Source: Runella sp. (GTDB lineage: Bacteria; Bacteroidota; Bacteroidia; Cytophagales; Spirosomataceae). From it: a stretch of 64,000 nt of DNA. The stretch lies in NCBI GenBank assembly GCA_044228585.1, contig JBGAUP010000001.1:5855-69854 (forward strand), in the 5' to 3' direction. The notes under the pieces are model-generated. The model saw nothing but the letters and a program-made list of their open reading frames with translations. It searched no databases and had not been told where the DNA came from. Positions 1 through 64,000 of this stretch are shown here, piece after piece. Both the position numbers and the translations under genes were made by a program. How positions within the stretch are numbered: the stretch's first letter is position 1; every line of letters starts with the position of its first letter.

Positions 1-67
1 CAGCCGTAGAAAAACGACCTTGAATGGCGGTAATAAATAACTGAAACGTGGAAAAGAGATTTCCCAA

Positions 68-475
68 TTACGCTTTTTTGAGCTTTGATGCTTCGTATAA
101 GCCATTCCCAAACACCAATAGCAGGATAATAGGCATCAGCAAGGCCCCTGTTTTGAAGCCTGCCCCCGTCAGGGCGTATGTGCCAGAAGAAAATTTAAAA
201 TAAGTATTGATGAGCAGCCCCGCAGCAGATAAGGTCAACAAACCCAGTACCAAAAGTGCCGTTTGTTTGTTTTTGTTTTGCAAAAATAAGGTAATCCCCA
301 CGGCTATGAGTGTAGTGATGCCTACCGTCGCTAATGCCCGTGGAAAGGTTTTAATCATGTCGTAGTTGTACATCAAGACCCCCAATTTTCCCAATAAGTT
401 GGGGTGTGCCAATAACCAAGCATCGGCTAAGACTAATACGGCCAGAATGAGATAGAAAGAAAGGTTTGATTTCAT
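68..475 (-). CDS. small polytopic membrane protein, function unknown
   Basis: ORF 68..514. The likely start is the internal ATG at 475 (MKSNLSFYLILAVLVL...). Several hydrophobic helices; no family recognised. Confidence 0.55.
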   Translation of the reverse strand: MKSNLSFYLILAVLVLADAWLLAHPNLLGKLGVLMYNYDMIKTFPRALATVGITTLIAVGITLFLQNKNKQTALLVLGLLTLSAAGLLINTYFKFSSGTYALTGAGFKTGALLMPIILLLVFGNGLYEASKLKKA

Positions 476-528
476 GTTGATTTTGTAAGGGTCAAGTACG
501 TATATTGGGGGCAAATATACTCCATTTT

Positions 529-1179
529 ATGCAAGAACATCATCTAAAAGTAGAACGCACAGCGCGGTATTTTACTTTGGGGAAACTCAATGAAAATACA
601 AAAAAAATATGGTTTGTCCTCCACGGTTACGGCCAATTAGCACAGTTTTTTATTAAAAAATTTGAGATACTCAACGATGGACAAACCTTCGTTGTAGCTC
701 CCGAAGCGCTTTCTCGGTTTTATTTGGAAGGAGTTACAGGACGCGTGGGTGCTTCGTGGATGACCCGCGAGGAACGAAACCACGAAATCGCCGACTACGT
801 GGCCTATCTGAATCAGCTCTACGATACCGTTTTGGAAGGGCAAGATGTTTCGGCCATAGAAATCAACGTATTAGGGTTTTCGCAGGGCAATGCTACGGTA
901 TTGAGGTGGCTCAATAACAATCACGTTCGTTGCGATAGATTGGTGATTTGGGCGGGCTTTTTTGCCAACGGCATAGCCGATGTCATTGACCCAATTAAAT
1001 TGGCTAACGTTCCAACAATATTGGCTTATGGCACGCAAGACGAGTATTTGGTACAAATAGATTTAGAGAAATACGAAACGGACATTCGAGCCGCTATTCC
1101 TCATTTGCAGGTCGTGACTTTTGAAGGAAAACATACGGTAGATGGTGTTACCTTAAAGCAAATTGCCGACTCAAAGTAG
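529..1179 (+). CDS. alpha/beta hydrolase (phospholipase/carboxylesterase-type esterase)
   Basis: ORF 505..1179; the likely ATG is at 529. VLHGYGQ oxyanion-type motif and GFSQG nucleophile elbow (G-x-S-x-G). Size about 215 aa. Confidence 0.7.
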   Translation: MQEHHLKVERTARYFTLGKLNENTKKIWFVLHGYGQLAQFFIKKFEILNDGQTFVVAPEALSRFYLEGVTGRVGASWMTREERNHEIADYVAYLNQLYDTVLEGQDVSAIEINVLGFSQGNATVLRWLNNNHVRCDRLVIWAGFFANGIADVIDPIKLANVPTILAYGTQDEYLVQIDLEKYETDIRAAIPHLQVVTFEGKHTVDGVTLKQIADSK

Positions 1180-1190
1180 CGTACTTATAA

Positions 1191-1230
1191 CCCCAGATGG
1201 AACGGATTTTGACATCCGTTCCATCTGGGG
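1191..1230. terminator. perfect 17-bp stem hairpin between convergent genes
   Basis: ccccagatggaacggat (1191-1207) and atccgttccatctgggg (1214-1230) are exact reverse complements with a 6-nt loop. It lies between the stops of two convergent CDS. No clear U-tract. Confidence 0.65.
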
Positions 1231-1239
1231 GGTAGAGTG

Positions 1240-2385
1240 TCAAGAAAATAAACGCTCAATGGTCTTTTCCGAATACCCTCCCGTGGAGGTCATGCCTTTC
1301 CCTCCGATACCCGTAATAATCCGAATGTTTTCGTCCACGTCGTGTTCATAAATTTCGTCGGAAGTTTGGCTATAAAAACCCGACCAACTGCTTTGTATTT
1401 TTTCAACTGGGAAAGTGACAATGCGTTTGGCTTCGTCAATGATTAACTGATTGATGTAATCGTTGTTGTGATACCCTAAATCGTCGGTGTTTCTTGCCCC
1501 CGCATACTCGTGTGAATCTCCTACAACAATTGACCCATCAATAGCTTGTTTAAATAATACATGAATCCCCCACTTTTTGAGCTCTTCGTAGTGCGCTGGT
1601 GTAGTAAGATTTGCGTAAGAAGGCATCTGTTGGAACGATTCATAGCGCCGAATCGTCAAACCTGTCAAAATATTACCTTTCATCAAAAGGTTGGGAAAAG
1701 GTACTGTTTGCATCATTTGTAATTTGCTCACTATCAGCCCACTTTCGGCAAACAATTCGGGGTACAGCATCCGAAACTCGTGTCCGTTACAAACCAATAC
1801 TTTTTCGGCTTCAAACTGCTGACGATTGGTGAGGCGCACGTTTACTTTGCCGTTGGTGGTTTGGCATTCCATCACATTGGCATTATGGAGGTACGTCACC
1901 CCGACTTGTTCAGAACAATAACCGAGTAGTCGTTGCATCAACAGAGGAGAGTCCACCGTTAATTCTTGTGGGAAATAAATTGCTCCTACAGGATACTCTT
2001 TTTGCAAATAAGGGTATTTTTCAAGACAAGCTTCCCGACTCAATAACTCGCACGCGTAGCCCACCTTTTGGTAATAATCGTACAATTCATTGGCCAACTG
2101 CCACTCATCGGCATCGGAGGCGATATAGACCGAGCCATTGTTGCGAACCGTCAAATCTACTTTACTTTGAAGTTCTTGATACAACTCCAGACTCCGTTGG
2201 CCATAATTGAACCATCTTCCTGCTAAACCAGAAGGCACCACTTGTCCAAAATTTCGGACGGTAGCCCCCATGGGGAAATTATCTTTCTCTAACAACAAAA
2301 CCGATTTGTTGCGTTTTGCGGCGTGGTAAGCATGAAATGTCCCCATGATACCCCCACCGACTACAATCAGGTCAAATTTTTGCAT
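1240..2385 (-). CDS. FAD-dependent oxidoreductase, phosphonate-associated clade (TIGR03364-like, recalled from memory)
   Basis: N-terminal Rossmann motif DLIVVGGGIMGTFHAY...LLLEKD, DAO-family length (381 aa), and adjacency to a PhnX-like HAD hydrolase. Confidence 0.75.
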   Translation of the reverse strand: MQKFDLIVVGGGIMGTFHAYHAAKRNKSVLLLEKDNFPMGATVRNFGQVVPSGLAGRWFNYGQRSLELYQELQSKVDLTVRNNGSVYIASDADEWQLANELYDYYQKVGYACELLSREACLEKYPYLQKEYPVGAIYFPQELTVDSPLLMQRLLGYCSEQVGVTYLHNANVMECQTTNGKVNVRLTNRQQFEAEKVLVCNGHEFRMLYPELFAESGLIVSKLQMMQTVPFPNLLMKGNILTGLTIRRYESFQQMPSYANLTTPAHYEELKKWGIHVLFKQAIDGSIVVGDSHEYAGARNTDDLGYHNNDYINQLIIDEAKRIVTFPVEKIQSSWSGFYSQTSDEIYEHDVDENIRIITGIGGKGMTSTGGYSEKTIERLFS

Positions 2386-2461
2386 AAATCAATGAGTTAA
2401 ATACCCGTTTTTCGTATTCTGATATAGTTCACGTAACCCTACCTAAAATCAGAATAACCCC

Positions 2462-3145
2462 TCAAATTACGCCCAACAATTCCGTCAAATTCTCAAAAAT
2501 ATGCGTAGGGTTAGCAGTGGCGAGTTGGGCGCGGGTTTGGGCTCCCGTGAGTACGCCCGCCACGAGTCCACAGCCTGCATTGTGGCCTTCTTCAAGGTCA
2601 ATGGCCGAATCACCGATTTTGGCAACGGCTTTGGGGTCAGGTACACCCGCCAAACGCATGGCTTCCAAAATCATGTCGGGGTGCGGGCGGCCTTGTGTTA
2701 CATCGGAGGCTGTCACGAGGGTATCTACGGTCTGGGGGATAGTCCATCCTAACTGATCCATGAGTAGGTTTGCTACTTCTCGCGAATAGCCCGTATTGAG
2801 AGCTATCTTGATGTTTTGAGCGCGTAAGGCTTCAAACACAGCCTCGGCATCAGGCATGGCGCGGGCGATACCACTGGCGTAAACAGCATCTAACTTTTGC
2901 TTAAAATCTTTATGCACAAACCCCACTACAGTATCGGATGGGGCATTGCTATTTAGGTGCGTAATCACATCTTTAATGGCCTGAAATTTTTCTTTACCTG
3001 CCGCGATTTCCAATACCAATTCTAAAGAGCAGTCATAGCCCGCTTCATTGAGAGCTTGGTGAATGGCCTTGTACACGGCATTTTGCTCGTCTATGGTCGT
3101 TCCTGCCATATCAAAGACCACCAATTTTATCTGATTATGTTCCAT
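2462..3145 (-). CDS. phosphonatase-like HAD hydrolase (PhnX-like, TIGR03351-like)
   Basis: HAD motif I VVFDMAGTT, motif III/IV region KIGDSAIDLEEGHNAG, 227 aa. Co-oriented with and 76 nt upstream of the FAD oxidoreductase. Confidence 0.7.
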   Translation of the reverse strand: MEHNQIKLVVFDMAGTTIDEQNAVYKAIHQALNEAGYDCSLELVLEIAAGKEKFQAIKDVITHLNSNAPSDTVVGFVHKDFKQKLDAVYASGIARAMPDAEAVFEALRAQNIKIALNTGYSREVANLLMDQLGWTIPQTVDTLVTASDVTQGRPHPDMILEAMRLAGVPDPKAVAKIGDSAIDLEEGHNAGCGLVAGVLTGAQTRAQLATANPTHIFENLTELLGVI

Positions 3146-3561
3146 TTGTTCTACGAGACTAATTGAAAAGCAAAAGTATAACTTTACTAAATTAGTTTGT
3201 TTGATTTTATATTAAAGTTTAGTAAAACTTTACATTTTATCGAAATAAATCCTCTTGAAATAGGCAAATATTAATGATAAAAAAATATTATTAGCTGATT
3301 AATAGGATATAATAAGACAAACAGAGTAGTAAACTTCCATAGATATGGAATATTGACAATGTTTAGTTACTGTAAAAAAAACTTAACAAAGTATTTACTA
3401 TAAATTAACTATTTATTATTTTTACTAAACTTATTTTACATTATTTCTGATGGATTCTAAAATAATTATTTTCCTCATAGGTTAAAATGTGAACAATAAA
3501 GCGGAGGAGTTTTCTTTCGCTTTATCCTTTTAAAACACGTCCACCCTAACCTTTCTAAAAT
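3146..3561. promoter_or_regulatory. 416-bp very AT-rich divergent intergenic region with repeated TTTAGTAAA/TTTACTAAA motif
   Basis: Motif copies at about 3183-3193, 3215-3230 (palindromic aagtttagtaaaactt), 3325-3336, 3361-3370 and 3419-3432. There is also a 7-bp inverted repeat ttccata-ga-tatggaa at 3335-3350. Confidence 0.4.
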
Positions 3562-6248
3562 ATGCTTTCTTCTATTTTTCTTACTTTAGTTTTTTTTCCG
3601 TTCCTACTTACAGCCCAAGTTCGTACTGTCAAAACACTGCAAGTACCCAGCCGAACGGAGTTTTGTAAAATAGATACTACGGGTGGCTACTCTGTGCTGC
3701 CCAGCGGACGGCGTGTCACCCCTGCGGGTACGGTGGTACGCATCACCAACGACCCCTTCGGACTGGCCGTTAGTCCCAATGGACAACACATAGTAGCACT
3801 TCACAGTGGTGTGCTATCGCTGATACCCGCCGAAAAACCTTCACAAGTTGTCAGAATCCCCAGTTATGACAAACAAATCCCCGACCCGCTACAAGGAGCT
3901 TCGTTTTTGGGCGCGGTTTTCTCCTCAGATTCCAAAAAGGTCTATTTGAGTGGTGGAGATAAAGGCACTGTCGTGGTTTTTGACGTAGAAAAACAAATAA
4001 AAACCACCGAAGTATCATTGAATCATCCTGTTGATGGGCAAAATTTTGAAGAAAGTTTTACTTCCGACATTCTCCTAAATCCAACCAAAAACGAATTACT
4101 CGCCCTCGACCGCGCCCATTTTCGCTTGGTCAGGATTGATTTAAACACTCAAAAAATTACGGCTTCTATTCCCGTAGGTCGTCAGCCCTTTGGGCTTACG
4201 CTGAGTCCTGATAACAAATATGCTTTTGTAGCCAATGTGGGTTTGTACGAATACCCGCTTGTGCCGGGCGTTACGCCCAAAAACAAAGATACCCTCATGC
4301 TCAAATTTCCCCCTTACGGAACATTTACTAAAGAATCAGTTGAAGGCGTAGAAGTAGAGGGCCGTAAAATCCCAGGATTGGGAAGCCCACTCGCCCCCGA
4401 GGCCATGAGCGTATGGATGATTGACTTGAGTAACAACAAAGTCGCGGGCAAATTTAAAACGGGCCACCAAATTGGAGAAATGATAGAAGAAGCCGAAGTG
4501 GTGGGTGGTGCGAGTCCCAATTCGGTGGTGGTAAGCAAACAATTTGCCTATGTTTCCAATGCCACCAACGACAATATATCGGTGATAGATTATAAAACAC
4601 GCAAAATCGTTGGACATATTCCGCTCAAAGTTCATCCCCAGCATTGACAAATACCAGGCTTAATGCCTTCGGGATGTCCTCACTAAATATTTGCGCAAAC
4701 GCTCTACGTAGCTTTATTGGGTTTCAACGCAGTGGCTGTGGTGGACTTGCCTACGCGCCGCGTCAAAGGATTGATACCTACGGGCTGGGGGCCTACCAAG
4801 GTCAAACTTTCGCCCGATGAAAAACATTTGTACGTGGTATCAGCACGGGGTTTGGGTGCGGGCCAAAATGGAGGGGCAGGCTTTGTAAAACCTGCACGCG
4901 GTACGTATATTGGTGATATTCAGATGGGAACATTTCAGAAAATAGCCGTTCCAAACTCGTTTGAATTACAGAACTTTACCAAACAAGTGTTAAACAATAC
5001 CTTTGAAACACTTGCCATCACGGACGACGGCAAGAATCCATTGCCTGCGTTGCCCAACTTACGCAAGAGTCCTATTAAGTACATTGTATATGTGACCAAA
5101 GAAAACCGCACCTACGACGAAGTATTGGGACAACTTTCTAATGGAGATGCCTCCCTTGCTCGGTATGGCACTAACGTAACTATTACGACCAAAATATTGA
5201 TGTGATGCCCAATCACCAGCGTATCGCCAAACAGTTTGCGTATTCTGATAATTTTTACTGTGATTCTGATGCTTCTATTCATGGACATCATTGGATGATG
5301 GGCGTGATTCCTAATGAATGGGTGGAAGCTAATTCCAACCATTCCAGTACTTTTAACGCTTTCTCAAAAGCCCCAGGCCGACGTTTCCCTAAGGCAACGG
5401 GTGCTATTGACCCCGAAGATTACAATGAAATTGGGGGGCTGTGGGAAGCTTTGGAGCGTAAAAAAATTCCGTTTTATAATTTTGGGGAAGGCAACGAGTT
5501 TGCAGGTGTGGCCGAAGAATGGAACCATTTCGAGTTTGGAGCGCGGCAGCCCGTAGTTTTTCCGTTACAAAAAGCCGTTTTTGACCGTACTTCACGTAAC
5601 TACGCTGGTTTTGACATGAACATTCCCGATTGGCTTCGTATGGACCAATTTGAAAAAGAGTTTACGGAGAAATGGCTGACCCCCAAAAAAGAAGTTCCCC
5701 GTTTGATTGCTCTTCAACTTCCCAACGATCATGGCGCGGGTGTTCGCCCCGAAGCGGGCTATCCGTATCCTCATTCTTTTATGGCTGACAATGATATTTC
5801 GCTGGGACGATTGCTACAATTTCTTTCGCATACGCCTTACTGGAAAAATATGCTTGTGGTGATTACAGAAGACGACCCCCAAGGCGGCGTTGACCACATA
5901 GATGCGCACCGCTCAGTATTGATGATGGCAGGGCCGTACGTTAAGCGCGGACACGTCTCGCATACCCACGCCAATTTTGGCTCTATTTTGAAAGTAATTT
6001 ACAATACATTGGGCGTACCCTACGTCAATCAGTACGATGCGACGGCTTCGTTGTTACAAGATTTTTTCACGGACAAACCCGATTTTACGCCTTACCAGTA
6101 CGTTATCCCAGATACCCAGGTTTTTGATGTGAACAAGGCCATGGATATCTACAAAAAAATGTATAATTGGAAAACGACTCAACCCAGCCCCAAAATGGAT
6201 GACCCCAACGAACAACGAAAAGAACATTATAGACAACAGAACAATTAA
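3562..6248 (+). pseudogene. secreted beta-propeller (YVTN/YncE-like) fused to phosphoesterase (phospholipase C / AcpA family), disrupted
   Basis: Three same-strand ORFs (3562-4647, 4717-5205, 5202-6248) read as one protein. It has a signal peptide, propeller-blade motifs (LSPDNKYAFVANVG, FAYVSNATNDNISVID, LSPDEKHLYVVSARG), then phosphoesterase motifs (VTKENRTYDEVLG, DSDASIHGHHW, ITEDDPQGGVDHIDAHRS). The first two ORFs are in the SAME frame, separated by in-frame TGA (4645-4647) and TAA (4684-4686). The third is offset by one nt at the A4 run 5191-5194. Confidence 0.65.
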
Positions 6249-6249
6249 A

Positions 6250-6813
6250 ATGGCCTTTACTAATCCCATCACCGAAATCCGCCAATTGTTTGAATCACAG
6301 GGTGATGACCAATACTATGGCGAAGACGTAAGTCAGCTCGAACACGCTGCCCAAGGGGCTGATTTGGCGCTTAAAGGGGGCTTTGACAAAGAAATACAGG
6401 CCGCTGCTTTTTTGCACGACATTGGGCATTTGATGCCCGCGGGCATGGAGGAAGAATTAATGGAAGTGTATGGCCGTAAGGACCACGAAGAAATTGCCGC
6501 CGATTGGCTTCGTGAGCGTGGGTTTCCCGAAAAAGTGTGCATTCTGGTGGCCAATCACGTCAATGCCAAGCGGTACTTGACCTTTAAAAATCCCAAGTAT
6601 TTTGCGGGCTTATCCGACGCCAGTCGCAAAACTTTGGAGTTTCAAGGTGGACCCATGCAGGCCGACGAAGCTGCCACTTTTGAGCAAAATCCTTATTTTG
6701 AGCTTATTATTCAGATGCGTCGTTGGGATGAAGCTGCCAAGGTGACGGGGTTGCCTAAGCCTGATTTGGAGAAATATTTGGCGTTGTGCCAGGAGGTGTT
6801 GGAGGGCAAGTAA
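6250..6813 (+). CDS. HD-domain protein, PhnZ-like (phosphonate-operon-associated HD oxygenase family, TIGR03276-like)
   Basis: ORF 6199..6813, with the likely ATG at 6250, directly after the upstream stop. Motifs: YYGEDVSQLEHAAQ, FLHDIGH, NHVNAKRYL, LSDASRKTLEFQGGPM. These match my memory of PhnZ. Confidence 0.7.
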   Translation: MAFTNPITEIRQLFESQGDDQYYGEDVSQLEHAAQGADLALKGGFDKEIQAAAFLHDIGHLMPAGMEEELMEVYGRKDHEEIAADWLRERGFPEKVCILVANHVNAKRYLTFKNPKYFAGLSDASRKTLEFQGGPMQADEAATFEQNPYFELIIQMRRWDEAAKVTGLPKPDLEKYLALCQEVLEGK

Positions 6814-6823
6814 CCATTACAAC

Positions 6824-9388
6824 CTAAAAGTAAATCTTCCGTTTCACCCATTTTTCCAGCTCAACGGCGTGAAATACAACCATTGATAGACCGATACAGA
6901 TGCCAAGTTCTTGTAAACTCAAAGGGGCGGTTTTGAATATATCATTCATAAAAGGCACATAAACAACCCCCATTTGAAGGGAGAAAGTGAGCAAAATAGA
7001 GCCTAATAAGGGTAAATTGCTAAAAATCCCTTGTTTGAAAAGGAAGGTTCTATCGCTTCTTACACCGAGAACATGCCCCAATTGCGACAACGACAGTACC
7101 GTAAAGACCATGGTTTGCCAGTGGGCTAAGTTGTTTTGTAAAGCCCATGCTTGCGTACCAAGTGTCACACCTGCCATCAATAGACCCACCCAAACGATGT
7201 GATAACCTACCCCATCAGCAAAGAGGCTTTCATCGGTGGGTCTTGGTGGTCTTTTCATTACATCTTTTTCGGCCTTTTCGTTGGCCAAAGCCAAGGCGGG
7301 TAGGCCGTCGGTAACGAGATTTATCCATAAAATATGTATTGGAAGCAAAGGAATCGGCATACCGAGCAGCGGCGCGAGAAAAATTGTCCAAATTTCGGCA
7401 CCGTTGCAAGTCATAATGTACTTGACAAACTTACGGATATTGTCGAAGATTCTTCTTCCCTCCCTTACCGCTTTGACAATGGTGGCAAAATTGTCGTCTA
7501 ACAAGATTAAGTGCGCGGCTTCTTTGCTTACATCGGTGCCGTTGATTCCCATCGCTACCCCAATATTGGCAGCTTTAAGCGAAGGGGCATCATTGACCCC
7601 ATCGCCCGTCATGGCGGCAAAATGTCCTTTTTTCTGTAAAGTTCGTACAATGCGCAACTTTTGGTCGGGCGATACCCGCGCGTAAACCACCGTTTGTTCA
7701 ACTTGTTTTAGGAAAGTTTCTTCGTCTATGTGTTGCAATTCTGCCCCTGTCATGACCAAGCCAGTATCGTCTAAAATTCCAATTTCTCGTGCAATCGCTC
7801 TGGCAGTGGCGGGGTGGTCGCCCGTAATCATCACTGGTTTGATGCCAGCGGTTTTACATTCATGGATGGCGTGTTTGACTTCCTCGCGGGCGGGGTCCAT
7901 CAAGCCTACTACTCCCGCAAATTTCAAATTTTTCTCAACCGTATCGTAATTAAACGGTTCGGGCAAGTGATCTAAGACTTGATAGGCATAGGCCAACACC
8001 CGAACGCCTTTGTTGGCCCATTCGTCAGAAAGTATTTTGAGGGTTTCTACCTCCTGTTTGTCTGCTAAAATGGCACTGACGGATTCGCTGGCACCTTTGG
8101 TGATAATTAAAAAACTTTGACCAAAATGATGCACGGTAGTCATACATTTTCGGTCGGAGTCAAACGGCAATTCGGCTACTCTTTCATGTTGGGCGGTTAT
8201 TTGCTGATATTGTTCAAAAGAAAGGGTTTGGACGCTTTTTTCGACCAATGCCAATTCGGTAGATTCGCCAAAAGGCTCCTTATTTTCGTTGAATTTTATG
8301 TCGTGGTTGAGTGCGATGCTCAATTGTAACAAAGACAACGCTGTCTCATTTTTTGAGGTGGTGTTGTCCATCATCTCGACCACCTTCATTTTGTTTTGGG
8401 TCAGAGTACCTGTTTTATCGCTGCAAATAAAGGTAACAGAGCCGAGCGTTTCTACGGCAGGTAATTTTCGGATGAGCGCGTTTTTGGTGGCCAACCGCGC
8501 CGCTCCCCTTGAAAGCGCAATGGTAATGAGTGCTGGTAAGGCTTCTGGAATAGCGGCTACGGCCAAACTGATAGAAAGTAACAAAATTTTGAAGGGGTCT
8601 TCTCCACGTAAAACCCCCGTTACAAATAAGATGGCACAAATCAACAAGATGATGTAAGATAAGTTTTTGCCAAATTTTTCCATGCGTTCTTGCAGAGGGG
8701 TAGCTACTTCTTTTTCTTGCAGCATCCCCGCAATTTTACCCAACTCGGTAGTCATCCCCGTGGCTACTACTACACCTTTAGCGCGGCCATTGGTTACCAA
8801 AGTACCCTTAAAAGTCATGTTGAATTGGTCGCCAAGGGGGATGCTGCTGTCGGGCAAAGCAGCGGTAGATTTGTCAACGGGAATAGACTCGCCCGTGAGC
8901 GACGACTCATCAATCCGCAAAGAGTGGGTTTCTATTAACCGAATATCGGCTGGAACGACGTTGCCTGCCTCGATGACGACGATGTCTCCTGGTACCAAGC
9001 CAGTAGAAGTAATAATGGAGGGCTTCCCCTCTCGGATGACGTGGGCTTGGGTGACAGTCATTTTTTTGAGGGCATCCATGGCTTTTTCGGCTCGGTACTC
9101 TTGGATGAAACCTACAATGGCATTCAACAAAATAATGACGAGGATGATGATAGTGTCGGTCAAATCGCCCATGATACCCGATAACACGGCGGCTGCCGCC
9201 AATATCAATATCATAAAGTCTTTGAACTGGTGCAAAAAAAGCAACCACGCGGGTATTTTCTTTTTCTCTTGCAGTTCGTTGTAGCCGTGTTGGCTTAGTC
9301 GTCGTTGTACTTCTGCCGAAGACAATCCTTCAACAGAGGTGTGAAGTTTAGAAAAAATGCTGGAGATAGATTGGTGGTAGGCGTGCAT
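6824..9388 (-). CDS. cation-translocating P-type ATPase (type II, probably Ca2+)
   Basis: DKTGTLT phosphorylation motif, TGES, MITGDHP, TGDGVNDAPSLK, an N-terminal cation_ATPase_N-like segment. 854 aa. Confidence 0.9.
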   Translation of the reverse strand: MHAYHQSISSIFSKLHTSVEGLSSAEVQRRLSQHGYNELQEKKKIPAWLLFLHQFKDFMILILAAAAVLSGIMGDLTDTIIILVIILLNAIVGFIQEYRAEKAMDALKKMTVTQAHVIREGKPSIITSTGLVPGDIVVIEAGNVVPADIRLIETHSLRIDESSLTGESIPVDKSTAALPDSSIPLGDQFNMTFKGTLVTNGRAKGVVVATGMTTELGKIAGMLQEKEVATPLQERMEKFGKNLSYIILLICAILFVTGVLRGEDPFKILLLSISLAVAAIPEALPALITIALSRGAARLATKNALIRKLPAVETLGSVTFICSDKTGTLTQNKMKVVEMMDNTTSKNETALSLLQLSIALNHDIKFNENKEPFGESTELALVEKSVQTLSFEQYQQITAQHERVAELPFDSDRKCMTTVHHFGQSFLIITKGASESVSAILADKQEVETLKILSDEWANKGVRVLAYAYQVLDHLPEPFNYDTVEKNLKFAGVVGLMDPAREEVKHAIHECKTAGIKPVMITGDHPATARAIAREIGILDDTGLVMTGAELQHIDEETFLKQVEQTVVYARVSPDQKLRIVRTLQKKGHFAAMTGDGVNDAPSLKAANIGVAMGINGTDVSKEAAHLILLDDNFATIVKAVREGRRIFDNIRKFVKYIMTCNGAEIWTIFLAPLLGMPIPLLPIHILWINLVTDGLPALALANEKAEKDVMKRPPRPTDESLFADGVGYHIVWVGLLMAGVTLGTQAWALQNNLAHWQTMVFTVLSLSQLGHVLGVRSDRTFLFKQGIFSNLPLLGSILLTFSLQMGVVYVPFMNDIFKTAPLSLQELGICIGLSMVVFHAVELEKWVKRKIYF

Positions 9389-9391
9389 TTT

Positions 9392-10387
9392 CTATGAAAT
9401 TTGGTAGAGTAAAATCATGTTTACTACGTACAATAAAAAGATGATGAGGGTATCCCAGGCCATTACCATTTTTTTCTCCTTGTTTGGGAAAATAAAACCA
9501 ATAATAGCCGTTGCTACCATTAAGATGACAAAAAATACGGATAACAAATTGACCTCAGAAGCATCTTTGAGCAAATAACCTTTGGTATAAAAGACATCAT
9601 CCAGAAATAAAATGAAGATGTTGAAAATATTGCTACCGAGGAGATTCCCGATCGCCAAATCTGGCGAACCCATACGTACGGCTGCCAAAGAAACGGCAAT
9701 TTCGGGTAAAGAGGTTGAAATGGCCAAAAATAATGTCCCTACAAACGATTTTTCAAGTCCTGTTTCTTCGGCAATGTGTTCGGCAAAATAAGGCAATGCC
9801 AAGGCTGTAATAACAATGATGAGTGCAACAAATGAATAACGAATGATCACCTGTCGTAAGCTAAGGTCATAGTGTTGTTGGGGCGATGTGTTTTCAACCG
9901 TGTGATTGCCTTTTTGGTAGTTGTAAATAGTTTTTACCGAAATAAAATAGATAATAGCGAAGGAGAAGCTGGTGAGACCAATCGAGGGAGTAGTGATAAA
10001 ATCGTCGTTCAAAAATAAGCCTAAGCCCGTCAAAGCCATTAAAATCAAGCCAAAGGCTGCCGCCAGAATATGGCTATGAGACACACTACTGAAAAGCGGG
10101 TGGTCTTTGGGCGTGAATATGTCCATTAATGATAAAATTCCGAGGTTGAAAGCGCAACTACCCAAAATATCACCTAAGGCTAAATCGGCAGACTGAACGA
10201 TGGTAGCGGAGCTAATACCTACCATTAGTTCGGGTAAGGAAGTGACCGTGGACATCAGAATCAGCCCTATCCAAGCTTTCCCCAAGCCCGTTAGATTTGC
10301 CAATAAATCTCCGTAGTGGGAAAGAAGTTTACCAGCAAAAAAGATAATAACAGCACAAAGAATGAAACTAAGGCTATGTAGAAGCAT
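9392..10387 (-). CDS. Ca2+/Na+ antiporter family (CaCA, YrbG-like) membrane protein
   Basis: Two internally repeated halves, each with an alpha-repeat-like motif (GLILMSTVTSLPEL; GTLFLAISTSLPEI), and GNLLGSNIFN. 4 nt from the ATPase stop, so probably one operon. Confidence 0.8.
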   Translation of the reverse strand: MLLHSLSFILCAVIIFFAGKLLSHYGDLLANLTGLGKAWIGLILMSTVTSLPELMVGISSATIVQSADLALGDILGSCAFNLGILSLMDIFTPKDHPLFSSVSHSHILAAAFGLILMALTGLGLFLNDDFITTPSIGLTSFSFAIIYFISVKTIYNYQKGNHTVENTSPQQHYDLSLRQVIIRYSFVALIIVITALALPYFAEHIAEETGLEKSFVGTLFLAISTSLPEIAVSLAAVRMGSPDLAIGNLLGSNIFNIFILFLDDVFYTKGYLLKDASEVNLLSVFFVILMVATAIIGFIFPNKEKKMVMAWDTLIIFLLYVVNMILLYQIS

Positions 10388-10558
10388 AGGTAATGATTTC
10401 AGTGAAGGTTAAGAGAGTAGCAAGATAATTGGAAAAGTATAACCGGGTATTAGAATTTCCTTAGATTTTCAATTAGGAAATCGGAATATGCTAATCTATT
10501 CTACTTTTGTCGTTACGTGTTTCAAGTCACTTTGCCCAATTAATAAATTAAAAATAAC

Positions 10559-11389
10559 ATGAAAACCATTTTAGTGACCACTGATTTTTCGGCTAATTCT
10601 AAAGCGGGTATTCGTTTTGCTATACAATTAGCCTCCCAAACTCCGTGCAAATTGATATTTTATACGACGCTTGAACTTCTTTCCCCGACTTTTTGGCAGA
10701 AGGAGAAAACATTGCGTTTTGTGCAAAATGAAACTCAAAAGGGCAAGCAGCAGTTAGGCCATTTTTTGAGAGACATCTTTAAAAATACCCAAAACGGACA
10801 TCTCAAATATGAATACGAGGTGGAAATGGGTACAGATGTAGTAGGTATGGTTTTGAAATATGCCCAAAAAATCAAAGCAGACTTTATTTGTATGAGTACT
10901 CGGGGGGCAGGTACTTTAAAAAAACTGATGGGTACCAATGCGTCGGCTTTGGTAAATACTTCGCCTATCCCATTGATTGTAGTCCCTAAAAGCTATCGTT
11001 TTAAACCCATTACTAAAATTGGCTACTCTTCTGATTTTGAGAAACTTGATAGTGAGTTGGAGACAGTGAGCCAATTAGCGGCGTTATTTAATGTGGATAC
11101 CGATGTTTATCATTTTGACTATCATATCCACGGTTCAGAAAGGAAAGAAAAACTCAAAAAGTTTCAAGAAAAGTATCAGGGTAAGCCTTTCAATATTTAT
11201 TTACCAAAGTACAATATGGAATATACTCTGGTGGAAAACTTACAAAGGACGATTAAAAATAAAAAACCCTCTATTTTGGTGATGTTTTCTAAAAGTAAAT
11301 TGAATTGGTTTGAGCGTTTATTTTTTTCAGGCTTTACGGCTGGTATGACTTTCGATATTAAAATTCCACTTTTAGCCTATAGAAGATAG
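10559..11389 (+). CDS. universal stress protein (tandem UspA domains)
   Basis: MKTILVTTDFS... start, STRGAG-like motif, PLIVVP, and a duplicated approximately 135-aa architecture. Confidence 0.75.
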   Translation: MKTILVTTDFSANSKAGIRFAIQLASQTPCKLIFYTTLELLSPTFWQKEKTLRFVQNETQKGKQQLGHFLRDIFKNTQNGHLKYEYEVEMGTDVVGMVLKYAQKIKADFICMSTRGAGTLKKLMGTNASALVNTSPIPLIVVPKSYRFKPITKIGYSSDFEKLDSELETVSQLAALFNVDTDVYHFDYHIHGSERKEKLKKFQEKYQGKPFNIYLPKYNMEYTLVENLQRTIKNKKPSILVMFSKSKLNWFERLFFSGFTAGMTFDIKIPLLAYRR

Positions 11390-11403
11390 AATAAACTGAT
11401 GAG

Positions 11404-11435
11404 ACAAAAGCACGGTTTTGGCCGTGCTTTTGTCT
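11404..11435. terminator. bidirectional hairpin terminator
   Basis: gacaaaagcacgg / ccgtgcttttgtc form a perfect 13-bp stem with a 6-nt loop. A-run and T-run flank the stem. It sits between convergent genes. Confidence 0.75.
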
Positions 11436-11454
11436 TAATTTCTCTGATTATCAA

Positions 11455-12399
11455 TTATTTCTCCAACAACATAGCTCCGTAAGAATAACCTCCTCCAAAA
11501 ACAGTAATGACAATTCGCTGACCTTTTTGAAACTTAGGCCAATTTTCGGACAAGCCAATGGCACACCCAGCACAGCCCGTATTGCCGAGGTATTGGATAT
11601 TGGAAAGTAATTTTTCTTCGGGTAGCCCCAACGTATTCATTACGTTCATACTAATTCGTAGATTGGCTTGGTGGGGCAATACATAATCTACGTCTTCTAC
11701 GCTCAATCCACACCTTTCAAGTACTTGTAAACTTGCCTTTGGCATGTAAGTACAGGCATTGATAAACACATCGCGACCAAAAGGCATAATGACACCTCGC
11801 TCGTTGGGGCGCAGTACCACCGCTTCCGTGGCTTTTCCGCTCGTGGCTGCTCCGCCAGTCAATAAAGCACGAATTTGTAAATCTCCCTTGCTGATACGCT
11901 CTTTGGAAATAAGCATGGCTGCCGCTCCGTCGCCCCACAAATGTCCTGATACAGTGTCGGTTTCGTTGTAATAACCCGTGTTGTGTTCTGAAGTAATGAC
12001 CAAGGCTTTGGTCGCTTTATTCATGGCAAAATAGCCTTCTACTACTTCAATGGCGTTAAGTAAAGAAGAACAGGCCGAAGAAATGGTAACGACAGGAATG
12101 TCGGGAATTTCTAAATAATGTTGTACGGCATGCCCCAAGGTGACGATGGCATCGTAAGCGGTGTAGGTAGCACCTACTATCAAATCTACTTCGTTGATGT
12201 CAACTTGAATTTTATCTAACAGTGCCTTTACGGCTTCTACTCCCATCGTATGCGAGTTTTCGGCGGAGGCTGCCTTGCGTCGAAGTTGAATACCCGTGCG
12301 CTGTACAATCCATTCGTCGGACAGGCCATTGAGTTTAGTAAAATGTTCGTTATCAACTACTTGTTCGGGCAAGTAGTGACCGACCTGATGAAGAAACAT
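11455..12399 (-). CDS. 3-oxoacyl-ACP synthase III-like (FabH/KAS III family)
   Basis: Catalytic Cys context ISSACSS, His in LPHQANL, Asn in YLGNTGCAG. 314 aa. Confidence 0.85.
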   Translation of the reverse strand: MFLHQVGHYLPEQVVDNEHFTKLNGLSDEWIVQRTGIQLRRKAASAENSHTMGVEAVKALLDKIQVDINEVDLIVGATYTAYDAIVTLGHAVQHYLEIPDIPVVTISSACSSLLNAIEVVEGYFAMNKATKALVITSEHNTGYYNETDTVSGHLWGDGAAAMLISKERISKGDLQIRALLTGGAATSGKATEAVVLRPNERGVIMPFGRDVFINACTYMPKASLQVLERCGLSVEDVDYVLPHQANLRISMNVMNTLGLPEEKLLSNIQYLGNTGCAGCAIGLSENWPKFQKGQRIVITVFGGGYSYGAMLLEK

Positions 12400-12651
12400 A
12401 CAGTGGTTAGTTTAAACCTATACTTTTAAGGCCGAAAGTTAAACATTTCGTAGAAAACGTAGTACAAATTATTGAAATCTTTCAATAAAGTCATTGATAG
12501 GTACAATTAAATCGAATGTCAATGAGCAAATTTTGAGGCGATTAAGTTCAGAGAGAGGAGTTCAAAAAATAAAATCTATCCAAGAAATAATGTTCGGTGA
12601 GGGAAAGTACCGTATTTTTGCCCAACATCAACCACCGTCGAACTGTCGCCA

Positions 12652-13608
12652 ATGCAGCCTACCAAATTATTAGTTGTTGTTCCTTGCTATAACGAAGAAG
12701 AAATTCTCGCCAAAACCCACTATACGCTACAAGCGTACCGTGGCCGCTTGGTGGCCGAAGGGGCGATTTCTCCCGAGAGTCGGCTGTGTTTTGTAAATGA
12801 CGGTAGTCGTGACCGAACTTGGCAATTGATTGACGAAATTTGCCAAAAAGACCCTTATAGTATCGGGGTGAAACTTTCCCGTAATTTTGGCCATCAAAGT
12901 GCTATTTTGGCAGGGCTGATGCATCATTCTGCCGATTTTGATTGTTTTGTAACCATAGATGCCGATTTGCAGGACGATGTAGAGGCCATTGGGCAGATGA
13001 TTGAGCAACATCGCCGTGGCGCCATGGTTGTGTATGGAGTGCGCGACGACCGCAGCAGTGATACTTGGTTTAAACGCACCACCGCCGAATCTTTCTATAA
13101 AATGATGCGTTGGATGGGCGTACCTGTGGTGTTTAATCATGCTGATTTTCGTTTAATGGATCGGCGTATTTTGGAAGAATTTGCCAACTTCAAAGAAGTA
13201 AATCTGTTTTTGCGGGGTATTATTCCCTTGATTGGCTTTCGTTCCGAAAAAGTTTTTTACAAACGTTTTGAGCGCGAAGCGGGTGAAACCAAATACCCAC
13301 TCCAAAAAATGCTGCTTTTTGCTTGGAACGGGGTTACTTCGTTCAGTACGTTTCCGATGCGCTTGGTTCTTTACTTCGGAGTTCTCAATTTTCTCATTGC
13401 CATTGTCATCGGGTTTTATATCGGCATTTCTTATTTGTTTGGTAGTACCGTAGCAGGTTGGACTTCGATTGTACTCCCTATGACGTTTTTTAGCGGAGCC
13501 AATATGATTGCTATTGGGTTGATTGGAGAATACGTTGGTAAGATTTATGAAGAAGTAAAGGGACGGCCAAGGTATATTATTGAATCAGTAGTGAGGAGTG
13601 AGGAGTGA
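12652..13608 (+). CDS. GT2 polyprenyl-phosphate glycosyltransferase (GtrB/ArnC/DPM1-like)
   Basis: VVVPCYNEE, VNDGSRDRT, SRNFGHQSA, IDADLQDD, plus two C-terminal TM helices. Confidence 0.85.
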   Translation: MQPTKLLVVVPCYNEEEILAKTHYTLQAYRGRLVAEGAISPESRLCFVNDGSRDRTWQLIDEICQKDPYSIGVKLSRNFGHQSAILAGLMHHSADFDCFVTIDADLQDDVEAIGQMIEQHRRGAMVVYGVRDDRSSDTWFKRTTAESFYKMMRWMGVPVVFNHADFRLMDRRILEEFANFKEVNLFLRGIIPLIGFRSEKVFYKRFEREAGETKYPLQKMLLFAWNGVTSFSTFPMRLVLYFGVLNFLIAIVIGFYIGISYLFGSTVAGWTSIVLPMTFFSGANMIAIGLIGEYVGKIYEEVKGRPRYIIESVVRSEE

Positions 13609-13614
13609 GAAAGG
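13587..13614. repeat. heptamer array, GTGANNA family (3-4 units)
   Basis: gtgagga gtgagga gtgagaa (13591-13611). It spans the last codons (VVRSEE) and the TGA stop (13606-13608) of the GT2 gene. Confidence 0.6.
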
Positions 13615-13656
13615 AGTTTATGACACGCAATTAACCATTCACGGATAACAGAAGCA

Positions 13657-15102
13657 TTGATGCTAAAAACCTTACAAAAACCTATATTTCAAGACCTATT
13701 CAACGTTGGATTGTTGGCCGTGGCGGTGGTGCCGTTGTTGATGTTATCGTTGTATAATCACCCTTCGCCTGTTGACGATTATTGCTACATAGATACCGTC
13801 TTTAAATACGGTTATTTTGAAGCCATGAATTATTATTATACGGGTTGGACGGGGCGTTATTTTGGTATTTGGCTCAATCACTCCAATCCGCTGATTGTAG
13901 AATGGGCTGGTGGGTTCAAACTACTTTCTTTTTTGCTAATTCTCGGAGTGGTAAGTAGTATGTATCTGCTAATCAGTGCGTTGTTTTCTAAGAGGAGTTC
14001 TCTCAGCGCTTTAGGGCTAACGGGCGCAATGCTTCTCCTGTTGGTTCTTAAAATCATGAGTGTGGTAGAGGCTTTTTATTGGATGGCGGCTTTTGTGACT
14101 TACACAGTACCGAATATTTTGACGCTTTACTGGTTAGTGGTTATGATTCGCTGGTATCAACTACCCAGTGGAATGTTTCAGAAATTAACGGCGATTTGGG
14201 CTGGTTTTTTGGTGTTTGCGGTGATTGGGTGCAGCGAAACCAATCTTACAATCATGGTTTTACTGGTTTTAGGTTGGTTTGGTTATCAATTGGTGATTCA
14301 TCGAAAATGGGATTGGTTTGCCGTATTTTTAATCGGAGTTGCCGTATTTTCCTGTTATATTTTCTTTTCTTCTCCTGGCAACGCACAACGTTTGGGAGGC
14401 AATCCAGAAGGACGAAATTTTACGCTTTCGACGTTTCAGTCTTTCAAAATGTTGCTAAAATTAGCCTTAGATTGGGTGTTTCTTACTCCTTTATTGGTAT
14501 TCACTATTTTATGGATTGCGGTACTGCCCAAAATCTTTGAAGCAGAAGGAAAGCAGAATCATTATTTTTCAGTGCCGCCTTGGGCAGCTGCGTTGGGCTA
14601 TTTGGGCGTGCTTTTTGTGCAGATTTTTCCCTCTTACTACGGAATTGGTATTGAGCCTGCGCCTCGTGTCATCAATTCGGTATATCTGTATTTCTTGCTT
14701 GGATGGTTTTATAACGTGGCTGTCTTGTTCAAATTTATATACGATAAAAATTGGCTTGGCGCCCAAAAATGGTATTTTCCACCTTCTATCAAGGCGGTAT
14801 TGGCTGCGCTTATCTTGGTGAGTGCCTTATTTAGTCCCAATTTAAGAATGGTTTATGGGGATTGGTTACGTGGACGTGCCGCCGCCTACGATGTAGAATT
14901 GAAAGAACGCTACGCTTACATCAAAAAAACACCTGGCGATACAGTGTATGTAGTTCCTTTGAAATCAAAACCACAATCTTTGTTTATGGACGATGCCAAC
15001 GCCGACCCCAAACATTGGTGGAGCAAGTGCATGGGGGGGTATTTTGGAAAAAAAGCGGTTGTTTTAAGAAGAGAAGAATCTACAGTAAACGTTAAACAGT
15101 AA
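13657..15102 (+). CDS. large polytopic membrane protein, putative GT-C-like glycosyltransferase
   Basis: About 11-12 hydrophobic helices. Acidic DD motif (NHPSPVDDY) in the first predicted loop after TM1. Position directly after a GtrB-like GT2. The family assignment is an inference. Confidence 0.5.
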   Translation: MMLKTLQKPIFQDLFNVGLLAVAVVPLLMLSLYNHPSPVDDYCYIDTVFKYGYFEAMNYYYTGWTGRYFGIWLNHSNPLIVEWAGGFKLLSFLLILGVVSSMYLLISALFSKRSSLSALGLTGAMLLLLVLKIMSVVEAFYWMAAFVTYTVPNILTLYWLVVMIRWYQLPSGMFQKLTAIWAGFLVFAVIGCSETNLTIMVLLVLGWFGYQLVIHRKWDWFAVFLIGVAVFSCYIFFSSPGNAQRLGGNPEGRNFTLSTFQSFKMLLKLALDWVFLTPLLVFTILWIAVLPKIFEAEGKQNHYFSVPPWAAALGYLGVLFVQIFPSYYGIGIEPAPRVINSVYLYFLLGWFYNVAVLFKFIYDKNWLGAQKWYFPPSIKAVLAALILVSALFSPNLRMVYGDWLRGRAAAYDVELKERYAYIKKTPGDTVYVVPLKSKPQSLFMDDANADPKHWWSKCMGGYFGKKAVVLRREESTVNVKQ

Positions 15103-15119
15103 ACCATCTGACGATACTA

Positions 15120-16838
15120 TTGAACTCATCAAGAAAATATATCATCTTCGCCTTTATTCTGCTTCCTATTGTTGTGTTTTATGGCTTTAGTATAGCTTAT
15201 AGCACCAATATTCCGTGGTTTGATGACATTGAAAATATTCCCTATTTTCTTTCCCGTCTGCTTGACGCCCCCACTTGGTACGAACGTGCCGAGGCATTTT
15301 TGCGCCCCAACAACGAGCACCGTGTTTTGAGCGCACGGCTCATTGTCTATTTCAATTATTTGTTGACCCACCAACTCAACTTTCGGGCATTGGCACTGAT
15401 CGGAAACCTAACGGTACTTGGTATTTTCTTGCTCCTAACAAGCGCTTATTTGAAAAATAGCGGACGGCTTCTTTATCTCATTCCTGCTGCATTTTTTATT
15501 TTCAACTTACAATTTTACAGCATGACGTTTATGACGATCATGTCGCTTCAGTATCAGTTGATTATCTGCGAGGTATTTTTGAGTCTGTATTTATTGGTTA
15601 AACCTTCCCGTTTTAGTTTTGGAGCAGCCATTTTGGTGGCAATCTTAGGTACATTCAGCATGGGAAATGGTTTGATGGTTTGGCCAACAGGGGCGCTTAT
15701 TCTACTCTATTTAGGACACTGGTCACGCTTAAGTACTTGGTTGATTATCGGCGTTTTATCCATTGTGGGGTATTTTTCGGGCTATGCTTTTGTGCAGGGC
15801 AACGACGAAGGATTTCTGTATTTCTTCCAGCATCCATTCAAAGTCATCATCGGTTTCTTTGCGTTTGTAGGCGGGATTTTGGATTGGTTTCCCCGAATTA
15901 CATTTGAAAAACGGATGCTTCTTCCTGTGTTGGGCGGACTGTTTATTGTTGTTTTTTTTCTGTTCTATACCCTCGGAATGGTCGGTATATCAGCACGTTG
16001 GCGTACTTTGGTTTCTCCCAAACTTACCAAATTTTACCTACGAATTCCTTATTTCAGAAACATAGAGCCGCGTTGGGGTGCATTTTGGGTAGGGTGTTTT
16101 GTGTATTTGTTGATTAACAGCGCATTGGTGGTGTTTTTTCGTACGCGCTTTGATTATCAATTGGTGCTTTGGGCCACCTACAAAATTTATCCAGGAACGC
16201 TCATGGCATTAACCGTCCTTTTAGTTTTGCAAATAATCGCTCCAGCACGACAAAAAGTGGGACTCATACTGTTTACTGGAGCCGCTTTACTTTCTTGGTT
16301 ATCTTCCTATTGGCATTTTATACCACAAGTACAACAAGACCGCAAACAACGATTGGCTTTTGCCTTCAATCAACAGCGCAACGACGTAGGATTAGGCGCT
16401 GAAAAGAATTCCAATTTTGCTCAATTTATTGTCGCCACCTTGGACAGTGCCGAGTCCAAAGGGTTTTACAAATTGCCTGCTCCTTTGCTTGACCCACAGG
16501 AAAAAGGGATTGAAAAAATATTGCGCGACAGTACATTGAAACTGCCGATAACAACCGTAAATGTGAATGACCAAACTAACACATTGGTAATCAGCAATGA
16601 AACGCTTGAGTACATCGAAGGAAAAGAAACTGGAGTGTTTATCACGTTGACCTCACCCCGTCATTTTTACATTTTTTCGGCAGCTCCTAATCAGGCATTT
16701 CACAATCCTCAAAAAGGATTTCAGATTTATTGTCCTAAAGGTGTTTTGTATAACGAAACCTATCAAATTGGGGTTTGGGTTGTGCAAAAAAGTGGTAATC
16801 AGATTTACAAAACCAGCCAAAACGTAAGATTACCGTGA
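15120..16838 (+). CDS. large polytopic membrane protein with C-terminal soluble domain, putative GT-C-like glycosyltransferase
   Basis: TTG start (no in-frame ATG nearby). DD motif (IPWFDDIE) after TM1. More than 10 helices, then an approximately 150-aa non-hydrophobic tail. Followed by a second GtrB-like GT2. Confidence 0.5.
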   Translation: MNSSRKYIIFAFILLPIVVFYGFSIAYSTNIPWFDDIENIPYFLSRLLDAPTWYERAEAFLRPNNEHRVLSARLIVYFNYLLTHQLNFRALALIGNLTVLGIFLLLTSAYLKNSGRLLYLIPAAFFIFNLQFYSMTFMTIMSLQYQLIICEVFLSLYLLVKPSRFSFGAAILVAILGTFSMGNGLMVWPTGALILLYLGHWSRLSTWLIIGVLSIVGYFSGYAFVQGNDEGFLYFFQHPFKVIIGFFAFVGGILDWFPRITFEKRMLLPVLGGLFIVVFFLFYTLGMVGISARWRTLVSPKLTKFYLRIPYFRNIEPRWGAFWVGCFVYLLINSALVVFFRTRFDYQLVLWATYKIYPGTLMALTVLLVLQIIAPARQKVGLILFTGAALLSWLSSYWHFIPQVQQDRKQRLAFAFNQQRNDVGLGAEKNSNFAQFIVATLDSAESKGFYKLPAPLLDPQEKGIEKILRDSTLKLPITTVNVNDQTNTLVISNETLEYIEGKETGVFITLTSPRHFYIFSAAPNQAFHNPQKGFQIYCPKGVLYNETYQIGVWVVQKSGNQIYKTSQNVRLP

Positions 16839-16872
16839 TTTTAGAGGTCTTTTTCCTAATTTTACCCTGAAT

Positions 16873-16907
16873 TTGTCACTCATTACTCATCACTTGTCAC
16901 TTGTCTT
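16873..16907. repeat. heptamer array, GTGANNA family on the opposite strand (5 units)
   Basis: ttgtcac tcattac tcatcac ttgtcac ttgtctt. The TTG start (16901) of the next GT2 lies in the last unit. Confidence 0.6.
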
Positions 16908-17887
16908 TACCTCAAATCTCCATAGTCGCGCCGCTTTATAACGAATCTGAGTCGTTTCCGCACTTAGTACAAAGGCTTACTCAACTCATGGATAGTCTTC
17001 AGTTGAGGATTGAAGTTGTATTGATTGATGACGGTAGCCGCGACAATACTGCCATACAGATGCGACAAATTGCGCTGACGGACACGCGTTATCATTGCGT
17101 ATTCTTGTCGCGCAATCACGGACACCAATTGGCTTTGACGGCAGGATTGGCCGCTGCCAGAGCCACCGAAGCGTTGTTCGTTATTGACGGCGATTTACAA
17201 GACCCGCCCGAATTGTTACCCGATTTCTATCAAAAAATGCAGGAAGGCTACGATGTGGTGTATGCTGTAAGGCGGAAGCGCAAGGAAAATTTCATCAAAA
17301 AAACGGGTTATTTCCTTTTTTATCGCTTGCTAAAATCTATTTCTTACGTAGATATTCCGCTTGATAGCGGTGATTTTGCCCTCATTAGCCGACGTGTGGC
17401 CGATGTATTGAATCAGATGCCCGAAGAAAGCCGCTTCCTCCGAGGAATGCGCTCGTGGGTGGGTTTTAAACAGACTGGTTTTGAATATGAGCGCAGCGAA
17501 CGCGTAGCTGGTGAGTCAAAATACTCCTTCAAACAACTATTTCGACTGGCCTACAACGGAATCTTTAATTTTAGTGAGTTTCCTATCAAATTCATGACAA
17601 GGGCTGGGGGAGTGGCGATTGGTATTGCGCTGGTATATTTCGTCATTGTTATTATCAAAAAACTGTTTTTTGCGGGAATCATTGAGGGTTTTACGGCTTT
17701 GTTGTTCGTTATTATCCTATTCAGTGGTGTACAACTCATGTCTTTGGGCATCATTGGCGAATACGTGTTACGCATCTTTTTTCAATCCAAGGGTCGCCCG
17801 TTGTATGTGGTAAAAGAGGAGATTGTGGAAGGTGCCTTGAAAGAACCGCAAAACAGAAAAACCGTAAAACAGAAAAAGGTAGATTGA
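16901..17887 (+). CDS. GT2 polyprenyl-phosphate glycosyltransferase (GtrB/ArnC-like), second copy
   Basis: ISIVAPLYNE, IDDGSRDNT, SRNHGHQLA, IDGDLQDPPE, and C-terminal TM helices. The start codon is TTG. Confidence 0.8.
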   Translation: MSLPQISIVAPLYNESESFPHLVQRLTQLMDSLQLRIEVVLIDDGSRDNTAIQMRQIALTDTRYHCVFLSRNHGHQLALTAGLAAARATEALFVIDGDLQDPPELLPDFYQKMQEGYDVVYAVRRKRKENFIKKTGYFLFYRLLKSISYVDIPLDSGDFALISRRVADVLNQMPEESRFLRGMRSWVGFKQTGFEYERSERVAGESKYSFKQLFRLAYNGIFNFSEFPIKFMTRAGGVAIGIALVYFVIVIIKKLFFAGIIEGFTALLFVIILFSGVQLMSLGIIGEYVLRIFFQSKGRPLYVVKEEIVEGALKEPQNRKTVKQKKVD

Positions 17888-17943
17888 TTTTACATTTCCT
17901 GCTAAGTCCGTACGCTTTTACATTTTACATTTTTCGGTTTTAA
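17888..17943. repeat. weak heptamer-phased array (TTTTACA units)
   Basis: ttttaca at 17888, 17916 and 17923 (offsets are multiples of 7). The units between them are degenerate. Immediately upstream, the 3-prime end of the CDS holds a 16-nt direct duplication ccg(c/t)aaaacagaaaaa. Confidence 0.35.
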
Positions 17944-17948
17944 AAACC

Positions 17949-19400
17949 ATGCTATTCAATTCAGTTCAGTTTTTACTGTTTTTTATTGTCGTTACCCTTG
18001 CGTATTACAGCTTGCGTTGGAATATGCGTTGGCTATTGTTGCTATTGGCGAGTTGTTATTTTTACATGGTTTTCAAACCGATTTACATTCTAATTCTGTT
18101 TGCAACTATTGTTATTGATTACTTCGCTGGGCTTTGGATTGCTTCGGCTTCGGGAGCGCGACAAAAATGGCTTCTGGTACTGAGTATTATCACCAATGTA
18201 GGGATATTGGCCGTCTTCAAATACTTTGATTTTTTTGCCGAAAGCTTCAATGCCGTCAGTTGGAAAATGGGGATTGCCTGGAGTTTGCCCATTTTAAAAC
18301 ACCTAAATCCTGATTTGATTTTACCCATTGGCCTATCGTTTCACACCTTTCAGGCGATGAGCTATACCATTGAGGTATATCGTGGTAACCAAAAAGCCGA
18401 ATCCCATTTCGGGATTTATGCTTTGTACGTGATGTTTTATCCGCAGTTGGTAGCAGGGCCAATCGAACGTCCTCAGAATGTACTGCACCAATTCCACGAA
18501 AATCATCCGTATGACTGGGAAAACGTAAAGGCAGGACTCATGAGAATGGCGTTTGGCTTTTTCAAAAAAGCGGTCATTGCCGACCGACTTGCTTTGATGG
18601 CAGGGCCTGCTTATTTAGATCCTCAACACCATAATGGACTAACATTATTGGTGGCCACCTTTTTTTATACCTTCCGAATTTATTGCGATTTTTCGGGCTA
18701 TTCCGATATTGCTTTAGGTGCGGCGCAGGTGATGGGTTTCAAGTTGATGGAGAATTTTCGTACGCCTTATTTTTCTAAATCCATTTCGGAATTCTGGGGG
18801 CGCTGGCATATCTCGCTCTCTACTTGGTTTCGCGATTATTTATACATTTCACTGGGAGGAAACCGAGTGGGCGAAGGTAGGGCCTATTTCAATCGTTTTA
18901 CGGTGTTTTTGGTGAGTGGACTCTGGCACGGGGCCAGTTGGAATTTTATCATTTGGGGCGGCCTACACGGGCTTTATTTGGTAGCGGCTTCGGTGCGGGA
19001 TAAATACCTCAAACACTGGGATATCAGGCTGCCTCAAAGTGCTTGGTACGGTTATCTGCAAGTAGTCATCACGTTTTTGTTGGTGATGCTAACGTGGGTG
19101 TTTTTTGCCGTAGGCGACAATCCTAAACTGACCGTGGGTGAAGAAGTCAGAAGTTCATTTTTGATTCTGAATAAGATGGCACATTTGTCGCTGTCAGAGC
19201 CTATTCAGTCGGCACTCAATGTAGTGGAAATGTGGTTTTGTGTGGTGCTGATTGGGATTTTATTGGTGAAAGAACACTATGTCTTGCATATTCCTACAAC
19301 CAAAAATGCTACGTTTTGGATGTTGTTCCTTGCAATTTCCATAGCCAGTTATTTCTTTGGCGTTTTTGATTCTAATCAATTTATTTATTTTCAGTTTTAA
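17949..19400 (+). CDS. MBOAT family O-acyltransferase (AlgI/DltB-like)
   Basis: Polytopic, with the conserved His region WGRWHISLSTWFRDYLYISLGGNR and SGLWHGASWNF. Confidence 0.9.
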   Translation: MLFNSVQFLLFFIVVTLAYYSLRWNMRWLLLLLASCYFYMVFKPIYILILFATIVIDYFAGLWIASASGARQKWLLVLSIITNVGILAVFKYFDFFAESFNAVSWKMGIAWSLPILKHLNPDLILPIGLSFHTFQAMSYTIEVYRGNQKAESHFGIYALYVMFYPQLVAGPIERPQNVLHQFHENHPYDWENVKAGLMRMAFGFFKKAVIADRLALMAGPAYLDPQHHNGLTLLVATFFYTFRIYCDFSGYSDIALGAAQVMGFKLMENFRTPYFSKSISEFWGRWHISLSTWFRDYLYISLGGNRVGEGRAYFNRFTVFLVSGLWHGASWNFIIWGGLHGLYLVAASVRDKYLKHWDIRLPQSAWYGYLQVVITFLLVMLTWVFFAVGDNPKLTVGEEVRSSFLILNKMAHLSLSEPIQSALNVVEMWFCVVLIGILLVKEHYVLHIPTTKNATFWMLFLAISIASYFFGVFDSNQFIYFQF

Positions 19401-19454
19401 TCACGCCAAGTTACCATTCTCTGCCCCTTAGTGTCTTTGCGCGACTAACAATTC

Positions 19455-20006
19455 TTACGTTTTTGACTTCCTTATCCTTATCGGATTATACCAAAGGAAA
19501 AAGCCACTGATTGTCAATAGAATAAGGCCGATTCCGAGGAGAGAAGTATAGATGAGTTTGATGGGGTCGTTATCGGTTTTGACGAAGTAGTCCACGATAG
19601 AGCCGTCGTGGATTTTTTCGATAATGTCCGAAGTTCGGGTAGCTTCTGAGACAATTTTTCCTGTCTTGCAATCAATTTGTAAGTCAGTAAAATGGGAAAC
19701 AAATACGATTTTAGCCACTCCTTTTTGAGGCCTAACGTCAATTCTATCAATTTCGGGAGATGCTCCGTGGTTGCGGGCATAATGCTCAGCAATGTGCTGA
19801 ATACTATCAAGACTTATCCACTGGGCCGACTGGGATGTTTCCCCCTTTTGGGTGGGGGGCAATAATGCTGTCTGTTTTTTCCAACCTAAAAGCAGTCCCG
19901 TAATACCAATTGTTAGGAAAAATAACAATAAGGGAATCGCTACCCATTTGTGGAGTTTGCGGTATAACCGAGTACTAACGGCGAGGTTTGAGGGTTTTGG
20001 TTTCAA
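19455..20006 (-). CDS. PepSY-associated TM helix / PepSY domain protein
   Basis: LHKWVAIPLLLFFLTIGITGLLLGWKK N-terminal helix, a soluble middle section, a C-terminal TM helix. 183 aa. Confidence 0.65.
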   Translation of the reverse strand: MKPKPSNLAVSTRLYRKLHKWVAIPLLLFFLTIGITGLLLGWKKQTALLPPTQKGETSQSAQWISLDSIQHIAEHYARNHGASPEIDRIDVRPQKGVAKIVFVSHFTDLQIDCKTGKIVSEATRTSDIIEKIHDGSIVDYFVKTDNDPIKLIYTSLLGIGLILLTISGFFLWYNPIRIRKSKT

Positions 20007-20023
20007 AGCGGTAGCAGATGTGG

Positions 20024-20920
20024 TTACAATTGTCCCGCTAATATCGCAATTCCTTCGCTAAAACTATGTGGTTCATAACCTAAAATTGCGCGCGCCTTAT
20101 CCAAAACGAAACCTGTACGGGCAGGGCGTTTGGCAGGTTGGGAGAAATTGGAGGAATCAGCTTGGGTAATCAGGCTTTTGTCCAGCTTAAAATAGTCAGC
20201 TGTCATTATTGCCATTTCGTAGGGAGTCAGAAAATCCTTTCCCGAAATATTAAAAATGCCTTCGGCTTCCTTGTTGGCAATCAAGTAACAGCCCATCGCT
20301 AAGTCTTCTGCTAAAGTAGGAGTACGCCATTGGTCGGTGACCACTTTGATATTTTTACCTTCTTCCAACGATTTTTTGACCCACAAAATAATGTTTGACC
20401 GCGACATATCGTAGGCAATGCCATAAACCAACACTGTACGGGCAATGGCCCAACGAATATTGGAATGTTGCACCAGCTTTTCAGCGGCGTATTTACTCCA
20501 GCCGTAAAAGCTTAATGGATTGGCCTCGCCCGCTTCAGTATAAGGACCAGCAGCACCATCAAAGATAAAATCGGTAGAAACATGACAAAGAAAAATATCA
20601 TGTTTTCTACATTCGTCAATAAGATGCTGAACTGCGGTTACGTTCTGTGCCCAGCAAGCTTCTTTTTCAGACTCACATTGATCTACGTTGGTCATGGCTG
20701 CCCCGTGAATAATGGCATCGGGTTCTGTTTTTTCAATCACGGAGGCCACTTCGGTTCGATTGGTAATGTCCATTGGGAAATAATCGTACCCTTCTTTAAA
20801 AGGCAGACGATTTTCGCCACGTGCAGTAGCAATGATTTTAATATGGGGCTGTTGTAGGAGTAATTCTACCAATTTTTGTCCCAACAGGCCGTTGGAACCA
20901 GTAATAAGGATTGTTTTCAT
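20024..20920 (-). CDS. NAD(P)-dependent SDR, dTDP-4-dehydrorhamnose reductase-like (RmlD family)
   Basis: ORF 20024..20959; the likely start is ATG 20920 (MKTILITGSNGLLGQ). YGWSKYAAE catalytic Y-x3-K. About 298 aa. Confidence 0.8.
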   Translation of the reverse strand: MKTILITGSNGLLGQKLVELLLQQPHIKIIATARGENRLPFKEGYDYFPMDITNRTEVASVIEKTEPDAIIHGAAMTNVDQCESEKEACWAQNVTAVQHLIDECRKHDIFLCHVSTDFIFDGAAGPYTEAGEANPLSFYGWSKYAAEKLVQHSNIRWAIARTVLVYGIAYDMSRSNIILWVKKSLEEGKNIKVVTDQWRTPTLAEDLAMGCYLIANKEAEGIFNISGKDFLTPYEMAIMTADYFKLDKSLITQADSSNFSQPAKRPARTGFVLDKARAILGYEPHSFSEGIAILAGQL

Positions 20921-20936
20921 GGCTACAAATATATAA

Positions 20937-20999
20937 CCACGTAGGCACAAAGAACACATAGTTTCAAAAGTTTTCTACGTGGCCTTTGTGCCTATGTGG
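20937..20999. repeat. imperfect palindrome (REP-like hairpin or terminator)
   Basis: ccacgtaggcacaaag (20937-20952) versus ctttgtgcctatgtgg (20984-20999), 15 of 16 complementary. It lies between the OM beta-barrel gene stop and the rmlD-like start. Confidence 0.45.
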
Positions 21000-21024
21000 G
21001 GTTGGAAGTAAAGCTGTATGTCCA

Positions 21025-23871
21025 CTACCGGAAGTTCCGTAGTGTGTAGGTGAATGTCATCATATAGTATCGCTGCAAAACGCGGGTTTGGAGGTCTTCG
21101 ATGTAGGTTTCGGTCACAGTACGGCTGATACTATTATTTTGGCCTAATACGTCAAACGTGCTCAATTTTAGCTCTCCAGCTTTGTTTTTGAGGAACTTAT
21201 AACCAACCGCCGCATTCCAAAGAGTGAAGTTGAGGTTGAAATCTTGTCCTAAGCCCGTATAAAACGTGTGGTTGAGGTTGGTATTGACAAAGAATCCACT
21301 TTTGGTGACCCAATTGATTTTGAAGTTGCTGTTTTGAAAATAGTAGGTTCCGTCCAAAGCAGGTTGCAAGGTGTTTTTGACGGTGTTATAGTTCCCATTT
21401 AACGATAACGTAAAATCAACCTGCTCACTAATATTGCTACTCAAGACCAAACCACCAGTAATTGAATGGGTATTAGAGGTGTTTTGGACGTTGTTAATCA
21501 AACCAATCGTGCGGGTATAGCCCGTTCCTACATTGAAATTCAGATTGCTCTTGATGGCCGTAACGGGTAGTCCATACGTAATAAACGAGCGAACATTCCA
21601 GTTGCCATTCACGTTGACGGGCTGGCTAAACTGCGATCCTACTCTGAGTGGAAATCCCGCAACGATGGTGTCTTTGGTGGCGATAAACGTAGTATTGCTG
21701 ATGTTGTTTTGAGTAAACGAGCCATTCAGGTTGATAAAAAAGCTACGCGCTGTTTTGGCGTTGGTCACGCCGTAACGAATAAAAACACTTTGGTTGTACT
21801 CTTGTTTCAAGTTGGGGTTACCCGTCTTCAAAAACAGTGGATTGGAGTTGTCAACTACATTTTGCAGTTGGCTGATAGAAGGAGCATTAGTAGAAGTGCG
21901 GTAATTGATTCGTAAACTACTACCATCGGTACCTCGATACATTAACATAGCCGAAGGGAGGAGATTGTCGAAAGTGCGCTTGATTTCAAATTGGAGTGGG
22001 TAGTTTTGTTTTCCACTCAACTGTGCGTTCTGGTAATTTAGTTCTGCCGTTACCATTGTTTTTTTGATACGAAGGCGATAGCTACCTCCTACCCGGTTGG
22101 TGATGTAGGTATTATCAAACTCGTTGGAAAGGCGTAAATCAGGGGTGCTGTATTCGCTGGTGGACTGATTGTAGTTGTAAGTGTCTCGGTCAGAGTAGTT
22201 TTTGGTATAGGATGGCGTGTAATTCAACTGCAACTGACCAGTTCTTCCGATGTTCTCTGTGAATGAGATATTACTCGAAATTGTGTAGCCATTTGCTTTG
22301 GTATCGGTTTGTTGATCGGTTATTTGTAAAGAATCGGCAGTTTTACGGCCAAAATAGTTATTAATGGACTTTAATAGCGATTCACCTGTTCGGTTATTGG
22401 CCGAGGTGTTGAGCCCGACCGAGATAGTCCGTCCGATTTTTCCAAAACGATGTCGCCACAAGATGTTATTTCCCCAATTGTAACCATTGTTTTGCGATTC
22501 CCTATTGGTTTGGGTTCGGTTCAACAGGGACCATTCATAGGTTATTTGCTCCCAAAACAAACTGCTGTAAGCGGTATTGTCTTGAAAACTTAGTCGAGGT
22601 GTAATGATAATAGAGTTTTTGGTATTGATAGTGTATTCGAGGCGGGCGTTCAAACGGTGATTGTCGTTGTTGTTAGTAGAAGTAAAACCTTCATTATAAA
22701 GCTGTCCAGGGCCTTCGGTAGTGAAAAAAGTCCTTGCCAATGCGCTGGTATTTTCGTTTTTGGCGGCATTGAAAAAATAGCTACCGCTCACTTTCCATTT
22801 TTTGCCCCAATTGTCGGAATAATTGAGTCCAATGGCGTTGGTGCGGGTAATACCTCCTTGTTGGCCTGTCAAGAAGTTGCTGGCGTTGTTTCCCCCGCCG
22901 CCAAAATTTCCACCCCCACCTCCTTGGCCTCCGCCGCCACGATTACCTCCTTGGCCACCGCCACCACCACGAGTACCACCTTGACCCCCGCCGCCAGAAG
23001 ACCCCAATACGCCCAGCAAGTCTTCGTTTCCAAAGTTTTGCTGATTGATATTGTTGCTCATGCCAATGACCGAAATCCGTGTATCTTTCTTAAAATAGTT
23101 GGTACTTCCTCCTACCATGTAGCGATTGTCAGTACCATATCCCGCATATACTTTTCCAAATTGGCCATTGTTACGGTCAGAACGGGTGACGATGTTGATG
23201 GTTTTGGTCGTTTGTCCATCGTCGAAACCCGTAAACTGCGATTGGTCGCTGAGACGGTCAAAAACCTGAATTTTGTCAATCACTTCGGCGGGCATATTTC
23301 TTAGTGCCAGCGTGGCATCATCCCCGAAGAAATCACGGCCATCTACTGTTACTTTCTGAACATTTTCGCCTTGGGCTTTCACTTGACCGTTTTCAATGGT
23401 GATGTTGGGCATTTTTTCCAACAAATCTTGGGCATTGGCATCTTTATTCACCTTAAACGCGCTGGCGTTATAGACGGTGGTATCTCCCTTTTGCTCAACC
23501 CGCTCGGCTACTCCTTTTACTATCACATCTTTCAGCAATTGTGCGTCAGGCTTTAGTTGTATCTTTCCAAGGTCAGGATTTCCACGGCGGAGATTGATCC
23601 GCTGTTCGACAGATGTATAACCAATGAATGAGGTTATTAAGCGATAGCCTGCCACAGGAATATTTTTAAATATAAACGCACCAGACGTATCGGCTACCAC
23701 TCCAAAGCGTTTTATGGAGTCGGCACTGTTGATGAGAAGTACATTGGCTCCAATCAAGGCAGATTGGTCGTTGGCATCTACGACTCGACCTTTTACTTCC
23801 ACGTTTTGGGCAAATAGGAGGCCTGCCGATAGGAAGAAGAAGAATAGAAAATAGTAGCGTATGGGCTTCAT
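21025..23871 (-). CDS. outer-membrane beta-barrel protein (CarboxypepD_reg domain plus TonB-receptor-like barrel) with Gly-rich insert
   Basis: ORF 21025..23964; the likely start is ATG 23871 (MKPIRYYFLFFFFLSAGLLFAQ signal peptide). VKGRVVDANDQSALIGANV carboxypeptidase-regulatory-like domain. C-terminal aromatic residue (...LRNFR), long beta-strand-rich body. Gly-rich stretch GSSGGGGQGGTRGGGGGQGGNRGGGGQGGGGGNFGGGGNN. Confidence 0.8.
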   Translation of the reverse strand: MKPIRYYFLFFFFLSAGLLFAQNVEVKGRVVDANDQSALIGANVLLINSADSIKRFGVVADTSGAFIFKNIPVAGYRLITSFIGYTSVEQRINLRRGNPDLGKIQLKPDAQLLKDVIVKGVAERVEQKGDTTVYNASAFKVNKDANAQDLLEKMPNITIENGQVKAQGENVQKVTVDGRDFFGDDATLALRNMPAEVIDKIQVFDRLSDQSQFTGFDDGQTTKTINIVTRSDRNNGQFGKVYAGYGTDNRYMVGGSTNYFKKDTRISVIGMSNNINQQNFGNEDLLGVLGSSGGGGQGGTRGGGGGQGGNRGGGGQGGGGGNFGGGGNNASNFLTGQQGGITRTNAIGLNYSDNWGKKWKVSGSYFFNAAKNENTSALARTFFTTEGPGQLYNEGFTSTNNNDNHRLNARLEYTINTKNSIIITPRLSFQDNTAYSSLFWEQITYEWSLLNRTQTNRESQNNGYNWGNNILWRHRFGKIGRTISVGLNTSANNRTGESLLKSINNYFGRKTADSLQITDQQTDTKANGYTISSNISFTENIGRTGQLQLNYTPSYTKNYSDRDTYNYNQSTSEYSTPDLRLSNEFDNTYITNRVGGSYRLRIKKTMVTAELNYQNAQLSGKQNYPLQFEIKRTFDNLLPSAMLMYRGTDGSSLRINYRTSTNAPSISQLQNVVDNSNPLFLKTGNPNLKQEYNQSVFIRYGVTNAKTARSFFINLNGSFTQNNISNTTFIATKDTIVAGFPLRVGSQFSQPVNVNGNWNVRSFITYGLPVTAIKSNLNFNVGTGYTRTIGLINNVQNTSNTHSITGGLVLSSNISEQVDFTLSLNGNYNTVKNTLQPALDGTYYFQNSNFKINWVTKSGFFVNTNLNHTFYTGLGQDFNLNFTLWNAAVGYKFLKNKAGELKLSTFDVLGQNNSISRTVTETYIEDLQTRVLQRYYMMTFTYTLRNFR

Positions 23872-24059
23872 GGTGTATGGTTTTTCTCTATTTGAAAGAT
23901 AAAATAGCAAAAAGTTTAGCCTACTGATTTCAAAAAGCGATGAAATGGCATAGAACACCGACAATATACAGACTATTTACCGATAAAGATTACACTTAAA
24001 ATACAGGATTTGATTAGGTTTGGTTTTTCAAACACTTTTTATCAAAAATACTCCTATCT

Positions 24060-24983
24060 ATGAACCGCCGTCACTTCTTTCAACAAGCTACTCTTGGTAC
24101 TGCCGTCTTGGCCGCTCCTCAAACCAGTGTACTGCCTCCTATCAAAGAGGTAACACCTTTCAAACTTGGCCTTTCTACTTACTCGTACTGGCATTTTAAA
24201 ACGCCCAAAGTACCCATCGAAACGGTCATTGACGAAGCCGCTCGTTTGGAGATAGAAGGCGTAGATATTCTGCACCGCCAAATGGATAGTGAAGACAATG
24301 CCTACCTGCAAAAACTCAAACGCCACGCCTTTGTCAACGGCGTGGACTTGATTTGCCTTTCGATACACCAAAGCTTTGTGTCGCCTGATGCTGCCGAACG
24401 CCAAAAAAACATTGACCATACCCTGCACTGCATCGAATTGGCCTACAAAATGGGTATTCCGAGTGTGCGGCTTAACTCAGGACGTTGGAATACGATTAAA
24501 TCTTTTGATGAGTTGATGGCCAAGCGCGGTATAGAGCCGATTTTGCTTGGCTATACCGAAGACGACGGTTTTAAATGGTGTATTGACAGCATCGAAAAAT
24601 GCCTCGCCAAAGCGGCGGAATGTGGGGTAATGCTTGCCCTTGAAAACCATTGGGGACTTACTTCTACGCCCGAAGGTCTCCTGCGTATCCGCAAAGCCAT
24701 TGATTCGCCTTGGTTGGGTGTTTTGTTGGATACAGGCAATTTTTTGGAAGAGCCTTACGCCAAACTTGAAAAAGTAGCACCTATCGCAAACTTTATACAA
24801 GCCAAAACCTACTACGGCGGCGGTGAATGGTACACGTTAGATTTGGACTACAAACGCATTATGAACATTCTGCGCCAAGCCAACTACAAGGGATACATTG
24901 CGCTGGAATTTGAAGGGAAAGAAGCTGCCGAAACGGGCGTTCGTAAAAGTATCGCTATGCTCCGCGAGGCTATGAAAGTCTAA
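24060..24983 (+). CDS. sugar phosphate isomerase/epimerase (xylose isomerase-like TIM barrel) with TAT signal
   Basis: MNRRHFFQQATLGTAVLAAP twin-arginine leader. LALENHWG and DTGNF motifs typical of AP-endonuclease-2/TIM-barrel proteins. Confidence 0.8.
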   Translation: MNRRHFFQQATLGTAVLAAPQTSVLPPIKEVTPFKLGLSTYSYWHFKTPKVPIETVIDEAARLEIEGVDILHRQMDSEDNAYLQKLKRHAFVNGVDLICLSIHQSFVSPDAAERQKNIDHTLHCIELAYKMGIPSVRLNSGRWNTIKSFDELMAKRGIEPILLGYTEDDGFKWCIDSIEKCLAKAAECGVMLALENHWGLTSTPEGLLRIRKAIDSPWLGVLLDTGNFLEEPYAKLEKVAPIANFIQAKTYYGGGEWYTLDLDYKRIMNILRQANYKGYIALEFEGKEAAETGVRKSIAMLREAMKV

Positions 24984-25534
24984 CGCCAATCCCACGCTAC
25001 TATGTTCCAAAGGTCAATGTAGTCTTGATGAACGTGAATTGTCTGGAATCCCACGCGCTCGTGTGCTCGCATGGATCGGGTATTTCTTGCGGCAATTTCG
25101 GTTACGCAAAGGTCAAAATCGGCAGCGAATTGTTTTTTGTGTTGGGCATAAAGTCCATCAAAAACCCCCTGTCCACGGTGCGACTGTGCCACGCAAATTT
25201 GTCCCATGACATAATAGCGATAATCACTCATGGGCTTTCCCTGCCATTCCAAACCCGAAATGATGTCGAACATAGGAACCAGTTCTGGTACCAATTGCCC
25301 AAACGTCCGAGGCATAACCAAGGCATAGCCCGCCAATGTGTCTCCATCTTTGGCAATAATTTGCGGGAGGGCGTCATTCATTTTTTTGACGGCTTCAAAC
25401 GAGTGCTCTACTGTCGTAAATCCTTGGTCTTGCTGGTACTCCGTAGGGGTGTTTTTATACAGATTTTGGCGTTGTAAAGCTAAGATTTGACGTAAATCTT
25501 CGTCTGATTGTGCAGTCGTATAGGTAATAGGCAT
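24980..25534 (-). CDS. GNAT family N-acetyltransferase
   Basis: ORF 24980..25663; the likely start is ATG 25534 (MPITYTTAQ). Acetyl-CoA binding region QSHRGQGVFDGLY. Confidence 0.7.
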   Translation of the reverse strand: MPITYTTAQSDEDLRQILALQRQNLYKNTPTEYQQDQGFTTVEHSFEAVKKMNDALPQIIAKDGDTLAGYALVMPRTFGQLVPELVPMFDIISGLEWQGKPMSDYRYYVMGQICVAQSHRGQGVFDGLYAQHKKQFAADFDLCVTEIAARNTRSMRAHERVGFQTIHVHQDYIDLWNIVAWDWR

Positions 25535-25662
25535 CTTAAAATTTCTTGATTTTGTCACCCTGAAAGGGTCTTTATCGTTCAGACAAAAGTAACAATACGC
25601 CTTTAGCAAGCCAAATAAAGGTTTTATCTTTGCCCAATACCCTTCAACAAACCTAAAATTCA

Positions 25663-27042
25663 ATGAAAAAATCGCTTTCTTTGCCCCGTTTACTTTTTAC
25701 CCTTTTCACTTTCACCTTTACCTTTACCCTTTTCACTTCATCCACCCTTTCAGCCCAATACCCCATCCTTCCCGAACGGGAACGTGCTCGTGTAGTAGAT
25801 GAAATTTTAGAAGACCGTTTCACCAACCTTTTGCCTCAGCTTATGCGTCGTGAAGGGGTTGATATGTGGATTATCATCTCCCGCGAATACAACGAAGATC
25901 CCGTGATGCGTACCATGCTTCCCAGCACTTGGTTGTCGGCACGAAGACGGACAATTATGATGTTTTACGACGCAGGTGGGGCAAAACCGCTCGAAAAACT
26001 CGCCATTGCTCGCTACGACGTAGGAAATTTGCTCAAGGGAGAGTGGGATATCAATGTTCAACCTAATCAGTGGTTGGCATTGTCTAAAGTAATTGAAGAG
26101 CGTAACCCCAAAAAAATTGCGCTTAATTTCTCCAAAGATTACGGCCACGCTGACGGACTCACTTACACCGAACACAAGGAGTTTATGAGTGTGCTGCCCG
26201 AAAAACAAAAAGCGAAGATTGTCTCTGCCGACCGTTTGGCGGTGGCGTGGTTAGAAACCCGCAGTGAAAAAGAAGCGGCTATTTATCCCATGATTTGCCG
26301 TATTTCGCACGATATTATCCAAGAGGCATTTTCCGAAAAAGTAATTCACCCAGGCGTTACTACCACCGACGACGTGGTGTGGTGGATGCGCCAACGTGTT
26401 ACCGATTTAGGGTTAGAAACATGGTTTCATCCTACGGTGGACATTCAGCGCTTCGACCCTGAAAACTTTGATCATTTGCGCACTTTCTCCAAACGCCCTG
26501 CTAAGCAAGTCATTATGCCAGGGGATTTGCTTCACTGTGATTTTGGCATTACGTATTTGCGCCTCAACACCGACCAACAGCAAAATGCCTATGTATTGCG
26601 CCCCGGAGAAAGTGAAGTACCCGATTTTCTGAAAAAGGCTTTGGCCCAAGGCAATCGCCTGCAAGATATTCTTACTGAAAAATTTAAAACGGGTACGACA
26701 GGCAACAAGATGCTGTTGGAGGCACTTGAACAAGCTAAGAAAGAAGGGATTACGGGGAGTATCTACTCTCACCCCATTGGCGTACACGGCCACGCGGCAG
26801 GCCCGACGATTGGCATGTGGGACCAACAGCAGGGAGTAGCAGGGCCAGGCGACTATCCTTTGTTTCCCAATACGGCTTACTCGATTGAATTAAATGCCGC
26901 TGTCGAAATAGCCGAATGGAAGAAAACCATTCGTATTATGCTCGAAGAAGATGGCTATTACACGGCAGATGGCTTTCATTACTTAGATGGACGCCAAAAA
27001 GAGATTTTTACCATTCCTCGGAATTTGGAGAAAGTAAAATAA
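25663..27042 (+). CDS. M24 family metallopeptidase (Xaa-Pro aminopeptidase-like), secreted
   Basis: Signal peptide, then a creatinase/prolidase-like N-domain and a pita-bread domain (LLHCDFG, HPIGVHGHAAGP, SIELN..MLEED). Confidence 0.8.
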   Translation: MKKSLSLPRLLFTLFTFTFTFTLFTSSTLSAQYPILPERERARVVDEILEDRFTNLLPQLMRREGVDMWIIISREYNEDPVMRTMLPSTWLSARRRTIMMFYDAGGAKPLEKLAIARYDVGNLLKGEWDINVQPNQWLALSKVIEERNPKKIALNFSKDYGHADGLTYTEHKEFMSVLPEKQKAKIVSADRLAVAWLETRSEKEAAIYPMICRISHDIIQEAFSEKVIHPGVTTTDDVVWWMRQRVTDLGLETWFHPTVDIQRFDPENFDHLRTFSKRPAKQVIMPGDLLHCDFGITYLRLNTDQQQNAYVLRPGESEVPDFLKKALAQGNRLQDILTEKFKTGTTGNKMLLEALEQAKKEGITGSIYSHPIGVHGHAAGPTIGMWDQQQGVAGPGDYPLFPNTAYSIELNAAVEIAEWKKTIRIMLEEDGYYTADGFHYLDGRQKEIFTIPRNLEKVK

Positions 27043-27051
27043 CACCTCACT

Positions 27052-27084
27052 AATCCTTACAGGTTTTTGAAACCTGTAAGGATT
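27052..27084. terminator. perfect 15-bp stem hairpin between convergent genes
   Basis: aatccttacaggttt / aaacctgtaaggatt with a 3-nt loop. Confidence 0.75.
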
Positions 27085-27089
27085 AACCT

Positions 27090-29420
27090 TTAATCAGGCA
27101 ATACGCCTTTTTTCTGACGCTTAGAAATAGAAAGAAGTAGGGCAGGAAGGAGAATCAAGTTGGTACACATAGCCACTAACAAGGTGATTGAGACCATCAC
27201 TCCCATAGCGGCTGTTCCTCCGAAACTGGACGCGGCAAAAATGGCAAATCCACAAAAGAGGATAGCCGCCGTATAAATCATACTCAATCCTGTTCCAAAA
27301 ATCGCCTCCGTTATCGCTTCCGAAGCGGTACGCCCTTTTTGATAAATTTCTTGCCGATAGCGCGTTAAAAAATACACCGTACCATCAGAAGCAATCCCAA
27401 ACGTAATGCTAAAAATCAGGATGGTAGTAGGCTTAAAATAAATGTCAAAAAATCCCATAATCCCTGCTGTTAAAGCCAACGGAATCAGACAGGGGAGTTT
27501 TGATAGAAGAATGATGGGAATAGACCGAAAAAGTACCATTCCTACCAAAGCAATCAAAATAATCGCAATCAGAAGACTTTCGTACAAATTGCTCAGTAGA
27601 TAATCGTTGCTTTTCAAAAACACCAAACTATGCCCCGTGAGGCTTACTGTGTAGTCTTTGGGATTAAAAATAGAATCTACTTTGGGCCGAATTTGCGCCA
27701 TTAACTCTTTGATGCGCTCCGAGCCTACGTCGGCCATTTGAAAACTTACCCGCGTGATACTGCGGTCTTTGTTGAGAAACGAATTGAGCTGATTGGCACC
27801 GGTGCTATTTTGGCCTTGGACAAAGTCCGATAATTTAGAAAGTTCCATTGCTCCAGGCAGCACATAATACTTAGCACCACCGCCACGGTAGGCTTGATAC
27901 AAAAATCGTGATGCTTCGACTGCCGATACAGGTTTTGAAAACTCTTGATAATCAGCAAGGGCGTTTTGTAATGCCTTGATTTTGTACAATGTTCGTGCTT
28001 GATTGCCAAAAACGCCATTGGGCTGCTTGGTATCAATCATCACTTCAAAAGGTAGTACTCCGTTGAAGTTTTTCTCAAAAAATCGTAAGTCCACATAAAC
28101 TTGGTCATTCTTGGGGAGGTCATCCACGACGTAGCCAATGGCCTTGATTTTGGTCATTCCATAAGCCGAAATCAGAATAATGATAACCATAACCCAGTAG
28201 ATATCCCTGCGACGGTGGTGTACCAACCAATTGACTTTTTCGAGAAATCCTTTGGCCCACTTTCCGTCTAAATGCCGTAAATGACGTGGCTTCGGAATAT
28301 CCATGTAATGCAACGTGATAGGTAGTAGCACCAAACAAAGTACATAAGTAACCATCACACAAATGGCAGCTACTACCCCAAACTCCACCAATAACGAGCT
28401 ATTGGTAAAATAAAACACCCCAAATCCAATGGCGGTAGTAATATTTGCTAAGAAAATAGACAGCCCGATTTGTTTAATCATCTCGGTGATAGCCTCATCT
28501 TTTCTTCCGTGGGTTGTAAGTTCCAACTGGTACTTATTAATCAAAAAGATGCAATTGGGTACACCAATCACAATCAAAAGTGGGGGAATAAGCCCTGTGA
28601 GTGCCGTAATTTTATAGCTAAAAAGTTGAAGCGTACCCAGCGAAAAAATAACCCCAATCAATACGACCCCAATAGACAGAAGGGTAAGTCGGAATGAACG
28701 AAAAAAGGCCCACAGGATAAAAGCCGTCACCAGCACTGCCAGCCCCATGAATAGTTTCATTTCGCCCGATATTTTCTTCATAATCGTCGTGCGAATAAAT
28801 GGCATCCCCGAATAATGCAATTCGGTTTTATGTTTTACTGCAAACTCATTGGCCAACGAAACAATATCTTCGACGATGGCAATTCGACGCGAAGAGTTCA
28901 ACGCTTTTTCATTGAAAGTAACGAGAATAAGCGTAGCATTGGTTTTAGAATTTAGGACTAATCCTTCATAAAACGGCAAATTCATCACTCCCTTTTTGAG
29001 ACTATCCATCTCTGCTTGAGTGGTGGGGGCTTTTTGAAGAATAGGGCTAAAGTCAAATCGGCTGAGGCTATCGTTCCGAACTACCTTGTACAAATGTCCC
29101 AGCGAAAGTACGTTTTTGATTCCTGTGGTTTCTTTGATTTTTTGAGCAAGCCCGTACCAATCCTTGAATTTATTGAGTTCAAATAGATTGGGGTCTTGCC
29201 AACCAATGACCATGACGCCACCGTCTTCGCCAAACAACTTCCGAAAGTCTTGGTATTCTTTCTCCGTAGGGTCATTGGAAGGAAGAATGCGTGCAAACTG
29301 ATAAGAAAGTTCGATTTTACTACCTTCATACCCCATAAAAGCTGTTGAAATCAGTATGAAGGCGACCCAAGCGAGCCGATAACGAATAATATAATGAGCA
29401 ATTTTACTCCACATAGACAC
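27090..29420 (-). CDS. RND superfamily transporter (MMPL/HpnN-like, 12 TM with two periplasmic loops)
   Basis: 776 aa with a duplicated 6-TM architecture and large loops. Sterol-sensing-like TM blocks. No adjacent adaptor gene. Confidence 0.8.
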   Translation of the reverse strand: MSMWSKIAHYIIRYRLAWVAFILISTAFMGYEGSKIELSYQFARILPSNDPTEKEYQDFRKLFGEDGGVMVIGWQDPNLFELNKFKDWYGLAQKIKETTGIKNVLSLGHLYKVVRNDSLSRFDFSPILQKAPTTQAEMDSLKKGVMNLPFYEGLVLNSKTNATLILVTFNEKALNSSRRIAIVEDIVSLANEFAVKHKTELHYSGMPFIRTTIMKKISGEMKLFMGLAVLVTAFILWAFFRSFRLTLLSIGVVLIGVIFSLGTLQLFSYKITALTGLIPPLLIVIGVPNCIFLINKYQLELTTHGRKDEAITEMIKQIGLSIFLANITTAIGFGVFYFTNSSLLVEFGVVAAICVMVTYVLCLVLLPITLHYMDIPKPRHLRHLDGKWAKGFLEKVNWLVHHRRRDIYWVMVIIILISAYGMTKIKAIGYVVDDLPKNDQVYVDLRFFEKNFNGVLPFEVMIDTKQPNGVFGNQARTLYKIKALQNALADYQEFSKPVSAVEASRFLYQAYRGGGAKYYVLPGAMELSKLSDFVQGQNSTGANQLNSFLNKDRSITRVSFQMADVGSERIKELMAQIRPKVDSIFNPKDYTVSLTGHSLVFLKSNDYLLSNLYESLLIAIILIALVGMVLFRSIPIILLSKLPCLIPLALTAGIMGFFDIYFKPTTILIFSITFGIASDGTVYFLTRYRQEIYQKGRTASEAITEAIFGTGLSMIYTAAILFCGFAIFAASSFGGTAAMGVMVSITLLVAMCTNLILLPALLLSISKRQKKGVLPD

Positions 29421-29525
29421 GGGTACTTTTTATGAAGCCGCAAAGATACTCAGCCTCGTGTTGATTTGACCCAAAAAAGGAAGGATAATTACGAGATTGC
29501 ATCTAAAAATTGAATTCACGTTTAC

Positions 29526-31556
29526 TTATTTGTAGGGAAAAAACAAAACGGCGTCGGCTACCACTACGCCATCCGCATTTTGATTCGTGATTTCTACAAA
29601 ATTGTTGTTTCCTTTTTCAAAGGAGTACGTTCCTAATTTTATCCAATCATTGACTTGGGTTTGGGAGGCCAAAGAGACTTCTTCCACTTTTGCCTCGGCC
29701 TTCACCCTAACGGTGGTTTTACTCGCTTTGGCCTGATCCGCCGCTTCTCCAGGATTGCCACCCCCGCCAACGGGGCTTGGATTGTAGATATAGACCTCAT
29801 ACAACCCCGTTTTGAGAATTTCGGGCGTAAAACGTACGCTATTTTTTTCTTTTCCTTTCGAGTCATCCACCAATTGGGTCGCTGCATATTTACCACCTGT
29901 TTTGAGAGTTTGCCATTTTCCCGTTGTCGTCACTTTGGTGGGTGTTACATCATTGTCCAGCAAAATTTCGGCTTGGCTACCGTCCATGAGCGGGTTGGTC
30001 AGCAGCGTATTTTGCAATTGGGCTACGTCTATTTCCTGAATGGGCTTTTGGGTATCAATGGCGATTGCTGCCGCTACCGCCGAAGCTTGCGCCAACGCCA
30101 TAAATACGGGTTCCATACGGATAGAGCCATAGGCGATGTGAGTGGCTGAAAGGCAAACGGGAACAAACAAATTTTGGCAATCGGCTTTTTTAGGAATCAG
30201 TGACCGATAACTGATAGGGTAGGGGGGAAATCCCCCCACTTGCACATCCCCTTCATTGCGAACTTCCATTTTGCCCGTTTTTGGGTTTTTGACGATGATT
30301 CGCTGGCAATTGTGGGAGTCCATGGTATAAGCAGCCAGTCCGATTCCGTCCTTGACAACCTCACGGCCTTCGCAATTGTGTTGTGTCATGACATACGCGC
30401 CAACCATACGCCGGGCTTCTCGAACGTAAATCTGATGACTAAAATGGTCATTGTCTAAGTATTCGTCTTTGGGATACCCCCATTGGAGCATCTGTTGCCG
30501 AAGGTGCTGAGGCATCCGCGGGTCATGACCCACAAAATATAAGAAGCCTTTTGTATATTCTTCGTGTTCTTGGATGATTTTCTTACGGGTTGCATAATCT
30601 GCTTCCGCATAGTGGTGATTCATGCCAATCATATCGGTTGAAAAACCACCTTTGTTGTTAATGTCTGTCTTAGAGTTGGGCATATCGGCAATGTGCATAA
30701 CGCCCCAATTAATGTGTGGAGGTTTTTCTATCGCCACCTGACGTAGCAGCAACTCATATTTTGTTGAATCATAACCCACAGGGCGTGTTATGGGAATCTG
30801 ATTTGAGGGATCTTTCGTTAAACACAATCGAAAATTATACGTTTGTAAGAGTTTATCCCCCGTACCATTAGGAGCCAAAGTGGCTGTCGAAATCCCCCAC
30901 AACAGGCCACTTGAAGGATTGCCAGGTATTTTGTAAGGGTCAATTCCTTCGGGAAACTGATGTTTATCCAGCATTTGGACTCCGTTCCAAGTTTCGTTAT
31001 ATTGGCTATTGGCCTCTCTTCCCACTACGTAACTCACGCCTGCTTTGGCCATCAAATCGCCTTCATAGGTACAATCAATAAACATTTTCGCTTTGACCGT
31101 TCGTATTCCCTGACCAGAACCATTGGAAGGTTCAACCGTAATTTCCTGAATTTTACCCCCTGTTTTTACCGCTGACACTAAACGATATTCGTACCAAACA
31201 GGAATGTCCCCTTTCTTCACATAGTCCTTGAATAGATTTTCAGCCACATGAGGCTCGAATGTCCATTGCTCAAATTTGCCATAATGTTGTCCAATCTGAC
31301 GGTAAAAATTTCTCGCAATTCCAGTAATGGCATATTTGTTTCCAATGTCTGTTTGTCCCAGTCCTCCTGAACTTAGCCCTCCCAGGTGCTTTCCAGACTC
31401 AATAAGTAGTACTGTTTTTCCTGCTTTTTTAGCCGTGTAAGCGGCAATAACACCTGCTGATGTACCGCCGTACACACAAATATCGTAGGTTTGGGCAATA
31501 GACGAACTAAGAAAGAAGAAGAGAAAAGAAAGACAAAGAAAAAAGCGTGTTTTCAT
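29526..31556 (-). CDS. secreted FAD-dependent oxidoreductase (FAD_oxidored family) with C-terminal beta-sandwich-like domain
   Basis: Signal peptide, dinucleotide-binding motif DICVYGGTSAGVIAAYTAKKAGKTVLLIE, 676 aa, and a Gly-rich linker before the last approximately 100 aa. Confidence 0.75.
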   Translation of the reverse strand: MKTRFFLCLSFLFFFLSSSIAQTYDICVYGGTSAGVIAAYTAKKAGKTVLLIESGKHLGGLSSGGLGQTDIGNKYAITGIARNFYRQIGQHYGKFEQWTFEPHVAENLFKDYVKKGDIPVWYEYRLVSAVKTGGKIQEITVEPSNGSGQGIRTVKAKMFIDCTYEGDLMAKAGVSYVVGREANSQYNETWNGVQMLDKHQFPEGIDPYKIPGNPSSGLLWGISTATLAPNGTGDKLLQTYNFRLCLTKDPSNQIPITRPVGYDSTKYELLLRQVAIEKPPHINWGVMHIADMPNSKTDINNKGGFSTDMIGMNHHYAEADYATRKKIIQEHEEYTKGFLYFVGHDPRMPQHLRQQMLQWGYPKDEYLDNDHFSHQIYVREARRMVGAYVMTQHNCEGREVVKDGIGLAAYTMDSHNCQRIIVKNPKTGKMEVRNEGDVQVGGFPPYPISYRSLIPKKADCQNLFVPVCLSATHIAYGSIRMEPVFMALAQASAVAAAIAIDTQKPIQEIDVAQLQNTLLTNPLMDGSQAEILLDNDVTPTKVTTTGKWQTLKTGGKYAATQLVDDSKGKEKNSVRFTPEILKTGLYEVYIYNPSPVGGGGNPGEAADQAKASKTTVRVKAEAKVEEVSLASQTQVNDWIKLGTYSFEKGNNNFVEITNQNADGVVVADAVLFFPYK

Positions 31557-31611
31557 GTGGTGATTAGATTTGTAAGAAAAAGGGGCAAAGCTTTGAAAGT
31601 TACTTTTGAAA

Positions 31612-31645
31612 TACCAGTAGTCAAACCATGGGTTTGCTACTGGTA
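31612..31645. promoter_or_regulatory. 15-bp stem (one bulge) hairpin/palindrome in the divergent intergenic region
   Basis: taccagtag-t-caaacc atg ggtttg ctactggta. It lies 56 nt upstream of the minus-strand FAD oxidoreductase start. Confidence 0.35.
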
Positions 31646-31910
31646 CTATTATTTCAGCGCACGTTTAAATTTTGAAAGTAGCGGGGTGCATAACTTATGA
31701 GTAATAATGACTTGAGGAGTAAGCGTCAAGGCATCACAAGAAAGAAACGGGCTTTTAAAGGTACAAATCACCATTTTGCAAACTTTCCTTGTAATTTTGG
31801 GGTTAATTTAGAATCAAAACAATCTACACAAAATAGTTAATCGTTTTAGATAAGCGACTATACTCGCTCTTGAGTTTGACAAAGGGCGATTAACGGATAA
31901 CGTAAACATA

Positions 31911-33017
31911 ATGGGTGATTTAACCATCAATAAAGAGAAGATTCTTCAAGCGCTCAGTACGGTACAAGAGCCAGACTTAAAAAAAGACCTCGTAACCCTC
32001 GGTATGATACGCGACGTGGAAACGGGGATTGATACCGTGTCTTTTACGGTGGTCTTGACTACCCCCGCGTGTCCCTTGAAAGAACTCATTCGGAAAGACT
32101 GTACCAATGCCATTCATCGGTTTTTTGGCGACCACATTCGCGTAAATATTAACCTGACAGCTGACGTGACTACGACCCGTACGGGTGGCCCAGTAGTGCC
32201 ACAGGTGAAAAATATCATCGCAGTAGCGTCGGGTAAAGGGGGGGTCGGAAAGTCAACTGTTACGGCCAATTTGGCCATGGCTCTTTATCGTTCGGGGGCA
32301 AAAGTAGGGATTTTGGATGCGGATATTTACGGGCCTTCGATGCCCGTGATGTTTGGGGCGGAAGACATGCAACCTCGTATCGTGACGCGTGACGGGCGTA
32401 ACATGATGGTACCCATTCAGCAGTGGGGCATTAAACTCATTTCGATGGGCTTTCTCGTTCCCCCCGACAGTGCTACCGTTTGGCGTGGCCCCATGGCAAG
32501 TACTGCCCTTCGTCAGCTCATTGGCGATGTAGAATGGGGTGAGTTAGATTATTTATTGATTGATTTACCACCAGGTACCAGCGATATTCACCTCACGCTT
32601 GTGCAGGCCTTGCCCGTGACGGGGGCGGTAATCGTAACGACTCCCCAAAAAGTGGCTTTGGCCGATGCCATCAAAGGTTTGGCAATGTTCCGTCAACCGC
32701 AAATTAACGTCCCTGTGCTGGGAATCGTAGAAAATATGGCCTATTTTACACCCGCTGAACTGCCAAACAATAAGTATTATTTGTTTGGGAAAGACGGAGG
32801 AAAACAACTGGCTGAGAAATTTGATGTACCCGTTTTGGGTCAAATTCCACTCGTGCAAGGAATCCGCGAAGGGGGCGACGAAGGCCGTCCCGCGTACTTG
32901 AGTAATGATATTATTACAAAAGAGGCGTTTCAGGAAGCAGCCGAAAATTTAGCCCAACAAGTAGCGATTCGTAATGCAACTTTGGCCAAAACCAAGCAAG
33001 TGGAGATTAGGGTGTAG
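31911..33017 (+). CDS. apbC: Mrp/NBP35 family iron-sulfur cluster carrier ATPase
   Basis: N-terminal DUF59-like domain, deviant Walker A SGKGGVGKST, and ENMAYF. 368 aa. Confidence 0.9.
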   Translation: MGDLTINKEKILQALSTVQEPDLKKDLVTLGMIRDVETGIDTVSFTVVLTTPACPLKELIRKDCTNAIHRFFGDHIRVNINLTADVTTTRTGGPVVPQVKNIIAVASGKGGVGKSTVTANLAMALYRSGAKVGILDADIYGPSMPVMFGAEDMQPRIVTRDGRNMMVPIQQWGIKLISMGFLVPPDSATVWRGPMASTALRQLIGDVEWGELDYLLIDLPPGTSDIHLTLVQALPVTGAVIVTTPQKVALADAIKGLAMFRQPQINVPVLGIVENMAYFTPAELPNNKYYLFGKDGGKQLAEKFDVPVLGQIPLVQGIREGGDEGRPAYLSNDIITKEAFQEAAENLAQQVAIRNATLAKTKQVEIRV

Positions 33018-33023
33018 TGTTTT

Positions 33024-33103
33024 AGTCCACAGTCTTATAGGTATAGATAATATCTTGACTGTGGGCGGCAAACTGTGGGCTATGGACTGCCAACTTTTGA
33101 CTA
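33024..33103. repeat. heptamer array, NNGACTG family, with an inverted left arm
   Basis: agtccacagtc (33024-33034) is inverted relative to gactgtgggcg (33057-33067). Units ttgactg tgggcgg caaactg tgggcta tggactg ccaactt ttgacta (33055-33103). Located just after the apbC stop. Confidence 0.6.
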
Positions 33104-33145
33104 TAAACCCAAAAAAACGCATATTAGCGGATTAATTCATAAGAA

Positions 33146-33409
33146 ATGGAAACTTTCATCGAAGATTCACTCAAAACACGCGTCGAAAAAGCCCTCAATA
33201 GCATTCGCCCTTATTTGGAAGCTGACGGCGGCAATGTGGTTGTCAAAGAAATAACGGAAGACATGATAGTAAGACTTGAACTCATGGGTTCTTGTAGTTC
33301 ATGTCCCATGTCTTCGATGACTTTTAAGGCGGGATTAGAGGAAGCCATCTTGAAGTCAGTTCCTGAAATCAAGAAAGTAGAAGCCTTAAATCTTACCCCT
33401 GCGTACTGA
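33146..33409 (+). CDS. NifU C-terminal domain (Nfu-type) protein
   Basis: IRPYLEADGGNV and the GSCSSCPMS CxxC motif. 87 aa. Confidence 0.85.
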   Translation: METFIEDSLKTRVEKALNSIRPYLEADGGNVVVKEITEDMIVRLELMGSCSSCPMSSMTFKAGLEEAILKSVPEIKKVEALNLTPAY

Positions 33410-33418
33410 TTGCTGCTT

Positions 33419-34525
33419 TTACTTCCACCATTCTTTTGTTGGATAATTGCCATTAATCTCCACTTTTTCCCCAATCATTGGGGTTGTAATGGCTTGATTC
33501 AATGCTTTAGCATGCTTCACTACCCGCTCAATGGGTTCTGTCCAAGGATGCAGCCCCAACGTAAATTTGCTCCAGTGAACAGGTAAGAGTACTTTGGCGT
33601 TGAGTTCGGTGGCAACTTGCGCAGTTTCTTCGGGCATGAGGTGAATGTACTTCCAGTATTCGTTGTACTGGCCACATTCCAAAATGGCTAAGTCAAAGGG
33701 GCCATATTTTTCCCCGATTTCCTTAAAATGAGTATCGTAGCCCGAGTCACCGCCCACGTAAATGTTGTGGTGGGGTGTTTTTAGAATAAAGGAAGACCAC
33801 AGCGTTTGTCCTCGTTTAAAACCTCTTCCTGAAAAGTGACGGGCAGGAGCTGCCGTGAGTTCTAAGGTGCTATCAATGGCTACTTTTTGCCACCAATCCA
33901 ACTCCGTAATTTGGTCTTCGTCGTAGCCCCAATGTCCTAAGTGAGCACCTACTCCCAACGACGTGATTACCTTTTTTACTTTAGGCTTGAGCTTTTTGAC
34001 CGTCTCATAATCTAAGTGGTCATAGTGGTCGTGGGTGATGATAAGTAAGTCTAAATCAGGAAAATCATCTATGGAATAAACGTTGCTTCCTGCATAATTT
34101 GAACCAAAAAAAGAGACGGGAGAGGCGTAGCCGCTGAAGACAGGGTCAACCAAAATATTTTTGCCTGCGATACGCATAAAGTAAGAAGAGTGTCCAAACC
34201 AGACAATGACGGGTTTGTCAGACTGAATGTTTTTTAAGTCTGTTTTTACCGAGGGGAGTGGTTGGTCTGGCTCTTTGTTTTCAACCTTTGGGATATATGC
34301 TTTCAGAATGTCCCAGTAGCTAACGCCCTCGGCCAAATCGGGGGTTAGGCTTTGGTTTTGAAAAGCATTGTTTTGGAATTGGGGTGATTTTTTGAGACGT
34401 TCAAGATGCTTTCCTGAAGGATTGCGGCCAAACTGCGGTTGTTTCATATACAAATACACAACCGACGGGACAGTTACGATAACAATCACTAAAGTTAACA
34501 TTGTTTTTCTGAGTTTGCGGGACAT
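33419..34525 (-). CDS. MBL-fold metallo-hydrolase (NAPE-PLD-like)
   Basis: ITHDHYDHLD metal-binding motif and an N-terminal TM/signal anchor. 368 aa. Confidence 0.8.
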   Translation of the reverse strand: MSRKLRKTMLTLVIVIVTVPSVVYLYMKQPQFGRNPSGKHLERLKKSPQFQNNAFQNQSLTPDLAEGVSYWDILKAYIPKVENKEPDQPLPSVKTDLKNIQSDKPVIVWFGHSSYFMRIAGKNILVDPVFSGYASPVSFFGSNYAGSNVYSIDDFPDLDLLIITHDHYDHLDYETVKKLKPKVKKVITSLGVGAHLGHWGYDEDQITELDWWQKVAIDSTLELTAAPARHFSGRGFKRGQTLWSSFILKTPHHNIYVGGDSGYDTHFKEIGEKYGPFDLAILECGQYNEYWKYIHLMPEETAQVATELNAKVLLPVHWSKFTLGLHPWTEPIERVVKHAKALNQAITTPMIGEKVEINGNYPTKEWWK

Positions 34526-34605
34526 GAGCTGACTGATTGGAGGGAGTCATTGGTTTGTACATAATCGAATGTTTTCCGACAAAGTTCATCGCAAACTTGC
34601 CTTTT

Positions 34606-35130
34606 TTACCGTATCCAGTCTCGCAGCAATCCTTTGTGGTCGTTTTGGAGAAGAAGCTCAAATAAACGAACCGTGGCGGCAGCATCGCCCATGGCGCGGT
34701 GTTGATTGGTGTGTTGGATTTGCAAATCTCGGCAGATGTTGCCCAAACTGTATGACTTATAGCCAGGAAAAATCTTGCGGCTTAGTTTCACCGTACAGAG
34801 GGTATCTCGGTTGAAATAGGTATCGAGTCTGCCAAATTCTCGTTTTACAAAACCGTAGTCAAACGTGACGTTGTGCGCTACAAATGCAGCATCGTAGGTC
34901 ATGCGGTGTACTTCATCGGCGATTTCTTCAAAAGTAGGGGCATCTTTCACCATTTGATTGTCAATACCCGTGAGTTGAGTAATAAAATTCGGTATCCAGC
35001 ACTGCGGATTGACTAAACTTTGGTAAGCATCCACTACTTGCCTTCCGTCGTGGCGGACAATGGCGATTTCGGTAATGCGGCTTGTAGCGTGTGTTCCGCC
35101 CGTGGTTTCAATATCAACAATTGCAAACAT
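34606..35130 (-). CDS. DnaQ-like 3-prime to 5-prime exonuclease domain protein
   Basis: ORF 34606..35217; the likely start is ATG 35130 (MFAIVDIETTGG, ExoI motif). FVAHNVTFDYGF (ExoII) and HRAMGDAAAT (ExoIII). Confidence 0.8.
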   Translation of the reverse strand: MFAIVDIETTGGTHATSRITEIAIVRHDGRQVVDAYQSLVNPQCWIPNFITQLTGIDNQMVKDAPTFEEIADEVHRMTYDAAFVAHNVTFDYGFVKREFGRLDTYFNRDTLCTVKLSRKIFPGYKSYSLGNICRDLQIQHTNQHRAMGDAAATVRLFELLLQNDHKGLLRDWIR

Positions 35131-35247
35131 AAAGAAGTAACTATTTCGCAAAATACGGGAAAAAACCCGATACGATACGGGAAATTTCCCGTTGTTCCGC
35201 ACTTCCCAATCACGCATTTTTGCAGGGTACTTTACAAACCCTCCATC

Positions 35248-35598
35248 ATGACAACGCTTGAACTTACTCAGATGCCCAATGGCTTAGTGGGTATTCGATT
35301 GCCGATACTCACAGACAAAGTGTTCGTTCCTTTAAATGAGATTATTCGTCTCGAAGGTCAGCGAAATTACACACTTTTTGTTCTAAATAGTGGCAAAAAA
35401 ATCTTGGTAGCCAAAACCCTGCGACTTTTTGATGAGCTATTTCCCTCTACTTTTGTGAGAGTCAGCCGTGGCTGTATTATCAATATGTCTTTCCTTATTT
35501 CGTTAAAAGAAGGAAAGTTTCTCCTAAAAGACGGTTTTGAAATACCGATTTCACGAAGGAGAATAAAGCATTTTGAAGCAGTTCGACAAGCTGCTTAG
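35248..35598 (+). CDS. stand-alone LytTR DNA-binding domain protein (no receiver domain)
   Basis: ORF 35020..35598, with the likely ATG at 35248. LytTR signature IIRLEGQRNYTLFVL...TLRLFDELFPSTFVRVSRGCIIN. 116 aa. Confidence 0.7.
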   Translation: MTTLELTQMPNGLVGIRLPILTDKVFVPLNEIIRLEGQRNYTLFVLNSGKKILVAKTLRLFDELFPSTFVRVSRGCIINMSFLISLKEGKFLLKDGFEIPISRRRIKHFEAVRQAA

Positions 35599-35602
35599 GT
35601 CG

Positions 35603-38600
35603 TCAACGCCCACAAATCTCCCGAAAATCACAGTATTGGCAAGCTGTAAGATGGTCGGTTTTACGGAAAGGTTCATCAGGATTAAGTAGGGTGTCAACAA
35701 TAAAACGTTGAAGGTATTTTTCGGAATTTACCACGTATGATTCGGCATCCGAGTTTTCGTCAAAACGCAGGGGATTGTTAACAAAACCTTTTTTGATGTT
35801 TCGTAAAGAATAAAAACCTGACGTTACTTCGTAGTTGTCTAAATGAAATTCTCGACCTCGCAGGCGGAGGCCACGTTCGCGTAGCATTTGTTTGTAAATT
35901 AAATACTGGTACAGCCACAACTGCCTGATTTTCTCATGGTTGGAGTTGTTTCCTGAAGTCATAATACCCTCCAACTTTTCGGGGGTTACTTTGGGGAGCT
36001 GTTCTATTTTTCCCGTTTTGTAGTCGGCTACGCGAATCGTATTGTCCAATAATTCTACACGATCAATTTTACCAGCTATTTTTACCATCAACACTTCATT
36101 CCCCAGTGGCACGGCTACGGTAGCCGTTAGTTTTTGCTCGGTAGCCAATACGACCAATCCATCGTTGCGCTTGTGTTGTTCTTGCAGAAAATCCACGACC
36201 GTTTGTTCCGCGACTTGGTACAACAAACGGTTGATGCCTGAATCGGCATCGTAACCTCTAAACATCTTTTCAAATTCTTCGCGGAGAATTACCTTCACTT
36301 GCTCATCGCTAATGGGTTTGTTTTCCATTAAATACTCAATATCAATGCGTTCGAGTACTTTGTGAATCCATGAGCCAAAATCAGCGGCTCCCATGCGCTC
36401 TTCTACTTCCTCGTCTTCGGCAACCCCTGCCACCCGACTAAAATAGTATTGAAGCGAGCATTTTAAATATTGGTTCAGGTGGGTAGCATACAAACCGTCT
36501 TTGGTTAATATTCCCCGCAAAAAATCTAAGATTTCGGGTGTTTTGGGTACTGTCCAATCGCTTATGGAGGCGTGTTTTTGGTTTAGAGTTTCGGGTTTGG
36601 CGTTTACTGTTTCGGGTTTACTATTTACAGTTTCGAGCTGACTGTTGACTGTTGACTGTTGACTGCTAACCGTGGACTGTGGACTGCCAACTGCCGACTG
36701 CTGACTCTCCTGAAACATGACTACGTGTTCCGTAAACTGGATATTTCCGTTTGATTTCGGGACAAGTTCGTGTTCTAATTGTAAAATAAAGCGACTTTTT
36801 TCTCCGCCGTTGTAAGTGTTTGGGTCGGTGACATAAACGAGGTGAACTTCGTGGGCGCGTTGGAGCAAGCGATAAAAATGGTACGACATCACCGCGTTTT
36901 GGTCACTATATACGGGCAAACCCGCTTCGCGGGCTATGTCCCACGGAATGAGCGAGTTTTGACGTTTGGTACTTGGAAAAACTCCTTCATTCATCGAAAG
37001 AATTATGACACGCTCGAAATCCAAAGCGCGGGTTTCGAGCATCCCGATGATTTGTAACGGGCTGACGGGTTCGCCACTAAAAGGAATGCGCGTTTGGCGG
37101 ATAAGCTCGTACAAAAACGCCTTGAAAGTGCGAAGATTGAGTTTTTCGATGTGTTCGTTGCTCAGGGTAGTTTCGAGTTGTTTGAGCAGGGTATAAAACA
37201 GATACAAATACTCGGTTTCAATGGCATTTTGGGTATCTTTATATACTTCTCGCAACAAGTCAATGAGTTGGTAAAGCACCTTGATAACCGAGTGTGGATG
37301 GTCGTCCCAACGGGTAAAAAGGGTTTTGAAAAGGGGGTGATTCTCGCCCCACTCAAACAGCTGTTTTGGATCAAGATAGACGAGATTGCGTTGCTGTATT
37401 TCTCGAATGGTAGTTTGAATAATACTGGACGCCGTGCTGTCGCGGTGTTGTAATTCCAAAAATTCATATCGTCGAATGAAGGGATGGTTCAACACTTTTT
37501 GAACCGTTCGGTGGTTGAACTTAGGAATTTTTAGGTTACGTCCGTCTTTGGCGCGAAACTCTGCCATCGTAAACTGGAGTTCAAATAAAGAGTCAACCAG
37601 CGTGAATAACAGTGAATTACGGAGGGTAAGCCCCATGGTTACGTTCAAATCCGTGATGGCTTCATCCAAGCCATTGAGCATGGGTACGAGCAAATTTTCG
37701 TCGGCCAGTACAATACCTACGGGGCGTTTTTCGGTACCGCCTTGCCCTTCATCGCACCATTGGCGATAAAGTTCACCCGCTACTTTGGCTTGCATAGAGG
37801 CATTAGGAACAGCATACACGTGAATATCTTTGGGGGTGTCCAGCAAATGATTTTCAGTCCATTTCCACTCGCCCGACCAAGCGGCATCGCGGTATTTGCG
37901 CAAGGATTTTCCGCCTTCGGCCAGCGGGTTTTCGCGCATGTAATAAAAATCACTATCCCATAGAATTTCGGCGCATTTGGCCTTGATAAGGGTTTTGATA
38001 ATGGTTTCTTCGGCCAATGTTAGCGCATTAAAACCAATGAAATAGTAGTGAGTAGTGAGGGGTGAGGAGTGGGGAGGTGTATCTTCTGCCGATTGCTGAT
38101 TGCCGATTGCCGATTGCTGATTGCCGATTGCCGACTGCCGACTGTCAACTGCCGACTGTGGACTGTTAAGCAAAAGCTCAAACGCATTTTCGGCCAAAGT
38201 CCGATAGGCCATACCACGATAGGCGCGGTGCCGAGATTGAAGGTCTTCCCTAAAAAGCCGATATACTTCTCGTAGATTGGCGAATAGTTCAAAATATCCT
38301 TTGAGGCGTTCGGAGTCGGTGGTCATTCGACTTTTGGGCCAGTCAATTTGCCAGCGTTCAATCGCTTTGGCTTCGGTGATATAGTTGAAAAGATAATCAG
38401 GGTCAATCAGGTACTGGTCAATTTGGTCAATATCACGCAACAGCATCGTTCCCCACTGCAAATAGCGGTCGAAAGTGATGTTTTTATCCACTTTTTTGAA
38501 GATGTCGTATAACTCAAATAGTAAACTAACATTATCCGAAATTTCCACTTGGCATCTTTGGGCTACAAAATCATCAATAGCCACTACTTCAGGCGCTAAA

Positions 38601-38752
38601 AAAGGGCGGTCAGCGCACTGCGCTAAGGCTCGCTTAAAGAAATAACCAGCGCGTCGAGTAGGGAGAACAATACATAGTTTGTCAAGTGATTGAAGGTCTG
38701 GATATTTATCAAAAATATACCGTGCCGATTTTTCTAAGAATGACTCAAGCAT
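35603..38752 (-). CDS. PD-(D/E)XK nuclease family protein, AddB/RecB-exonuclease-like, with two repeat-encoded inserts
   Basis: 1049 aa. The C-terminal nuclease core has RVADYKTGK and a Cys cluster (...TACQYCDFREICGR). Two low-complexity segments are encoded by heptamer arrays. Confidence 0.75.
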   Translation of the reverse strand: MLESFLEKSARYIFDKYPDLQSLDKLCIVLPTRRAGYFFKRALAQCADRPFLAPEVVAIDDFVAQRCQVEISDNVSLLFELYDIFKKVDKNITFDRYLQWGTMLLRDIDQIDQYLIDPDYLFNYITEAKAIERWQIDWPKSRMTTDSERLKGYFELFANLREVYRLFREDLQSRHRAYRGMAYRTLAENAFELLLNSPQSAVDSRQSAIGNQQSAIGNQQSAEDTPPHSSPLTTHYYFIGFNALTLAEETIIKTLIKAKCAEILWDSDFYYMRENPLAEGGKSLRKYRDAAWSGEWKWTENHLLDTPKDIHVYAVPNASMQAKVAGELYRQWCDEGQGGTEKRPVGIVLADENLLVPMLNGLDEAITDLNVTMGLTLRNSLLFTLVDSLFELQFTMAEFRAKDGRNLKIPKFNHRTVQKVLNHPFIRRYEFLELQHRDSTASSIIQTTIREIQQRNLVYLDPKQLFEWGENHPLFKTLFTRWDDHPHSVIKVLYQLIDLLREVYKDTQNAIETEYLYLFYTLLKQLETTLSNEHIEKLNLRTFKAFLYELIRQTRIPFSGEPVSPLQIIGMLETRALDFERVIILSMNEGVFPSTKRQNSLIPWDIAREAGLPVYSDQNAVMSYHFYRLLQRAHEVHLVYVTDPNTYNGGEKSRFILQLEHELVPKSNGNIQFTEHVVMFQESQQSAVGSPQSTVSSQQSTVNSQLETVNSKPETVNAKPETLNQKHASISDWTVPKTPEILDFLRGILTKDGLYATHLNQYLKCSLQYYFSRVAGVAEDEEVEERMGAADFGSWIHKVLERIDIEYLMENKPISDEQVKVILREEFEKMFRGYDADSGINRLLYQVAEQTVVDFLQEQHKRNDGLVVLATEQKLTATVAVPLGNEVLMVKIAGKIDRVELLDNTIRVADYKTGKIEQLPKVTPEKLEGIMTSGNNSNHEKIRQLWLYQYLIYKQMLRERGLRLRGREFHLDNYEVTSGFYSLRNIKKGFVNNPLRFDENSDAESYVVNSEKYLQRFIVDTLLNPDEPFRKTDHLTACQYCDFREICGR
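36581..36707. repeat. heptamer tandem array inside the CDS: GTTTNNN x8 then NNGACTG x10
   Basis: gtttaga gtttcgg gtttggc gtttact gtttcgg gtttact atttaca gtttcga (36581-36636). Then ctgactg ttgactg ttgactg ttgactg ctaaccg tggactg tggactg ccaactg ccgactg ctgactc (36638-36707). On the coding strand, 36641-36665 reads CAGT(CAACAGT)3. Confidence 0.85.
38042..38169. repeat. heptamer tandem arrays inside the CDS: GTGANNA x5 then NNGAYTG-family x12
   Basis: aatagta gtgagta gtgaggg gtgagga gtgggga (38042-38076). Then ctgccga ttgctga ttgccga ttgccga ttgctga ttgccga ttgccga ctgccga ctgtcaa ctgccga ctgtgga ctgttaa (38086-38169, 84 nt). This includes a perfect 21-nt duplication at 38093-38134. Confidence 0.85.
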
Positions 38753-38906
38753 ATAAAATCGCTTTTTTTTAATTCTTTTTGAGGTGGGGTTTATCTATAC
38801 TTTTTTTACTTTTCGTCGCTAAATTTCACAATTATAGCCATTATTCCTGCTTTTGTTCTTTTTTTTTGGTGCGAAACTTTAATCGTTTTTTAATTTCGCG
38901 GCAACA

Positions 38907-38933
38907 TTTAGTAAAAATTATTGTTTTACTAAA
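38907..38933. promoter_or_regulatory. perfect 10-bp inverted repeat TTTAGTAAAA-N7-TTTTACTAAA upstream of susC
   Basis: tttagtaaaa (38907-38916) and ttttactaaa (38924-38933) are exact reverse complements, 48 nt upstream of the SusC ATG. Same core as the motif repeated in 3146-3561. Confidence 0.4.
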
Positions 38934-38980
38934 AAAAGTAACAACACCATTTTGTTCAACTAAAAACCAAACTAAATCTC

Positions 38981-41900
38981 ATGCGTAAAATTTTACTGGC
39001 AAGCTTCGGCTTGTTGTTGACGCTTGTTGTCCAGCTTCGGGCACAAGAGCGAACCGTTACTGGTACGGTTACCAGTAGTGATGACGGGACTACCCTTCCA
39101 GGGGTAAGTGTGGTGGTCAAAGGCACAACCCGTGGTGCTAACACAGATGGACAAGGGAAATACAGTATTAGTGTACCTTCCAACGCCCAGTTGGTGTTTA
39201 GTTTTGTGGGTTTTGAGAAACAAGAAGTGGCGGTTGGGAATCGTTCAACGGTCAATGTCAGTCTAAAAGTAGATGCTACCGAACTTACTGAGGTAGTAGT
39301 TACGGGTTATGGTGGGGCTTTGAATAAGCGAGAAATCACGGGTGCTATCTCAAAAGTCAAAGGTTCGACGATTGAGAACATGCCAATTCAGAGTTTTGAC
39401 CGTGCTTTACAGGGACGTGCGGCAGGGGTACAAGTTTCGGCTGCCAATGGAGTACCAGGAGGCGCAGTGCAAGTTCGTATTCGTGGGGTAGGGTCTATCT
39501 CGGCAGGGAATGATCCCCTTTACATTGTAGATGGGGTACAGTTGAATAGTAACAACAACTCTTCATTTACAAGTTCTAATCCGCTCAACTTCCTCAATCC
39601 CAACGATATTGAGTCTATGGAGGTGTTGAAAGACGCTGCTGCAGCCTCTATTTATGGGTCTCAGGCTGCCAATGGTGTCATCATTATCACTACAAAAAAA
39701 GGAAAAGCAGGTAAGACTAAGTTTGATTTCGACTATTACAAAGGAGTCGTGGAGCCTATTCAATATCTGAACGTATTGAATAGCCAGCAGTGGATTCAGA
39801 TGCGAACCGAAGCTCTATTTAATCAAAACTCGGCTTCAAATTCAGCCTACACTGTTCAGCAAGCACGTACGGCGGCTTTGACGAGTATTAGATTAGCAGG
39901 GGATTTGAGTGAGTCTCAAATTGCAGCACTCCCTACCTACGATTGGCAAAGGGCGGCTTTCAAAACGGGTAGCATCAATAATTATGAGTTGAAAGCTAGC
40001 GGAGGTAACGATAAGACTACTTTTTACTGGTCGGGTTCATTGAATAATCAGGATGCCAACTTGATAAATGTAGATTTCCAACGTGCTACTACCAGTCTTA
40101 AGGTAGATCATAAAGTAAATGCTAAATTTTCATTTGCAGAATCACTGAATTTCAGTTCGACTAAGTCGTTAGGACAATTTGGTGGACCTACTGGAGGGTC
40201 GTTTTTAGGTCTTTCATCTTTTTCTTCCCCCCTGATGTTGCCAACAGTGCCTATTTATAAGGAAGATGGTAGCTATTTTGGTACACCTGCTGAAGGTGGT
40301 ACACCAGGTATTTTGAATCAAAACATCATCATGGTGAGTGAATTGAACAAAATTCAGGCTGTAGTAAACCAAGTAGTTGGAAATTTGACCGCCAATTATA
40401 AATTTACAGACAACCTTACTTTGCGGGCTTTGGCAGGTTTGGATTATCGTACAATCAAAGGAGATAATTTTACCGATCCACGTACACCAGATGCTTTCAA
40501 CGTAAATGGTCGTGCTTCATTTCAATACAACCAAAATATCAACTTCCTCACCAATGCAACCTTAAACTATAACAGAACTTTTGCGGACAAGCATGGAATA
40601 GGAGCGTTGGTTGGAGCTGAGTACCGAAGCGATGTAAACGAAGGATATAGTGGTACGGGCGAAGGATTCCCAACCCCAGATTTTATTTATTTGAGTTCTT
40701 CAACTAACTACACTGCTTTGGGTGGTTTTTGGACTGGGTTTCGTAAGAATGCTGTTTTTGGCCAATTAAAATATGACTTTGCCAACAAATATTACTTCAG
40801 TGCCATTGGTCGTTACGATGGTTCGTCGCGTTTTGGTAAAAATAATCGTTTTGGTTTCTTCCCATCGGTTTCTGCTGGTTGGTTGTTGTCAGAAGAGTCT
40901 TTCTTGAAAAACAGTAAGGTAATCAATCAGTTGAAAGTACGTGCCAGCTACGGTTCTACGGGTAACGACCAAATCGGTAACTTCCCTTCTCTTGGAACGT
41001 ACGTAGGAGGAGCTAACTATAACGCAGTCAGAGGTATTGCCGTAACTACCTTAGCTAATGCCGACTTACGCTGGGAACGTAACGTAGAGTTTGCGGCTGG
41101 TCTTGATTACAGTATTTTAAACAACCGTGTCTATGGACAAATTGATTATTTTGATCGTACCAGCAAAGATTTATTGTTGGCGCAGCAAGTACCGACAACC
41201 AGCGGTTTTAGCGCCATTACTTCTAACGTTGGAGAAGTGAAAAATAAAGGTTGGGAGTTTGAAATCAATACGGTAAACGTAAAAACACCTAAGTTTAAGT
41301 GGGAAACTAATTTCAATTTTACAATGATTGACAATTACGTTTCTAAACTTTATGATGGAATTAGACCACAGGCAAACAAAGATAGCTTGATTTTGATTAC
41401 TGCTGCTGCGTCGGGAGTAAACCGTACCTTTATCTTAGGAAAACCTGTATATGCAAACTATACAGTTGAGTATGCGGGGGTAAATCCTGCAACGGGTCGG
41501 GCGATGTTCTATGATGAAAACGGTAACATCGTCTATAACTTCCGTAATCCAGGTGACTTGAAATATTTTGGTTCAGAACTGTCGAAGTTTTACGGTGGGT
41601 TTACCAATACGTTGGCTTACGGAGGCCTTGAGTTGTCAGCGTTTTTCCAATATGATTTTGGACGTAAAGCCTTTAACAACCAAGGGTCATTCTTGAGCGA
41701 AAACGGAAACCGTAATTTTAACACTCTTACGAGTGTGTATGAGCGCCGTTGGCAAAAACCAGGAGATATTACTGATGTACCACGTCCTTACAATGGAGCT
41801 GCTGAGTTAAGAGGAGCAAGCTACATGTCGGGTACACGAACATTGGAGGATGCGTCTTATATCCGTTTGAAACAGGTGAATTTATCGTACAACATTCCTC

Positions 41901-42082
41901 AAAATCTTCTGCTTAAGACGAAGTTTTTGCGGACTGCACGGGTATATGCGCAAGCACTCAACTTGCTCACTTGGACTAAGTGGACTGGTTACGACCCTGA
42001 GTTTATCAATTTGGGAGCGGGAAATAACGGGGTTGTACCCCAGTCACGTAGCTACACATTCGGTGTATCTTTCGGTTTTTAA
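38981..42082 (+). CDS. susC: SusC/RagA family TonB-linked outer membrane protein
   Basis: Signal peptide, CarboxypepD_reg domain (VTGTVTSSDDGTTLPGVSVVVKGT), plug motifs (IESMEVLKDAAAASIYGSQAANGVIIITTKKG), and the C-terminal ...YTFGVSFGF. Confidence 0.9.
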   Translation: MRKILLASFGLLLTLVVQLRAQERTVTGTVTSSDDGTTLPGVSVVVKGTTRGANTDGQGKYSISVPSNAQLVFSFVGFEKQEVAVGNRSTVNVSLKVDATELTEVVVTGYGGALNKREITGAISKVKGSTIENMPIQSFDRALQGRAAGVQVSAANGVPGGAVQVRIRGVGSISAGNDPLYIVDGVQLNSNNNSSFTSSNPLNFLNPNDIESMEVLKDAAAASIYGSQAANGVIIITTKKGKAGKTKFDFDYYKGVVEPIQYLNVLNSQQWIQMRTEALFNQNSASNSAYTVQQARTAALTSIRLAGDLSESQIAALPTYDWQRAAFKTGSINNYELKASGGNDKTTFYWSGSLNNQDANLINVDFQRATTSLKVDHKVNAKFSFAESLNFSSTKSLGQFGGPTGGSFLGLSSFSSPLMLPTVPIYKEDGSYFGTPAEGGTPGILNQNIIMVSELNKIQAVVNQVVGNLTANYKFTDNLTLRALAGLDYRTIKGDNFTDPRTPDAFNVNGRASFQYNQNINFLTNATLNYNRTFADKHGIGALVGAEYRSDVNEGYSGTGEGFPTPDFIYLSSSTNYTALGGFWTGFRKNAVFGQLKYDFANKYYFSAIGRYDGSSRFGKNNRFGFFPSVSAGWLLSEESFLKNSKVINQLKVRASYGSTGNDQIGNFPSLGTYVGGANYNAVRGIAVTTLANADLRWERNVEFAAGLDYSILNNRVYGQIDYFDRTSKDLLLAQQVPTTSGFSAITSNVGEVKNKGWEFEINTVNVKTPKFKWETNFNFTMIDNYVSKLYDGIRPQANKDSLILITAAASGVNRTFILGKPVYANYTVEYAGVNPATGRAMFYDENGNIVYNFRNPGDLKYFGSELSKFYGGFTNTLAYGGLELSAFFQYDFGRKAFNNQGSFLSENGNRNFNTLTSVYERRWQKPGDITDVPRPYNGAAELRGASYMSGTRTLEDASYIRLKQVNLSYNIPQNLLLKTKFLRTARVYAQALNLLTWTKWTGYDPEFINLGAGNNGVVPQSRSYTFGVSFGF

Positions 42083-42123
42083 TGTTGATAACAAACTCGT
42101 TATTCATTTATCTTTTTTGTCAG

Positions 42124-43578
42124 ATGAAACTACATAATTCTTATATATTCAAAGTAACTCTTTTGAGTTCGATGTTCTTGGTAGCATCGTGCAGCGATAC
42201 GCTTGACGTAAAGCCTCGCTTGCAGATAGATTCTGCTACTGCGCTAACGAGCGAAACGGCAGTGAATGCTGCCGTAAACTCTGTGTATGACGCCTTACAG
42301 AGTACATTTCTTTATGGTCGCGATTTAATAGCTATTCCAGAGGCTCTCTCTGATAACGGACGAGCTACCAACAAATCGGGGCGTTTAGTACCTGAATGGC
42401 AAAACCAGCCAGGTTCACATTTAGCCAACTGGTCACAAGCATATTATGCTATTAATCAAGCTAACCTGATTTTGAAGGCATTGCCAACAGTAACTATGTC
42501 GCAGGCTAACAAAGATAATGTGGAAGGGCAATGCTTATTTCTGCGTGCGTTATTGTACTTTGATTTGATGCGAGCTTATGCCTATGTGCCCAAAGCTATT
42601 ATATCGCAACAAGACCGTGGTGGTGTACCTATCATTTTGGATGGTGTTTTAGATTTATCACAGGTAACTCGCCCTAACCGTCCAAGTGTTGATGATTGTT
42701 TTAAACAAATCAACACCGATCTCGCCAATGCAATCACTAAATTGGCTAACGTGGCCGTGTCTCGCGCTCCATTTTATGTGACTCGCGGTGCTGCTCAAGC
42801 ACTTGCTTCTCGCGTAGCTTTGTATGCGGGTGATTGGACAAATGCCAGCAAATTTGCTACCGATGCGCTTGCTTCTGGCGTAGGAAGATTCCAGACGACA
42901 GCAACGTATGTTTCTTCGTGGAGAACGGCGTCTAACCCAGAATCTATGTTTGAAATTAACTATCAAACTAACGAAAATATTGGTGTAAATACTTCACTTC
43001 AAACCACTTATACTACCTTAGTGCAAGTGGGTAATCGGACTCAAACGGGTGGGTTTGGTGATTTAGTGCCAACGGCAAGTTTGCTGGCAGATATGGAAGC
43101 TGAAAAAAATGCAGCAGGTCAAGTGCTGGATGTACGTCGTCAGCTTTACGAACTTGGAACCGCAGGGCGTGGTACGGCAGAGATTGAATGTACAAAGTTT
43201 TTAGGGAAGAATGGCCAAGTAAACTTGGATAATATTCCTGTTATTCGTATTTCAGAAATGTATTTAAATCGGGCTGAAGCTAATTTCAACTTACAAAATG
43301 AGACAGAGGCACTAAAAGACCTAAACGTAATTCGTACTCGGGCAGGCCTTCCAGAAGCCAAAGATTTAACAGGAACTGCGTTGCTGAATGAAATTTTGAA
43401 ACAACGTCGTATCGAATTGGCATTTGAAGGTTCTCGCTTTTTTGACCTAAAGCGTTTAGGACGTACGATTGTTAAAGCTCCTGCCAATCTCGACTTTACT
43501 GATTTCAAGGTCTTAGCAAGGATTCCTGTTTCCGAAATAGCCATAAATCCTAATCTGCGTCAAAACTTTGGTTATTAA
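42124..43578 (+). CDS. susD: RagB/SusD family nutrient-binding outer membrane lipoprotein
   Basis: ORF 42082..43578, with the likely ATG at 42124. Lipobox LVASCSD and TPR-like helical body (FLRALLYFDLMRAY, RISEMYLNRAEA, ILKQRRIELAFEGSRFFDLKR). Confidence 0.9.
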   Translation: MKLHNSYIFKVTLLSSMFLVASCSDTLDVKPRLQIDSATALTSETAVNAAVNSVYDALQSTFLYGRDLIAIPEALSDNGRATNKSGRLVPEWQNQPGSHLANWSQAYYAINQANLILKALPTVTMSQANKDNVEGQCLFLRALLYFDLMRAYAYVPKAIISQQDRGGVPIILDGVLDLSQVTRPNRPSVDDCFKQINTDLANAITKLANVAVSRAPFYVTRGAAQALASRVALYAGDWTNASKFATDALASGVGRFQTTATYVSSWRTASNPESMFEINYQTNENIGVNTSLQTTYTTLVQVGNRTQTGGFGDLVPTASLLADMEAEKNAAGQVLDVRRQLYELGTAGRGTAEIECTKFLGKNGQVNLDNIPVIRISEMYLNRAEANFNLQNETEALKDLNVIRTRAGLPEAKDLTGTALLNEILKQRRIELAFEGSRFFDLKRLGRTIVKAPANLDFTDFKVLARIPVSEIAINPNLRQNFGY

Positions 43579-43597
43579 CATTTAAGCAATCAAAATC

Positions 43598-44065
43598 ATG
43601 AAGAAAATACTTTCAACTATTGCCTTACTTAGTACCCTTTTTCTCACGGGTTGCTTTGAAGACATCAACCGGACTTACAACGGCCCTACGCTTGTCGAAT
43701 TTAATCAGGCAGTTATCACTGCTCCTGGCGTAGGAGTTACTTATCCACTCATTAGTGTTAATCGAGGCGTAGGAGTGCAAACCTCTCGTATTAATTTAGT
43801 GGGACCCCAACGTGCCAATGCAGAAACAATCAAGGTATCTATTGATCCTGCAACAACTGCTACCGAAGGGACGCATTTCAAACTCGTTAGCAATAATGTT
43901 ACTATTCCTGCTAATGAGAGTTTTGGTAATTGCCAAATTGATATTTTGGCGGCACCTGCACAAGCAGGAAAAACAGTGAATGTAGTGTTGGTATTGGAAG
44001 GAAATGGTACCGACATTAAACCAAACGAAAACTTTAAGAAGTTAGGTTTTACAATTAGGCTTTAA
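43598..44065 (+). CDS. small lipoprotein accompanying SusC/SusD (possibly DUF4843-like; family not confirmed)
   Basis: Lipobox LFLTGCFED. 155 aa, beta-rich. 20 nt after susD. Confidence 0.6.
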   Translation: MKKILSTIALLSTLFLTGCFEDINRTYNGPTLVEFNQAVITAPGVGVTYPLISVNRGVGVQTSRINLVGPQRANAETIKVSIDPATTATEGTHFKLVSNNVTIPANESFGNCQIDILAAPAQAGKTVNVVLVLEGNGTDIKPNENFKKLGFTIRL

Positions 44066-44083
44066 GTGGACATTCATTGCTCA

Positions 44084-44124
44084 AAACAAAAAAGCGATGC
44101 CTTCAAAGCGTCGCTTTTTTGTTT
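44084..44124. terminator. hairpin terminator after the Sus locus
   Basis: aaaaaagcga / tcgctttttt form a perfect 10-bp stem, extended by inner g-c pairs and outer aaac/gttt pairs. T-run on the 3-prime side. Confidence 0.75.
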
Positions 44125-44272
44125 CAGTTAGCCGACACAATACTCAAATTCGTCGTTAGTAAAATCAAATTTGCCCATTTTTTGTTAAATATGCCGTATA
44201 ATAAGAGAAGTTAAGAAGCTCGACTTTCGGCGGTAAGTTTCGATACGTACTCTTCAATACTATTTCACAATC

Positions 44273-45386
44273 ATGAATAAGTCTATAAAAACTATTTTAA
44301 CAGTCATTGTTATTTTATTGATTACGGGTTTGGCTTTTTATCCACGCTTGAAAGAATATATTGTTAAGAAAGAGGAAACAGGAGTAGCAAAAAATGCAGG
44401 TAAGGCAGGAGCAGGTGGTGCAGGAACACCGGGAGGTGGTGCAGCTCCGATTGAAATAATGGTAGTTACCAATCAACGTATGGAAGAAAAAATCCTCTCA
44501 ACAGGTACGATTATTGCCAATGAAGAGGTAGAAATACGCAGCGAAATAGCAGGACGGGTAACTTCTATTAATTTCAAAGAGGGGGATTATGTCAAAAAAG
44601 GAACAGTTTTGATTCGGATCAACGACGCTGATTTACAGGCTCAACTCCAAAAGCTAAAATACCAGAAAAAATTGGCCGAAGTAAACGAAGAGCGCCAAAA
44701 ACGCCTCCTCGAAAAAGAAGCCATTAGTCAGCGTGACTATGACATCAGTTTGACCAACTTGAACAGTATCAACGCCGACATTGAAAACCTCCAAGCCCAA
44801 ATCGCTAAGACAGTCATCAAAGCACCGTTTGACGGGTCAGTGGGCTTTGCGCTACATCAGCGAAGGGAGTTATACCAACAATGCCACGCGGATTGCTACT
44901 TTGACCAACGTGAACCCAGCCAAGATAGATTTTTCTGTACCTGCCAAATATGCCAACATCGTGCGGAAAGGAACCTCTATTACCTTCTCGACTGAAGGGG
45001 GGGACGAAAAATATTACGGTACAGTTTATGCCGTTGAGCCTAAAATTGACCCCAGTACGCGTACGCTTACACTCCGCGCAACAAGCCCGAACGGTAGTCG
45101 TAAACTCGTGCCAGGGTCGTTTGCACGGGTAGAGATTATACTGAGTGCCAAGGCCAATGCGATTGTAGTACCTACGGAGGCGGTGATTCCTAATTTACGC
45201 GGACACAGTGTGTTTGTGGTGCGTAACAACAAAGCCGAGTCTGTTTTGGTTGAAATTGGTACACGCAACGACAAAACAATCGAGATTATCAAAGGGTTAA
45301 GCGTAGGCGACACGCTCATTACGTCAGGAATATTACAAGTAAAACCTGGCGGAGAGGTAGATATTAAGGCTGCTGGTGGCCAGTAG
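44273..45386 (+). CDS. efflux RND periplasmic adaptor (MFP), interrupted by an apparent +1-nt frameshift at 44846-44848
   Basis: ORFs 44273-44995 and 44781-45386. Removing one T from the TTT at 44846-44848 joins ...IKAPFDGSVG to LRYISEGSYTNNATRIATL.... The product has a lipoyl/beta-barrel adaptor architecture. Confidence 0.8.
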
Positions 45387-45502
45387 TTTGGGTGTTTACA
45401 GTTCAAGGTTTGTGTTGAAAAAACTGTAAATCTAATAACTTAAAACCAAAAAACTCCTCAGAAAATCCCCCTTTGGGGGCAAGGGGGCTAAAATGAAAAA
45501 AA

Positions 45503-48500
45503 ATGGCTTCACTATCAACAACCAGCATTCAGCGACCCGTATTGGCAGTGGTAATGTCGCTGATTATCATCATTTTTGGTCTTATTGGGTTTTCTTATTT
45601 GGGTGTACGTGAGTATCCGAGTGTTGACCCACCCGTTATCAACGTCATGACTAACTATACGGGGGCCAATGCCGAAATCATCGAATCACAAATTACGGAA
45701 CCCTTGGAAGAGTCTATCAACGGGATTTCGGGAATAAAGACCCTCTCGTCGGCCAGTCGCGATGGTCGAAGTGTCATTACGGTTGAATTTGATTTAGGAG
45801 TAGATTTAGAAACCGCCGCTAACGACGTTCGCGACCGGGTTTCGCGTTCGTTGGGGCTATTGCCGCGCGATATTGACCCACCGATTGTCTCTAAAGCAGA
45901 TGCCGATTCCAACCCCATTTTCTTCATGAATGTAAAAAGTGGGCGCTCGTTACTCGAACTGACCGATATTGTAGAACGACAAGTAAAAGAGCGCTTGCAG
46001 ACGATTCCAGGGGTGAGTTCGATTCAAATATGGGGCGAGAAACGCTATGCAATGCGTATGTGGATTGACCCACTCAAATTGGCTTCGTATCGGCTTACGG
46101 CCATTGATGTTCTCAATGCACTTACGCGTCAAAACATTGAACTTCCTTCGGGGACCATCGAGGGGGCTACCACCGAACTTACCGTAAGAACGCTGGGGCG
46201 ATTGACTACTGCGGAAGAATTTAACAACTTGATCATCAAGGAAGAATCCGATCGCGTAGTGAAGTTTAAGGATGTAGGCCGCGCCGAATTAGCCCCTGAA
46301 AACGAACGTACACTGATGCGCCGTGATGGGGTTCCGATGGTGGGAGTGGCGGTAGTACCTCAGCCTGGAGCTAACCAGATTGCGATTGTGGACGAAGTGT
46401 ATAAGCGTTTTGAGCAAATCAAAAAAGACTTGCCCGCTGATATTACTCCCGCAATAGGTTTTGACTATACACGATCGGTACGCCGCTCCATTGAAGAAGT
46501 AGAAGAAACCATCATTACAGCCTTTATTTTGGTGGCATTGATTATCTTCATCTTTTTGCGCGACTGGCGCAGTACCATTATTCCGCTCACGGCGATTCCT
46601 GTATCGTTGGTAGGTACGTTTTTCTTAATGTACGTGATGGGCTTCTCTATCAACGTTTTAACACTCCTTGGGATTGTACTTTCGATTGGTTTGGTGGTGG
46701 ACGATGCCATTGTGGTATTAGAAAATATTTATACCAAAATTGAGGAAGGGATGGCACCCCGTAAAGCTGCGATTGAGGGGTCAAAAGAAATTTATTTTGC
46801 GATTATATCCACTACAGTTACGTTGGCGGCGGTGTTTTTGCCCATTATTTTCTTACAGGGGGTTACTGGGCGTCTGTTCCGCGAGTTTGGGATTGTGGTA
46901 GCGGGGTCGGTAATTATTTCAGCCTTTGTATCGCTGACACTTACTCCCATGCTCAGCTCTAAATTGTTGAAAACACGCCATAAACAGCCGTGGCTATACC
47001 GAGTGACAGAGCCCTTTTTTAAATGGCTCAACAACGCCTACGAGTCGTCTTTGGCAGGTTTTATGCAAGTACGCTGGTTGGCGTGGGTACTCATGGCAGG
47101 GTTTATCGGGATTATTTACGCGCTCTTTAAATACGATGCTATTCCTTCTGAATTGGCTCCGATGGAAGATCGCCGCGGTTTTAGGGTATCGCTGACGATG
47201 CAGGAAGGGGCTACGTTTGATTTCACCGACCGTTATTTGCAAGATTTTGCTAAGGTGGTGGTAGATGAAGTAAAAGTCAATGAACGCGATGCGCTTATCA
47301 CCATTACAGCCCCAGGCTTTTCGACCAACGCCACCAATACGGGTTTTGTGCGCGTGGTACTGAGTGAGCCAGAGATGCGTCAGCGTTCACAAATGCAAAT
47401 TGCGGATGCTGTGCAAGCAAAAGTAAAGAAAATCTCGGGTGCTAAATCGTTTGTGCTTCAAGACCCTACGATTCAAACAGGCCAACGAGGTGGTAGTAGC
47501 TTCCCCGTATCGTATGTAGTGCAAGCTACCAGTTATGAGAAATTGCGTTCAGTGATTCCAGAATTGATGAAGCGGGTCAACGAAAGCCCGATGTTTGTAG
47601 GTACTGACATCAACCTTAAATTTACTAAACCCGAAATTCGTCTCGAAATTGACCGTGATAAAGCTCAAAACTTAGGCGTTTCAATCCAAGACATTGCCCA
47701 AACGTTACAACTGGGGTTGTCAGGACGTCGTTTTGGCTATTTTTTAATGAACGGAAAACAATACCAAGTGATTGGCCAAATTGACCGACCCGACCGCAAT
47801 GACTTGATGGACTTAAAATCACTGTTTGTCAAAAGTAACCGTGGAGAGCTGATTCAGTTGGACAACTTTGTGAAACTAACCGAGCAAAGTTCACCCCCTC
47901 AATTGTTCCGTTTCAACCGCTCGTCGGCGGCTACAATTACGGCAGGATTGGCCAATGGAGTTACGCTGGGCAAAGCTTTGGAAGAAATGGACAGAATCGC
48001 CAAAGAAGTATTGGACGAAACTTATACCACGGCCTTAGACGGACAGTCGCGGGGTTGAAAGATAGTTCATCGAGCCTTCTTTTTGCGTTCGCCTTGGCTT
48101 TGGTTCTCATTTACTTAATTTTGGCCGCGCAGTTTGAGAGTTTTATGGATCCCGTTATTATCTTACTTACTGTGCCTTTGGCGGTGTGTGGGGCGTTGTT
48201 GTCGTTGTGGGATTTTAGCCAAACCCTCAACGTATTTAGCCAAATTGGTATCATTACCTTGGTGGGTCTTGTGACTAAAAACGGGATTTTGATTGTGGAG
48301 TTTGCCAATCAACGCAAAGAAACGGGGATTAGCAAGATGCAAGCGGTGAAAGAAGCCGCGGCGGCACGTTTCCGCCCTATTGTCATGACGAGTTTGTGTG
48401 CTATTTTGGGGATTTTGCCTATTGCCTTAGCCTTGGGAGCAGGTTCCGAAAGTCGCGTTTCAATGGGTATCTCGGTGGTAGGGGGGTTGTTATTTTCTAC

Positions 48501-48612
48501 CATTCTCACGCTTTATATCATTCCAGCTATTTATTCTTATTTGTCAGCCAATCATAAGCCCAATGCCGACACGAAAGCAGATATGCCCGAGCTGACAGAA
48601 CAAGATGCTTAA
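45503..48612 (+). CDS. efflux RND permease (AcrB/HAE1-like), interrupted by an apparent 1-nt deletion at 48051-48056
   Basis: ORFs 45503-48058 and 48055-48612. Adding one nt in the GGGG/TT run joins ...ALDGQSRG to LKDSSSSLLFAFALALVLIYLILAAQFESF. The typical RND motifs VVDDAIVVLENI and GILIVEFAN are present. Confidence 0.85.
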
Positions 48613-48647
48613 TGTCTTTTTAGTTTTCCATACCGTTTCATGATGTG

Positions 48648-48676
48648 GCCCCTGCTGAAAAGCGGGGGCTTTTTTA
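48648..48676 (+). terminator. rho-independent terminator after the RND pump
   Basis: gcccctgct GAAA agcgggggc (9-bp stem with one G-U pair and a GAAA tetraloop), followed by TTTTTTAT. Confidence 0.8.
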
Positions 48677-48804
48677 TATTACGTAAAGGCCATGAGGGGT
48701 GTGCTTACACAAAGCCACTGGGTAAAATATACAATTAGCAGTTGAGTAAAAGTTTTCAAGTATTTGATTGTGTCTTATCAATTTGATTATCAGGTACTTG
48801 AGGT

Positions 48805-48870
48805 CTTCCCTGTCGGCCGAGACGGCCAGGGTACGGTACGCCGTCGCGGGCCTGTGCGGTACCGTGAGGA
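48805..48870. other. GC-rich double-hairpin island in an AT-rich spacer (candidate small structured RNA or REP-like element)
   Basis: Hairpin 1: ccct-gtc-ggccg aga cggcc-aggg (48808-48831). Hairpin 2: acggtac ... gtaccgt (48833-48839 and 48859-48865). Neither side has a U-tract and there is no adjacent same-strand gene start. Confidence 0.25.
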
Positions 48871-48927
48871 TTTAGGTGGTGCTACTTAAAAGAAGAATTT
48901 GGGGAAGAACTTTTATAGTATCTCTAT

Positions 48928-49872
48928 TTATGACCTTGGGATAACTCTACTTTTACGACTCCAATAAAAGGCGATGGCAGTCCCTGATAGAATGTGCCAA
49001 ATACTCCACCAACCCGCAATGATAGCCATTCCTCCCAGAGGTAAGTCCGTCGGGAAAACGGCAGGGTTGAATAGTAACGCCAATCCCAAACCTGAGTTGT
49101 GAATGCCCGTTTCGATGCTCAGGGTACGGCGGTTTTGGGTAGAAAGTCCAAACAGCGTTCCCATGCCATAACCTGTCACTAACGCGATGGTGTTTTGGAG
49201 CAATACGACCACAAAGACGTAGCCAATGTGATGAATAAAAATATCAAAATTTTGGGTGAAGGCAATGACGACCAAGGCGATGAAAAACAACAGCGATAAA
49301 ATGCGGAATGGCTTTAGAAGAAATTCGGCAACCTTCGGTAAATAATAGGAACAAAGCATTCCTAATAACATGGGTGCTCCCAATATCAACGATACAGATT
49401 TGAGTAGTTCGCGCCAATCCAAGGATAAGGGCCGAACCAAAGAACTGCTTTGGGCGTACAGATTACCCCAAAAAGTAAAGTTGAAGGGTGTCATGATTAC
49501 GGCCAACATCGTACTGATGGCTGTAAGGCTCACTGCCAAGGCCACGTTTCCTCGGGCCAGAGACGTAATGAAATTGGAAATATTACCCCCTGGGCAGGCG
49601 GCTACGAGTATCATTCCCAAGGCGACACCTACGGTGATGTTATCGCCCAAGGCCATGACAAGTAAAAAAGTAGCAGCGGGCATTACTACCGCTTGACTCA
49701 ATACACCTGCCAGCAGTTGCTTTGGGTTTTGAATAAGACTATTGAAATGGTGGGGTTTAATATCAAGTGCGACCCCAAACATCATCAACGATAAGGCGAT
49801 ATTGACAGTAGCCGAGCTTTCGGCTGAAAAATTGAGGCGAATGTAATCTAAGGCAGCTAACGATTCTTTCAT
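48928..49872 (-). CDS. bile acid:Na+ symporter (BASS/SBF) family transporter
   Basis: ORF 48928..49923, with the likely ATG at 49872. About 10 TM helices. Motifs GMILVAACPGGNISN and SIETGIHNSGLGL. Confidence 0.8.
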   Translation of the reverse strand: MKESLAALDYIRLNFSAESSATVNIALSLMMFGVALDIKPHHFNSLIQNPKQLLAGVLSQAVVMPAATFLLVMALGDNITVGVALGMILVAACPGGNISNFITSLARGNVALAVSLTAISTMLAVIMTPFNFTFWGNLYAQSSSLVRPLSLDWRELLKSVSLILGAPMLLGMLCSYYLPKVAEFLLKPFRILSLLFFIALVVIAFTQNFDIFIHHIGYVFVVVLLQNTIALVTGYGMGTLFGLSTQNRRTLSIETGIHNSGLGLALLFNPAVFPTDLPLGGMAIIAGWWSIWHILSGTAIAFYWSRKSRVIPRS

Positions 49873-49879
49873 CAGGTAT

Positions 49880-50491
49880 TTATAGGTCAATTTTGGGTAG
49901 CGATAAGCGGTACTTGACGGCAATTAGTCGGACAATAATAATCAATAATACGCATCCAAAGCTTATCCATTGGGTATGAATGTCGTAATAATCCAACAAT
50001 ACAAATACCACCGCGCCAGCCATGCAAGCCGTAGCGTAAATCTCTTTTTGAAAAATAAGCGGTAGTTCATTGATAAGCGTGTCTCGAATCACTCCCCCAA
50101 ACACTGCCGATACCATGCCCAGAATAATGGCCGCAAAGGGATTAACCCCGTTTTGAAGTGATTTTTGGACGCCAAGTATGGTATAAACCCCAATCCCAAC
50201 GGTATCCAACAAAAAAATGATTTTATGAAGGCGAAGAATCACCCGCTTAAACAAGACCGTAATGATGACTCCTAAAGTGATAAAAATGAGGTAATTCATG
50301 TCTTTTACCCACGCCAAAGGATAGACACCGAGGGTTACATCGCGGAGGGTTCCTCCCCCAATAGCCGTAATAAAGCCCGTAAAGAATACCCCAAATAGGT
50401 CTTGGTACATTTTTTTATCGGAAGCAGCCAAGGCTCCTGATATGGCAAAGACCAAAACGCCAATCATATCAATAGAATAAGGTAAGGACAT
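49880..50491 (-). CDS. trimeric intracellular cation channel-like membrane protein (UPF0126/YadS family)
   Basis: ORF 49880..50521, with the likely ATG at 50491. Two UPF0126 repeats (VFAISGALAA...GGGTLRD and VSAVFGGVIRD). Confidence 0.8.
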   Translation of the reverse strand: MSLPYSIDMIGVLVFAISGALAASDKKMYQDLFGVFFTGFITAIGGGTLRDVTLGVYPLAWVKDMNYLIFITLGVIITVLFKRVILRLHKIIFLLDTVGIGVYTILGVQKSLQNGVNPFAAIILGMVSAVFGGVIRDTLINELPLIFQKEIYATACMAGAVVFVLLDYYDIHTQWISFGCVLLIIIVRLIAVKYRLSLPKIDL

Positions 50492-50662
50492 ATTTTTTGG
50501 TAGAAATGTACTTAAATACAAAGTAACGAGAAAGGCGAATGAGAAACCAATTTTTACTTTTCATCAATTATTTTTTACTCTTCATGCAACCTTTCCCGTT
50601 GAATTGACATCTTATTCCTGAATTTAGCAGCATGAAAACAAAATCAGCAATCCAATAGTAGG

Positions 50663-50726
50663 CAGTTTGCAGTCGGCAGCAGGCAGTGAGTATTACTGTA
50701 AACTGTGGACTGCAGACTGACAACTT
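50663..50726. repeat. head-to-head heptamer arrays (CAGTNNN x4, spacer, NNNNACT(G) x4)
   Basis: cagtttg cagtcgg cagcagg cagtgag | tattact | then taaactg tggactg cagactg acaactt. Located in the divergent promoter region between the UPF0126 gene and the OM beta-barrel gene. Confidence 0.65.
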
Positions 50727-50842
50727 CGCTCCAAACCGTTTGTCAAGAAATTTAAACCGTTTATGTAAAAAAAGGTAGCTTGTATTGCAAAGTACCATAA
50801 TTTTGGAGCGGTAATTAATAACAGCCATTTTAAACAATAGCC

Positions 50843-53287
50843 ATGAAAACTTTTATTAGTGTTGCGACAGCTATGCTGTTGTTGTGTTCTTCTGCATTTG
50901 CGCAGTCTTCTCTCAAGGGAAAAGTATCGGGTGAAGTTCAAGAAAAATCTGCAAAACCCCTTCCATTTGCTACGGTTCTGTTGCTTCATGCCAAAGACTC
51001 AACTTTGGCCAAAGGAGCCATTTCGAGTGAAACAGGGCATTATGAATTTGAAAATGTGGCGCTTGGACGTTATTTGGTTTCAGCTACCATGATAGGCTAC
51101 CAAAAAGCCTTTTCAGCTCCCTTTGACATCAATGAAAGTCAAACCCTGCTGACAGTCCCTGCGCTACAAGTGGCCGAAAATACCCAAACGCTCCAAGAAG
51201 TAAAAGTAGTGACCAAAAAGCCGTTTGTAGAACAACAGATTGACCGTATGGTGGTCAACGTTGAAAACAACATTGGCTCGGCGGGCGGTACGGCCTTGGA
51301 GGTGTTGGAAAAAGCACCAGGTGTGACCGTTGACCGTCAAAACGACCGTCTCCAATTCAAAGGTCGTCAGGGCGTGATGATAATGCTTGACGGGAAATTG
51401 CAACAAATTTCGATGCAAGACCTGATGAATATGCTGCAAGCTATGCCCAGCGACAACGTCGAGAAAATTGAATTGATTTCCAATCCCCCCGCCAAATATG
51501 ATGCCGCAGGCAATACGGGACTCATCAACATCGTACTAAAGAAAAACAAAAACTTTGGAACAAACGGTAATTACACGCTCGGAGCAGGTTACGGACGATA
51601 TGAAAAACTTAACGGTTCATTAGGTCTTAACTACCGCAACGCCAAATACAACGCTTTTGGTAACGTAAGCCTTTTTCACGCGCGTTTTCAGAATACCCAA
51701 GACATTGACCGTACCATTGCTTACAAAGACCAAATTACCTATATGGACCAAAATAGTCCGAGGGTAGGCAATCCCCAAAATTTAAGTTTCCGTGGTGGAG
51801 TGGACTTTTTTGTAAGTAAAAAAACAACAATTGGGGTATTGGCTACTGGTTTTGTGAACCAGTTCAAGATGAAAGGAATTTCAAGCACCGATTTTCGAGA
51901 CAAGACCCAAACTTTGACCAGTAGTTTTGAAACGGATGCCCGTAATCATAATCGCCTAAATAACTACACTGGGAATATCAACTTAAAACATGATTTTGGG
52001 AAAGGCCGTGAATTAACTGCTGATGCCGATTATTCGTACTTTGATGGAAATTCGGGTAATGACCTCAATACTACTTATTATAGCCCCACTAATGTCGTGA
52101 CGAGCAAGGAAGTTTTTCGGAACATCATGCCCTCGACTATCAGCATTGCGGGTGCAAAAGTTGACTATATCCACCCCCTTAAAAAAGGTAAACTTGAAGT
52201 AGGAGCGAAAAGTAGCTTCGTAAATTCGGATAATAATATGCGTTTTGAAACCCAAATTGACAATCAGTGGGTTTTGGATCCATCTCGCTCTAATCACTTC
52301 ATTTACAAGGAGAATATCAACGCTGCTTACACTAATTATAGTACGAAACTCAACAAAAAAACGCAACTTCAATTAGGATTACGTGCCGAACACACCCATT
52401 CGGAAGGTAATTCGGTGACGTTGAATAACATCGTTGATCGCAACTACGTCAATTTGTTCCCCAGTGTATTTGTGTCGCGGACGTTAGATACCAATAACGT
52501 TTTGAATGTGTCGTTTAGTCGCCGTATTGACCGCCCAAATTACCGTAATTTGAACCCATTCCAGTTCTTTTTAGATCCCTATACTTTCCAACAGGGAAAT
52601 CCCAATTTGCGTCCTCAATTTACCAACTCGTTTCAGATTACGCACGTTTTCAAAGGAGCTTTTTCGACTACCTTGGGTTACAGCCGTATCAACGACGTGA
52701 TTGCTGACCAGATTCCAAAACAGATTCCTGAGGAAAACAAAACGTACGTGACTACCGAAAACCTTGACCACCAAGACAATTATAACTTGACGTTGAGCAT
52801 TCCGATTCCTATCAAGAAATGGTGGACAATGCAAAACAACATCAGTGCGTTTTACAACCGTTACCGCTCATTCTACTACGGGGCTGACTTGGATTTGGGG
52901 CAGTTTGGAGCAACCGTGTTTATGATGAACAACTTCACTCTTCCCAAGGGCTACACGGCTGAGTTGAGTGGCTTCTGGAATTCACCTACGCAGTACAACA
53001 TTCTCAGAGCGCAAGCACAGGGACAAATCAGCGCAGGTTTTGCCAAGTCGTTATGGAATCGTAAAGCATCTTTGCGTCTAAATGTTCAGGACATCTTTTT
53101 CTTGAATCGCTTTGCAGGAACTGTTAAATATCAAGATTTAAACTTCCGCGTGATGTCGCGTTGGGAGAGCCGTCAGGTACGCTTGTCGTTTACGTATCGC
53201 TTTGGAAATCAGAATGTAAAGGCCGCCCGTCAGCGGAGTACAAGTACCGAAGATGTACGTAATCGGGCTAATTCAGGACAAAATTAA
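50843..53287 (+). CDS. outer-membrane beta-barrel protein (CarboxypepD_reg plus OMP_b-brl_3-like), paralogous in architecture to 21025-23871
   Basis: Signal peptide, LKGKVSGEV...ATVLLL regulatory-like domain, plug-like region (VEKIELISNPPAKYDAAGNTGLINIVLKK), long barrel. 814 aa. Confidence 0.8.
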   Translation: MKTFISVATAMLLLCSSAFAQSSLKGKVSGEVQEKSAKPLPFATVLLLHAKDSTLAKGAISSETGHYEFENVALGRYLVSATMIGYQKAFSAPFDINESQTLLTVPALQVAENTQTLQEVKVVTKKPFVEQQIDRMVVNVENNIGSAGGTALEVLEKAPGVTVDRQNDRLQFKGRQGVMIMLDGKLQQISMQDLMNMLQAMPSDNVEKIELISNPPAKYDAAGNTGLINIVLKKNKNFGTNGNYTLGAGYGRYEKLNGSLGLNYRNAKYNAFGNVSLFHARFQNTQDIDRTIAYKDQITYMDQNSPRVGNPQNLSFRGGVDFFVSKKTTIGVLATGFVNQFKMKGISSTDFRDKTQTLTSSFETDARNHNRLNNYTGNINLKHDFGKGRELTADADYSYFDGNSGNDLNTTYYSPTNVVTSKEVFRNIMPSTISIAGAKVDYIHPLKKGKLEVGAKSSFVNSDNNMRFETQIDNQWVLDPSRSNHFIYKENINAAYTNYSTKLNKKTQLQLGLRAEHTHSEGNSVTLNNIVDRNYVNLFPSVFVSRTLDTNNVLNVSFSRRIDRPNYRNLNPFQFFLDPYTFQQGNPNLRPQFTNSFQITHVFKGAFSTTLGYSRINDVIADQIPKQIPEENKTYVTTENLDHQDNYNLTLSIPIPIKKWWTMQNNISAFYNRYRSFYYGADLDLGQFGATVFMMNNFTLPKGYTAELSGFWNSPTQYNILRAQAQGQISAGFAKSLWNRKASLRLNVQDIFFLNRFAGTVKYQDLNFRVMSRWESRQVRLSFTYRFGNQNVKAARQRSTSTEDVRNRANSGQN

Positions 53288-53316
53288 AAATTTAGTTTAG
53301 GTTAAGAAAACGTCGG

Positions 53317-53352
53317 AAAGCCGAGCTTCATTTGAGGCTCGGCTTTTTATTT
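53317..53352. terminator. bidirectional hairpin terminator
   Basis: aaagccgagc / gctcggcttt form a perfect 10-bp stem, followed by TTTTATTTT. It sits between convergent genes. Confidence 0.8.
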
Positions 53353-53362
53353 TGAATAGCAC

Positions 53363-54286
53363 TTACTTGATCAAACTATTCCCTTTTGCAATGATTTTTT
53401 CTAACTCAGCCACTTCTGCGTCGGTCGGCATGACCAACGGGGGTCTTACGTCCCCTGCGCTTCTCCCAATAAGTTTTGCGCCAGCTTTTATCAAACTGAC
53501 CGCATAGCCGTTCTTTTTACCTCTTAATCTTACCAAAGGAATATAAAACTCTCGGGTGATAGTGGCTACCGTTTCTTTATCTCCTGCTCTCAGGCTCGCG
53601 TAAAATTGATTAGCCAATTCAGGTACAAAATTAAATGCCGCCGATGAATAAGTATTTACCCCAATAGAAAGGTAAGCTTCGGCGATGATTTCGGCAGTAG
53701 GAACGCCACCAATGTAAGATAATCGGTTGCCAACCGACTTGATGGTATCGTTGAGTTCTTGCATATTGCCTGTGCCATCTTTCAGGCCAATGAAGTTGTC
53801 ACAAGCATCCGCCAATTTTTGAATGTAGTCGCTCGATAATACCCCATTGGCACGGTTGTAGTAAATTACTGGTAAACTCGTGTTTTGAATAATTGCCTTG
53901 GCGTAGGCGTAGATACCATCTTGTGGACATTCGGTCAGGTAGGGGGGCATGAGTAATAGTGCGTGGATACCAGCTTTTTCGGCAATTTTTGCGAAAGCAA
54001 TGGCCTCTGGGATGCTACGGCCTACGCTCGAAACGACGGGAACTTGTTCTTGAACGGCTTCGGTCGAAACTTCCACGATGTTTCGGTACTCGCTCTCCGA
54101 CAATGAGAAAAATTCCCCCGTTCCTCCCGCCACAAATACCGAAGATACTTTGTGACTAACAAACCATTCTACTCTTTGGCCGAAAGTATCGGCCTTAAAT
54201 TGTCCCTTTTCGTCTAAATCGGTAATCGGGAAGGACAGCAAGCCGTCTTCGAGGGCTGCTCTTATTTGTGTGAGTGATAATGACAT
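53363..54286 (-). CDS. kdgD: 5-dehydro-4-deoxyglucarate dehydratase (DapA/NAL family)
   Basis: GLLSFPITDLDEKGQFKADTF...VFVAGGTGEFFSL closely matches my memory of KdgD N-termini. 307 aa. Adjacent to garD. Confidence 0.8.
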   Translation of the reverse strand: MSLSLTQIRAALEDGLLSFPITDLDEKGQFKADTFGQRVEWFVSHKVSSVFVAGGTGEFFSLSESEYRNIVEVSTEAVQEQVPVVSSVGRSIPEAIAFAKIAEKAGIHALLLMPPYLTECPQDGIYAYAKAIIQNTSLPVIYYNRANGVLSSDYIQKLADACDNFIGLKDGTGNMQELNDTIKSVGNRLSYIGGVPTAEIIAEAYLSIGVNTYSSAAFNFVPELANQFYASLRAGDKETVATITREFYIPLVRLRGKKNGYAVSLIKAGAKLIGRSAGDVRPPLVMPTDAEVAELEKIIAKGNSLIK

Positions 54287-54317
54287 GGAATTATGGTTTT
54301 GTGGTTATATTTTTCAG

Positions 54318-55847
54318 TTAAGTTAGTGGCCCTGGATTAAACAACACCAGGTCGTTATGGATACCGATGCGGTCGGCGGCCACTTTTTTAGTGCCACTTG
54401 CTACTTCAAGAATGAGTCGAAACAATTCCCAGCCCATTTCTTCAATAGTTTTTTGACCAAAAGCAATGGAACCCGCATCAAAATCAATTAAATCGTGCCA
54501 GCGATTTCCTAATTTTGAATTGGAACTTACTTTGATAACGGGCACTTCTTTGAGTCCGTACGGCGTACCTCTGCCCGTGATAAAGACGTGCATATTCATG
54601 CCTGCGGCCAATTGTAGCGTGCCACAAACAAAATCGCTGGCGGGTGTTGCTACAAAGTGTAATCCTTTTTTGGTTACCTTTTCACCGGGTGAAATCACCT
54701 CCACAATCGGACTTGTTCCCGATTTGGCAATGGAGCCTAACGCTTTTTCTACTACATTGCTCAGGCCTCCTTTTTTATTACCAGGCGTTGGATTAGCACT
54801 CCGATCGGCATAACCATTTTTTAGGTACTCGTCGTACCATTTCATTTCATCCTTGAGCTTTTGGGCTACCTCTGGAGTCGCAGCCCTGGGTATCAACAAA
54901 TGGATGGCATCGCGTACTTCGGTAACTTCCGAAAAAAAGACTGTACCGCCCGCCCGCACAATCAAATCGGCGGCGAAACCTGCCGCGGGATTACCCGTAA
55001 TGCCCGAAAAAGCATCGCTACCGCCGCACTGCATACCTACCACCAAATCGGCAGCGGAACAAGTTTCACGCTTTCGTTCATTAAGCTTTTGCAAGTGCTT
55101 CTCGGCCAATGCCATAATGCCCTCAATCATCTCTTCAAACCCATTGAAGTTTTCGTCTTGGAGGTACAGAATGGAGTGGGTATTGCCAGCAGGAACCAAT
55201 TTTTCGGGTCTAAGTTTTTCACAACCCAATCCCACTACCATTACTTCGCCGCCGAAGTTGGGATTTTGGGCAATATTTTTGATGGTTCTAATCGGAATGA
55301 TGGCAGCGGGTGCATCTATGGCGATTCCGCAGCCGTAGCTATGGTTAAAAGCCACGACATCGTCCACGTTGGGATAGGCGGGTAACAACTCTTGCTTGAT
55401 TTTTTGGGTAATATACTGCGTAATACCTGCTACACACTGAACGCTTATAGTAATGCCCAAAATATTTTTTGTGCCAACACTTCCGTCCGCGTTTCGGTAG
55501 CCTTCAAAAGTAAACCCTTCGAGGGGGATGATGGAGGGTGTTTTAGGCTGTGGCAGTGGTATCGAATCCAAATCGGGGGGCTGCGGTAAGACAATTTTGC
55601 TTTCGTCAATCCATTCACCTTTTTTGAGTTGAGTTTTGGCATAACCGATGATTTCCCCGTAGCGTATCACCTTTTCACCTTCATTGATGTCAACCAAGGC
55701 TACTTTATGTCCCATGGGAATATCCTGTTGTAAAACTACTTCATTCAGTACTTTTGCGCCTTTTTTTAATCCAGTTAAATTGCATACAATCCCGACGTTG
55801 TCGGTGGGAGAGGTCTTAATAACAATATTTTCGGTCATGGTTGACAT
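54318..55847 (-). CDS. garD: galactarate dehydratase (UxaA/GarD family)
   Basis: SAF N-domain and [23 protein letters not shown]...[18 protein letters not shown], nearly as in E. coli GarD as I recall it. Confidence 0.85.
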
Positions 55848-57283
55848 TTATACCAGAGGAAAAAATTTTGATAAAATCATGATGATAAAAAGCCCCGAAA
55901 AGCCCATGACAGTAAGCAAATACGAGAAAAATCGAAGGGTTTCTTTTTCGTGCATTCCTGACATTTTTGTAATAATCCAAAAACCACTGTCGTTCATCCA
56001 AGGGAAAATTTTGGAGCCACACCCAATCACCAATGCTAAATATACGGGATGAAATCCCAGCCCATTGGCTCCTTGAAGTCCGCTCATTACCCCGATGGAG
56101 GTTACCATGGCCACAGTAGCAGAACCTTGGGCTGTACGAACTACCAGAGTAACAAAGAAAGCCAGAGGCAAGATAGCCGCTTGATAAGCCCCCGCGTAAT
56201 GGCTAATACTGCCGCCGATGTTTGTCTGTTGGAGCATTTGTCCAAAAGTTCCCCCTGCTGCAGTAATCAAGATAATCATGCCCGCGCTGGTGAGCGACTC
56301 GGTAATGTATTTCTCAAATTTTTGGTAATCTTTGGTTTTTGTCCAAAGTAGATACAATGCTACAAAAGCCGAGATAAACAAGGCAATATTGCTGTCGCCA
56401 ATGACTTTAAAAACGAATAAAAGATTTTTTTGGGATGTGCTGATTTGTGGGCCTTTGACATCAATCATCATTTCCAGAAAGGTATTGCCCGTAATCAATA
56501 CAATAGGTAACAGAATAGGAAGCAGCGAGAGCCAAAGAGGAGGTAGTTGGGTTTGGTTTACTTCGCTACTTTCTTTGAGTTCTTCAATGCTAATGTCGGG
56601 GGTGTCTCGCATGGGTAATTCCCATTTTTTATTGGCCCAGAGGGCATACAGATAGCCACAAAATACAGTAAATGAACCTACAATAATCCCCGCGACCATC
56701 ATTACACCCATATCTACGCCCAGTTCTTGGGCTACAAACAAGGGCCCAGGCGTAGGGGGAACTAAGGAGTGAGACATGGTGCCTCCCGCCATAACCGCCA
56801 TCAAATAAAGGCTAAATCGCTTAGGGTTTCTAATGCTAATGGACTTTACTAAGGGAATCATTAAGTAAAAAACGGTATCAAAAAAAACGGGGATACCCAA
56901 CGTAAAACTTCCCGAAAGGAAAGCCAAGGAAGCATTTTTGGGACCAGTGATTTTAAATAAACTTCGGATAATCCTTTCGGCTCCCCCGCTTTTCATCAGT
57001 GCCGAGCCAATGATAGACGCAAGTAAGATGAGGATGCCAATTTTACCAACGGTATTTCCGAAGGCGTTGGCAAGTCTCGTGCCTATCATTTGCTGGGAAG
57101 CTTGCAATACTTCGGCTTCTTTCAGACTACTTGCAAAGCATAATCATAGATTTGGGATGAGGAGGTCAATATCCCCGTCACCAATGCCGCAAGTAGGAGG
57201 GCTATGACGGCATTGAGCCTAAAGTAAATAATACAACCCAGGACGATTAAGATACCAATAAATACAATTAAAATGGGAGCCAT
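55848..57283 (-). CDS. GntP family permease, interrupted by an apparent 1-nt frameshift between 57125 and 57143
   Basis: ORFs 57122-57352 (real start ATG 57283, MAPILIVFIGILIV...) and 55848-57107. The second frame is open back to 57143. The only homopolymer in that interval is A3 at 57135-57137; one extra base there gives ...DYAFASSLKEAEVLQASQQMIG.... Confidence 0.75.
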
Positions 57284-57435
57284 CGAATACAGGAACAGGT
57301 TTAGGACTAAATGATGCAAGGTGCTAAATAGTTTTGATAAAAGACGAACCAAAAAGAAATTATACTTGTAAAAATGAACTTATCCTTCTTTTCCTTTGCA
57401 CGGAACATAAATACAAAAGTCGGTGTTTTTGCTCC

Positions 57436-59190
57436 ATGGAAATACTCTACCGCTACCTTCGTCCCTACTGGAAACTCATTCTTGTAGCCCTTACTTTGGC
57501 CGCTATCAACCAGATTTTCTCGCTACTCGATCCCTACATTTATCGTTTGGTGATTGACCGCTATGCGTCTAATTTTAAGAATTTTACGGAAAGTGAATAC
57601 ATTTGGGGTATTCTCAAATTTGTAGGCTTGGCCATTGGCGCGGCGATGGTGTCGCGTATTGCCAAAAACTTTCAAGATTATTTTATTAGTGTCATTACGC
57701 AGCGCGTCGGAACTCAGATTTATACCGATGGTATCAAACATTCGTTGGCCTTGCCTTACCAAGTGTTTGAAGATCAGCGTAGTGGGCAAACCTTGGGCGT
57801 GTTGCAAAAAGTAAAAACCGATACCGAACGCATGATTACGTCGGTGGTCAACGTGGTGTTCCAGTCGGTGATTGGCATTACCTTTGTGATTATTTATGCT
57901 TGGAGCATTTATTGGCCTATTGCCCCCGTTTATTTTTTGACTATTCCTGTGATTGCGTGGCTGAGTTCGGTACTGAGTAAACGTATCAAAAAAATACAGA
58001 CCAAAATCGTGGCCGAAACCACCGCTTTAGCAGGGAGTACTACCGAATCGCTACGCAATATTGAACTGGTCAAAAGTCTTGGCCTAACCGACCAAGAAAT
58101 CAAACGCCTCAATGGGAATACCGAAAAAATTCTGGGTTTGGAGTTGCGCAAAGTCAAATTTGTTAGGACGTTAGGTTTTGTGCAGGGGACTACCATCAAT
58201 TTTCTGCGGAGCTGTATTGTGGCCTTGATGCTGTGGTTGATTTTTAAGGAAGTGCTCACCATTGGGCAATATTTCTCGTTGCTGCTGTATTCATTTTTTA
58301 TTTTTGGGCCTTTGCAAGAATTGGGAAATGTCATCCAGTTGTATCGTGAAGCCGAAGTCTCGCTCAACAACTTTCGGGATATTTTGAGTAAACCTATTGA
58401 AGCTAAGCCTGCCCAACCTGCTCAATTGACGCGTATTGAAAACATAGCTTTTAATAGTGTTTCTTTTAAGCACCTCACTGCGGCGCGACCTGCTTTGCGA
58501 AATGTTGATTTTGAAGTGAAAAAAGGAGAAACGATTGCTTTTGCGGGGCCGTCGGGAAGTGGTAAAACCACGCTTATCAAATTGCTCGTTGGGCTGTATG
58601 ACCCCGAACAGGGGAGTATTTCCTACAACGGCATTGACAGCCGAGAGATTGATAAGGACGAATTGCGAGAGCAGATTGGTTTTGTTGCGCAGGATGCCCA
58701 ATTGTTTTCGGGAACGATTCGCGAAAACTTACTTTTTGTAAAACCTACCGCAACCGATGCAGAATGCTTGGAAGTACTACAAAAATCAGCCGCGTATTCA
58801 CTCATCAATCGCGCGGATAATGGTTTAGACACGGTCATAGGAGAAGGCGGAATGAAGGTGTCAGGAGGCGAAAAACAACGTTTGTCTATTGCCCGTGCAC
58901 TGCTACGCCATCCTAATCTATTGATTTTCGACGAAGCCACTTCTGCCCTTGATTCATTGACCGAAGAAGAAATTACGCAGACCATCCGCGATTTGTCGCG
59001 TAATCAGCAGCATATCACCGTCTTAATCGCCCATCGTCTCAGTACCATCATGCACGCCGACCGTATCTTTGTCTTGGAAAAAGGCAAAATAGTAGAGTCA
59101 GGAAACCACGAAGATTTATTGATTCAGAAAGGATTGTACTACGCCATGTGGCGTCAGCAAGTAGGAGAAAGTGAAACGGTTAGTTCGTAA
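57436..59190 (+). CDS. ABC exporter, fused TMD-NBD (MsbA/ABCB-like)
   Basis: ORF 57334..59190, with the likely ATG at 57436. 6 TM helices, then Walker A GPSGSGKTT, signature VSGGEKQR, Walker B LLIFDEATSALD. Confidence 0.85.
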   Translation: MEILYRYLRPYWKLILVALTLAAINQIFSLLDPYIYRLVIDRYASNFKNFTESEYIWGILKFVGLAIGAAMVSRIAKNFQDYFISVITQRVGTQIYTDGIKHSLALPYQVFEDQRSGQTLGVLQKVKTDTERMITSVVNVVFQSVIGITFVIIYAWSIYWPIAPVYFLTIPVIAWLSSVLSKRIKKIQTKIVAETTALAGSTTESLRNIELVKSLGLTDQEIKRLNGNTEKILGLELRKVKFVRTLGFVQGTTINFLRSCIVALMLWLIFKEVLTIGQYFSLLLYSFFIFGPLQELGNVIQLYREAEVSLNNFRDILSKPIEAKPAQPAQLTRIENIAFNSVSFKHLTAARPALRNVDFEVKKGETIAFAGPSGSGKTTLIKLLVGLYDPEQGSISYNGIDSREIDKDELREQIGFVAQDAQLFSGTIRENLLFVKPTATDAECLEVLQKSAAYSLINRADNGLDTVIGEGGMKVSGGEKQRLSIARALLRHPNLLIFDEATSALDSLTEEEITQTIRDLSRNQQHITVLIAHRLSTIMHADRIFVLEKGKIVESGNHEDLLIQKGLYYAMWRQQVGESETVSS

Positions 59191-59224
59191 CTAAACAGAG
59201 TTAAGATAGATTTTAGTGTAACCT

Positions 59225-60151
59225 ATGAGACACCTACTAATAGATACCGATACAGGCTCGGACGATGCCGTGGCACTACTGATGGCCATGAAAGCCCCCA
59301 ATGTACGCATTGAGGCTATTACGATTGTAGCGGGCAACGTTCCTGCCGATAAAGCCTTGCAAAATGCCCTCTACATGGTGGAGCTGTGCCAGTACGAAAC
59401 GAAGGTGTATTTGGGTGCAGAAAAGCCTTTGATTCGTCCGCTGTTTACGGCGCAGTTTGTGCACGGCGACGACGGTATGGGCGATATTGGCTTAGACTTA
59501 CAAGGACGTGTGCCGCACCCAGGTCATGCCGTGGATGCCATCATTGATATGGTCAATGCTTTCCCCAACGAAATCGAGATTATTACGCTCGGTCCCTTGA
59601 CCAACCTCGCGTTAGCACTGGCTAAAGCTCCCGAAATTGCTCCAAAAATTAAGTCATGTGTGATTATGGGGGGCATTGGGATGGGGTATGGCAACGTAAC
59701 ACCCGTATCGGAGTACAATATTTGGGTAGATCCCGAAGCGGCTCAGATGGTATTTCAGTCGGGGATGAAAATGACGATGGTAGGCTGGGATATTTCCATC
59801 AAATACGCGGCCTTTGACCAACAGGCTACTGCCGAATTGCGTACACTTCAAAAACCTTTGGCTGATTTTGTAGTGGACATTCAAGGGGCAAAAGCGCGGT
59901 TTACTGCCGAAAATTCGGGAAAGTTGGGTTTCGATTTACCCGATCCCATTACAGTAGCAGTGGCGTTGGATAGAAGTGTGGCGACTGATGTGCGAAGTCT
60001 GTACGTAGAAGTGGCGCTGGGGGAGGGGCTTACGCGCGGACAAACCATCGTAGATCATACCAATATCCTTAAAAAAGAACCTAATATAGAGGTAGTGTTG
60101 GAGGCGTCGCGAGATAAATTTTTGAAAATGCTCTATGATTCGTTTGATTAG
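59225..60151 (+). CDS. nucleoside hydrolase (IUNH family)
   Basis: N-terminal DTDTGSDDAVAL aspartate cluster. 308 aa. Confidence 0.85.
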   Translation: MRHLLIDTDTGSDDAVALLMAMKAPNVRIEAITIVAGNVPADKALQNALYMVELCQYETKVYLGAEKPLIRPLFTAQFVHGDDGMGDIGLDLQGRVPHPGHAVDAIIDMVNAFPNEIEIITLGPLTNLALALAKAPEIAPKIKSCVIMGGIGMGYGNVTPVSEYNIWVDPEAAQMVFQSGMKMTMVGWDISIKYAAFDQQATAELRTLQKPLADFVVDIQGAKARFTAENSGKLGFDLPDPITVAVALDRSVATDVRSLYVEVALGEGLTRGQTIVDHTNILKKEPNIEVVLEASRDKFLKMLYDSFD

Positions 60152-60162
60152 ACACCTTACTT

Positions 60163-61038
60163 ATGAAAATCCTCAACTTTGGCTCGGTTAATATTGATTA
60201 CGTATATGGCGTACCACATTTTGTGAAGCCTGCTGAAACCATTGCCAGTCAGTCGTATGAGGTGTTTATGGGGGGCAAAGGCTGCAATCAAAGTGTGGCT
60301 TTGGCGAAAGCAGGCGCTAATGTATTTCATGCTGGAAACATCGGAAACGATGGCTTGTGGATTAAAAACCAACTGGACGCGTGGGGCGTTGATACCCGTT
60401 TTCTGTCTCTGACTGATGGCCCAACGGGCCATGCCATTATTCAGGTCGTACCCGAAGGACAAAACGCTATCATTATTCATGGCGGGGCTAACCGAGCCGT
60501 AACGTCATCGCAAATCAGAAATGTGTTGAGCCATTTTAGCCAAGGGGATATTTTATTGCTTCAAAATGAGATAAATCAAATCCCTGAAATCATCGAATCG
60601 GCTTCCGCCCAAGGCATGAAAATCTTCTTTAATCCTGCTCCCATGACTTCGGATGTACATCAATTTCCGTTAGATAAAATTGATGTTTTTATCATTAATG
60701 AAGCGGAAGGGGAAGAATTAACCGGGCAAACCTTACCTGACGAAATTTTGAAGGAAATGAATGGGCGTTTTCCTGAGGCTGCTACGCTATTGACGCTGGG
60801 CGAAAAAGGGGCAATTTATGCGCACCAAATGGCCCGTGTTGAAATAGCAGCCAAGAGAGTAAAAGCCATTGATACCACGGCGGCAGGAGATACCTTTATT
60901 GGCTATTTTTTAGCTTCGTGGGCCTCTGGGAAAAAATTGAGAGAATGTTTAGACGTTGCTACCGAGGCATCAGCCATTTGTGTGACCCGAAAAGGTGGAG
61001 CCGTTTCTATTCCAGATAAAAGCGAAGTACTCGTATGA
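60163..61038 (+). CDS. rbsK: ribokinase (PfkB family)
   Basis: GGKGCNQS and DTTAAGDTFIGYF motifs. Adjacent to the nucleoside hydrolase. Confidence 0.8.
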   Translation: MKILNFGSVNIDYVYGVPHFVKPAETIASQSYEVFMGGKGCNQSVALAKAGANVFHAGNIGNDGLWIKNQLDAWGVDTRFLSLTDGPTGHAIIQVVPEGQNAIIIHGGANRAVTSSQIRNVLSHFSQGDILLLQNEINQIPEIIESASAQGMKIFFNPAPMTSDVHQFPLDKIDVFIINEAEGEELTGQTLPDEILKEMNGRFPEAATLLTLGEKGAIYAHQMARVEIAAKRVKAIDTTAAGDTFIGYFLASWASGKKLRECLDVATEASAICVTRKGGAVSIPDKSEVLV

Positions 61039-61047
61039 ACAAAAAAT

Positions 61048-61076
61048 GAGTCGGCAAACCACAAGGAGGCCGACTC
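61048..61076. terminator. hairpin between convergent genes
   Basis: gagtcggc / gccgactc form an 8-bp perfect stem with a 13-nt loop. Confidence 0.55.
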
Positions 61077-61099
61077 AAGTTAGTAGAACAAACTAATAT

Positions 61100-61549
61100 T
61101 TAGTCTTTTTTCCCGATGAGAGTAACTGCTCCCAGTGAAGGATCAATCACATAAAGGGTCAATAACGAACTGCTATACATTCCAATTTTAGAAGTACCAA
61201 TATAGGCTTCGATTTCGCCAGTAGTGGCTTTCTTTAATGTTACTTCTCCAGAATCAGTTACTCCGCTGGTAATCTTGCCAGCTTTGTCTTTGATTGATTG
61301 GGTAATTTTAGCCGTCACCTTATCATCTGCTACTTTGGTGACCACTACCGTACCCGAACGCGTAGAACCCGATGAAGGGTCAGTGAGAGGCAAATCAGCA
61401 GTAAGACCGCTAAATTGGAGTTTAGTGAGGGTATAACTACCCGCCACTTGGTCGCCCATCGAAGGTTCAGGTTCGTTTTTGCTACAAGAAATGAAAAATA
61501 CAGTTGCAAACAATAACAACAGGAGGGAGGTGAAGCGCGAGTGTTTCAT
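61100..61549 (-). CDS. small lipoprotein, function unknown
   Basis: Lipobox FFISCSK. 149 aa, beta-rich. Confidence 0.6.
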   Translation of the reverse strand: MKHSRFTSLLLLLFATVFFISCSKNEPEPSMGDQVAGSYTLTKLQFSGLTADLPLTDPSSGSTRSGTVVVTKVADDKVTAKITQSIKDKAGKITSGVTDSGEVTLKKATTGEIEAYIGTSKIGMYSSSLLTLYVIDPSLGAVTLIGKKD

Positions 61550-61739
61550 AATTAATTGGTTGTTAGAGGTGGAAATAATGGGTTAATGAAAAAGTATGAA
61601 TTCTTAACAAAGTTAGAAAAACAAATTCGATTTGAAACACCTCTTTTATTTAACGGTTTTATCGCGATTCTATTTGCCTTTTTGCGGGCGTCTTCGTAGT
61701 ATTGTACAGCCGCTTCCACTTTCAAACTATACTTAGACA

Positions 61740-63047
61740 ATGTTTAACCGCCGTCAATTTTTGGGTTCATTAAGTGCTGCTGCTGGCGCCATGACCCTGC
61801 CACCCTTTTTAGCCCCTGCCGAAGCCACTGCCTTTGAGCAAATGAATCGTCAAATGGCGTCTCTTTCGCCCGTCGAAGTTGCTCAAAATGAAGATTTTTG
61901 GGCGTGGGTGAAGACTGAATTTACCGTTTCGCCCAACTTGCTCAACCTTAATAACGGGGGCGTATGCCCGCAACCGCGCTCCGTACAAGATGCCCACATT
62001 CGGTTTTATCAGTATTGCAACGAAGCTCCCAGCTACTACATGTGGCGGATTTTAGACCAAGGACGGGAATCATTGCGCTCAAAATTGGCCGACTTGGCAG
62101 GGTGTGATGCCGAAGAAATTGCTATCAATCGCAATGCCACCGAGGGATTAAACACTGTCATTTTTGGGCTGGATTTAAAGCCTGGCGATGAGGTGGTATT
62201 GACCAAACAAGACTATCCCAACATGATAAATGCGTGGAAACAACGCGAAAAACGCGATGGCATCAAGTTGGTATGGTTGAATCTGGACTTACCCCAAGAA
62301 AATGATGCCTATTTTGTAGATAAATTTGTGAGTGCGTTTACATCACGTACCAAGGTGGTGCACATCACCCACATGATTAACTGGATTGGGCAGATTCAAC
62401 CCGTACGAAAAATTGCGGATGAAGCTCATAAAAGAGGAATCGAAGTGATTGCCGATGGTGCCCATACGTTTGCGCTGTTAGATTTTAAAATTCCCGATTT
62501 AGGCTGTGACTACTACGCTACAAGCCTGCACAAATGGCTTTGTGCGCCGTTTGGAAGCGGTATGATGTATGTAAAAAAAGACAAAATATCGAAGGTATGG
62601 GCGTTGTTGTCGAACAACGAACCCGATGGCCCCGATATTCGTAAGTTTGAGAGCTTAGGAACGCGTTCGTTTGCCTCAGAGATGGCCATTGGAACCGCCG
62701 CTGACTTTCAGCTTTCGATTGGTGCGGCGCGCAAACAAACCCGTGCGCACTATCTCCAACGCTATTGGACGGACAAAGCCCGCCAAATCCCTGGTGTAAA
62801 AATACACACATCGCCCGACCCAAAATACGCTTGCGCTATTGCGTTGGTGTCGGTAGATGGCCTGAAAACTTCAGAATTGGATGGACAACTCCTCAATAAA
62901 TACAAGATTCATACAACGGGTATCGAATGGGAAAACATCAAAGGTGTGCGTGTAACGCCGCATGTGTATCACACACCCAAAGACCTTGATCGGCTGGTAA
63001 ATGCGCTGGATGAAATTTCGTCGGCTACCCGGAAGAAGAATGGTTAA
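61740..63047 (+). CDS. aminotransferase class V-fold PLP-dependent enzyme with TAT signal
   Basis: MFNRRQFLGSLSAAAGAMTLPP twin-arginine leader. ATSLHKWL contains the PLP-lysine context typical of class V enzymes. 435 aa. Confidence 0.8.
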   Translation: MFNRRQFLGSLSAAAGAMTLPPFLAPAEATAFEQMNRQMASLSPVEVAQNEDFWAWVKTEFTVSPNLLNLNNGGVCPQPRSVQDAHIRFYQYCNEAPSYYMWRILDQGRESLRSKLADLAGCDAEEIAINRNATEGLNTVIFGLDLKPGDEVVLTKQDYPNMINAWKQREKRDGIKLVWLNLDLPQENDAYFVDKFVSAFTSRTKVVHITHMINWIGQIQPVRKIADEAHKRGIEVIADGAHTFALLDFKIPDLGCDYYATSLHKWLCAPFGSGMMYVKKDKISKVWALLSNNEPDGPDIRKFESLGTRSFASEMAIGTAADFQLSIGAARKQTRAHYLQRYWTDKARQIPGVKIHTSPDPKYACAIALVSVDGLKTSELDGQLLNKYKIHTTGIEWENIKGVRVTPHVYHTPKDLDRLVNALDEISSATRKKNG

Positions 63048-63070
63048 GAAAGTTTTGTGAAGTGATTCGG

Positions 63071-63107
63071 CGCGTCGGTCGGCTATGATAGCTAACCGAC
63101 GCGTTTT
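63071..63107 (+). terminator. bipartite hairpin plus T-run
   Basis: cgcgtcgg / ccgacgcg (8 bp) enclose an inner gctat-g-atagc stem, followed by TTTT. Confidence 0.65.
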
Positions 63108-63116
63108 GGTCTAAAA

Positions 63117-63239
63117 CTATTTTGTTTCAGCTTTTTTTCCTGTGGTAGCAGCAGGCGTTTGTTTTTTTGAAGGGCGCGATACACCGTAAGAACCACGCCA
63201 GATTTTACCTTTTCTTGTTTTTACGTCTCCTTTTCCCAT
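63117..63239 (-). CDS. 30S ribosomal protein Thx (40 aa; below the ORF-track length cutoff)
   Basis: Hand translation of the minus strand gives [40 protein letters not shown]. The MGKGD..T.KGKIWRG.YG core matches Thx as I recall it. Confidence 0.8.
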
Positions 63240-63377
63240 AATAAATGAATGTTATAAGAGTTTAAAGATGAATAAAACGCACAAATTTAAAAACGGGTAG
63301 TTTTTACTTCAAATATTTTTTAACTCTTCTGTAACAATTTTCCTTTCTCCGCGACTTATTGGTAAAATAACGAATGC

Positions 63378-63863
63378 ATGAATGAAGAAGCGTTCTTGAA
63401 GATTTTACGGGTTAATCAGGGTATTTTGGTGAAAGTGTGTACGATGTACTGTACTGATGCCGAGTCACGCCGCGATCTTTATCAAGAAATTGTACTTCAA
63501 TTATGGCGAGCGTTCCCGAAGTTTCGCGGGGAGGCCAAAATGAGTACATGGGTCTATCAAATTGCGCTCAATACGGCCATCACCGATTACCGACGCAGTC
63601 GTAAACACGGAGTTCGGGTAGAAATCTCCGAACACCTTACGCAGATTCCCGACGATGCTACCACTGCCGATTGGCAAGAACGAGTTCAGTGGCTACATCT
63701 GGCTATTAATACGCTATCAGACGCCGAAAAAGCAGTAGTGATGTTGTATTTAGAGGAAAAAAGCTACGACGAGATTGCCGAGATTGTGGGTATCACTCCA
63801 GGCAATGTACGGGTGAAAATGCACCGAATTCAAGAAAAATTGCGCAAACTCAAAACTGCCTAA
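63378..63863 (+). CDS. ECF-type RNA polymerase sigma-70 family factor
   Basis: Region 2 (YQEIVLQLWRAFPKFRGEAKMSTWVYQIALN) and region 4 (MLYLEEKSYDEIAEIVGITPGNVRVKMHR). Confidence 0.85.
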   Translation: MNEEAFLKILRVNQGILVKVCTMYCTDAESRRDLYQEIVLQLWRAFPKFRGEAKMSTWVYQIALNTAITDYRRSRKHGVRVEISEHLTQIPDDATTADWQERVQWLHLAINTLSDAEKAVVMLYLEEKSYDEIAEIVGITPGNVRVKMHRIQEKLRKLKTA

Positions 63864-63866
63864 GTC

Positions 63867-64000
63867 ATGGAATTGGATGATTTGAAAAATACTTGGAAAC
63901 GAGTGACCGAAGCCGAAAAACAACATTATGAGGTTTCGGAAAATGCGCTCCATCAAATGATTAAACAGCGGTCAAGTAGTTTGACGGATAAAATGCTGCG
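63867..64000 (+). CDS. partial CDS downstream of the ECF sigma (possible anti-sigma or membrane partner), truncated by the window end
   Basis: ATG at 63867, 4 nt after the sigma stop. Reads MELDDLKNTWKRVTEAEKQHYEVSENALHQMIKQRSSSLTDKML...; open to the window end. Confidence 0.4.
   Translation, partial: MELDDLKNTWKRVTEAEKQHYEVSENALHQMIKQRSSSLTDKML

Follow-up and report, generated by a model that had tools for sequence, protein, structure and literature searches.

A candidate reduced copy of a widespread Bacteroidota phosphorus-scavenging locus for aminophosphonates in a draft Runella genome

What would a bacterium do with an aminophosphonate oxidase, a phosphonatase-like hydrolase and a PhnZ-like oxygenase encoded at one locus, when neither PhnW nor PhnY* is encoded beside them? 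The question was raised by a 64,000-nt stretch of a Runella genome (hereafter, the window), in which an initial annotation had placed such a module at 1240..6813; its gene content and coordinates were as described there (Table 1). The genome is a 6.1-Mb, 90%-complete draft of low coverage, and the source bacterium is a Runella from freshwater/sludge. Families were called from HMM bit scores against curated cut-offs.

Table 1. Features of the locus, in window coordinates
Feature	Position	Strand	Basis or remark
Alpha/beta hydrolase (phospholipase/carboxylesterase family), convergent with PbfD	505..1179	+	PF02230 33.7 bits
PbfD-type FAD-dependent aminophosphonate oxidase	1240..2385	-	TIGR03364 353.7 bits vs cut-off 285.1; PF01266 155.7 bits
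PhnX-like HAD hydrolase (phosphonatase-like)	2462..3145	-	TIGR03351 240.6 vs 218.9
Divergent AT-rich spacer (GC 0.37), about 417 bp, limits set by blastn break points	3146..3561	.	Other Runella species: SusC + SusD (~5 kb) at same place
Secreted beta-propeller (YVTN repeats) fused to putative PLC/AcpA-type phosphoesterase domain (PE)	3562..6248	+	Three ORFs: 3562-4647, 4717-5205, 5202-6248
PhnZ-like HD-domain diiron oxygenase (predicted)	6250..6813 (longest ORF from 6199)	+	TIGR03276 209.7 vs 214.6

The oxidase and the hydrolase, originally described as a TIGR03364 and TIGR03351 pair, both scored above their family cut-offs. The PhnX-like gene lies 76 nt upstream of the PbfD gene on the same strand, and both products are full-length, with no signal peptide visible by eye. 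PbfD was the single copy over the TIGR03364 cut-off in a genome search and shared 84% identity with the orthologues of the related genomes G008, G010 and G016. The convergent alpha/beta hydrolase gene is syntenic beside PbfD in G008 and G016 (74% identity) and was seen in 0 of the 80 loci surveyed below; whether it belongs to the locus is uncertain.

As marks of TIGR03351 we take a DxAGT nucleophile motif, a cap-domain lysine and an arginine where HAD enzymes usually have a lysine. All were found in the PhnX-like protein (D12/A14/G15/T16, K53, R153 and D179), and these residues, together with G50, were invariant in 40/40 members of the PhnX-like family. Against the canonical PhnX model (TIGR01422) the protein reached 108.7 bits, under a cut-off of 220, and its score to B. 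cereus PhnX structures was 58 bits. Since the PhnX-like clade is separate from PhnX, its substrate could differ.

The HD protein was weighed against PhnZ, TmpB and G. maris PhnZ1 by HMM scores. Its TIGR03276 score fell 5 bits short of the cut-off, which was exceeded by the G008 orthologue (89% identity, 218.3 bits) and missed by that of genome G023 (208.8 bits), while the equivalog cut-offs of TmpB and G. maris PhnZ1, both 300, were missed at 151.8 and 137.6 bits, respectively. The protein scored 138.8 bits to PhnZ (4n6w/4mlm) versus 119.4 bits to TmpB (6npa). Alignment to PhnZ 4mlm located all six diiron ligands (H..HD..H..H..D) and a YxxE loop, and Y39, E42, H49, H73, D74, H77, H96, H120 and D177 were conserved in 67-69 of 69 HD relatives. 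The earlier PhnZ-type assignment is thus borne out by the ligands and the loop, if not by the TIGR03276 threshold itself, and on scores, iron ligands and YxxE loop taken together the HD protein is predicted to be PhnZ-like. It is full-length, with no signal peptide visible by eye, and its start at 6250, inferred from orthologues and sequence, is an ATG one base past the phosphoesterase stop. PhnZ cleaves (R)-1-hydroxy-2-aminoethylphosphonate (R-HAEP), its substrate loop being made by Y24 and E27 (PMC8177086).

No further genes of the PbfD, PhnX-like or HD families were found in the 6.1-Mb draft; with the sole members of all three within 5.6 kb, their clustering is far beyond chance. Scans of 1100-6900 gave 14 promoter-like sites versus 10.5±3.3 in shuffled sequence, using a sigma-70 search without Bacteroidota promoters, and one terminator versus 7.3 in shuffles, which is no excess. 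The hydrolytic route (oxidase plus PhnX-like hydrolase) and a PhnZ-type route do occur together without PhnW or PhnY* at the locus, as had been proposed. In the 90%-complete genome, searches found no PhnW, PEP mutase or TauD-type hydroxylase, and no canonical PhnX (TIGR01422) either. No 2OG/Fe(II) hydroxylase gene was found beside the HD gene, either in window positions 1-16838 or in the 5.8 kb upstream. Four PhyH-family genes, none on this contig, are candidate hydroxylases. One of them, on contig C241, adjoins the genome's best SusC/SusD matches and was considered as a PhnY*; it was rejected on the sugar-type ABC system found there and the 33% identity of the SusC.

An alternative would be a linear path rather than two branches, in which the oxidase would turn HAEP or N-methyl-HAEP into 1-hydroxy-2-oxoethylphosphonate, the PhnX-like hydrolase would convert this to glycolaldehyde and phosphate, and the HD protein would serve some other 1-hydroxyphosphonate. 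The tight HD, PhnX-like and PbfD operon of many loci would suit such a path, as would a PhnX-like score far below the PhnX equivalog and the description of the TIGR03364 family, cited in PMC10590968, which proposes HAEP as substrate. However, PbfD enzymes turn N-methyl-AEP (M1AEP) and 2-aminoethylphosphonate (AEP) into phosphonoacetaldehyde (PAA) by oxidative deamination and so replace PhnW, as shown in the available text of the same paper for the A. baumannii and M. fucicola enzymes only, and that text reports no HAEP activity for these two. The HD protein also retains the glutamate that binds the HAEP amino group, which fits HAEP as its own substrate and not that of the oxidase. We consider the linear path very unlikely and retain the two-branch reading.

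Between these genes stands PE. Its three ORFs are colinear with single orthologues of 903-946 aa, with open frames of 906-946 aa in 7 genomes, and were 76% and 89% identical to the 903-aa orthologue of G008; in the window the frame is broken by two in-frame stop codons and a single change of frame. The N-terminus reads as hydrophobic by eye. PE fragments scored 13.3 and 18.3 bits under a PF04185 gathering score of 23, and 34.7 under a TIGR03397 cut-off of 362.75. A predicted model of the G008 orthologue C-domain (pLDDT 70.8, mediocre) had as its closest folds AcpA (2d1g), the glycerophosphoethanolamine (GPE) ethanolaminephosphodiesterase (8yk5), non-specific phospholipases C (PLCs) and PlcN/PlcH (matches including 8haw, 8k3g and 9gy2; E 3e-9 to 4e-7, TMq 0.42-0.50). 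Unlike those enzymes, PE is fused to a YVTN beta-propeller, and identity in the structural alignments was 11-15%. The columns E-N-R-T-Y-D, N-D-H and E-D-D...D-H were invariant in 22/22 sequences, and presumably form the AcpA metal site. PE is therefore provisionally assigned to the PLC/AcpA type, an assignment that rests on the modelled fold and the invariant orthologue motifs. Both agree with the phospholipase-C-family phosphoesterase originally annotated.

The interrupted frame could mean that the whole locus is decaying, with SusC/SusD lost, PE a true pseudogene and the other genes relics. Such decay would account for the two stops and the frame change as read in the window, and for the lack of SusC/SusD at the locus and of any orthologue found in the genome. 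Against it, both PE breaks match contig ends or differing letters in the independent assembly X1 (word depth 5-7); the X1 contig over 4666-5194 differs by indels and has 0 stops in 175 codons, and the eight loose letters at 5194, read in frame, encode the Leu-Arg that the orthologue also has. Assemblies X3, X4 and X5 contributed short diverged pieces that lie away from both break sites. The coincidence of the breaks with ends and differences in an independent low-depth assembly makes them probable assembly errors. Moreover, 6 of 34 sampled genes of this genome with relatives were flagged as broken, four of them by a frame change, which points to a draft-wide assembly problem, and PbfD, PhnX-like and HD are all full-length. 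Decay of the locus seems unlikely to us; PE is probably intact in the cell and mis-assembled in the draft.

As to SusC/SusD, an independent 2410-nt contig across ~2204-4613 spans the spacer with 0 differences. The pair is absent from the window, and the genome yielded no orthologue (best matches 33-34% identity, versus 54-87% for other Runella orthologues). In G008, G010 and G016 the gene order is PbfD-PhnXlike-SusC-SusD-PE-HD, G014 has SusC-SusD-PE, and SusC/SusD occupy the place equivalent to the spacer in loci L016, L017, L020, L031-L033 and L117. The full locus is present in Runella type strains, among them R. zeae DSM 19591 (L031) and R. defluvii DSM 17976 (L032). A TonB-dependent receptor gene lies with an AraC regulator gene 2.5 kb upstream, outside the window (contig C44). 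As a substitute transporter it was rejected: synteny of the whole flank extends to G008 and G016, two genomes that have SusCD as well, and the receptor shares only 24% identity with the receptor family of these loci. A gene for the DUF5690 membrane protein is present elsewhere in the genome, unlinked. It had been stated that no aminotransferase, 2OG dioxygenase or ABC/MFS importer lies within 6 kb, and none does; however, with SusC/SusD in the orthologous loci and DUF5690 elsewhere in the genome, the apparent lack of a transporter is peculiar to this genome.

How general the arrangement is was addressed by a neighbourhood survey of 80 loci with relatives of the HD gene, 59 of them from Bacteroidota. 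Loci were picked by HD likeness to the window's own HD protein, and counts per locus are lower bounds, some contigs being cut. The 59 Bacteroidota loci contained at least 44 with SusC and SusD, 38 with an esterase, 37 with PbfD, 35 with DUF5690 and 33 with the PhnX-like gene; all three core genes were present in 29. A hydroxylase gene beside the HD gene was found in 0/59, and a TauD/GBBH neighbour in 2/80 surveyed loci, both proteobacterial. The order HD-PhnXl-DUF5690-PbfD was recurrent, and in G023 (one genus) six co-directional genes follow one another as HD-PE-TBDR-DUF5690-PhnXlike-PbfD. DUF5690 has about 10 hydrophobic segments, the atlas labels its clusters as DUF5690 or MFS transporter, and a literature search found no functional study of DUF5690 / PF18943. 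The locus type is common in Bacteroidota, and the idea of an isolated oddity is to be dropped.

An esterase slot adjoins the HD gene in 38/59 Bacteroidota loci. Together with the G023 block, this conserved synteny fits the suggestion, made in the initial annotation, of a secreted esterase freeing phosphonate head groups. PE is tied to phosphonates by position only, and its substrate is putative. It might act in the phosphate-starvation response as a general scavenger of phosphodiesters or phospholipids, a neighbour through shared regulation only: PE itself occupies the slot in just 14/59 loci, with other esterase types elsewhere, PE paralogues occur in other contexts at other places in Runella genomes, and SusCD-like phosphate utilisation loci of Flavobacterium hold ordinary phosphomono- and diesterases, according to the available part of PMC8115612. 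Yet a single base separates the PE stop from the HD start, the G023 genes run co-directionally, and a PLC-type cut is what the release of C-P head groups from phosphono-esters would require. On balance an unrelated role for PE appears improbable.

Our preferred reading, which we hold to be rather probable, is that the locus is a reduced copy of a Bacteroidota-wide phosphorus-scavenging locus for AEP-type compounds; its substrates and compartments are predicted. In the full version, SusC/SusD or a TonB-dependent receptor would take up esterified phosphonate across the outer membrane, and a periplasmic esterase would cut the P-O ester to give the free head group, a role that would fall here to PE and elsewhere to an NPP, GDPD, metallophosphoesterase or purple acid phosphatase. 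DUF5690, as a putative transporter, would carry the head group into the cell. There, AEP and N-methyl-AEP would undergo oxidative deamination by PbfD to phosphonoacetaldehyde, which the PhnX-like hydrolase would cleave through a Schiff-base lysine with release of phosphate. In a second branch, naturally pre-hydroxylated R-HAEP would be converted to glycine and phosphate by the PhnZ-like oxygenase. In this genome the locus lacks SusC/SusD, and the DUF5690 gene is unlinked.

A description of the combination as new would be too strong in view of three published systems, each cited here from the available text. The PbfD-PhnX pathway, in which PbfD stands in for PhnW (Zangelmi et al. 2023, PMC10590968; PbfD2 of Mariniblastus fucicola), likewise sets a TIGR03364 FAD oxidase beside a HAD hydrolase of the phosphonatase type; in the present case PhnW was found neither at the locus nor in the rest of the genome. 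The hydrolase here is instead of the TIGR03351 PhnX-like clade, the enzymes are predicted from sequence, and the locus further encodes the PhnZ-like HD protein and the secreted phosphoesterase, to which relatives add SusC/SusD and DUF5690. With the PhnY*/PhnZ pathway (PhnZ of HF130_AEPn_1, PDB 4mlm/4n6w) the HD protein shares the H...HD...H...H...D ligands, the YxxE loop and an equivalent of H62. Closer in layout is phnZ attached to phnWX or phnWAY (Zangelmi et al. 2021, PMC8154272, Table 1, tabulated apart from phnY*Z), where PhnZ would likewise take R-HAEP beside a hydrolytic route; PhnZ homologues accompany 15/1186 phnWX and 24/75 phnWAY clusters and, in the available portion of that study, never occur with PbfA. 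At the present locus there is no hydroxylase, and the partner route runs via PbfD, not PhnW. Finally, Lidbury et al. (2020, PMC8115612) described PusCD phosphate utilisation systems in Flavobacterium. With these the relatives of the present locus share a SusC/SusD pair that is encoded together with periplasmic esterases, enzymes of phosphonate degradation and a candidate inner-membrane transporter, whereas the window is without the SusC/SusD pair; the paper touches on the phosphonate enzymes in a single sentence and a figure.

Each enzyme type is thus already published, and the locus reads as a trimmed version, taken from a draft of low coverage, so that for the window alone the result is a modest one. 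More tentatively, and as a possibility we hold to be somewhat doubtful, the family may be a phosphonate utilisation locus of Bacteroidota in which SusCD would import esterified aminophosphonates (phosphonolipid or phosphonoglycan fragments), the variable periplasmic esterase (PE here) would be the first enzyme known that releases AEP-type head groups from esters, and DUF5690 would constitute a new importer family for aminophosphonates in the inner membrane, supplying HD, PhnX-like and PbfD, with the window as a natural SusCD-less derivative. Phosphonates are a sizeable pool of organic phosphorus, and their release from lipids and glycans and their import in Bacteroidota are poorly known. To this the survey brings three candidates: the conserved HD-PhnXlike-DUF5690-PbfD operon, the adjoining esterase slot, and DUF5690 as an uncharacterised membrane protein family.

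The window (C44:5855-69854) belongs to a 90% complete draft Runella genome of 6.1 Mb in 485 contigs and carries six features in its segment 505-6813. The gene set proposed in the initial annotation (FAD oxidase, PhnX-like hydrolase and PhnZ-like HD-domain protein, here the core genes) was confirmed by family scores and residues.

Features of the phosphonate locus in the window
Feature	Position	Strand	Remark
Alpha/beta hydrolase	505-1179	+	
PbfD, TIGR03364 FAD oxidase	1240-2385	-	353.7 bits (cut-off 285.1)
PhnX-like hydrolase, TIGR03351	2462-3145	-	240.6 bits (cut-off 218.9)
AT-rich spacer			417 bp, between PhnX-like gene and phosphoesterase
Beta-propeller/phosphoesterase gene	3562-4647, 4717-5205, 5202-6248	+	three ORFs
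HD-domain protein	ATG at 6250 (most likely start)	+	starts 1 base past phosphoesterase stop

Residues D12, A14, G15, T16, K53, R153 and D179 of the PhnX-like protein were invariant in 40/40 family members; we take them to be the nucleophile motif, the cap lysine and the phosphonatase-distinguishing arginine of the TIGR03351 family description. The HD protein scored 209.7 bits on TIGR03276 (cut-off 214.6) and lay far below the equivalogs for TmpB (151.8 versus 300) and G. maris PhnZ1 (137.6 versus 300). An alignment of the HD protein to PhnZ structures (138.8 bits) showed that all six iron ligands are retained, as are Tyr and Glu of the YxxE loop and the residue equivalent to H62; these positions are kept in 67-69 of 69 relatives, and their roles are as described in PMC8177086.

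The gene order PbfD, PhnX-like, SusC, SusD, phosphoesterase, HD was observed in three other Runella genomes (G008, G010 and G016), with the alpha/beta hydrolase again preceding PbfD in G008 and G016. A fourth, G014, carries the nearest phosphoesterase (93%), with SusC, SusD and phosphoesterase together on one contig, and in G005 and G019 the phosphoesterase-HD pair was seen on fetched stretches that stop short of the remaining locus. At the SusC/SusD site of the first four genomes the window has the spacer only, and an independent contig of 2410 nt spanning PhnX-like gene, spacer and phosphoesterase showed 0 differences from the window. SusC/SusD orthologues were not found elsewhere in the source genome (best identity 33-34%). 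The missing transporter, initially regarded as a trait of the locus, is thus a lineage-specific loss of genes that relatives carry at this place. In a different genus (G023), six co-directional genes encode HD, phosphoesterase, a TonB-dependent receptor, the membrane protein DUF5690 (PF18943), PhnX-like and PbfD.

PhnX-like genes at the same position in Runella were of two types (window 2462-3145; fetched stretches L033:~2993 and, from G008, L020:1915-2682). The window type was 75% identical to that of a Runella MAG and 45-50% to those of Chitinophagales, while the second type, to which the PhnX-like gene of the SusC/SusD-bearing relatives belongs (36%), was only 31-36% identical to it and scored 168.7, under the TIGR03351 cut-off; two such divergent types at one position suggest allelic replacement. 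A small gene pair on the opposite strand, encoding an MntA-like nucleotidyltransferase antitoxin and a partner of 127 aa, is inserted between phosphoesterase and HD in G008 (L020:10599-11296), and G010 has a gap of similar size there (L017). The stretch between HD and a FabH-like gene of the window (6824-11389) encodes an 854-aa P-type Ca-ATPase, a Ca/Na exchanger and a tandem Usp protein, a block missing at that place in other Runella species. Upstream of the window, the same contig (C44) encodes a protein of 134 aa whose hydrophobic N-terminus precedes a long Arg/Asp/Glu-rich repeat run (L002:4640-5044), for which no significant family match was found (best Pfam E-value 0.015, below cut-off).

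The split of the phosphoesterase is probably a draft artefact. A search of 19 genomes of the genus found orthologues (86-93% identity) in 10, and one further orthologue (71%) came from another genus; in seven of all these genomes the gene is a single open frame of 906-946 aa. The three window ORFs align colinearly with the G008 protein of 903 aa, with two stops in frame, near 4645 and 4687, and a change of frame near 5195. An independently assembled run (X1), which contained 0.95 of sampled words at a word depth of 5-7, probably represents the source sample. The X1 assembly is interrupted exactly at the break sites of the window gene: one contig stops at 4613, the next runs from 4666 to 5194, and a third begins at 5194. 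Over 4666-5194 the X1 contig has, relative to the window, one base inserted, two deleted and two substituted, giving 0 stops in 175 codons compared with one in the window, and the contig starting at 5194 carried eight extra letters encoding Leu-Arg in the downstream frame, matching the orthologue there.

Of 34 source-genome genes for which a relative shares ≥50% identity, six were flagged: four for frame changes (this phosphoesterase, its C336 paralogue and one gene each on C154 and C174) and two for single stops. One single-stop flag, on a TonB receptor, was dismissed, as the ORF is open and the alignment overran an end. SusC and SusD on C241 (L115:1708-6415) are also interrupted, SusC by an in-frame stop; interrupted genes on contigs C336, C154, C174 and C241 include a CLC channel and an 839-aa protein. 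Given the X1 contig ends and differences at the break sites and the other broken genes in the draft, we are fairly confident that assembly errors, not decay, account for the breaks.

PF04185 scored below the Pfam threshold on the window phosphoesterase. A model of an orthologue's C-terminal domain (22-sequence alignment, pLDDT 70.8) was closest to Francisella AcpA, glycerophosphoethanolamine ethanolaminephosphodiesterase, plant/fungal non-specific PLCs and PlcN/PlcH (E 3e-9 to 4e-7, TMq 0.42-0.50).

Scanning the HD alignment against one genome per species yielded 80 loci (59 of them from Bacteroidota), whose 1162 ORFs were clustered and named by Pfam and NCBIfam. Loci were picked by likeness to the window HD, and counts are lower bounds because several contigs were cut. 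Among the 59 Bacteroidota loci, SusC plus SusD occurred in 44, some esterase in 38, PbfD in 37, DUF5690 in 35, PhnX-like in 33 and all three core genes in 29, with no recurring neighbour in seven; the order HD-PhnXlike-DUF5690-PbfD was recurrent. Esterases were of the NPP (19+4), beta-propeller (14), metallophosphoesterase (9+6), purple acid phosphatase (5) and GDPD (2) types. Representatives of 109 unnamed neighbour clusters (≤3 genes from HD, 190-470 aa) included no PhyH and one TauD/GBBH-type hydroxylase cluster, found in 2/80 loci, both proteobacterial. DUF5690 accompanies phosphonate genes outside Bacteroidota too: a gammaproteobacterial variant, TonB receptor-DUF5690-PhnXlike-TIGR03329 oxidase (704 bits)-HD-GntR, was seen in Pseudoalteromonas, Thalassotalea and Colwellia (L096, L099, L101, L104), with a true PhnW (576.6 bits) close by.

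PhnW (best match 170 bits versus 400.8), canonical PhnX, a second TIGR03364 gene, PEP mutase and a TauD-family gene were not found in the source genome, which, at 90% completeness, means 'not found' rather than 'absent'. Its four PhyH-family genes are all off C44, and the one adjoining the C241 SusCD pair was set aside as part of a sugar-type locus. The only DUF5690 gene (503 bits) stands alone on C341 (L112:10333-11595), with ribosomal-protein genes on one side, an RraA-like gene on the other and an upstream 2-kb stretch without an ORF of ≥110 aa.

The initial interpretation is supported in part, the supposedly unusual enzyme set being rather a recombination of already described modules. PbfD replacing PhnW beside phnX is reported in PMC10590968, and PMC8154272 lists PhnZ homologues with hydrolytic clusters (15/1186 phnWX, 24/75 phnWAY), tabulated separately from the phnY*Z type and interpreted as an R-HAEP branch. 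The conserved HD-PhnXlike-DUF5690-PbfD operon behind SusCD was not found in print, though clusters of this kind might be included in Table S1 of PMC10590968; our literature search likewise found neither a role for the beta-propeller/PLC-like enzyme on phosphono-esters nor a paper on DUF5690 function.

The full locus probably serves to scavenge esterified AEP-type phosphonates. In this reading SusCD or a TonB receptor would mediate uptake across the outer membrane, a PLC-type cut of the P-O ester would follow in the periplasm, and DUF5690, with about 10 hydrophobic segments, would serve import. Two exits would then be available in the cytoplasm, the first through PbfD and PhnX-like, turning AEP and N-methyl-AEP into phosphonoacetaldehyde and then into acetaldehyde and phosphate. 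The enzymology is that of published homologues; we infer the DUF5690 transporter role, the compartments and the substrates. This wider locus type is a more interesting lead than the window itself. Since the source genome encodes DUF5690 and all three cytoplasmic enzymes in intact form, free aminophosphonates could still be used by this organism.

Follow-up and report, generated by a model that had tools for sequence, protein, structure and literature searches.

A 64,000-nt segment of a Runella sp. genome (the window) carries arrays of 7-nt units that a preliminary description read as a dispersed, propagating or recombining repeat family in a member of the Bacteroidota. The locus raises the question of whether these arrays belong together and how they could have arisen. 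The phylum was given correctly: the window comes from Runella, family Spirosomataceae.

Heptanucleotide arrays in the window

About nine short arrays with 7-base units and two or three shared cores were found in the window. The five sites and two intragenic blocks named earlier were all present and phased at 7 nt, the blocks lying in frame within ORF 35603-38752(-). Two overlooked arrays were found in addition (ACAGTAA at 15082-15104 and CTTTNNC-type at 25686-25740). Lag-7 identity across the window was not raised. The features are as follows.

13587-13614, plus strand: array of about 3.5 AGTGAGG units (sequence; TRF 13590-13609, 2.9 copies, 100% matches)
15082-15104, plus strand: weak array of about three ACAGTAA units in the CAGT orientation (TRF score 32; CAGT chain)
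16873-16907, minus strand: GTGANNA-type array (TRF; unit listing)
17888-17943, plus strand: weak TTTTACA array (TRF; sequence)
25686-25740, plus strand: T-rich heptamer array (TRF 25696-25738; sequence; units)
33024-33104, no strand: inverted pair in the mrp-nifU spacer, a CAGT arm and an ACTG-phased arm with a 10-bp stem
35603-38752, minus strand: host gene of both intragenic blocks, encoding a 1049-aa protein with a C-terminal, AddB-like PD-(D/E)XK nuclease domain
36581-36706, plus strand (antisense to the coding strand): intragenic block 2 (TRF; translation; unit listing)
38043-38077, plus strand (antisense to the coding strand): intragenic block 1a, five AGTGAGG-type units (TRF 38047-38076)
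38086-38165, plus strand: intragenic block 1b, 11-12 YTGYNRA units (TRF periods 7, 14 and 21)
50657-50726, no strand: inverted pair in a divergent-gene spacer, five CAGT-phased units, a 3-nt centre and four ACTG-phased units

Two cores dominate, NNRACTG/GAYTGNN and RGTGAGN, and a weaker T-rich unit set partially overlaps with the ACTG family. GTTTNNN, proposed as a third consensus, partly represents ACTG-family units read in another phase; (GTTTACT)n is a single base away from (TTGACTG)n. Array 16873-16907 repeats the consensus of 13587-13614 on the opposite strand at the level of GTGA..A, but not unit for unit.

The periodicity was local and specific to 7 nt. At least 15 of 21 matches at lag 7 occurred at 145 positions, compared with 0-15 at lags 5, 6 and 8-11, and at least 18 of 21 at 52 positions, compared with 0-2 at the other lags from 5 to 11. 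ACTG co-occurred 14 times at lag 7 versus a mean of 0.5 at neighbouring lags, and five ACTG/CAGT phased chains of at least three units were observed versus 0.04 expected (maximum of 1 in 100 Markov shuffles), which bears out the claim of a dispersed heptamer family with very few cores. The arrays cover less than 1% of the window. Mean identity across the whole window was 0.2534 at lag 7 and 0.2538 at lag 8, and the six strict segments at lag 7 were no more numerous than those at lag 6, with total lengths of 281 nt versus 134 nt.

The flat window-wide identity, the equal segment counts and the weakness of array 17888-17943 are what a chance or composition artefact, or a product of protein-coding repeats, would have in its favour, but this reading is practically out of the question: it is refuted by the high-stringency lag-7 counts, the ACTG co-occurrence and the chain statistics, five of the arrays are intergenic, and codon structure cannot yield period 7 because 7 is not a multiple of 3. 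Site 33024-33103 is identical in an independent assembly (Logan SRR28480390, L014), which excludes an assembly artefact there.

Positions and architecture of the arrays

Several arrays mark gene boundaries within a surface-polysaccharide-type cluster at 12.6-19.4 kb (GT2, DUF6056, GT2 and MBOAT by Pfam). The array at 13587-13614 encodes the final codons (..SVVRSEE) and TGA stop of a GT2 glycosyltransferase ORF (12652-13608), and that at 15082-15104 spans the final codons (STVNVKQ) and TAA stop of the DUF6056 ORF (13657-15102). On the plus strand, array 16873-16907 reads TTGTCAC, TCATTAC, TCATCAC, TTGTCAC and TTGTC, the reverse complement of GTGANNA. It fills the spacer 3' of ORF 15120-16838; the following GT2 ORF begins at a TTG (16901) that lies within the last unit of the array (translation MSLPQISIVAPLYNE; Pfam GT2 from residue 7). 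The TTTTACA array, located between GT2 (end 17887) and the MBOAT gene (ATG 17949), is weak, as described earlier: one copy at 17888 and 2.6 perfect copies at 17916-17933 lie in phase, 28 nt apart, and the part at 17916-17941 stops 8 nt short of the ATG. Outside the cluster, the units of 25686-25740 (CCGTTTA, CTTTTTA, CCCTTTT, CACTTTC, ACCTTTA, CCTTTAC and CCTTTTC) encode the signal-peptide hydrophobic core LFTLFTFTFTFTLFT of an M24-peptidase-like ORF (25663-27042; Pfam).

The nuclease (Pfam PF12705, E 2e-30) has 20 orthologues in Runella/Spirosomataceae, among which both array-bearing linkers are hypervariable and indel-rich. Blocks 1a and 1b together form the in-frame region 38043-38165 in variable linker 1, which is 120 nt long in the window and 27 nt in L002 and L010. 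Block 1a encodes PPHSSPLTTH. In block 1b, the units CTGCCGA, TTGCTGA and TTGCCGA are GAYTGNN in another register and form 21-nt higher-order repeats encoding SAVDSRQSAIGNQQSAIGNQQSA; units three apart differ by 1.11 positions versus 1.79 when permuted (p = 0.02). Block 2 consists of 18 in-phase units, eight GTTTNNN and ten GNNGACT (TTGACTG family), including three ACTGTTG at 36641-36661. Its 126 nt are exactly 6 x 21 and encode ..SQQSAVGSPQSTVSSQQSTVNSQLETVNSKPETVNAKPETLNQ.. within variable linker 2, which is missing or short in most orthologues. Adjacent units and units three apart in this block are more similar than under permuted order.

The arrays are found at gene ends, in spacers, in a signal peptide and in two in-frame nuclease linkers, places where harm is small. 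Orientations that carry a TGA (AGTGAGG, TTGACTG) are confined to gene ends and intergenic positions. In the nuclease linkers the arrays run in the reverse orientation, which is free of stops.

At two intergenic sites, arrays are paired in inverted orientation and can fold as hairpins. In the mrp-nifU pair, the CAGT arm at 33024-33034 (AGTCCACAGTC) lies directly 3' of the mrp stop and the ACTG-phased arm reads TTGACTG, TGGGCGG, CAAACTG, TGGGCTA, TGGACTG, CCAACTT and TTGACTA, with chain members at 33058, 33072 and 33086; the predicted RNA fold of 33024-33104 is -27.5 kcal/mol (z -2.1). The site at 50663-50726, said to hold both orientations, indeed joins a CAGT-phased and an ACTG-phased arm, 7 nt apart. 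The full pair (50657-50726), flanked by divergent genes 49880-50521(-) and 50843-53287(+), has a 3-nt centre and a hairpin of about 24 bp. Its predicted RNA fold (-36.7 kcal/mol, z -5.2) stays more stable when the comparison is with nulls preserving the heptamer cores (p = 0.01-0.03). The arms of the pairs are complementary at the variable positions too, not at the cores alone. Neither hairpin has a T-tract 3' of it.

Relatives and known heptamer repeats

In a Spirosomataceae comparison set of only about 0.4 Mb, not whole genomes, period-7 arrays accounted for 43-144 nt per 10 kb in the clade of the window, 64 in L012 and 417 in L016 (a contig of just 3.9 kb); the sister clade had 9-38 and the aurantiaca/zeae clade 0. 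Values at other lags were 0-15, mostly 7-15. By the tree and the sequences examined, the enrichment is limited to two separate clades with array-free clades between them, and the unit CAGTCGG is found in both. The same cores in two separate clades and none between therefore indicate a lineage-specific bias generating or retaining arrays. At the mrp-nifU spacer, the linkers and other loci, the orthologous sites in close relatives are short and array-free. The mrp-nifU spacer is 128 nt in the window and 160 nt, with the same architecture, in L011; in L002, L004, L010 and L012 it is 48-74 nt and has no array. Strains L001 and L018 are 99.57% identical over 23 kb and show no copy-number difference at six arrays, so current slippage is slow. 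A 24-nt palindrome, CCGCAGACCGGTAYGCCGRTGCGG, identical in two genomes, sits within arrays of linker 1 in L011 and of linker 2 in L001/L018, a hint that one site may to some extent have been copied to another. Two to three GATAACT copies (the TAACTGA unit) in an inverted pair were seen only in L003 among the loci examined.

Heptamer simple-sequence repeats are known from cyanobacteria, Beggiatoaceae, Xanthomonas and a small number of Bacteroidetes. We judge it somewhat probable that the window arrays belong with the STRRs of cyanobacteria, the TAACTGA repeats of Beggiatoaceae and the G-rich heptamers of Xanthomonas and Nostoc. The STRR sequences of Calothrix PCC 7601, reportedly described by Mazel and colleagues in 1990, are said to consist of tandem heptanucleotide units; STRR-PCR is used for fingerprinting Nostocales. 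Like STRRs, the window arrays are tandem heptanucleotides with few dispersed unit families and composite arrays, but they are shorter (3-18 units) and more heterogeneous, as judged on one window, and the host is a member of the Bacteroidota rather than a heterocystous cyanobacterium. The claim that units are identical to cyanobacterial ones applies to the three ACTGTTG units at 36641-36661, which we take to be the reverse complement of STRR3 (CAACAGT), and not to most other units, which are 1-3 positions off. ACTGTGG is presumably one base from STRR1 (CCCCAGT, that is, ACTGGGG), and we know of no STRR counterpart of the AGTGAGG family.

REP/BIME-type palindromes are intergenic elements of enterobacteria and pseudomonads. 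The two inverted pairs resemble them as imperfect intergenic palindromes, one directly after a stop, that vary between relatives and can form RNA or DNA hairpins. They differ in having no REP consensus beyond a 4-5-nt core and in their 7-nt periodic arms; moreover, no RAYT transposase was seen in the window, and most window arrays are not palindromic.

Novelty for the Bacteroidota, implied by the preliminary description, does not hold: TAACTGA direct repeats following the same placement rules were reported in Beggiatoaceae, cyanobacteria and five Bacteroidetes, Runella not being among the genomes named (MacGregor 2015, PMC4679880). Both kinds are mostly intergenic heptamer arrays with other heptamers mixed in; in both, the forward orientation with stops overlaps ORF ends, the reverse is tolerated at the protein periphery, and spacers of close relatives are shorter and repeat-free. 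TAACTGA corresponds to AT-AACTG in the NNRACTG register, but the exact unit is absent from the window, and the window arrays are not strongly concentrated within a few nucleotides 5' of start codons.

Rehm et al. (2015, PMC4692102) described three heptanucleotide families in Calothrix and G-rich heptamers, GGGAATC in Xanthomonas and GGGGA(C/T)T in Nostoc PCC 7120. These too are mostly intergenic, have degenerate units in which a core is kept and 2-3 positions are free, include inverted pairs that could fold into stem-loops, and differ in length and sequence between related species at the same sites. Written as GAYTGGG, the Nostoc unit shares the GAYTG core and the C/T alternation of 38086-38165. 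The host phylum differs, and the window units are not rich in G-tracts, so G-quadruplexes are not expected.

Mrazek, Guo and Shah (2007) reportedly surveyed long repeats of 5-11-nt units and found that in many genomes heptanucleotides outnumber the other classes. Their scattered occurrence across the phylogeny is shared by the window repeats; the proposed cause is polymerase slippage over a 7-nt footprint. The survey treats each array as local slippage and does not address the recurrence of one core at unlinked sites or inverted pairs. Tandem repeats in Borg elements reportedly create disordered protein segments (Schoelmerich et al. 2023, PMC9879509). In both cases, in-frame nucleotide repeats yield fast-evolving, low-complexity Q/S/T/N/P-rich linkers in an otherwise conserved protein, but the window unit is 7 nt, has a 7-aa protein period only via 21-nt triplets and is also common outside genes.

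Origin of the arrays

We lean towards regarding the arrays as a lineage-specific, STRR-like heptanucleotide family produced by local duplication and inverted copying, filtered by selection and mostly non-functional. In its favour are the period-7 specificity, the few shared cores without shared flanks, and the arrays' occupation of hypervariable linkers and of spacers that are short and array-free in relatives. Adjacent and 21-nt-apart units are alike, block 36581-36706 spans exactly 6 x 21 nt, hairpin folding is more stable than in core-preserving nulls, and neither an Rfam family nor mobile-element domains were found in the window. The orientation and stop-codon logic agrees with the TAACTGA report (MacGregor 2015), and the Xanthomonas heptamers likewise come as inverted pairs and differ from species to species at shared intergenic positions. 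Slippage from arbitrary seeds, however, predicts neither shared cores at unlinked loci nor CAGTCGG in two clades separated by array-free ones, and the filling of sites that are short and array-free in relatives speaks against a purely random-seed process. The unchanged copy number of six arrays in strains 99.57% identical and the palindrome at different linkers, suggestive of some copying between sites, also count against the favoured reading. Variation at 2-3 positions around a kept core could reflect constraint on the core, and the window and L011 both keep the inverted architecture 3' of the mrp stop although their sequences have turned over, which could reflect selection for the hairpin.

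These last two observations fit functional cis-elements, that is, multimeric DNA or RNA sites for a protein reading a 7-nt register (S1-, Csp- or CsrA-like post-transcriptional regulators are candidates, as proposed for TAACTGA), with the hairpin pairs as REP-like stabilisers or terminators. We consider this unlikely, although it has several points in its favour. Arrays lie at start codons (16873-16907 holds a TTG and 17916-17941 ends 8 nt before an ATG) or directly 3' of stops, and pairing in 50657-50726 exceeds core-preserving nulls. Deletion of heptamer repeats altered regulated activity in a Nostoc recO promoter reporter, and translational regulation was proposed by MacGregor (2015, PMC4679880). 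But position and orientation relative to genes are inconsistent (3' ends, 5' ends, inside coding sequence), the array 50657-50726 lies 117-140 nt away from either start in its divergent spacer, no T-tract follows the hairpins, neighbour genes are functionally unrelated, orthologous genes of close relatives entirely lack arrays, and a regulatory role does not readily account for the copies inside genes.

The same cores at unlinked sites, 60-150-nt insertions relative to relatives, the patchy distribution with CAGTCGG in two separated clades, and CCGCAGACCGGTAYGCCGRTGCGG at different linkers would also suit an active sequence-specific process: a tiny mobile element or an enzyme inserting or copying ACTG-core blocks, perhaps spread laterally among cyanobacteria, Beggiatoaceae and Cytophagales. 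The ACTG core is common to the TAACTGA repeats, for which MacGregor (2015, PMC4679880) argued horizontal transfer, and GAYTG to the Nostoc GGGGA(C/T)T (Rehm 2015, PMC4692102). Such a process nevertheless seems rather improbable. No conserved termini, terminal inverted repeats, target duplications or shared flanks were found among the window arrays, and the ORFs scanned in the window contained no domain of transposase, reverse-transcriptase or RAYT-like type. Strains that are 99.6% identical have identical arrays, and signatures of local duplication are present. In viral contigs, GACTG arrays were no more common at period 7 (81 stretches) than at period 8 (108) or period 6 (at least 119), which gives no hint of a phage vehicle. 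The idea that the arrays are fragments of a known mobile element is not supported, with no shared flanks, Rfam family or mobile-element domains found in the window. Of the propagating family first proposed over local slippage, the shared cores at unlinked sites stand and mobile-element propagation is not supported; local duplication is visible.

Contingency loci, in which copy-number change would switch neighbouring genes such as the glycosyltransferase cluster, are very improbable. Three arrays do lie at gene boundaries within that cluster, and heptamer repeats reportedly drive phase variation in some pathogens (HMW1A). But slippage rates are lowered by the shortness (3-5 units) and imperfection of the arrays, and six arrays have the same copy number in L001 and L018 despite 0.43% divergence. 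The intragenic blocks, moreover, keep the frame and occupy linkers, and not the 5' part of the coding sequence, in which a shifted frame could turn the gene on or off.

Under the favoured reading, a lineage-specific family formed by duplication and inverted copying, seeds with a favoured core (ACTG/GAYTG, GTGAG or TTTAC) would be duplicated locally in 7-nt steps. Phase continuity and the likeness of neighbouring and 21-nt-apart units document this step; replication slippage or unequal exchange is its probable enzymatic cause. Within ORFs, only net 21-nt changes would survive. Some arrays may have been copied inverted, for example by strand or template switching, giving hairpin-forming pairs, and purifying selection would set where and in which orientation arrays persist, as the placement of stop-containing and stop-free orientations shows. 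Most would be passengers. A few may have come to provide a stop or start codon, the core of a signal peptide, peptides of linkers or hairpins in spacers, with secondary effects on expression possible. Heptamer arrays are not new for the Bacteroidota, and Runella is a lineage-specific example of a described kind of repeat.

Heptanucleotide arrays and their unit families

At each of the five dispersed sites of the preliminary description (sites 1 to 5 here), Tandem Repeats Finder returned an array of period 7 at the given coordinates or within them, as it did in both intragenic blocks, and the sequence agreed that these seven are phased at 7 nt. Two further period-7 arrays were found by the same program in the window, at 15082-15104 and 25696-25738. 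The nine arrays in 64 kb amount to approximately one per 7 kb.

Period-7 arrays of the window, with units read from the sequence and gene context (from Pfam and translation for site 1, from translation for 15082-15104)
13587-13614 (site 1): AGTGAGG, about three copies; a GT2 glycosyltransferase gene takes its final codons and its TGA stop from this array
15082-15104: likewise provides a gene for a DUF6056 protein with its final codons and its TAA stop
16873-16907 (site 2): GTGANNA, five copies, reverse complement; occupies the spacer after ORF 15120-16838; a second GT2 gene has its TTG start codon in the last unit
17888-17943 (site 3): TTTTACA, 2.6 copies at 17916-17933 and an in-phase copy at 17888; ends 8 nt 5' of the ATG of an MBOAT gene
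25686-25740 (around the array at 25696-25738): T-rich; encodes the hydrophobic core (LFTLFTFTFTFTLFT / MKKSLSLPRLLFTLFTFTFTFTLFTSSTLSAQ) of the predicted signal peptide (25663-25760) of an M24-peptidase-like protein
33024-33104 (site 4): CAGT arm and ACTG-phased arm; between mrp/apbC and a NifU-like gene
36581-36706 (intragenic block): 18 in-phase units, exactly 6 x 21 nt; linker 2 of the nuclease ORF
38043-38165 (intragenic block): two adjoining arrays; linker 1 of the nuclease ORF
50657-50726 (site 5): CAGT-phased arm and ACTG-phased arm; between divergent genes for a glycine-transporter-family protein and an outer-membrane beta-barrel protein

At 145 positions, at least 15 of 21 bases matched the base 7 nt downstream, as opposed to 0-15 positions at lags of 5, 6, and 8-11; for at least 18 of 21 matches, the respective counts were 52 and 0-2. 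ACTG was followed by another ACTG 7 nt away in 14 cases, versus a mean of 0.5 at the neighbouring distances, and five chains of at least three ACTG/CAGT units in 7-nt phase were observed versus 0.04 in Markov shuffles. By the lag-7 positions and the ACTG chains, the arrays are heptanucleotide long SSRs in the sense of Mrazek 2007, that is, head-to-tail 7-nt units that are longer or more frequent than expected by chance for the genome. Lag-7 identity over the full window showed no rise (0.2534) because the arrays comprise less than 1% of the window. The count of strict lag-7 segments was no higher than at lag 6, and their total length alone was larger. Site 4 was identical in sequence in an independent assembly of a public run, from which an exact-protein look-up with NifU yielded a single contig (1.1 kb) that showed no difference from the window.

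Once put in a common register, most arrays fell into two families. The NNRACTG (= GAYTGNN) family, with units TTGACTG, TGGACTG, CCGACTG, CCAACTG, CCGATTG, and CTGATTG, was found at 33.0, 36.6, 38.1, and 50.7 kb and, reversed, at 15.1 kb; the RGTGAGN family was found at 13.6, 16.9 (reverse), and 38.05 kb. A third consensus proposed earlier, GTTTNNN/TTTTACA, turned out to be in part a displaced reading of the NNRACTG family: one base separates (GTTTACT)n from (TTGACTG)n. A weaker T-rich group comprises the arrays TTTTACA at 17.9 kb and CTTTNNC at 25.7 kb. In a whole-window repeat search, the ACTG arrays fell into two repeat families, D1 and D2, whose similarity stopped at the array edges, with no common flanks among the copies. 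The shared cores at several loci support the original proposal of a dispersed heptamer family in a Bacteroidota genome that resembles the cyanobacterial heptanucleotide tandem repeats (STRR). As that proposal also held, slippage from random seeds fails on its own to account for cores that recur at separate loci.

Orientation, local duplication and paired arms

The two intragenic blocks lie in the ORF at 35603-38752(-), which encodes a 1,049-aa protein with a PD-(D/E)XK nuclease domain at its C terminus. Its orthologues (62-84% identity) all belonged to Runella or Spirosomataceae (Bacteroidota), which assigns the window to a Runella species, and a metagenome scan with the nuclease as the query found no relative above 80%.

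A forward AGTGAGG or TTGACTG array of at least three units always stops translation because it places TGA in one frame. The TGA-containing orientations were confined to ORF ends or intergenic positions, and the nuclease has the stop-free reverse orientation. GC skew was mostly positive over the window, in which nine arrays are a small number for relating orientation to replication.

Within the intragenic arrays, neighbouring units and units three apart (21 nt) were more similar than in permuted order. Units three apart differed at 1.11 positions versus 1.79 after permutation in block 38086-38165 (p = 0.02), and at 1.93 versus 2.98 in block 36581-36706 (p = 0.002), the latter difference being partly due to the two sub-blocks of that array. 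Such a pattern is expected if units duplicate locally, 7 nt at a time, and a reading frame retains net changes of 21 nt only.

RNA folding gave -36.7 kcal/mol for site 5 (z -5.2), -27.5 for site 4 (z -2.1), and -36.4 for the L011 counterpart of site 4 (z -3.1), L011 being the locus of a relative with a nuclease orthologue. Unidirectional arrays showed no structure on folding. Site 5 was also more stable than nulls that kept every core, both those with shuffled unit order (p = 0.03) and those with shuffled variable positions (p = 0.01); its arms are therefore either related by inverted copying or selected to pair. They are more than two arrays facing each other by chance.

The window contains several other repeats and one operon that looks broken. 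A 16-nt tandem repeat, GAAAAACCGCAAAACA x 2.4, is located at 17839-17877, at the 3' end of the GT2 ORF and just upstream of the TTTTACA array. A 27- to 30-nt tandem repeat of 2.8 copies (ACCTCCTTGGCCACCGCCGCCAC..) at 22918-22996 lies in frame in the 979-aa outer-membrane beta-barrel ORF at 21025-23964(-), where it yields a Gly-rich protein repeat; it has no relation to the heptamers. A 25-nt inverted repeat (20937-20999, 84% complementary, with a 13-nt loop) lies directly 5' of the RmlD-like gene at 20024-20959(-) and overlaps its start. The RND efflux operon at 44273-45386 and 45503-48612 appears interrupted, with two overlapping ORFs (44273-44995 and 44781-45386) for the membrane-fusion protein, and with the AcrB-like pump divided between 45503-48058 (profile positions 2-854) and 48055-48612 (859-1019). 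The splits may stem from frameshifts or sequencing errors, or the genes may be pseudogenes; the junctions are free of heptamer arrays.

Distribution among Runella relatives

The nuclease has two hypervariable linkers, and the two intragenic blocks lie within them. R. limosa and R. defluvii have a linker 1 of 27 nt, as opposed to 120 nt in the window; in the other loci of Runella and Spirosomataceae relatives, it spans 180 nt (L011), 81 nt (L001), 78 nt (L003), 105 nt (L012), and 153 nt (L016). The longer linkers are made of heptamers (CAGTCGG, CCTCACT-type, and AAGACTC), and every linker insert is a multiple of 3 in length. The mrp-nifU spacer spans 48-74 nt without repeats in four species, as opposed to 128 nt in the window and 160 nt in L011, where other units follow the same layout, a CAGT-phased arm right after the stop and then an ACTG-phased arm. 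L001 carries an AGTGAG/CTCAC inverted pair in a spacer whose counterpart in the window is repeat-poor.

An identical 24-nt palindrome, CCGCAGACCGGTAYGCCGRTGCGG (encoding ..SADRYA..), was found at L011:954-977, L001:11910-11933, and L018:12048-12071, nested in CAGTC heptamer arrays of nuclease linker 1 in L011 and of linker 2 in L001 and L018; the window contains none. It resembles the small dispersed repeats that are reportedly nested in heptamer arrays of Nostoc. Its presence in different linkers of L011 and L001 is our best lead to a putative active generator of arrays. A second kind of small palindrome was seen in linker 1 of the nuclease orthologue in L016 (L016:237-3452), where a perfect 15-bp inverted repeat, CCCGTCGGTCGGTTT...AAACCGACCGACGGG, sits in frame between CAGTCGG and CAAGACC arrays.

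The density of period-7 sequence was 43-144 nt per 10 kb in the clade of the window (window, L011, L001/L018, and L003), and 9-38 nt in the limosa/defluvii clade; for the aurantiaca/salmonicolor/zeae clade, all seven loci gave 0. An outlying clade had 64 nt (L012) and 417 nt (L016, a contig of only 3.9 kb). At other lags, the density across all loci was 0-15 nt per 10 kb, mostly 7-15. The arrays thus show the sporadic, lineage-specific distribution of heptanucleotide long SSRs. In a neighbour-joining tree built on the conserved C-terminal 317 residues of the nuclease, the two array-rich clades stood apart, which implies two or more gains of the trait, or two or more losses. Both clades contain the unit CAGTCGG.

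Across 23 kb, L001 and L018 share 99.57% identity. The six arrays in this stretch do not differ between them, so the arrays are not hypermutable, and all indels of at least 3 nt fall outside them. Besides a 6-nt indel, the sole sizeable one is a 14-nt indel, ATGACCACCAAATC, near L001:13947; it equals 2 x 7 nt yet lies outside any recognisable array.

Origin of the arrays and known heptamer systems

The first description of a heptamer repeat family, the STRR, dates from 1990; cyanobacterial STRR characteristically number on the order of 100 per genome. STRR1 is said to be CCCCAGT, STRR2 TTGGTCA, and STRR3 CAACAGT. We take ACTGTTG x 3 at 36641-36661 to be the reverse complement of STRR3, both reading TT-GACTG, and ACTGTGG to be one mismatch from STRR1; presumably, no unit in the window is STRR2-like, and AGTGAGG is without a known counterpart. 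STRR hosts are heterocystous cyanobacteria, whereas the host of the window belongs to Bacteroidota. Later reports of heptamer repeats cover cyanobacteria, Beggiatoaceae, Xanthomonas, and some Bacteroidetes.

Degenerate heptamers were described for Xanthomonas, as (GGGANTN)n, and for Nostoc, as GGGGA(C/T)T, and CCCCAGT/GGGGACT oligonucleotides were used (Rehm 2015, PMC4692102). These heptamers are mostly intergenic, sometimes form inverted pairs capable of making stem-loops, and differ in length and sequence at the same sites of related species (Rehm 2015, PMC4692102). The same paper cites three heptanucleotide families in Calothrix and the slippage hypothesis of Mrazek. Arrays of TAACTGA, with other heptamers intermixed and repeat-free spacers in relatives, were found in Beggiatoaceae, 15 cyanobacteria, and five Bacteroidetes (MacGregor 2015, PMC4679880), and the novelty for Bacteroidota that the preliminary description had implied is lost to that report. 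The placement of stop codons in the window follows the rule given there for TAACTGA: the stop-containing orientation is at ORF ends or intergenic, the reverse is at the periphery or in linkers, and the spacers of relatives are shorter and repeat-free. Tandem TAACTGA itself was absent from the window, the best match having 2 mismatches, which is at chance level. A TAACTGA-type inverted pair was seen in L003, a Spirosomataceae MAG, at 4841-4920: (GTTATNN) x 4, a 27-nt centre, and (GATAACT) x 2-3 (4899-4920). In the common register, TAACTGA reads AT-AACTG, and the Nostoc units GGGGACT and GGGGATT read GG-GACTG and GG-GATTG. At the level of sequence, the ACTG/GAYTG core common to three phyla is real, but it is a likeness of just 4-5 bases, and C/T alternation is the commonest type of mutation.

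Most likely, the arrays arise by slow local duplication and occasional inverted duplication of favoured seeds, are filtered by selection, and are mostly non-functional. Some arrays may be regulatory; a preprint reports that deleting the heptamer repeats upstream of Nostoc recO had modest effects on a reporter.

A dedicated activity that recognises the ACTG/GAYTG core, lays or copies 7-nt units, sometimes bidirectionally to give the CAGT/ACTG hairpins, carries palindromic modules between arrays, and has moved among some Spirosomataceae, filamentous cyanobacteria, and Beggiatoaceae is improbable in our judgment. If it existed, the arrays would be traces of a previously undescribed kind of micro-mobile or templated-insertion system. 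Horizontal transfer of TAACTGA, with no mechanism given, is favoured by MacGregor 2015 (PMC4679880). Matches to viral contigs say nothing on spread by phages, as the period controls failed: GACTG x 4 gave 81 stretches at period 7 versus 108 at period 8 and at least 119 at period 6. GTGAGGA x 3.7 gave 13 viral stretches.

Propagation as a mobile element, which had been suggested for the family, left no sign: D1 and D2 lack shared flanks, and local duplication is evident. A MITE or other mobile element would have terminal inverted repeats, a target-site duplication, and shared internal sequence, and the families align within the arrays only. None of 43 window ORFs scanned with Pfam, a set without the last five (59225-63863), had a transposase, reverse-transcriptase, or Xis domain. 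Nor do the arrays contain a conserved imperfect palindrome of 20-40 nt that recurs in many intergenic regions, as REP/BIME elements do. The likeness between the two hairpin pairs stops at the ACTG/CAGT core and some units and extends to neither a consensus nor the flanks, most arrays in the window are unstructured, and no RAYT (IS200/IS605-type Y1) transposase was found among the Pfam-scanned ORFs. Phase-variable contingency SSRs are a poor description, given heterogeneous tracts and no copy-number polymorphism between L001 and L018. A role as terminators was rejected: a consensus scan of 13-19 kb placed no site on arrays 1-3, the AGTGAGG, GTGANNA, and TTTTACA arrays folded no better than shuffles, and the hairpins of sites 4 and 5 are without T-tracts. 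Known structured RNAs had 0 matches at gathering thresholds in the whole window (Rfam 15).

The nuclease shows concretely how a non-triplet repeat is admitted into protein, in steps of 21 nt and in the orientation that lacks stops; elsewhere, the heptamer repeats provide stop codons, one start codon, and the core of one signal peptide. A common mechanism behind the ACTG/GAYTG core of three phyla would mean a DNA transaction not yet described; without one, this would be an ordinary mutational by-product. Runella is a useful comparative system in which array-rich and array-free species are close enough to align orthologous spacers and linkers, which makes array gains datable and phylogenetic profiling for a responsible gene feasible.

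Follow-up and report, generated by a model that had tools for sequence, protein, structure and literature searches.

In-frame heptanucleotide repeat arrays at two variable sites of an AddB-like nuclease gene in Runella

The stretch of Runella DNA analysed here (64 kb in full, hereafter the window) contains an intact open reading frame on the reverse strand, 35603-38752, which encodes an AddB-like PD-(D/E)XK nuclease of 1049 aa and holds two arrays of 7-nt tandem repeats. The host belongs to the Cytophagales and its nearest relatives are all Runella or Spirosomataceae, in agreement with the Bacteroidota gene content that a first-pass annotation had read from the letters. The AddB-like call made in that annotation is borne out by both fold and domain: residues 756-1047 match Pfam PDDEXK_1 (PF12705, E 2e-30), and the five best Foldseek matches in the PDB are AddB chains (E 2e-17 to 7e-17, ~1200 aligned columns), with 4cej_B and 3u4q_B of B. 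subtilis AddAB at the top (E about 1e-17) and RecC, RecB and AdnA ranking after the AddB chains. This ranking fits the AddB architecture of N-terminal inactivated SF1-helicase-like domains followed by a nuclease domain; a sequence-profile search against the PDB returned 0 matches. Across 42 orthologues the nuclease motif (GKIDR, containing D897, and D910-Y-K912) is invariant, as are four cysteines (C765, C1038, C1041 and C1047) that match the Fe-S staple pattern C...CxxCx5C, the CxxCx5C spacing being that of B. subtilis AddB. AddB is the nuclease subunit of AddAB, and its partner AddA, a UvrD-type helicase-nuclease, is usually encoded adjacent. None of the large ORFs of the window was found to encode a UvrD-type helicase that could serve as AddA candidate; the genes next to the AddB-like gene encode a SusC-like receptor, a LytTR protein and a DEDDh exonuclease.

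The array noticed first, here called site 2, occupies 36581-36707, and re-reading the letters and the ORF confirmed that its 127 nt hold 18 heptamers (8 + 10, plus 1 spacer base) in frame inside the 1049-aa ORF. On the forward strand, 36581-36636 reads GTTTAGA, GTTTCGG, GTTTGGC, GTTTACT, GTTTCGG, GTTTACT, ATTTACA and GTTTCGA, followed by a spacer G at 36637 and, over 36638-36707, by CTGACTG, three copies of TTGACTG, CTAACCG, two copies of TGGACTG, CCAACTG, CCGACTG and CTGACTC. Read on the reverse, coding strand, the block falls into two sub-arrays one base (36637) apart. Sub-array A (36638-36707) has ten CAGTNNN-type units, GAGTCAG, CAGTCGG, CAGTTGG, CAGTCCA twice, CGGTTAG, CAGTCAA three times and CAGTCAG, and encodes ESQQSAVGSPQSTVSSQQSTVNSQ; sub-array B (36581-36636) has eight NNNAAAC-type units, TCGAAAC, TGTAAAT, AGTAAAC, CCGAAAC, AGTAAAC, GCCAAAC, CCGAAAC and TCTAAAC, and encodes LETVNSKPETVNAKPETLN. 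The coding-strand peptide of the whole block, in frame within ORF 35603-38752, is FQESQQSAVGSPQSTVSSQQSTVNSQLETVNSKPETVNAKPETLNQK. The exact (CAACAGT)3 claimed for the coding strand at 36641-36665 is present there, the letters being CAGT-CAACAGT-CAACAGT-CAACAGT, which can equally be read as an exact (CAGTCAA)3, the rotated form of CAACAGT. Identity at a lag of 7 nt is 0.69 in the site 2 array as against 0.28 over the whole gene. Sub-array B is of a PETVN type that is found at the site 2 position also in the relatives L014-L019 and L001 and in the R. limosa clade.

A second array in the same ORF, as strong as that at site 2 and absent from the first-pass annotation, lies at 38043-38165 (site 1); it encodes NSPQSAVDSRQSAIGNQQSAIGNQQSAEDTPPHSSPLTTH and its lag-7 identity is 0.75. 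On the coding strand, sub-array A (38082-38165) comprises twelve CAGT/CAAT-core units, CAGTCCA, CAGTCGG, CAGTTGA, CAGTCGG twice, CAATCGG, CAATCAG, CAATCGG, CAATCGG, CAATCAG, CAATCGG and CAGAAGA, and includes a perfect 21-nt tandem duplication of (CAATCGG CAATCAG CAATCGG), 38089-38130, which encodes SAIGNQQ twice. This duplication is a three-unit, frame-neutral step in the lineage of the window. Sub-array B (38043-38076, same strand) consists of the CACT-core units CCCCACT, CCTCACC, CCTCACT and ACTCACT and encodes PPHSSPLTTH. The arrays fall at codons ~196-235 and ~683-728 of 1049, that is 19% and 65% into the ORF.

Because the unit is 7 nt long, all three frames of each unit are used, and a length change is neutral only if it comes in 21-nt steps. 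A CAGTCAA repeat reads QSTVNSQ in all three frames, and its opposite strand, TTGACTG, contains TGA; likewise the CCTCACT orientation is open and the opposite AGTGAGG contains TGA. The ORF is uninterrupted in 24 of the 25 assembled orthologous loci, L012 being the exception, and no frameshift was located in an array in these 25. Since the DNA period of the arrays is 7, not 3 or 21, the repeat arises at the DNA level and the 7-aa period of the peptide is a by-product.

Heptamer arrays are not confined to the AddB-like gene. An inverted pair of CAGTNNN arrays lies between genes at 50656-50726, which places this unit family outside genes as well; as RNA, the pair forms a predicted hairpin of -36.7 kcal/mol (z -4.4). 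Four arrays on the forward strand stand at successive gene junctions in a cluster at 12652-19400: (AGTGAGG)3 at 13590-13609 and an ACAGTAA/AAACNNN array at 15082-15104, which overlap the stop codons of a GT2 gene and a DUF6056 gene respectively; a TCACTNN array at 16876-16905, in the junction preceding a GT2 gene at 16901; and a (TTTTACA)2.6 array at 17916-17933, 16 nt upstream of the start of an MBOAT gene. A degenerate NNGACTG array with a 21-nt super-period occupies a convergent intergenic region at 33055-33104 (forward strand), and a further heptamer array is recorded as 25696-38. Altogether the window has about 10 period-7 clusters in its 64 kb, about 7 of them outside the AddB-like gene and either intergenic or at gene ends. 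A periodicity scan of the 64-kb window, with a threshold of at least 32 matches in 42, returned 59 scan windows at period 7 and 0 at any period that is not a multiple of 7; TRF likewise reports period 7 with 79-89% matches (head-to-tail heptamers), and CAGTNNNCAGTNNNCAGT with up to 1 mismatch has 18 matches against 0.15 expected. Among tandem repeats in 282 kb of Runella DNA, those of period 7 are the most frequent (57 of 117 clusters). In the small sample of flanking DNA compared, array density showed no difference between array-bearing and array-free Runella lineages. Long internal arrays in other genes were not found in ~145 kb of sampled non-AddB sequence. That the AddB-like gene alone holds two long arrays in the sampled DNA could hint at something specific.

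Comparison of orthologues limits the inserts to the Runella clade. Site 1 measures 11 residues in Dyadobacter, Spirosoma, Telluribacter and other genera versus 9-74 in Runella-clade orthologues, and site 2 measures 11-15 versus 17-87; the arrays stand where other genera have no insert. Within the clade, inserts are present at both sites across a depth of about 60-86% aa identity, add anything from about 0 to over 70 residues, and share no conserved residue or peptide; in the sub-clade of P0013, P0014 and P0017, site 1 has 13 residues against 11 in the outgroups, which is near the baseline. In the AlphaFold2 model pLDDT drops below 50 at residues 198-231 (site 1) and 681-731 (site 2), with block means of about 29-35 and flanks of 69-94, and these are the sole two long, insert-specific segments of very low confidence. 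Site 1 is modelled as a loop at the surface of the N-terminal helicase-like region (residues ~198-231), and site 2 is predicted to be an interdomain linker (residues ~681-731) just upstream of the nuclease domain, where PDDEXK_1 begins at 756. Independent invasion of these loops in other genera was considered and rejected: the longer Dyadobacter-like and Spirosoma proteins gained their length at other loops.

Differences between near-identical alleles reveal how the arrays change. At site 1, L014 has (CAGTCGG)6 and L015 has (CAGTCGG)3; at site 2 the same two alleles differ by one additional 21-nt block, CTCGAAACAGCAAACCCTAAA. P0004 and P0121 differ in length by 7 aa. These 21-nt differences, together with the 21-nt duplication in the window, bear out the earlier proposal that only three-unit steps are neutral, and every length difference between the near-identical alleles compared keeps the frame. 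In seven protein groups, each with at least 91% identical alignment columns, all internal indels fall at site 1 or site 2, the sole other length difference being a start-codon call. Lineages that lack live arrays keep nearly the same length throughout (992 aa in the R. zeae cluster and 1004-1005 aa in the R. rosea cluster, fragments and one alternative start aside), whereas array-bearing clusters vary. Identical units in a row number at most 3 in the window and reach 5-6 in some relatives. Of the outcomes that the first-pass annotation proposed to look for, the insert is absent outside the Runella clade and length-variable within it, and its length does not always change by a multiple of 21 nt: there are steps of 6, 12, 10, 5 and 2 aa too, so that some process besides simple heptamer slippage must be at work. 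Some units at the locus are themselves in frame, with lengths of 15 or 30 nt. Within a lineage, sites 1 and 2 share units and small nested elements; in L021 the composite inserts of the two sites are colinear over ~145 nt, and within the ~280 kb sampled the element GGCGGYGTTCCRCYC is restricted to the arrays of these two sites, being present in both.

Several apparent anomalies were set aside. The truncated 797-aa protein P0127, a candidate OFF frameshift, is really the product of a 100-N scaffold gap at the site 1 array, seen in two ENA scaffolds; the assembly is broken at the repeats in scaffolds L027 and L028. L012, a candidate phase variant, comes from a MAG and has 6 in-frame stops; its frameshifts are several, compensating and away from the site 1 array, and suggest either a faulty assembly or a pseudogene. 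A structured RNA element was also rejected, the mRNA fold over the arrays giving z-scores of -1.4 and +0.7, with no Rfam match.

Some assemblies do break at such repeats, as L027 and L028 illustrate, but the chance that the array is itself an assembly or sequencing artefact (a collapsed or chimeric repeat) is close to negligible: it is made of distinguishable variant units over only 127 nt, it keeps the reading frame, and homologous arrays with variants of their own occur at both codon positions in more than 10 independent JGI, ENA, Logan and NCBI assemblies. The slipped-strand on/off switch entertained in the first-pass annotation would be a contingency locus in which one- or two-unit changes reversibly inactivate the AddB-like nuclease in part of the population, which might relax the degradation of incoming linear DNA. 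Copy number does differ between strains, slips of one or two units are bound to happen and would give null alleles, and some relatives have perfect tracts able to slip, such as (CAGTCGG)6 in L014. The 100-N gaps, which fall exactly at the site 1 array in the two ENA scaffolds, are compatible with copy-number heterogeneity but are equally explained by failure of short-read assembly on repeats. However, the arrays of the window are degenerate, with no more than 3 identical consecutive units, they are placed 19% and 65% into a 3.1-kb ORF and not at a promoter or 5' end, 24 of 25 assembled alleles are in frame (L012 probably being an assembly error or pseudogene), and all the allele differences seen preserve the frame; a switch is therefore not supported, and we regard it as very unlikely.

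Selection for a disordered linker, also proposed at first pass, would mean that Runella needs longer S/Q/T-rich (Q-linker-like) tethers for which heptamer DNA is the raw material, and such a tether might let the nuclease domain swing. Site 2 directly precedes the nuclease domain, RecB has a long tether at the equivalent place, inserts have been kept at both sites over a clade of about 60-86% aa identity, and the PETVN-type sub-array is common to distant members. Against this, insert length spans about an 8-fold range at site 1 and about a 5-fold range at site 2, P0013, P0014 and P0017 are back to near-baseline at site 1, the inserts contain zero conserved residues, and sister genera function without them. 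Moreover, identity at 7 nt (0.69-0.75) is about equal to or above that at 21 nt, as expected of DNA-level turnover, and a 7-nt DNA period cannot come from selection on the peptide. Selected linkers are thus not supported and seem to us unlikely. A broader proposal, to which we give a very low probability, is that the CAGT-core arrays of Runella, filamentous cyanobacteria and Beggiatoaceae do not come from generic slippage but are made or maintained by a shared, possibly horizontally transferred sequence-specific activity, with the AddB-like gene, alone in its load of two exchanging arrays, as its target or tunable element; the arrays might then modulate end resection, through a heritable length or on/off state, or might bind a factor that recognises heptamers and works at the intercistronic arrays of the 12652-19400 operon as well.

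Taken together, these observations make it probable that the arrays are STRR-like heptanucleotide microsatellites which turn over through slippage and through exchange from one site to the other, and of which selection retains only the in-frame, stop-free forms in a tolerant loop and a tolerant linker. Of the readings in the first-pass annotation, that of a repeat family surviving as in-frame insertions in tolerant loops is the one well supported, the inserts being clade-limited, of low pLDDT, hypervariable and altered in 21-nt steps. The arrays would have become established at two positions of the AddB-like protein in the ancestor of the Runella clade. Allele comparison suggests that they have since grown and shrunk by slipped-strand mispairing and that sites 1 and 2 swap sequence by ectopic gene conversion, with selection presumably purging all variants that shift the frame or bring in a stop, arrays in the orientation that contains stops among them. 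The resulting S/Q/T/V/P/G-rich peptide may be a tolerated spacer with no specific function, and the arrays, on balance, a mutational liability that the gene has survived and not a device.

The arrays offer a clean natural example of a repeat with a non-multiple-of-three unit persisting for a long time inside a conserved enzyme, in disordered loops and in the stop-free orientation only, by way of steps of 21 nt or of units that are in frame because they measure 15 or 30 nt. They extend STRR/TAACTGA-type heptamers to Runella and add to the unexplained spread of such repeats over cyanobacteria, Beggiatoaceae and Bacteroidota. Because arrays of this kind split short-read scaffolds and yield mis-called truncated proteins, annotators should expect such errors. 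Sites 1 and 2 may serve as ready strain-typing markers and as permissive insertion points for engineering AddB-like proteins; knowledge of recombination enzymes as such is unchanged by the arrays.

The closest counterparts are the STRR heptanucleotides of heterocystous and filamentous cyanobacteria, reportedly described by Mazel et al. in 1990 as CCCCAGT, TTGGTCA and CAACAGT; Vioque is said to have placed STRRs in 1997 inside a functional gene, that for RNase P RNA, at a variable region. The CAACAGT of the window we take to be the STRR3 unit, which is indirectly supported by QSTVNSQ, the peptide of (CAGTCAA)n, turning up repeatedly in short ORFs from Calothrix, Nostoc, Microcoleus and Tychonema. 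The Runella arrays appear to share a unit family with the cyanobacterial STRRs, a CAGT core with three variable bases, and CACT-core and AAAC-core arrays occur alongside. The likeness covers tandem 7-nt units, an exact (CAACAGT)3 at this locus, a CAGT core common to STRR1 and STRR3, and a placement that is mostly intergenic, in Runella as judged from the window; STRR inverted arrays form hairpins (PMC2670836), as inverted arrays are predicted to do in Runella at 50656-50726. Unlike the hosts of STRRs, Runella belongs to the Bacteroidota and is not a heterocystous or filamentous cyanobacterium, and its arrays are heterogeneous (CAGTNNN) where STRRs are long and pure, most units in the window being other CAGTNNN, CAATNNN, CACTNNN or AAACNNN variants and not CAACAGT. 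Since STRR and Runella units are both simple repeats, identical units do not prove common descent.

Direct repeats of the heptamer TAACTGA have been described in Beggiatoaceae, cyanobacteria and five Bacteroidetes (MacGregor 2015, PMC4679880), where some arrays also lie within ORFs, encoding the periphery of proteins or, in an RpoC-like protein, a loop at the surface (PMC4679880). The Runella AddB-like locus adds a clear but fairly ordinary case to heptamer arrays already known in ORFs and in Bacteroidetes (MacGregor 2015). The statement in the first-pass annotation that no description of such arrays existed holds for Runella and for AddB in the library searched, which yielded no paper that connects Runella to heptanucleotide repeats, but not for heptamer arrays within ORFs or in Bacteroidetes, both of which are in PMC4679880. 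In both systems the heptamers have an ACTG/CAGT core, are mostly intergenic, often lie just ahead of start codons or over stop codons (in Runella at 13590, 15082, 16876 and 17916) and are kept out of ORFs in the stop-containing orientation. The units differ, however, and Runella is not among the taxa of PMC4679880; the TAACTGA arrays within ORFs have 2-3 units, whereas those of Runella have 17-18, deep inside a conserved enzyme, and have been followed across a clade with their copy-number steps.

Heptanucleotides are the most abundant class of long simple repeats in most prokaryotic genomes (Mrazek 2007, as relayed in PMC4679880), and they are likewise the commonest in 282 kb of Runella DNA. 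For LSSR of 5-11 nt, slippage has been proposed, and coding DNA should seldom contain those whose unit length is not divisible by 3 (Mrazek, Guo & Shah 2007, as relayed in PMC4679880 and PMC4692102); the AddB-like locus is a rare in-ORF case that persists via three-unit steps and 15- or 30-nt in-frame units. Phase-variable heptanucleotide repeats are reported in the HMW1A promoter of Haemophilus influenzae (PMC8262952). Copy number differs between strains there as in Runella, but phase-variable loci are long perfect tracts at the promoter or 5' end of surface-protein genes with demonstrated ON/OFF states, none of which is seen in Runella. In Borg elements, DNA tandem repeats in ORFs make intrinsically disordered regions (PMC9879509). 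In Runella, too, fast-evolving in-ORF tandem repeats yield new disordered protein segments. Borg in-ORF units are reported to be multiples of 3 nt, whereas the Runella unit is 7 nt and its neutral steps are those of 21 nt alone.

The array at 36581-36707 in the AddB-like gene (site 2, residues ~681-731) is laid out as the first-pass annotation described it, with eight GTTTNNN units, one spacer base and ten NNGACTG units on the + strand, that is, CAGTNNN x10 followed by NNNAAAC x8 on the coding (minus) strand. As claimed, it is translated in frame within the 1049-aa ORF 35603-38752 (-), giving the peptide ESQQSAVGSPQSTVSSQQSTVNSQLETVNSKPETVNAKPETLN, and 36641-36665 reads CAGT(CAACAGT)3. Lag-7 identity is 0.69 inside the array versus 0.28 gene-wide, and, with at most one mismatch allowed, CAGTNNNCAGTNNNCAGT is found 18 times where 0.15 would be expected. 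That observation is extended by a second array of equal quality in the same ORF, overlooked at first reading, at 38043-38165 (site 1, residues ~198-231). It comprises 12 CAGT/CAAT-core units and then CACT-core units, encodes NSPQSAVDSRQSAIGNQQSAIGNQQSAEDTPPHSSPLTTH, and includes a perfect 21-nt tandem duplication at 38089-38130 (CAATCGG CAATCAG CAATCGG, twice). Across the whole 64-kb window, at least 32 of 42 matches are reached only by period 7 and its multiples (59 passing windows for period 7, 0 for each other non-multiple period), and base-shuffled controls gave 0 arrays at the threshold applied. Chance is far too weak to account for the heptamer periodicity.

Within the arrays, identity is 0.69-0.75 at lag 7 and about equal or lower at lag 21 (0.64-0.72), while lags 3, 6 and 9 remain at background (0.14-0.35). 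Because 7 and 3 have no common factor, successive heptamer units fall in each of the three frames in turn: CAGTCGG yields QSAVGSR and CAGTCAA yields QSTVNSQ. The 7-aa pseudo-period previously attributed to the 7-nt unit is thus a by-product of a repeat that originated at the DNA level rather than the peptide level. In the AddB-like gene the units are read in their stop-free orientation. TGA is present in both TTGACTG and AGTGAGG; the arrays at 13590 and 15082 have the stop-containing form, and each overlaps the stop codon of the preceding gene.

The only Pfam domain recognized in the host protein is PDDEXK_1, at the C-terminus (residues 756-1047). From 42 orthologues an AlphaFold2 model was built (mean pLDDT 75.8), which has AddB chains of B. 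subtilis AddAB as its top 5 PDB matches (E ~1e-17), followed by RecC, RecB and AdnA. C765, C1038, C1041, C1047, D897 and D910-Y-K912 are invariant among the 42 orthologues, a pattern consistent with the Fe-S cluster and the nuclease motif of AddB. The name 'AddB-like' is justified by these fold matches together with the invariant cysteine and nuclease residues. Close relatives all belong to Runella or Spirosomataceae, Cytophagales, the best match to a named genome having 84% amino acid identity. No AddA-like helicase gene was found within the 64-kb window, nor any AddA-type helicase gene near the AddB-like gene. Downstream, at 34606-35598, lie an opposite-strand LytTR-domain gene and a DEDDh (RNase T/epsilon-like) exonuclease gene, a neighbourhood kept in most relatives' loci examined (L014, L015, L016, L018), with the LytTR gene elsewhere in L017 and L019. 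In several relatives the promoter region between the SusC-like and AddB-like genes carries a conserved ~21-22-nt tandem repeat (TTACAAAAAGTTGCTCACGAAA, ~2.3 copies; L011 170-219, L014 9815-9864, L015 7194-7243, L019 18-67), which TRF did not detect in the matching window region 38753-38980.

The two inserts coincide with long, very-low-confidence segments of the model, 198-231 and 681-731, where block means of pLDDT are ~29-35 as against 69-94 in the flanks; the remaining low-confidence stretches span 6-23 residues, in regions also covered by the orthologue consensus. Site 1 is placed between helix 190-195 and strand 235-239 of the helicase-like part, and site 2 is an interdomain linker, since it ends ~25 residues before the nuclease domain.

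In the alignment of the 42 orthologues, site 1 spans 11 residues in the outgroup genera (Dyadobacter, Telluribacter, Spirosoma and others) and 9-74 in Runella-clade proteins; site 2 spans 11-15 and 17-87, respectively. The Runella-clade residues form low-complexity sequence that cannot be aligned. On a neighbour-joining tree with both sites left out, the inserts grow inside the Runella clade, and site 1 is near baseline again in a nested sub-clade (P0013/P0014/P0017). Longer proteins in other genera were considered as cases of independent invasion of these two loops and rejected, being lengthened at other loops. A two-part layout is common to the core clade (CAGT-type then CACT-type units at site 1; CAGT-type then AAAC-type, the PETVN peptide, at site 2), which argues for old arrays that have been turning over rather than for repeated fresh invasions.

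Site-by-site comparison of relatives' DNA captures this length change between near-identical alleles from two JGI metagenomes (L014 and L015), which differ by (CAGTCGG)6 versus (CAGTCGG)3 at site 1 and by one additional 21-nt block of 3 AAAC-type units at site 2. In seven protein groups in which at least 91% of alignment columns are identical, all internal indels fall within site 1 or site 2; three are of 7 aa, and further steps are of 2, 6, 10, 11, 12, 20 and 29 aa. The P0009 cluster has 5-aa (QSADA) steps of 15 nt and the R. limosa clade a 30-nt repeat (VLDTSFVDER), both multiples of three. Of the outcomes that the first-pass annotation envisaged for such alignments, absence of the insert (in the outgroup genera) and variable length are found; steps always in multiples of 21 nt are not. 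Array-bearing clusters vary in length; it is essentially constant in clusters without live arrays (R. zeae, 992 aa throughout; R. rosea, 1004-1005 aa, fragments and one alternative start call aside). The ORF is uninterrupted in 24 of 25 loci. The exception, L012 (MAG ABC1.30), aligns over its full length with 62% identity and has six in-frame stops from several compensating frameshifts at 4495-5060, away from its site-1 array; it is probably an indel-rich assembly or a pseudogene. A 797-aa, N-terminally truncated 'allele' (P0127) was dismissed, being what the gene caller makes of a scaffold interrupted by 100 N at the site-1 array. Such gaps lie exactly there in two ENA metagenome scaffolds (L027 ~3800-3900; L028 ~1040-1140): heptamer arrays break short-read assemblies.

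The two sites also share sequence. In L021 their entire composite inserts are colinear paralogues over ~145 nt (870-1010 versus 2330-2480), with the common order (CAGTCGG)3-4, palindrome, CAAGACN array, GC-rich motif. Several lineages have a 15-nt element, GGCGGYGTTCCRCYC, embedded in the arrays of both sites; a GC palindrome, GCAGCGGCGGCYGCTCAC, is embedded at site 1. Neither was found elsewhere in ~280 kb. Nested elements were observed inside the AddB-like gene in L001, L014, L015, L018 and L023 as well. Ectopic gene conversion between the two arrays, or very small nested mobile repeats, probably explain this sharing.

Three readings had been offered for the site-2 array. That of a repeat invading ORFs and surviving only in frame, in tolerant loops, is supported by the low model confidence of the inserts and by the intact frame at all loci but one. 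A slipped-strand on/off switch is not supported, since the arrays in this window have degenerate units and occupy mid-gene positions, and no out-of-frame allele was found among the 25 loci. The mRNA has no unusual structure across the arrays (z -1.4 and +0.7), and Rfam and tRNA scans gave no matches. Selection for a disordered linker is not supported either, given a peptide period that follows from the DNA repeat. Read as in-frame survivors, the AddB-gene arrays make a tidy evolutionary case; what remains odd is why a single gene should hold two arrays exchanging sequence, and why CAGT-core heptamers recur across such distant phyla.

Arrays of the same unit families also lie outside the AddB-like gene. 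Five same-strand genes at 12652-19400 (GT2, DUF6056, an unknown 572-aa protein, GT2, MBOAT) have their own array in each of the four junctions: 13590-13609 (AGTGAGG), 15082-15104 (ACAGTAA/AAACNNN), 16876-16905 (TCACTNN) and 17916-17933 (TTTTACA). Two of the four overlap the stop codon of the preceding gene; all four either run into the next start codon or stop no more than ~50 nt short of it. Another array lies at 33055-33104. At 50656-50726, between divergent genes 49880-50521(-) and 50843-53287(+), an inverted pair of CAGTNNN arrays is predicted to form a hairpin as RNA (-36.7 kcal/mol; z -4.4; equally stable shuffles 0/200). Elsewhere, a 6-7-nt array (CTTTTCA/CCTTTAC) at 25696-25738 encodes the predicted signal-peptide hydrophobic core of an M24-peptidase-like protein (MKKSLSLPRLLFTLFTFTFTFTLFTSS...), and a ~30-nt-period repeat (2.8 copies) occupies 22918-22996 within a 979-aa outer-membrane beta-barrel gene, 21025-23964(-).

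We found no paper on heptamer repeats in Runella. The peptides encoded by (CAGTCGG)5 and (CAGTCAA)5, used together as a protein query, retrieved 158 proteins, most of them short hypothetical ORFs from Calothrix, Nostoc, Microcoleus, Tychonema and Komarekiella; a few come from Bacteroidota (a Cytophagales MAG, Paraflavitalea, Flavobacteriaceae, Balneolales), and a few are real domains whose linker holds the array, such as a lipoyl domain with AVGSQQS repeats after it. These matches support the proposed link to the short tandemly repeated repetitive (STRR) heptanucleotides of cyanobacteria as far as unit sequence goes; simple repeats cannot demonstrate common descent. According to Mrazek 2007, as relayed in PMC4679880, heptanucleotides outnumber every other class of long simple repeat in most prokaryotic genomes, and GGGAATC and GGGGAYT heptamers occur in Xanthomonas and Nostoc (PMC4692102). 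TAACTGA repeats, present in Beggiatoaceae, cyanobacteria and five Bacteroidetes, lie mostly over stop codons or upstream of start codons, the few inside ORFs encoding peripheral parts of proteins or a surface loop (PMC4679880). The junction arrays of 12652-19400 resemble the TAACTGA arrays found close to start codons in Beggiatoaceae (PMC4679880), and the predicted 50656-50726 hairpin resembles the STRR hairpins reported for cyanobacteria (PMC2670836).
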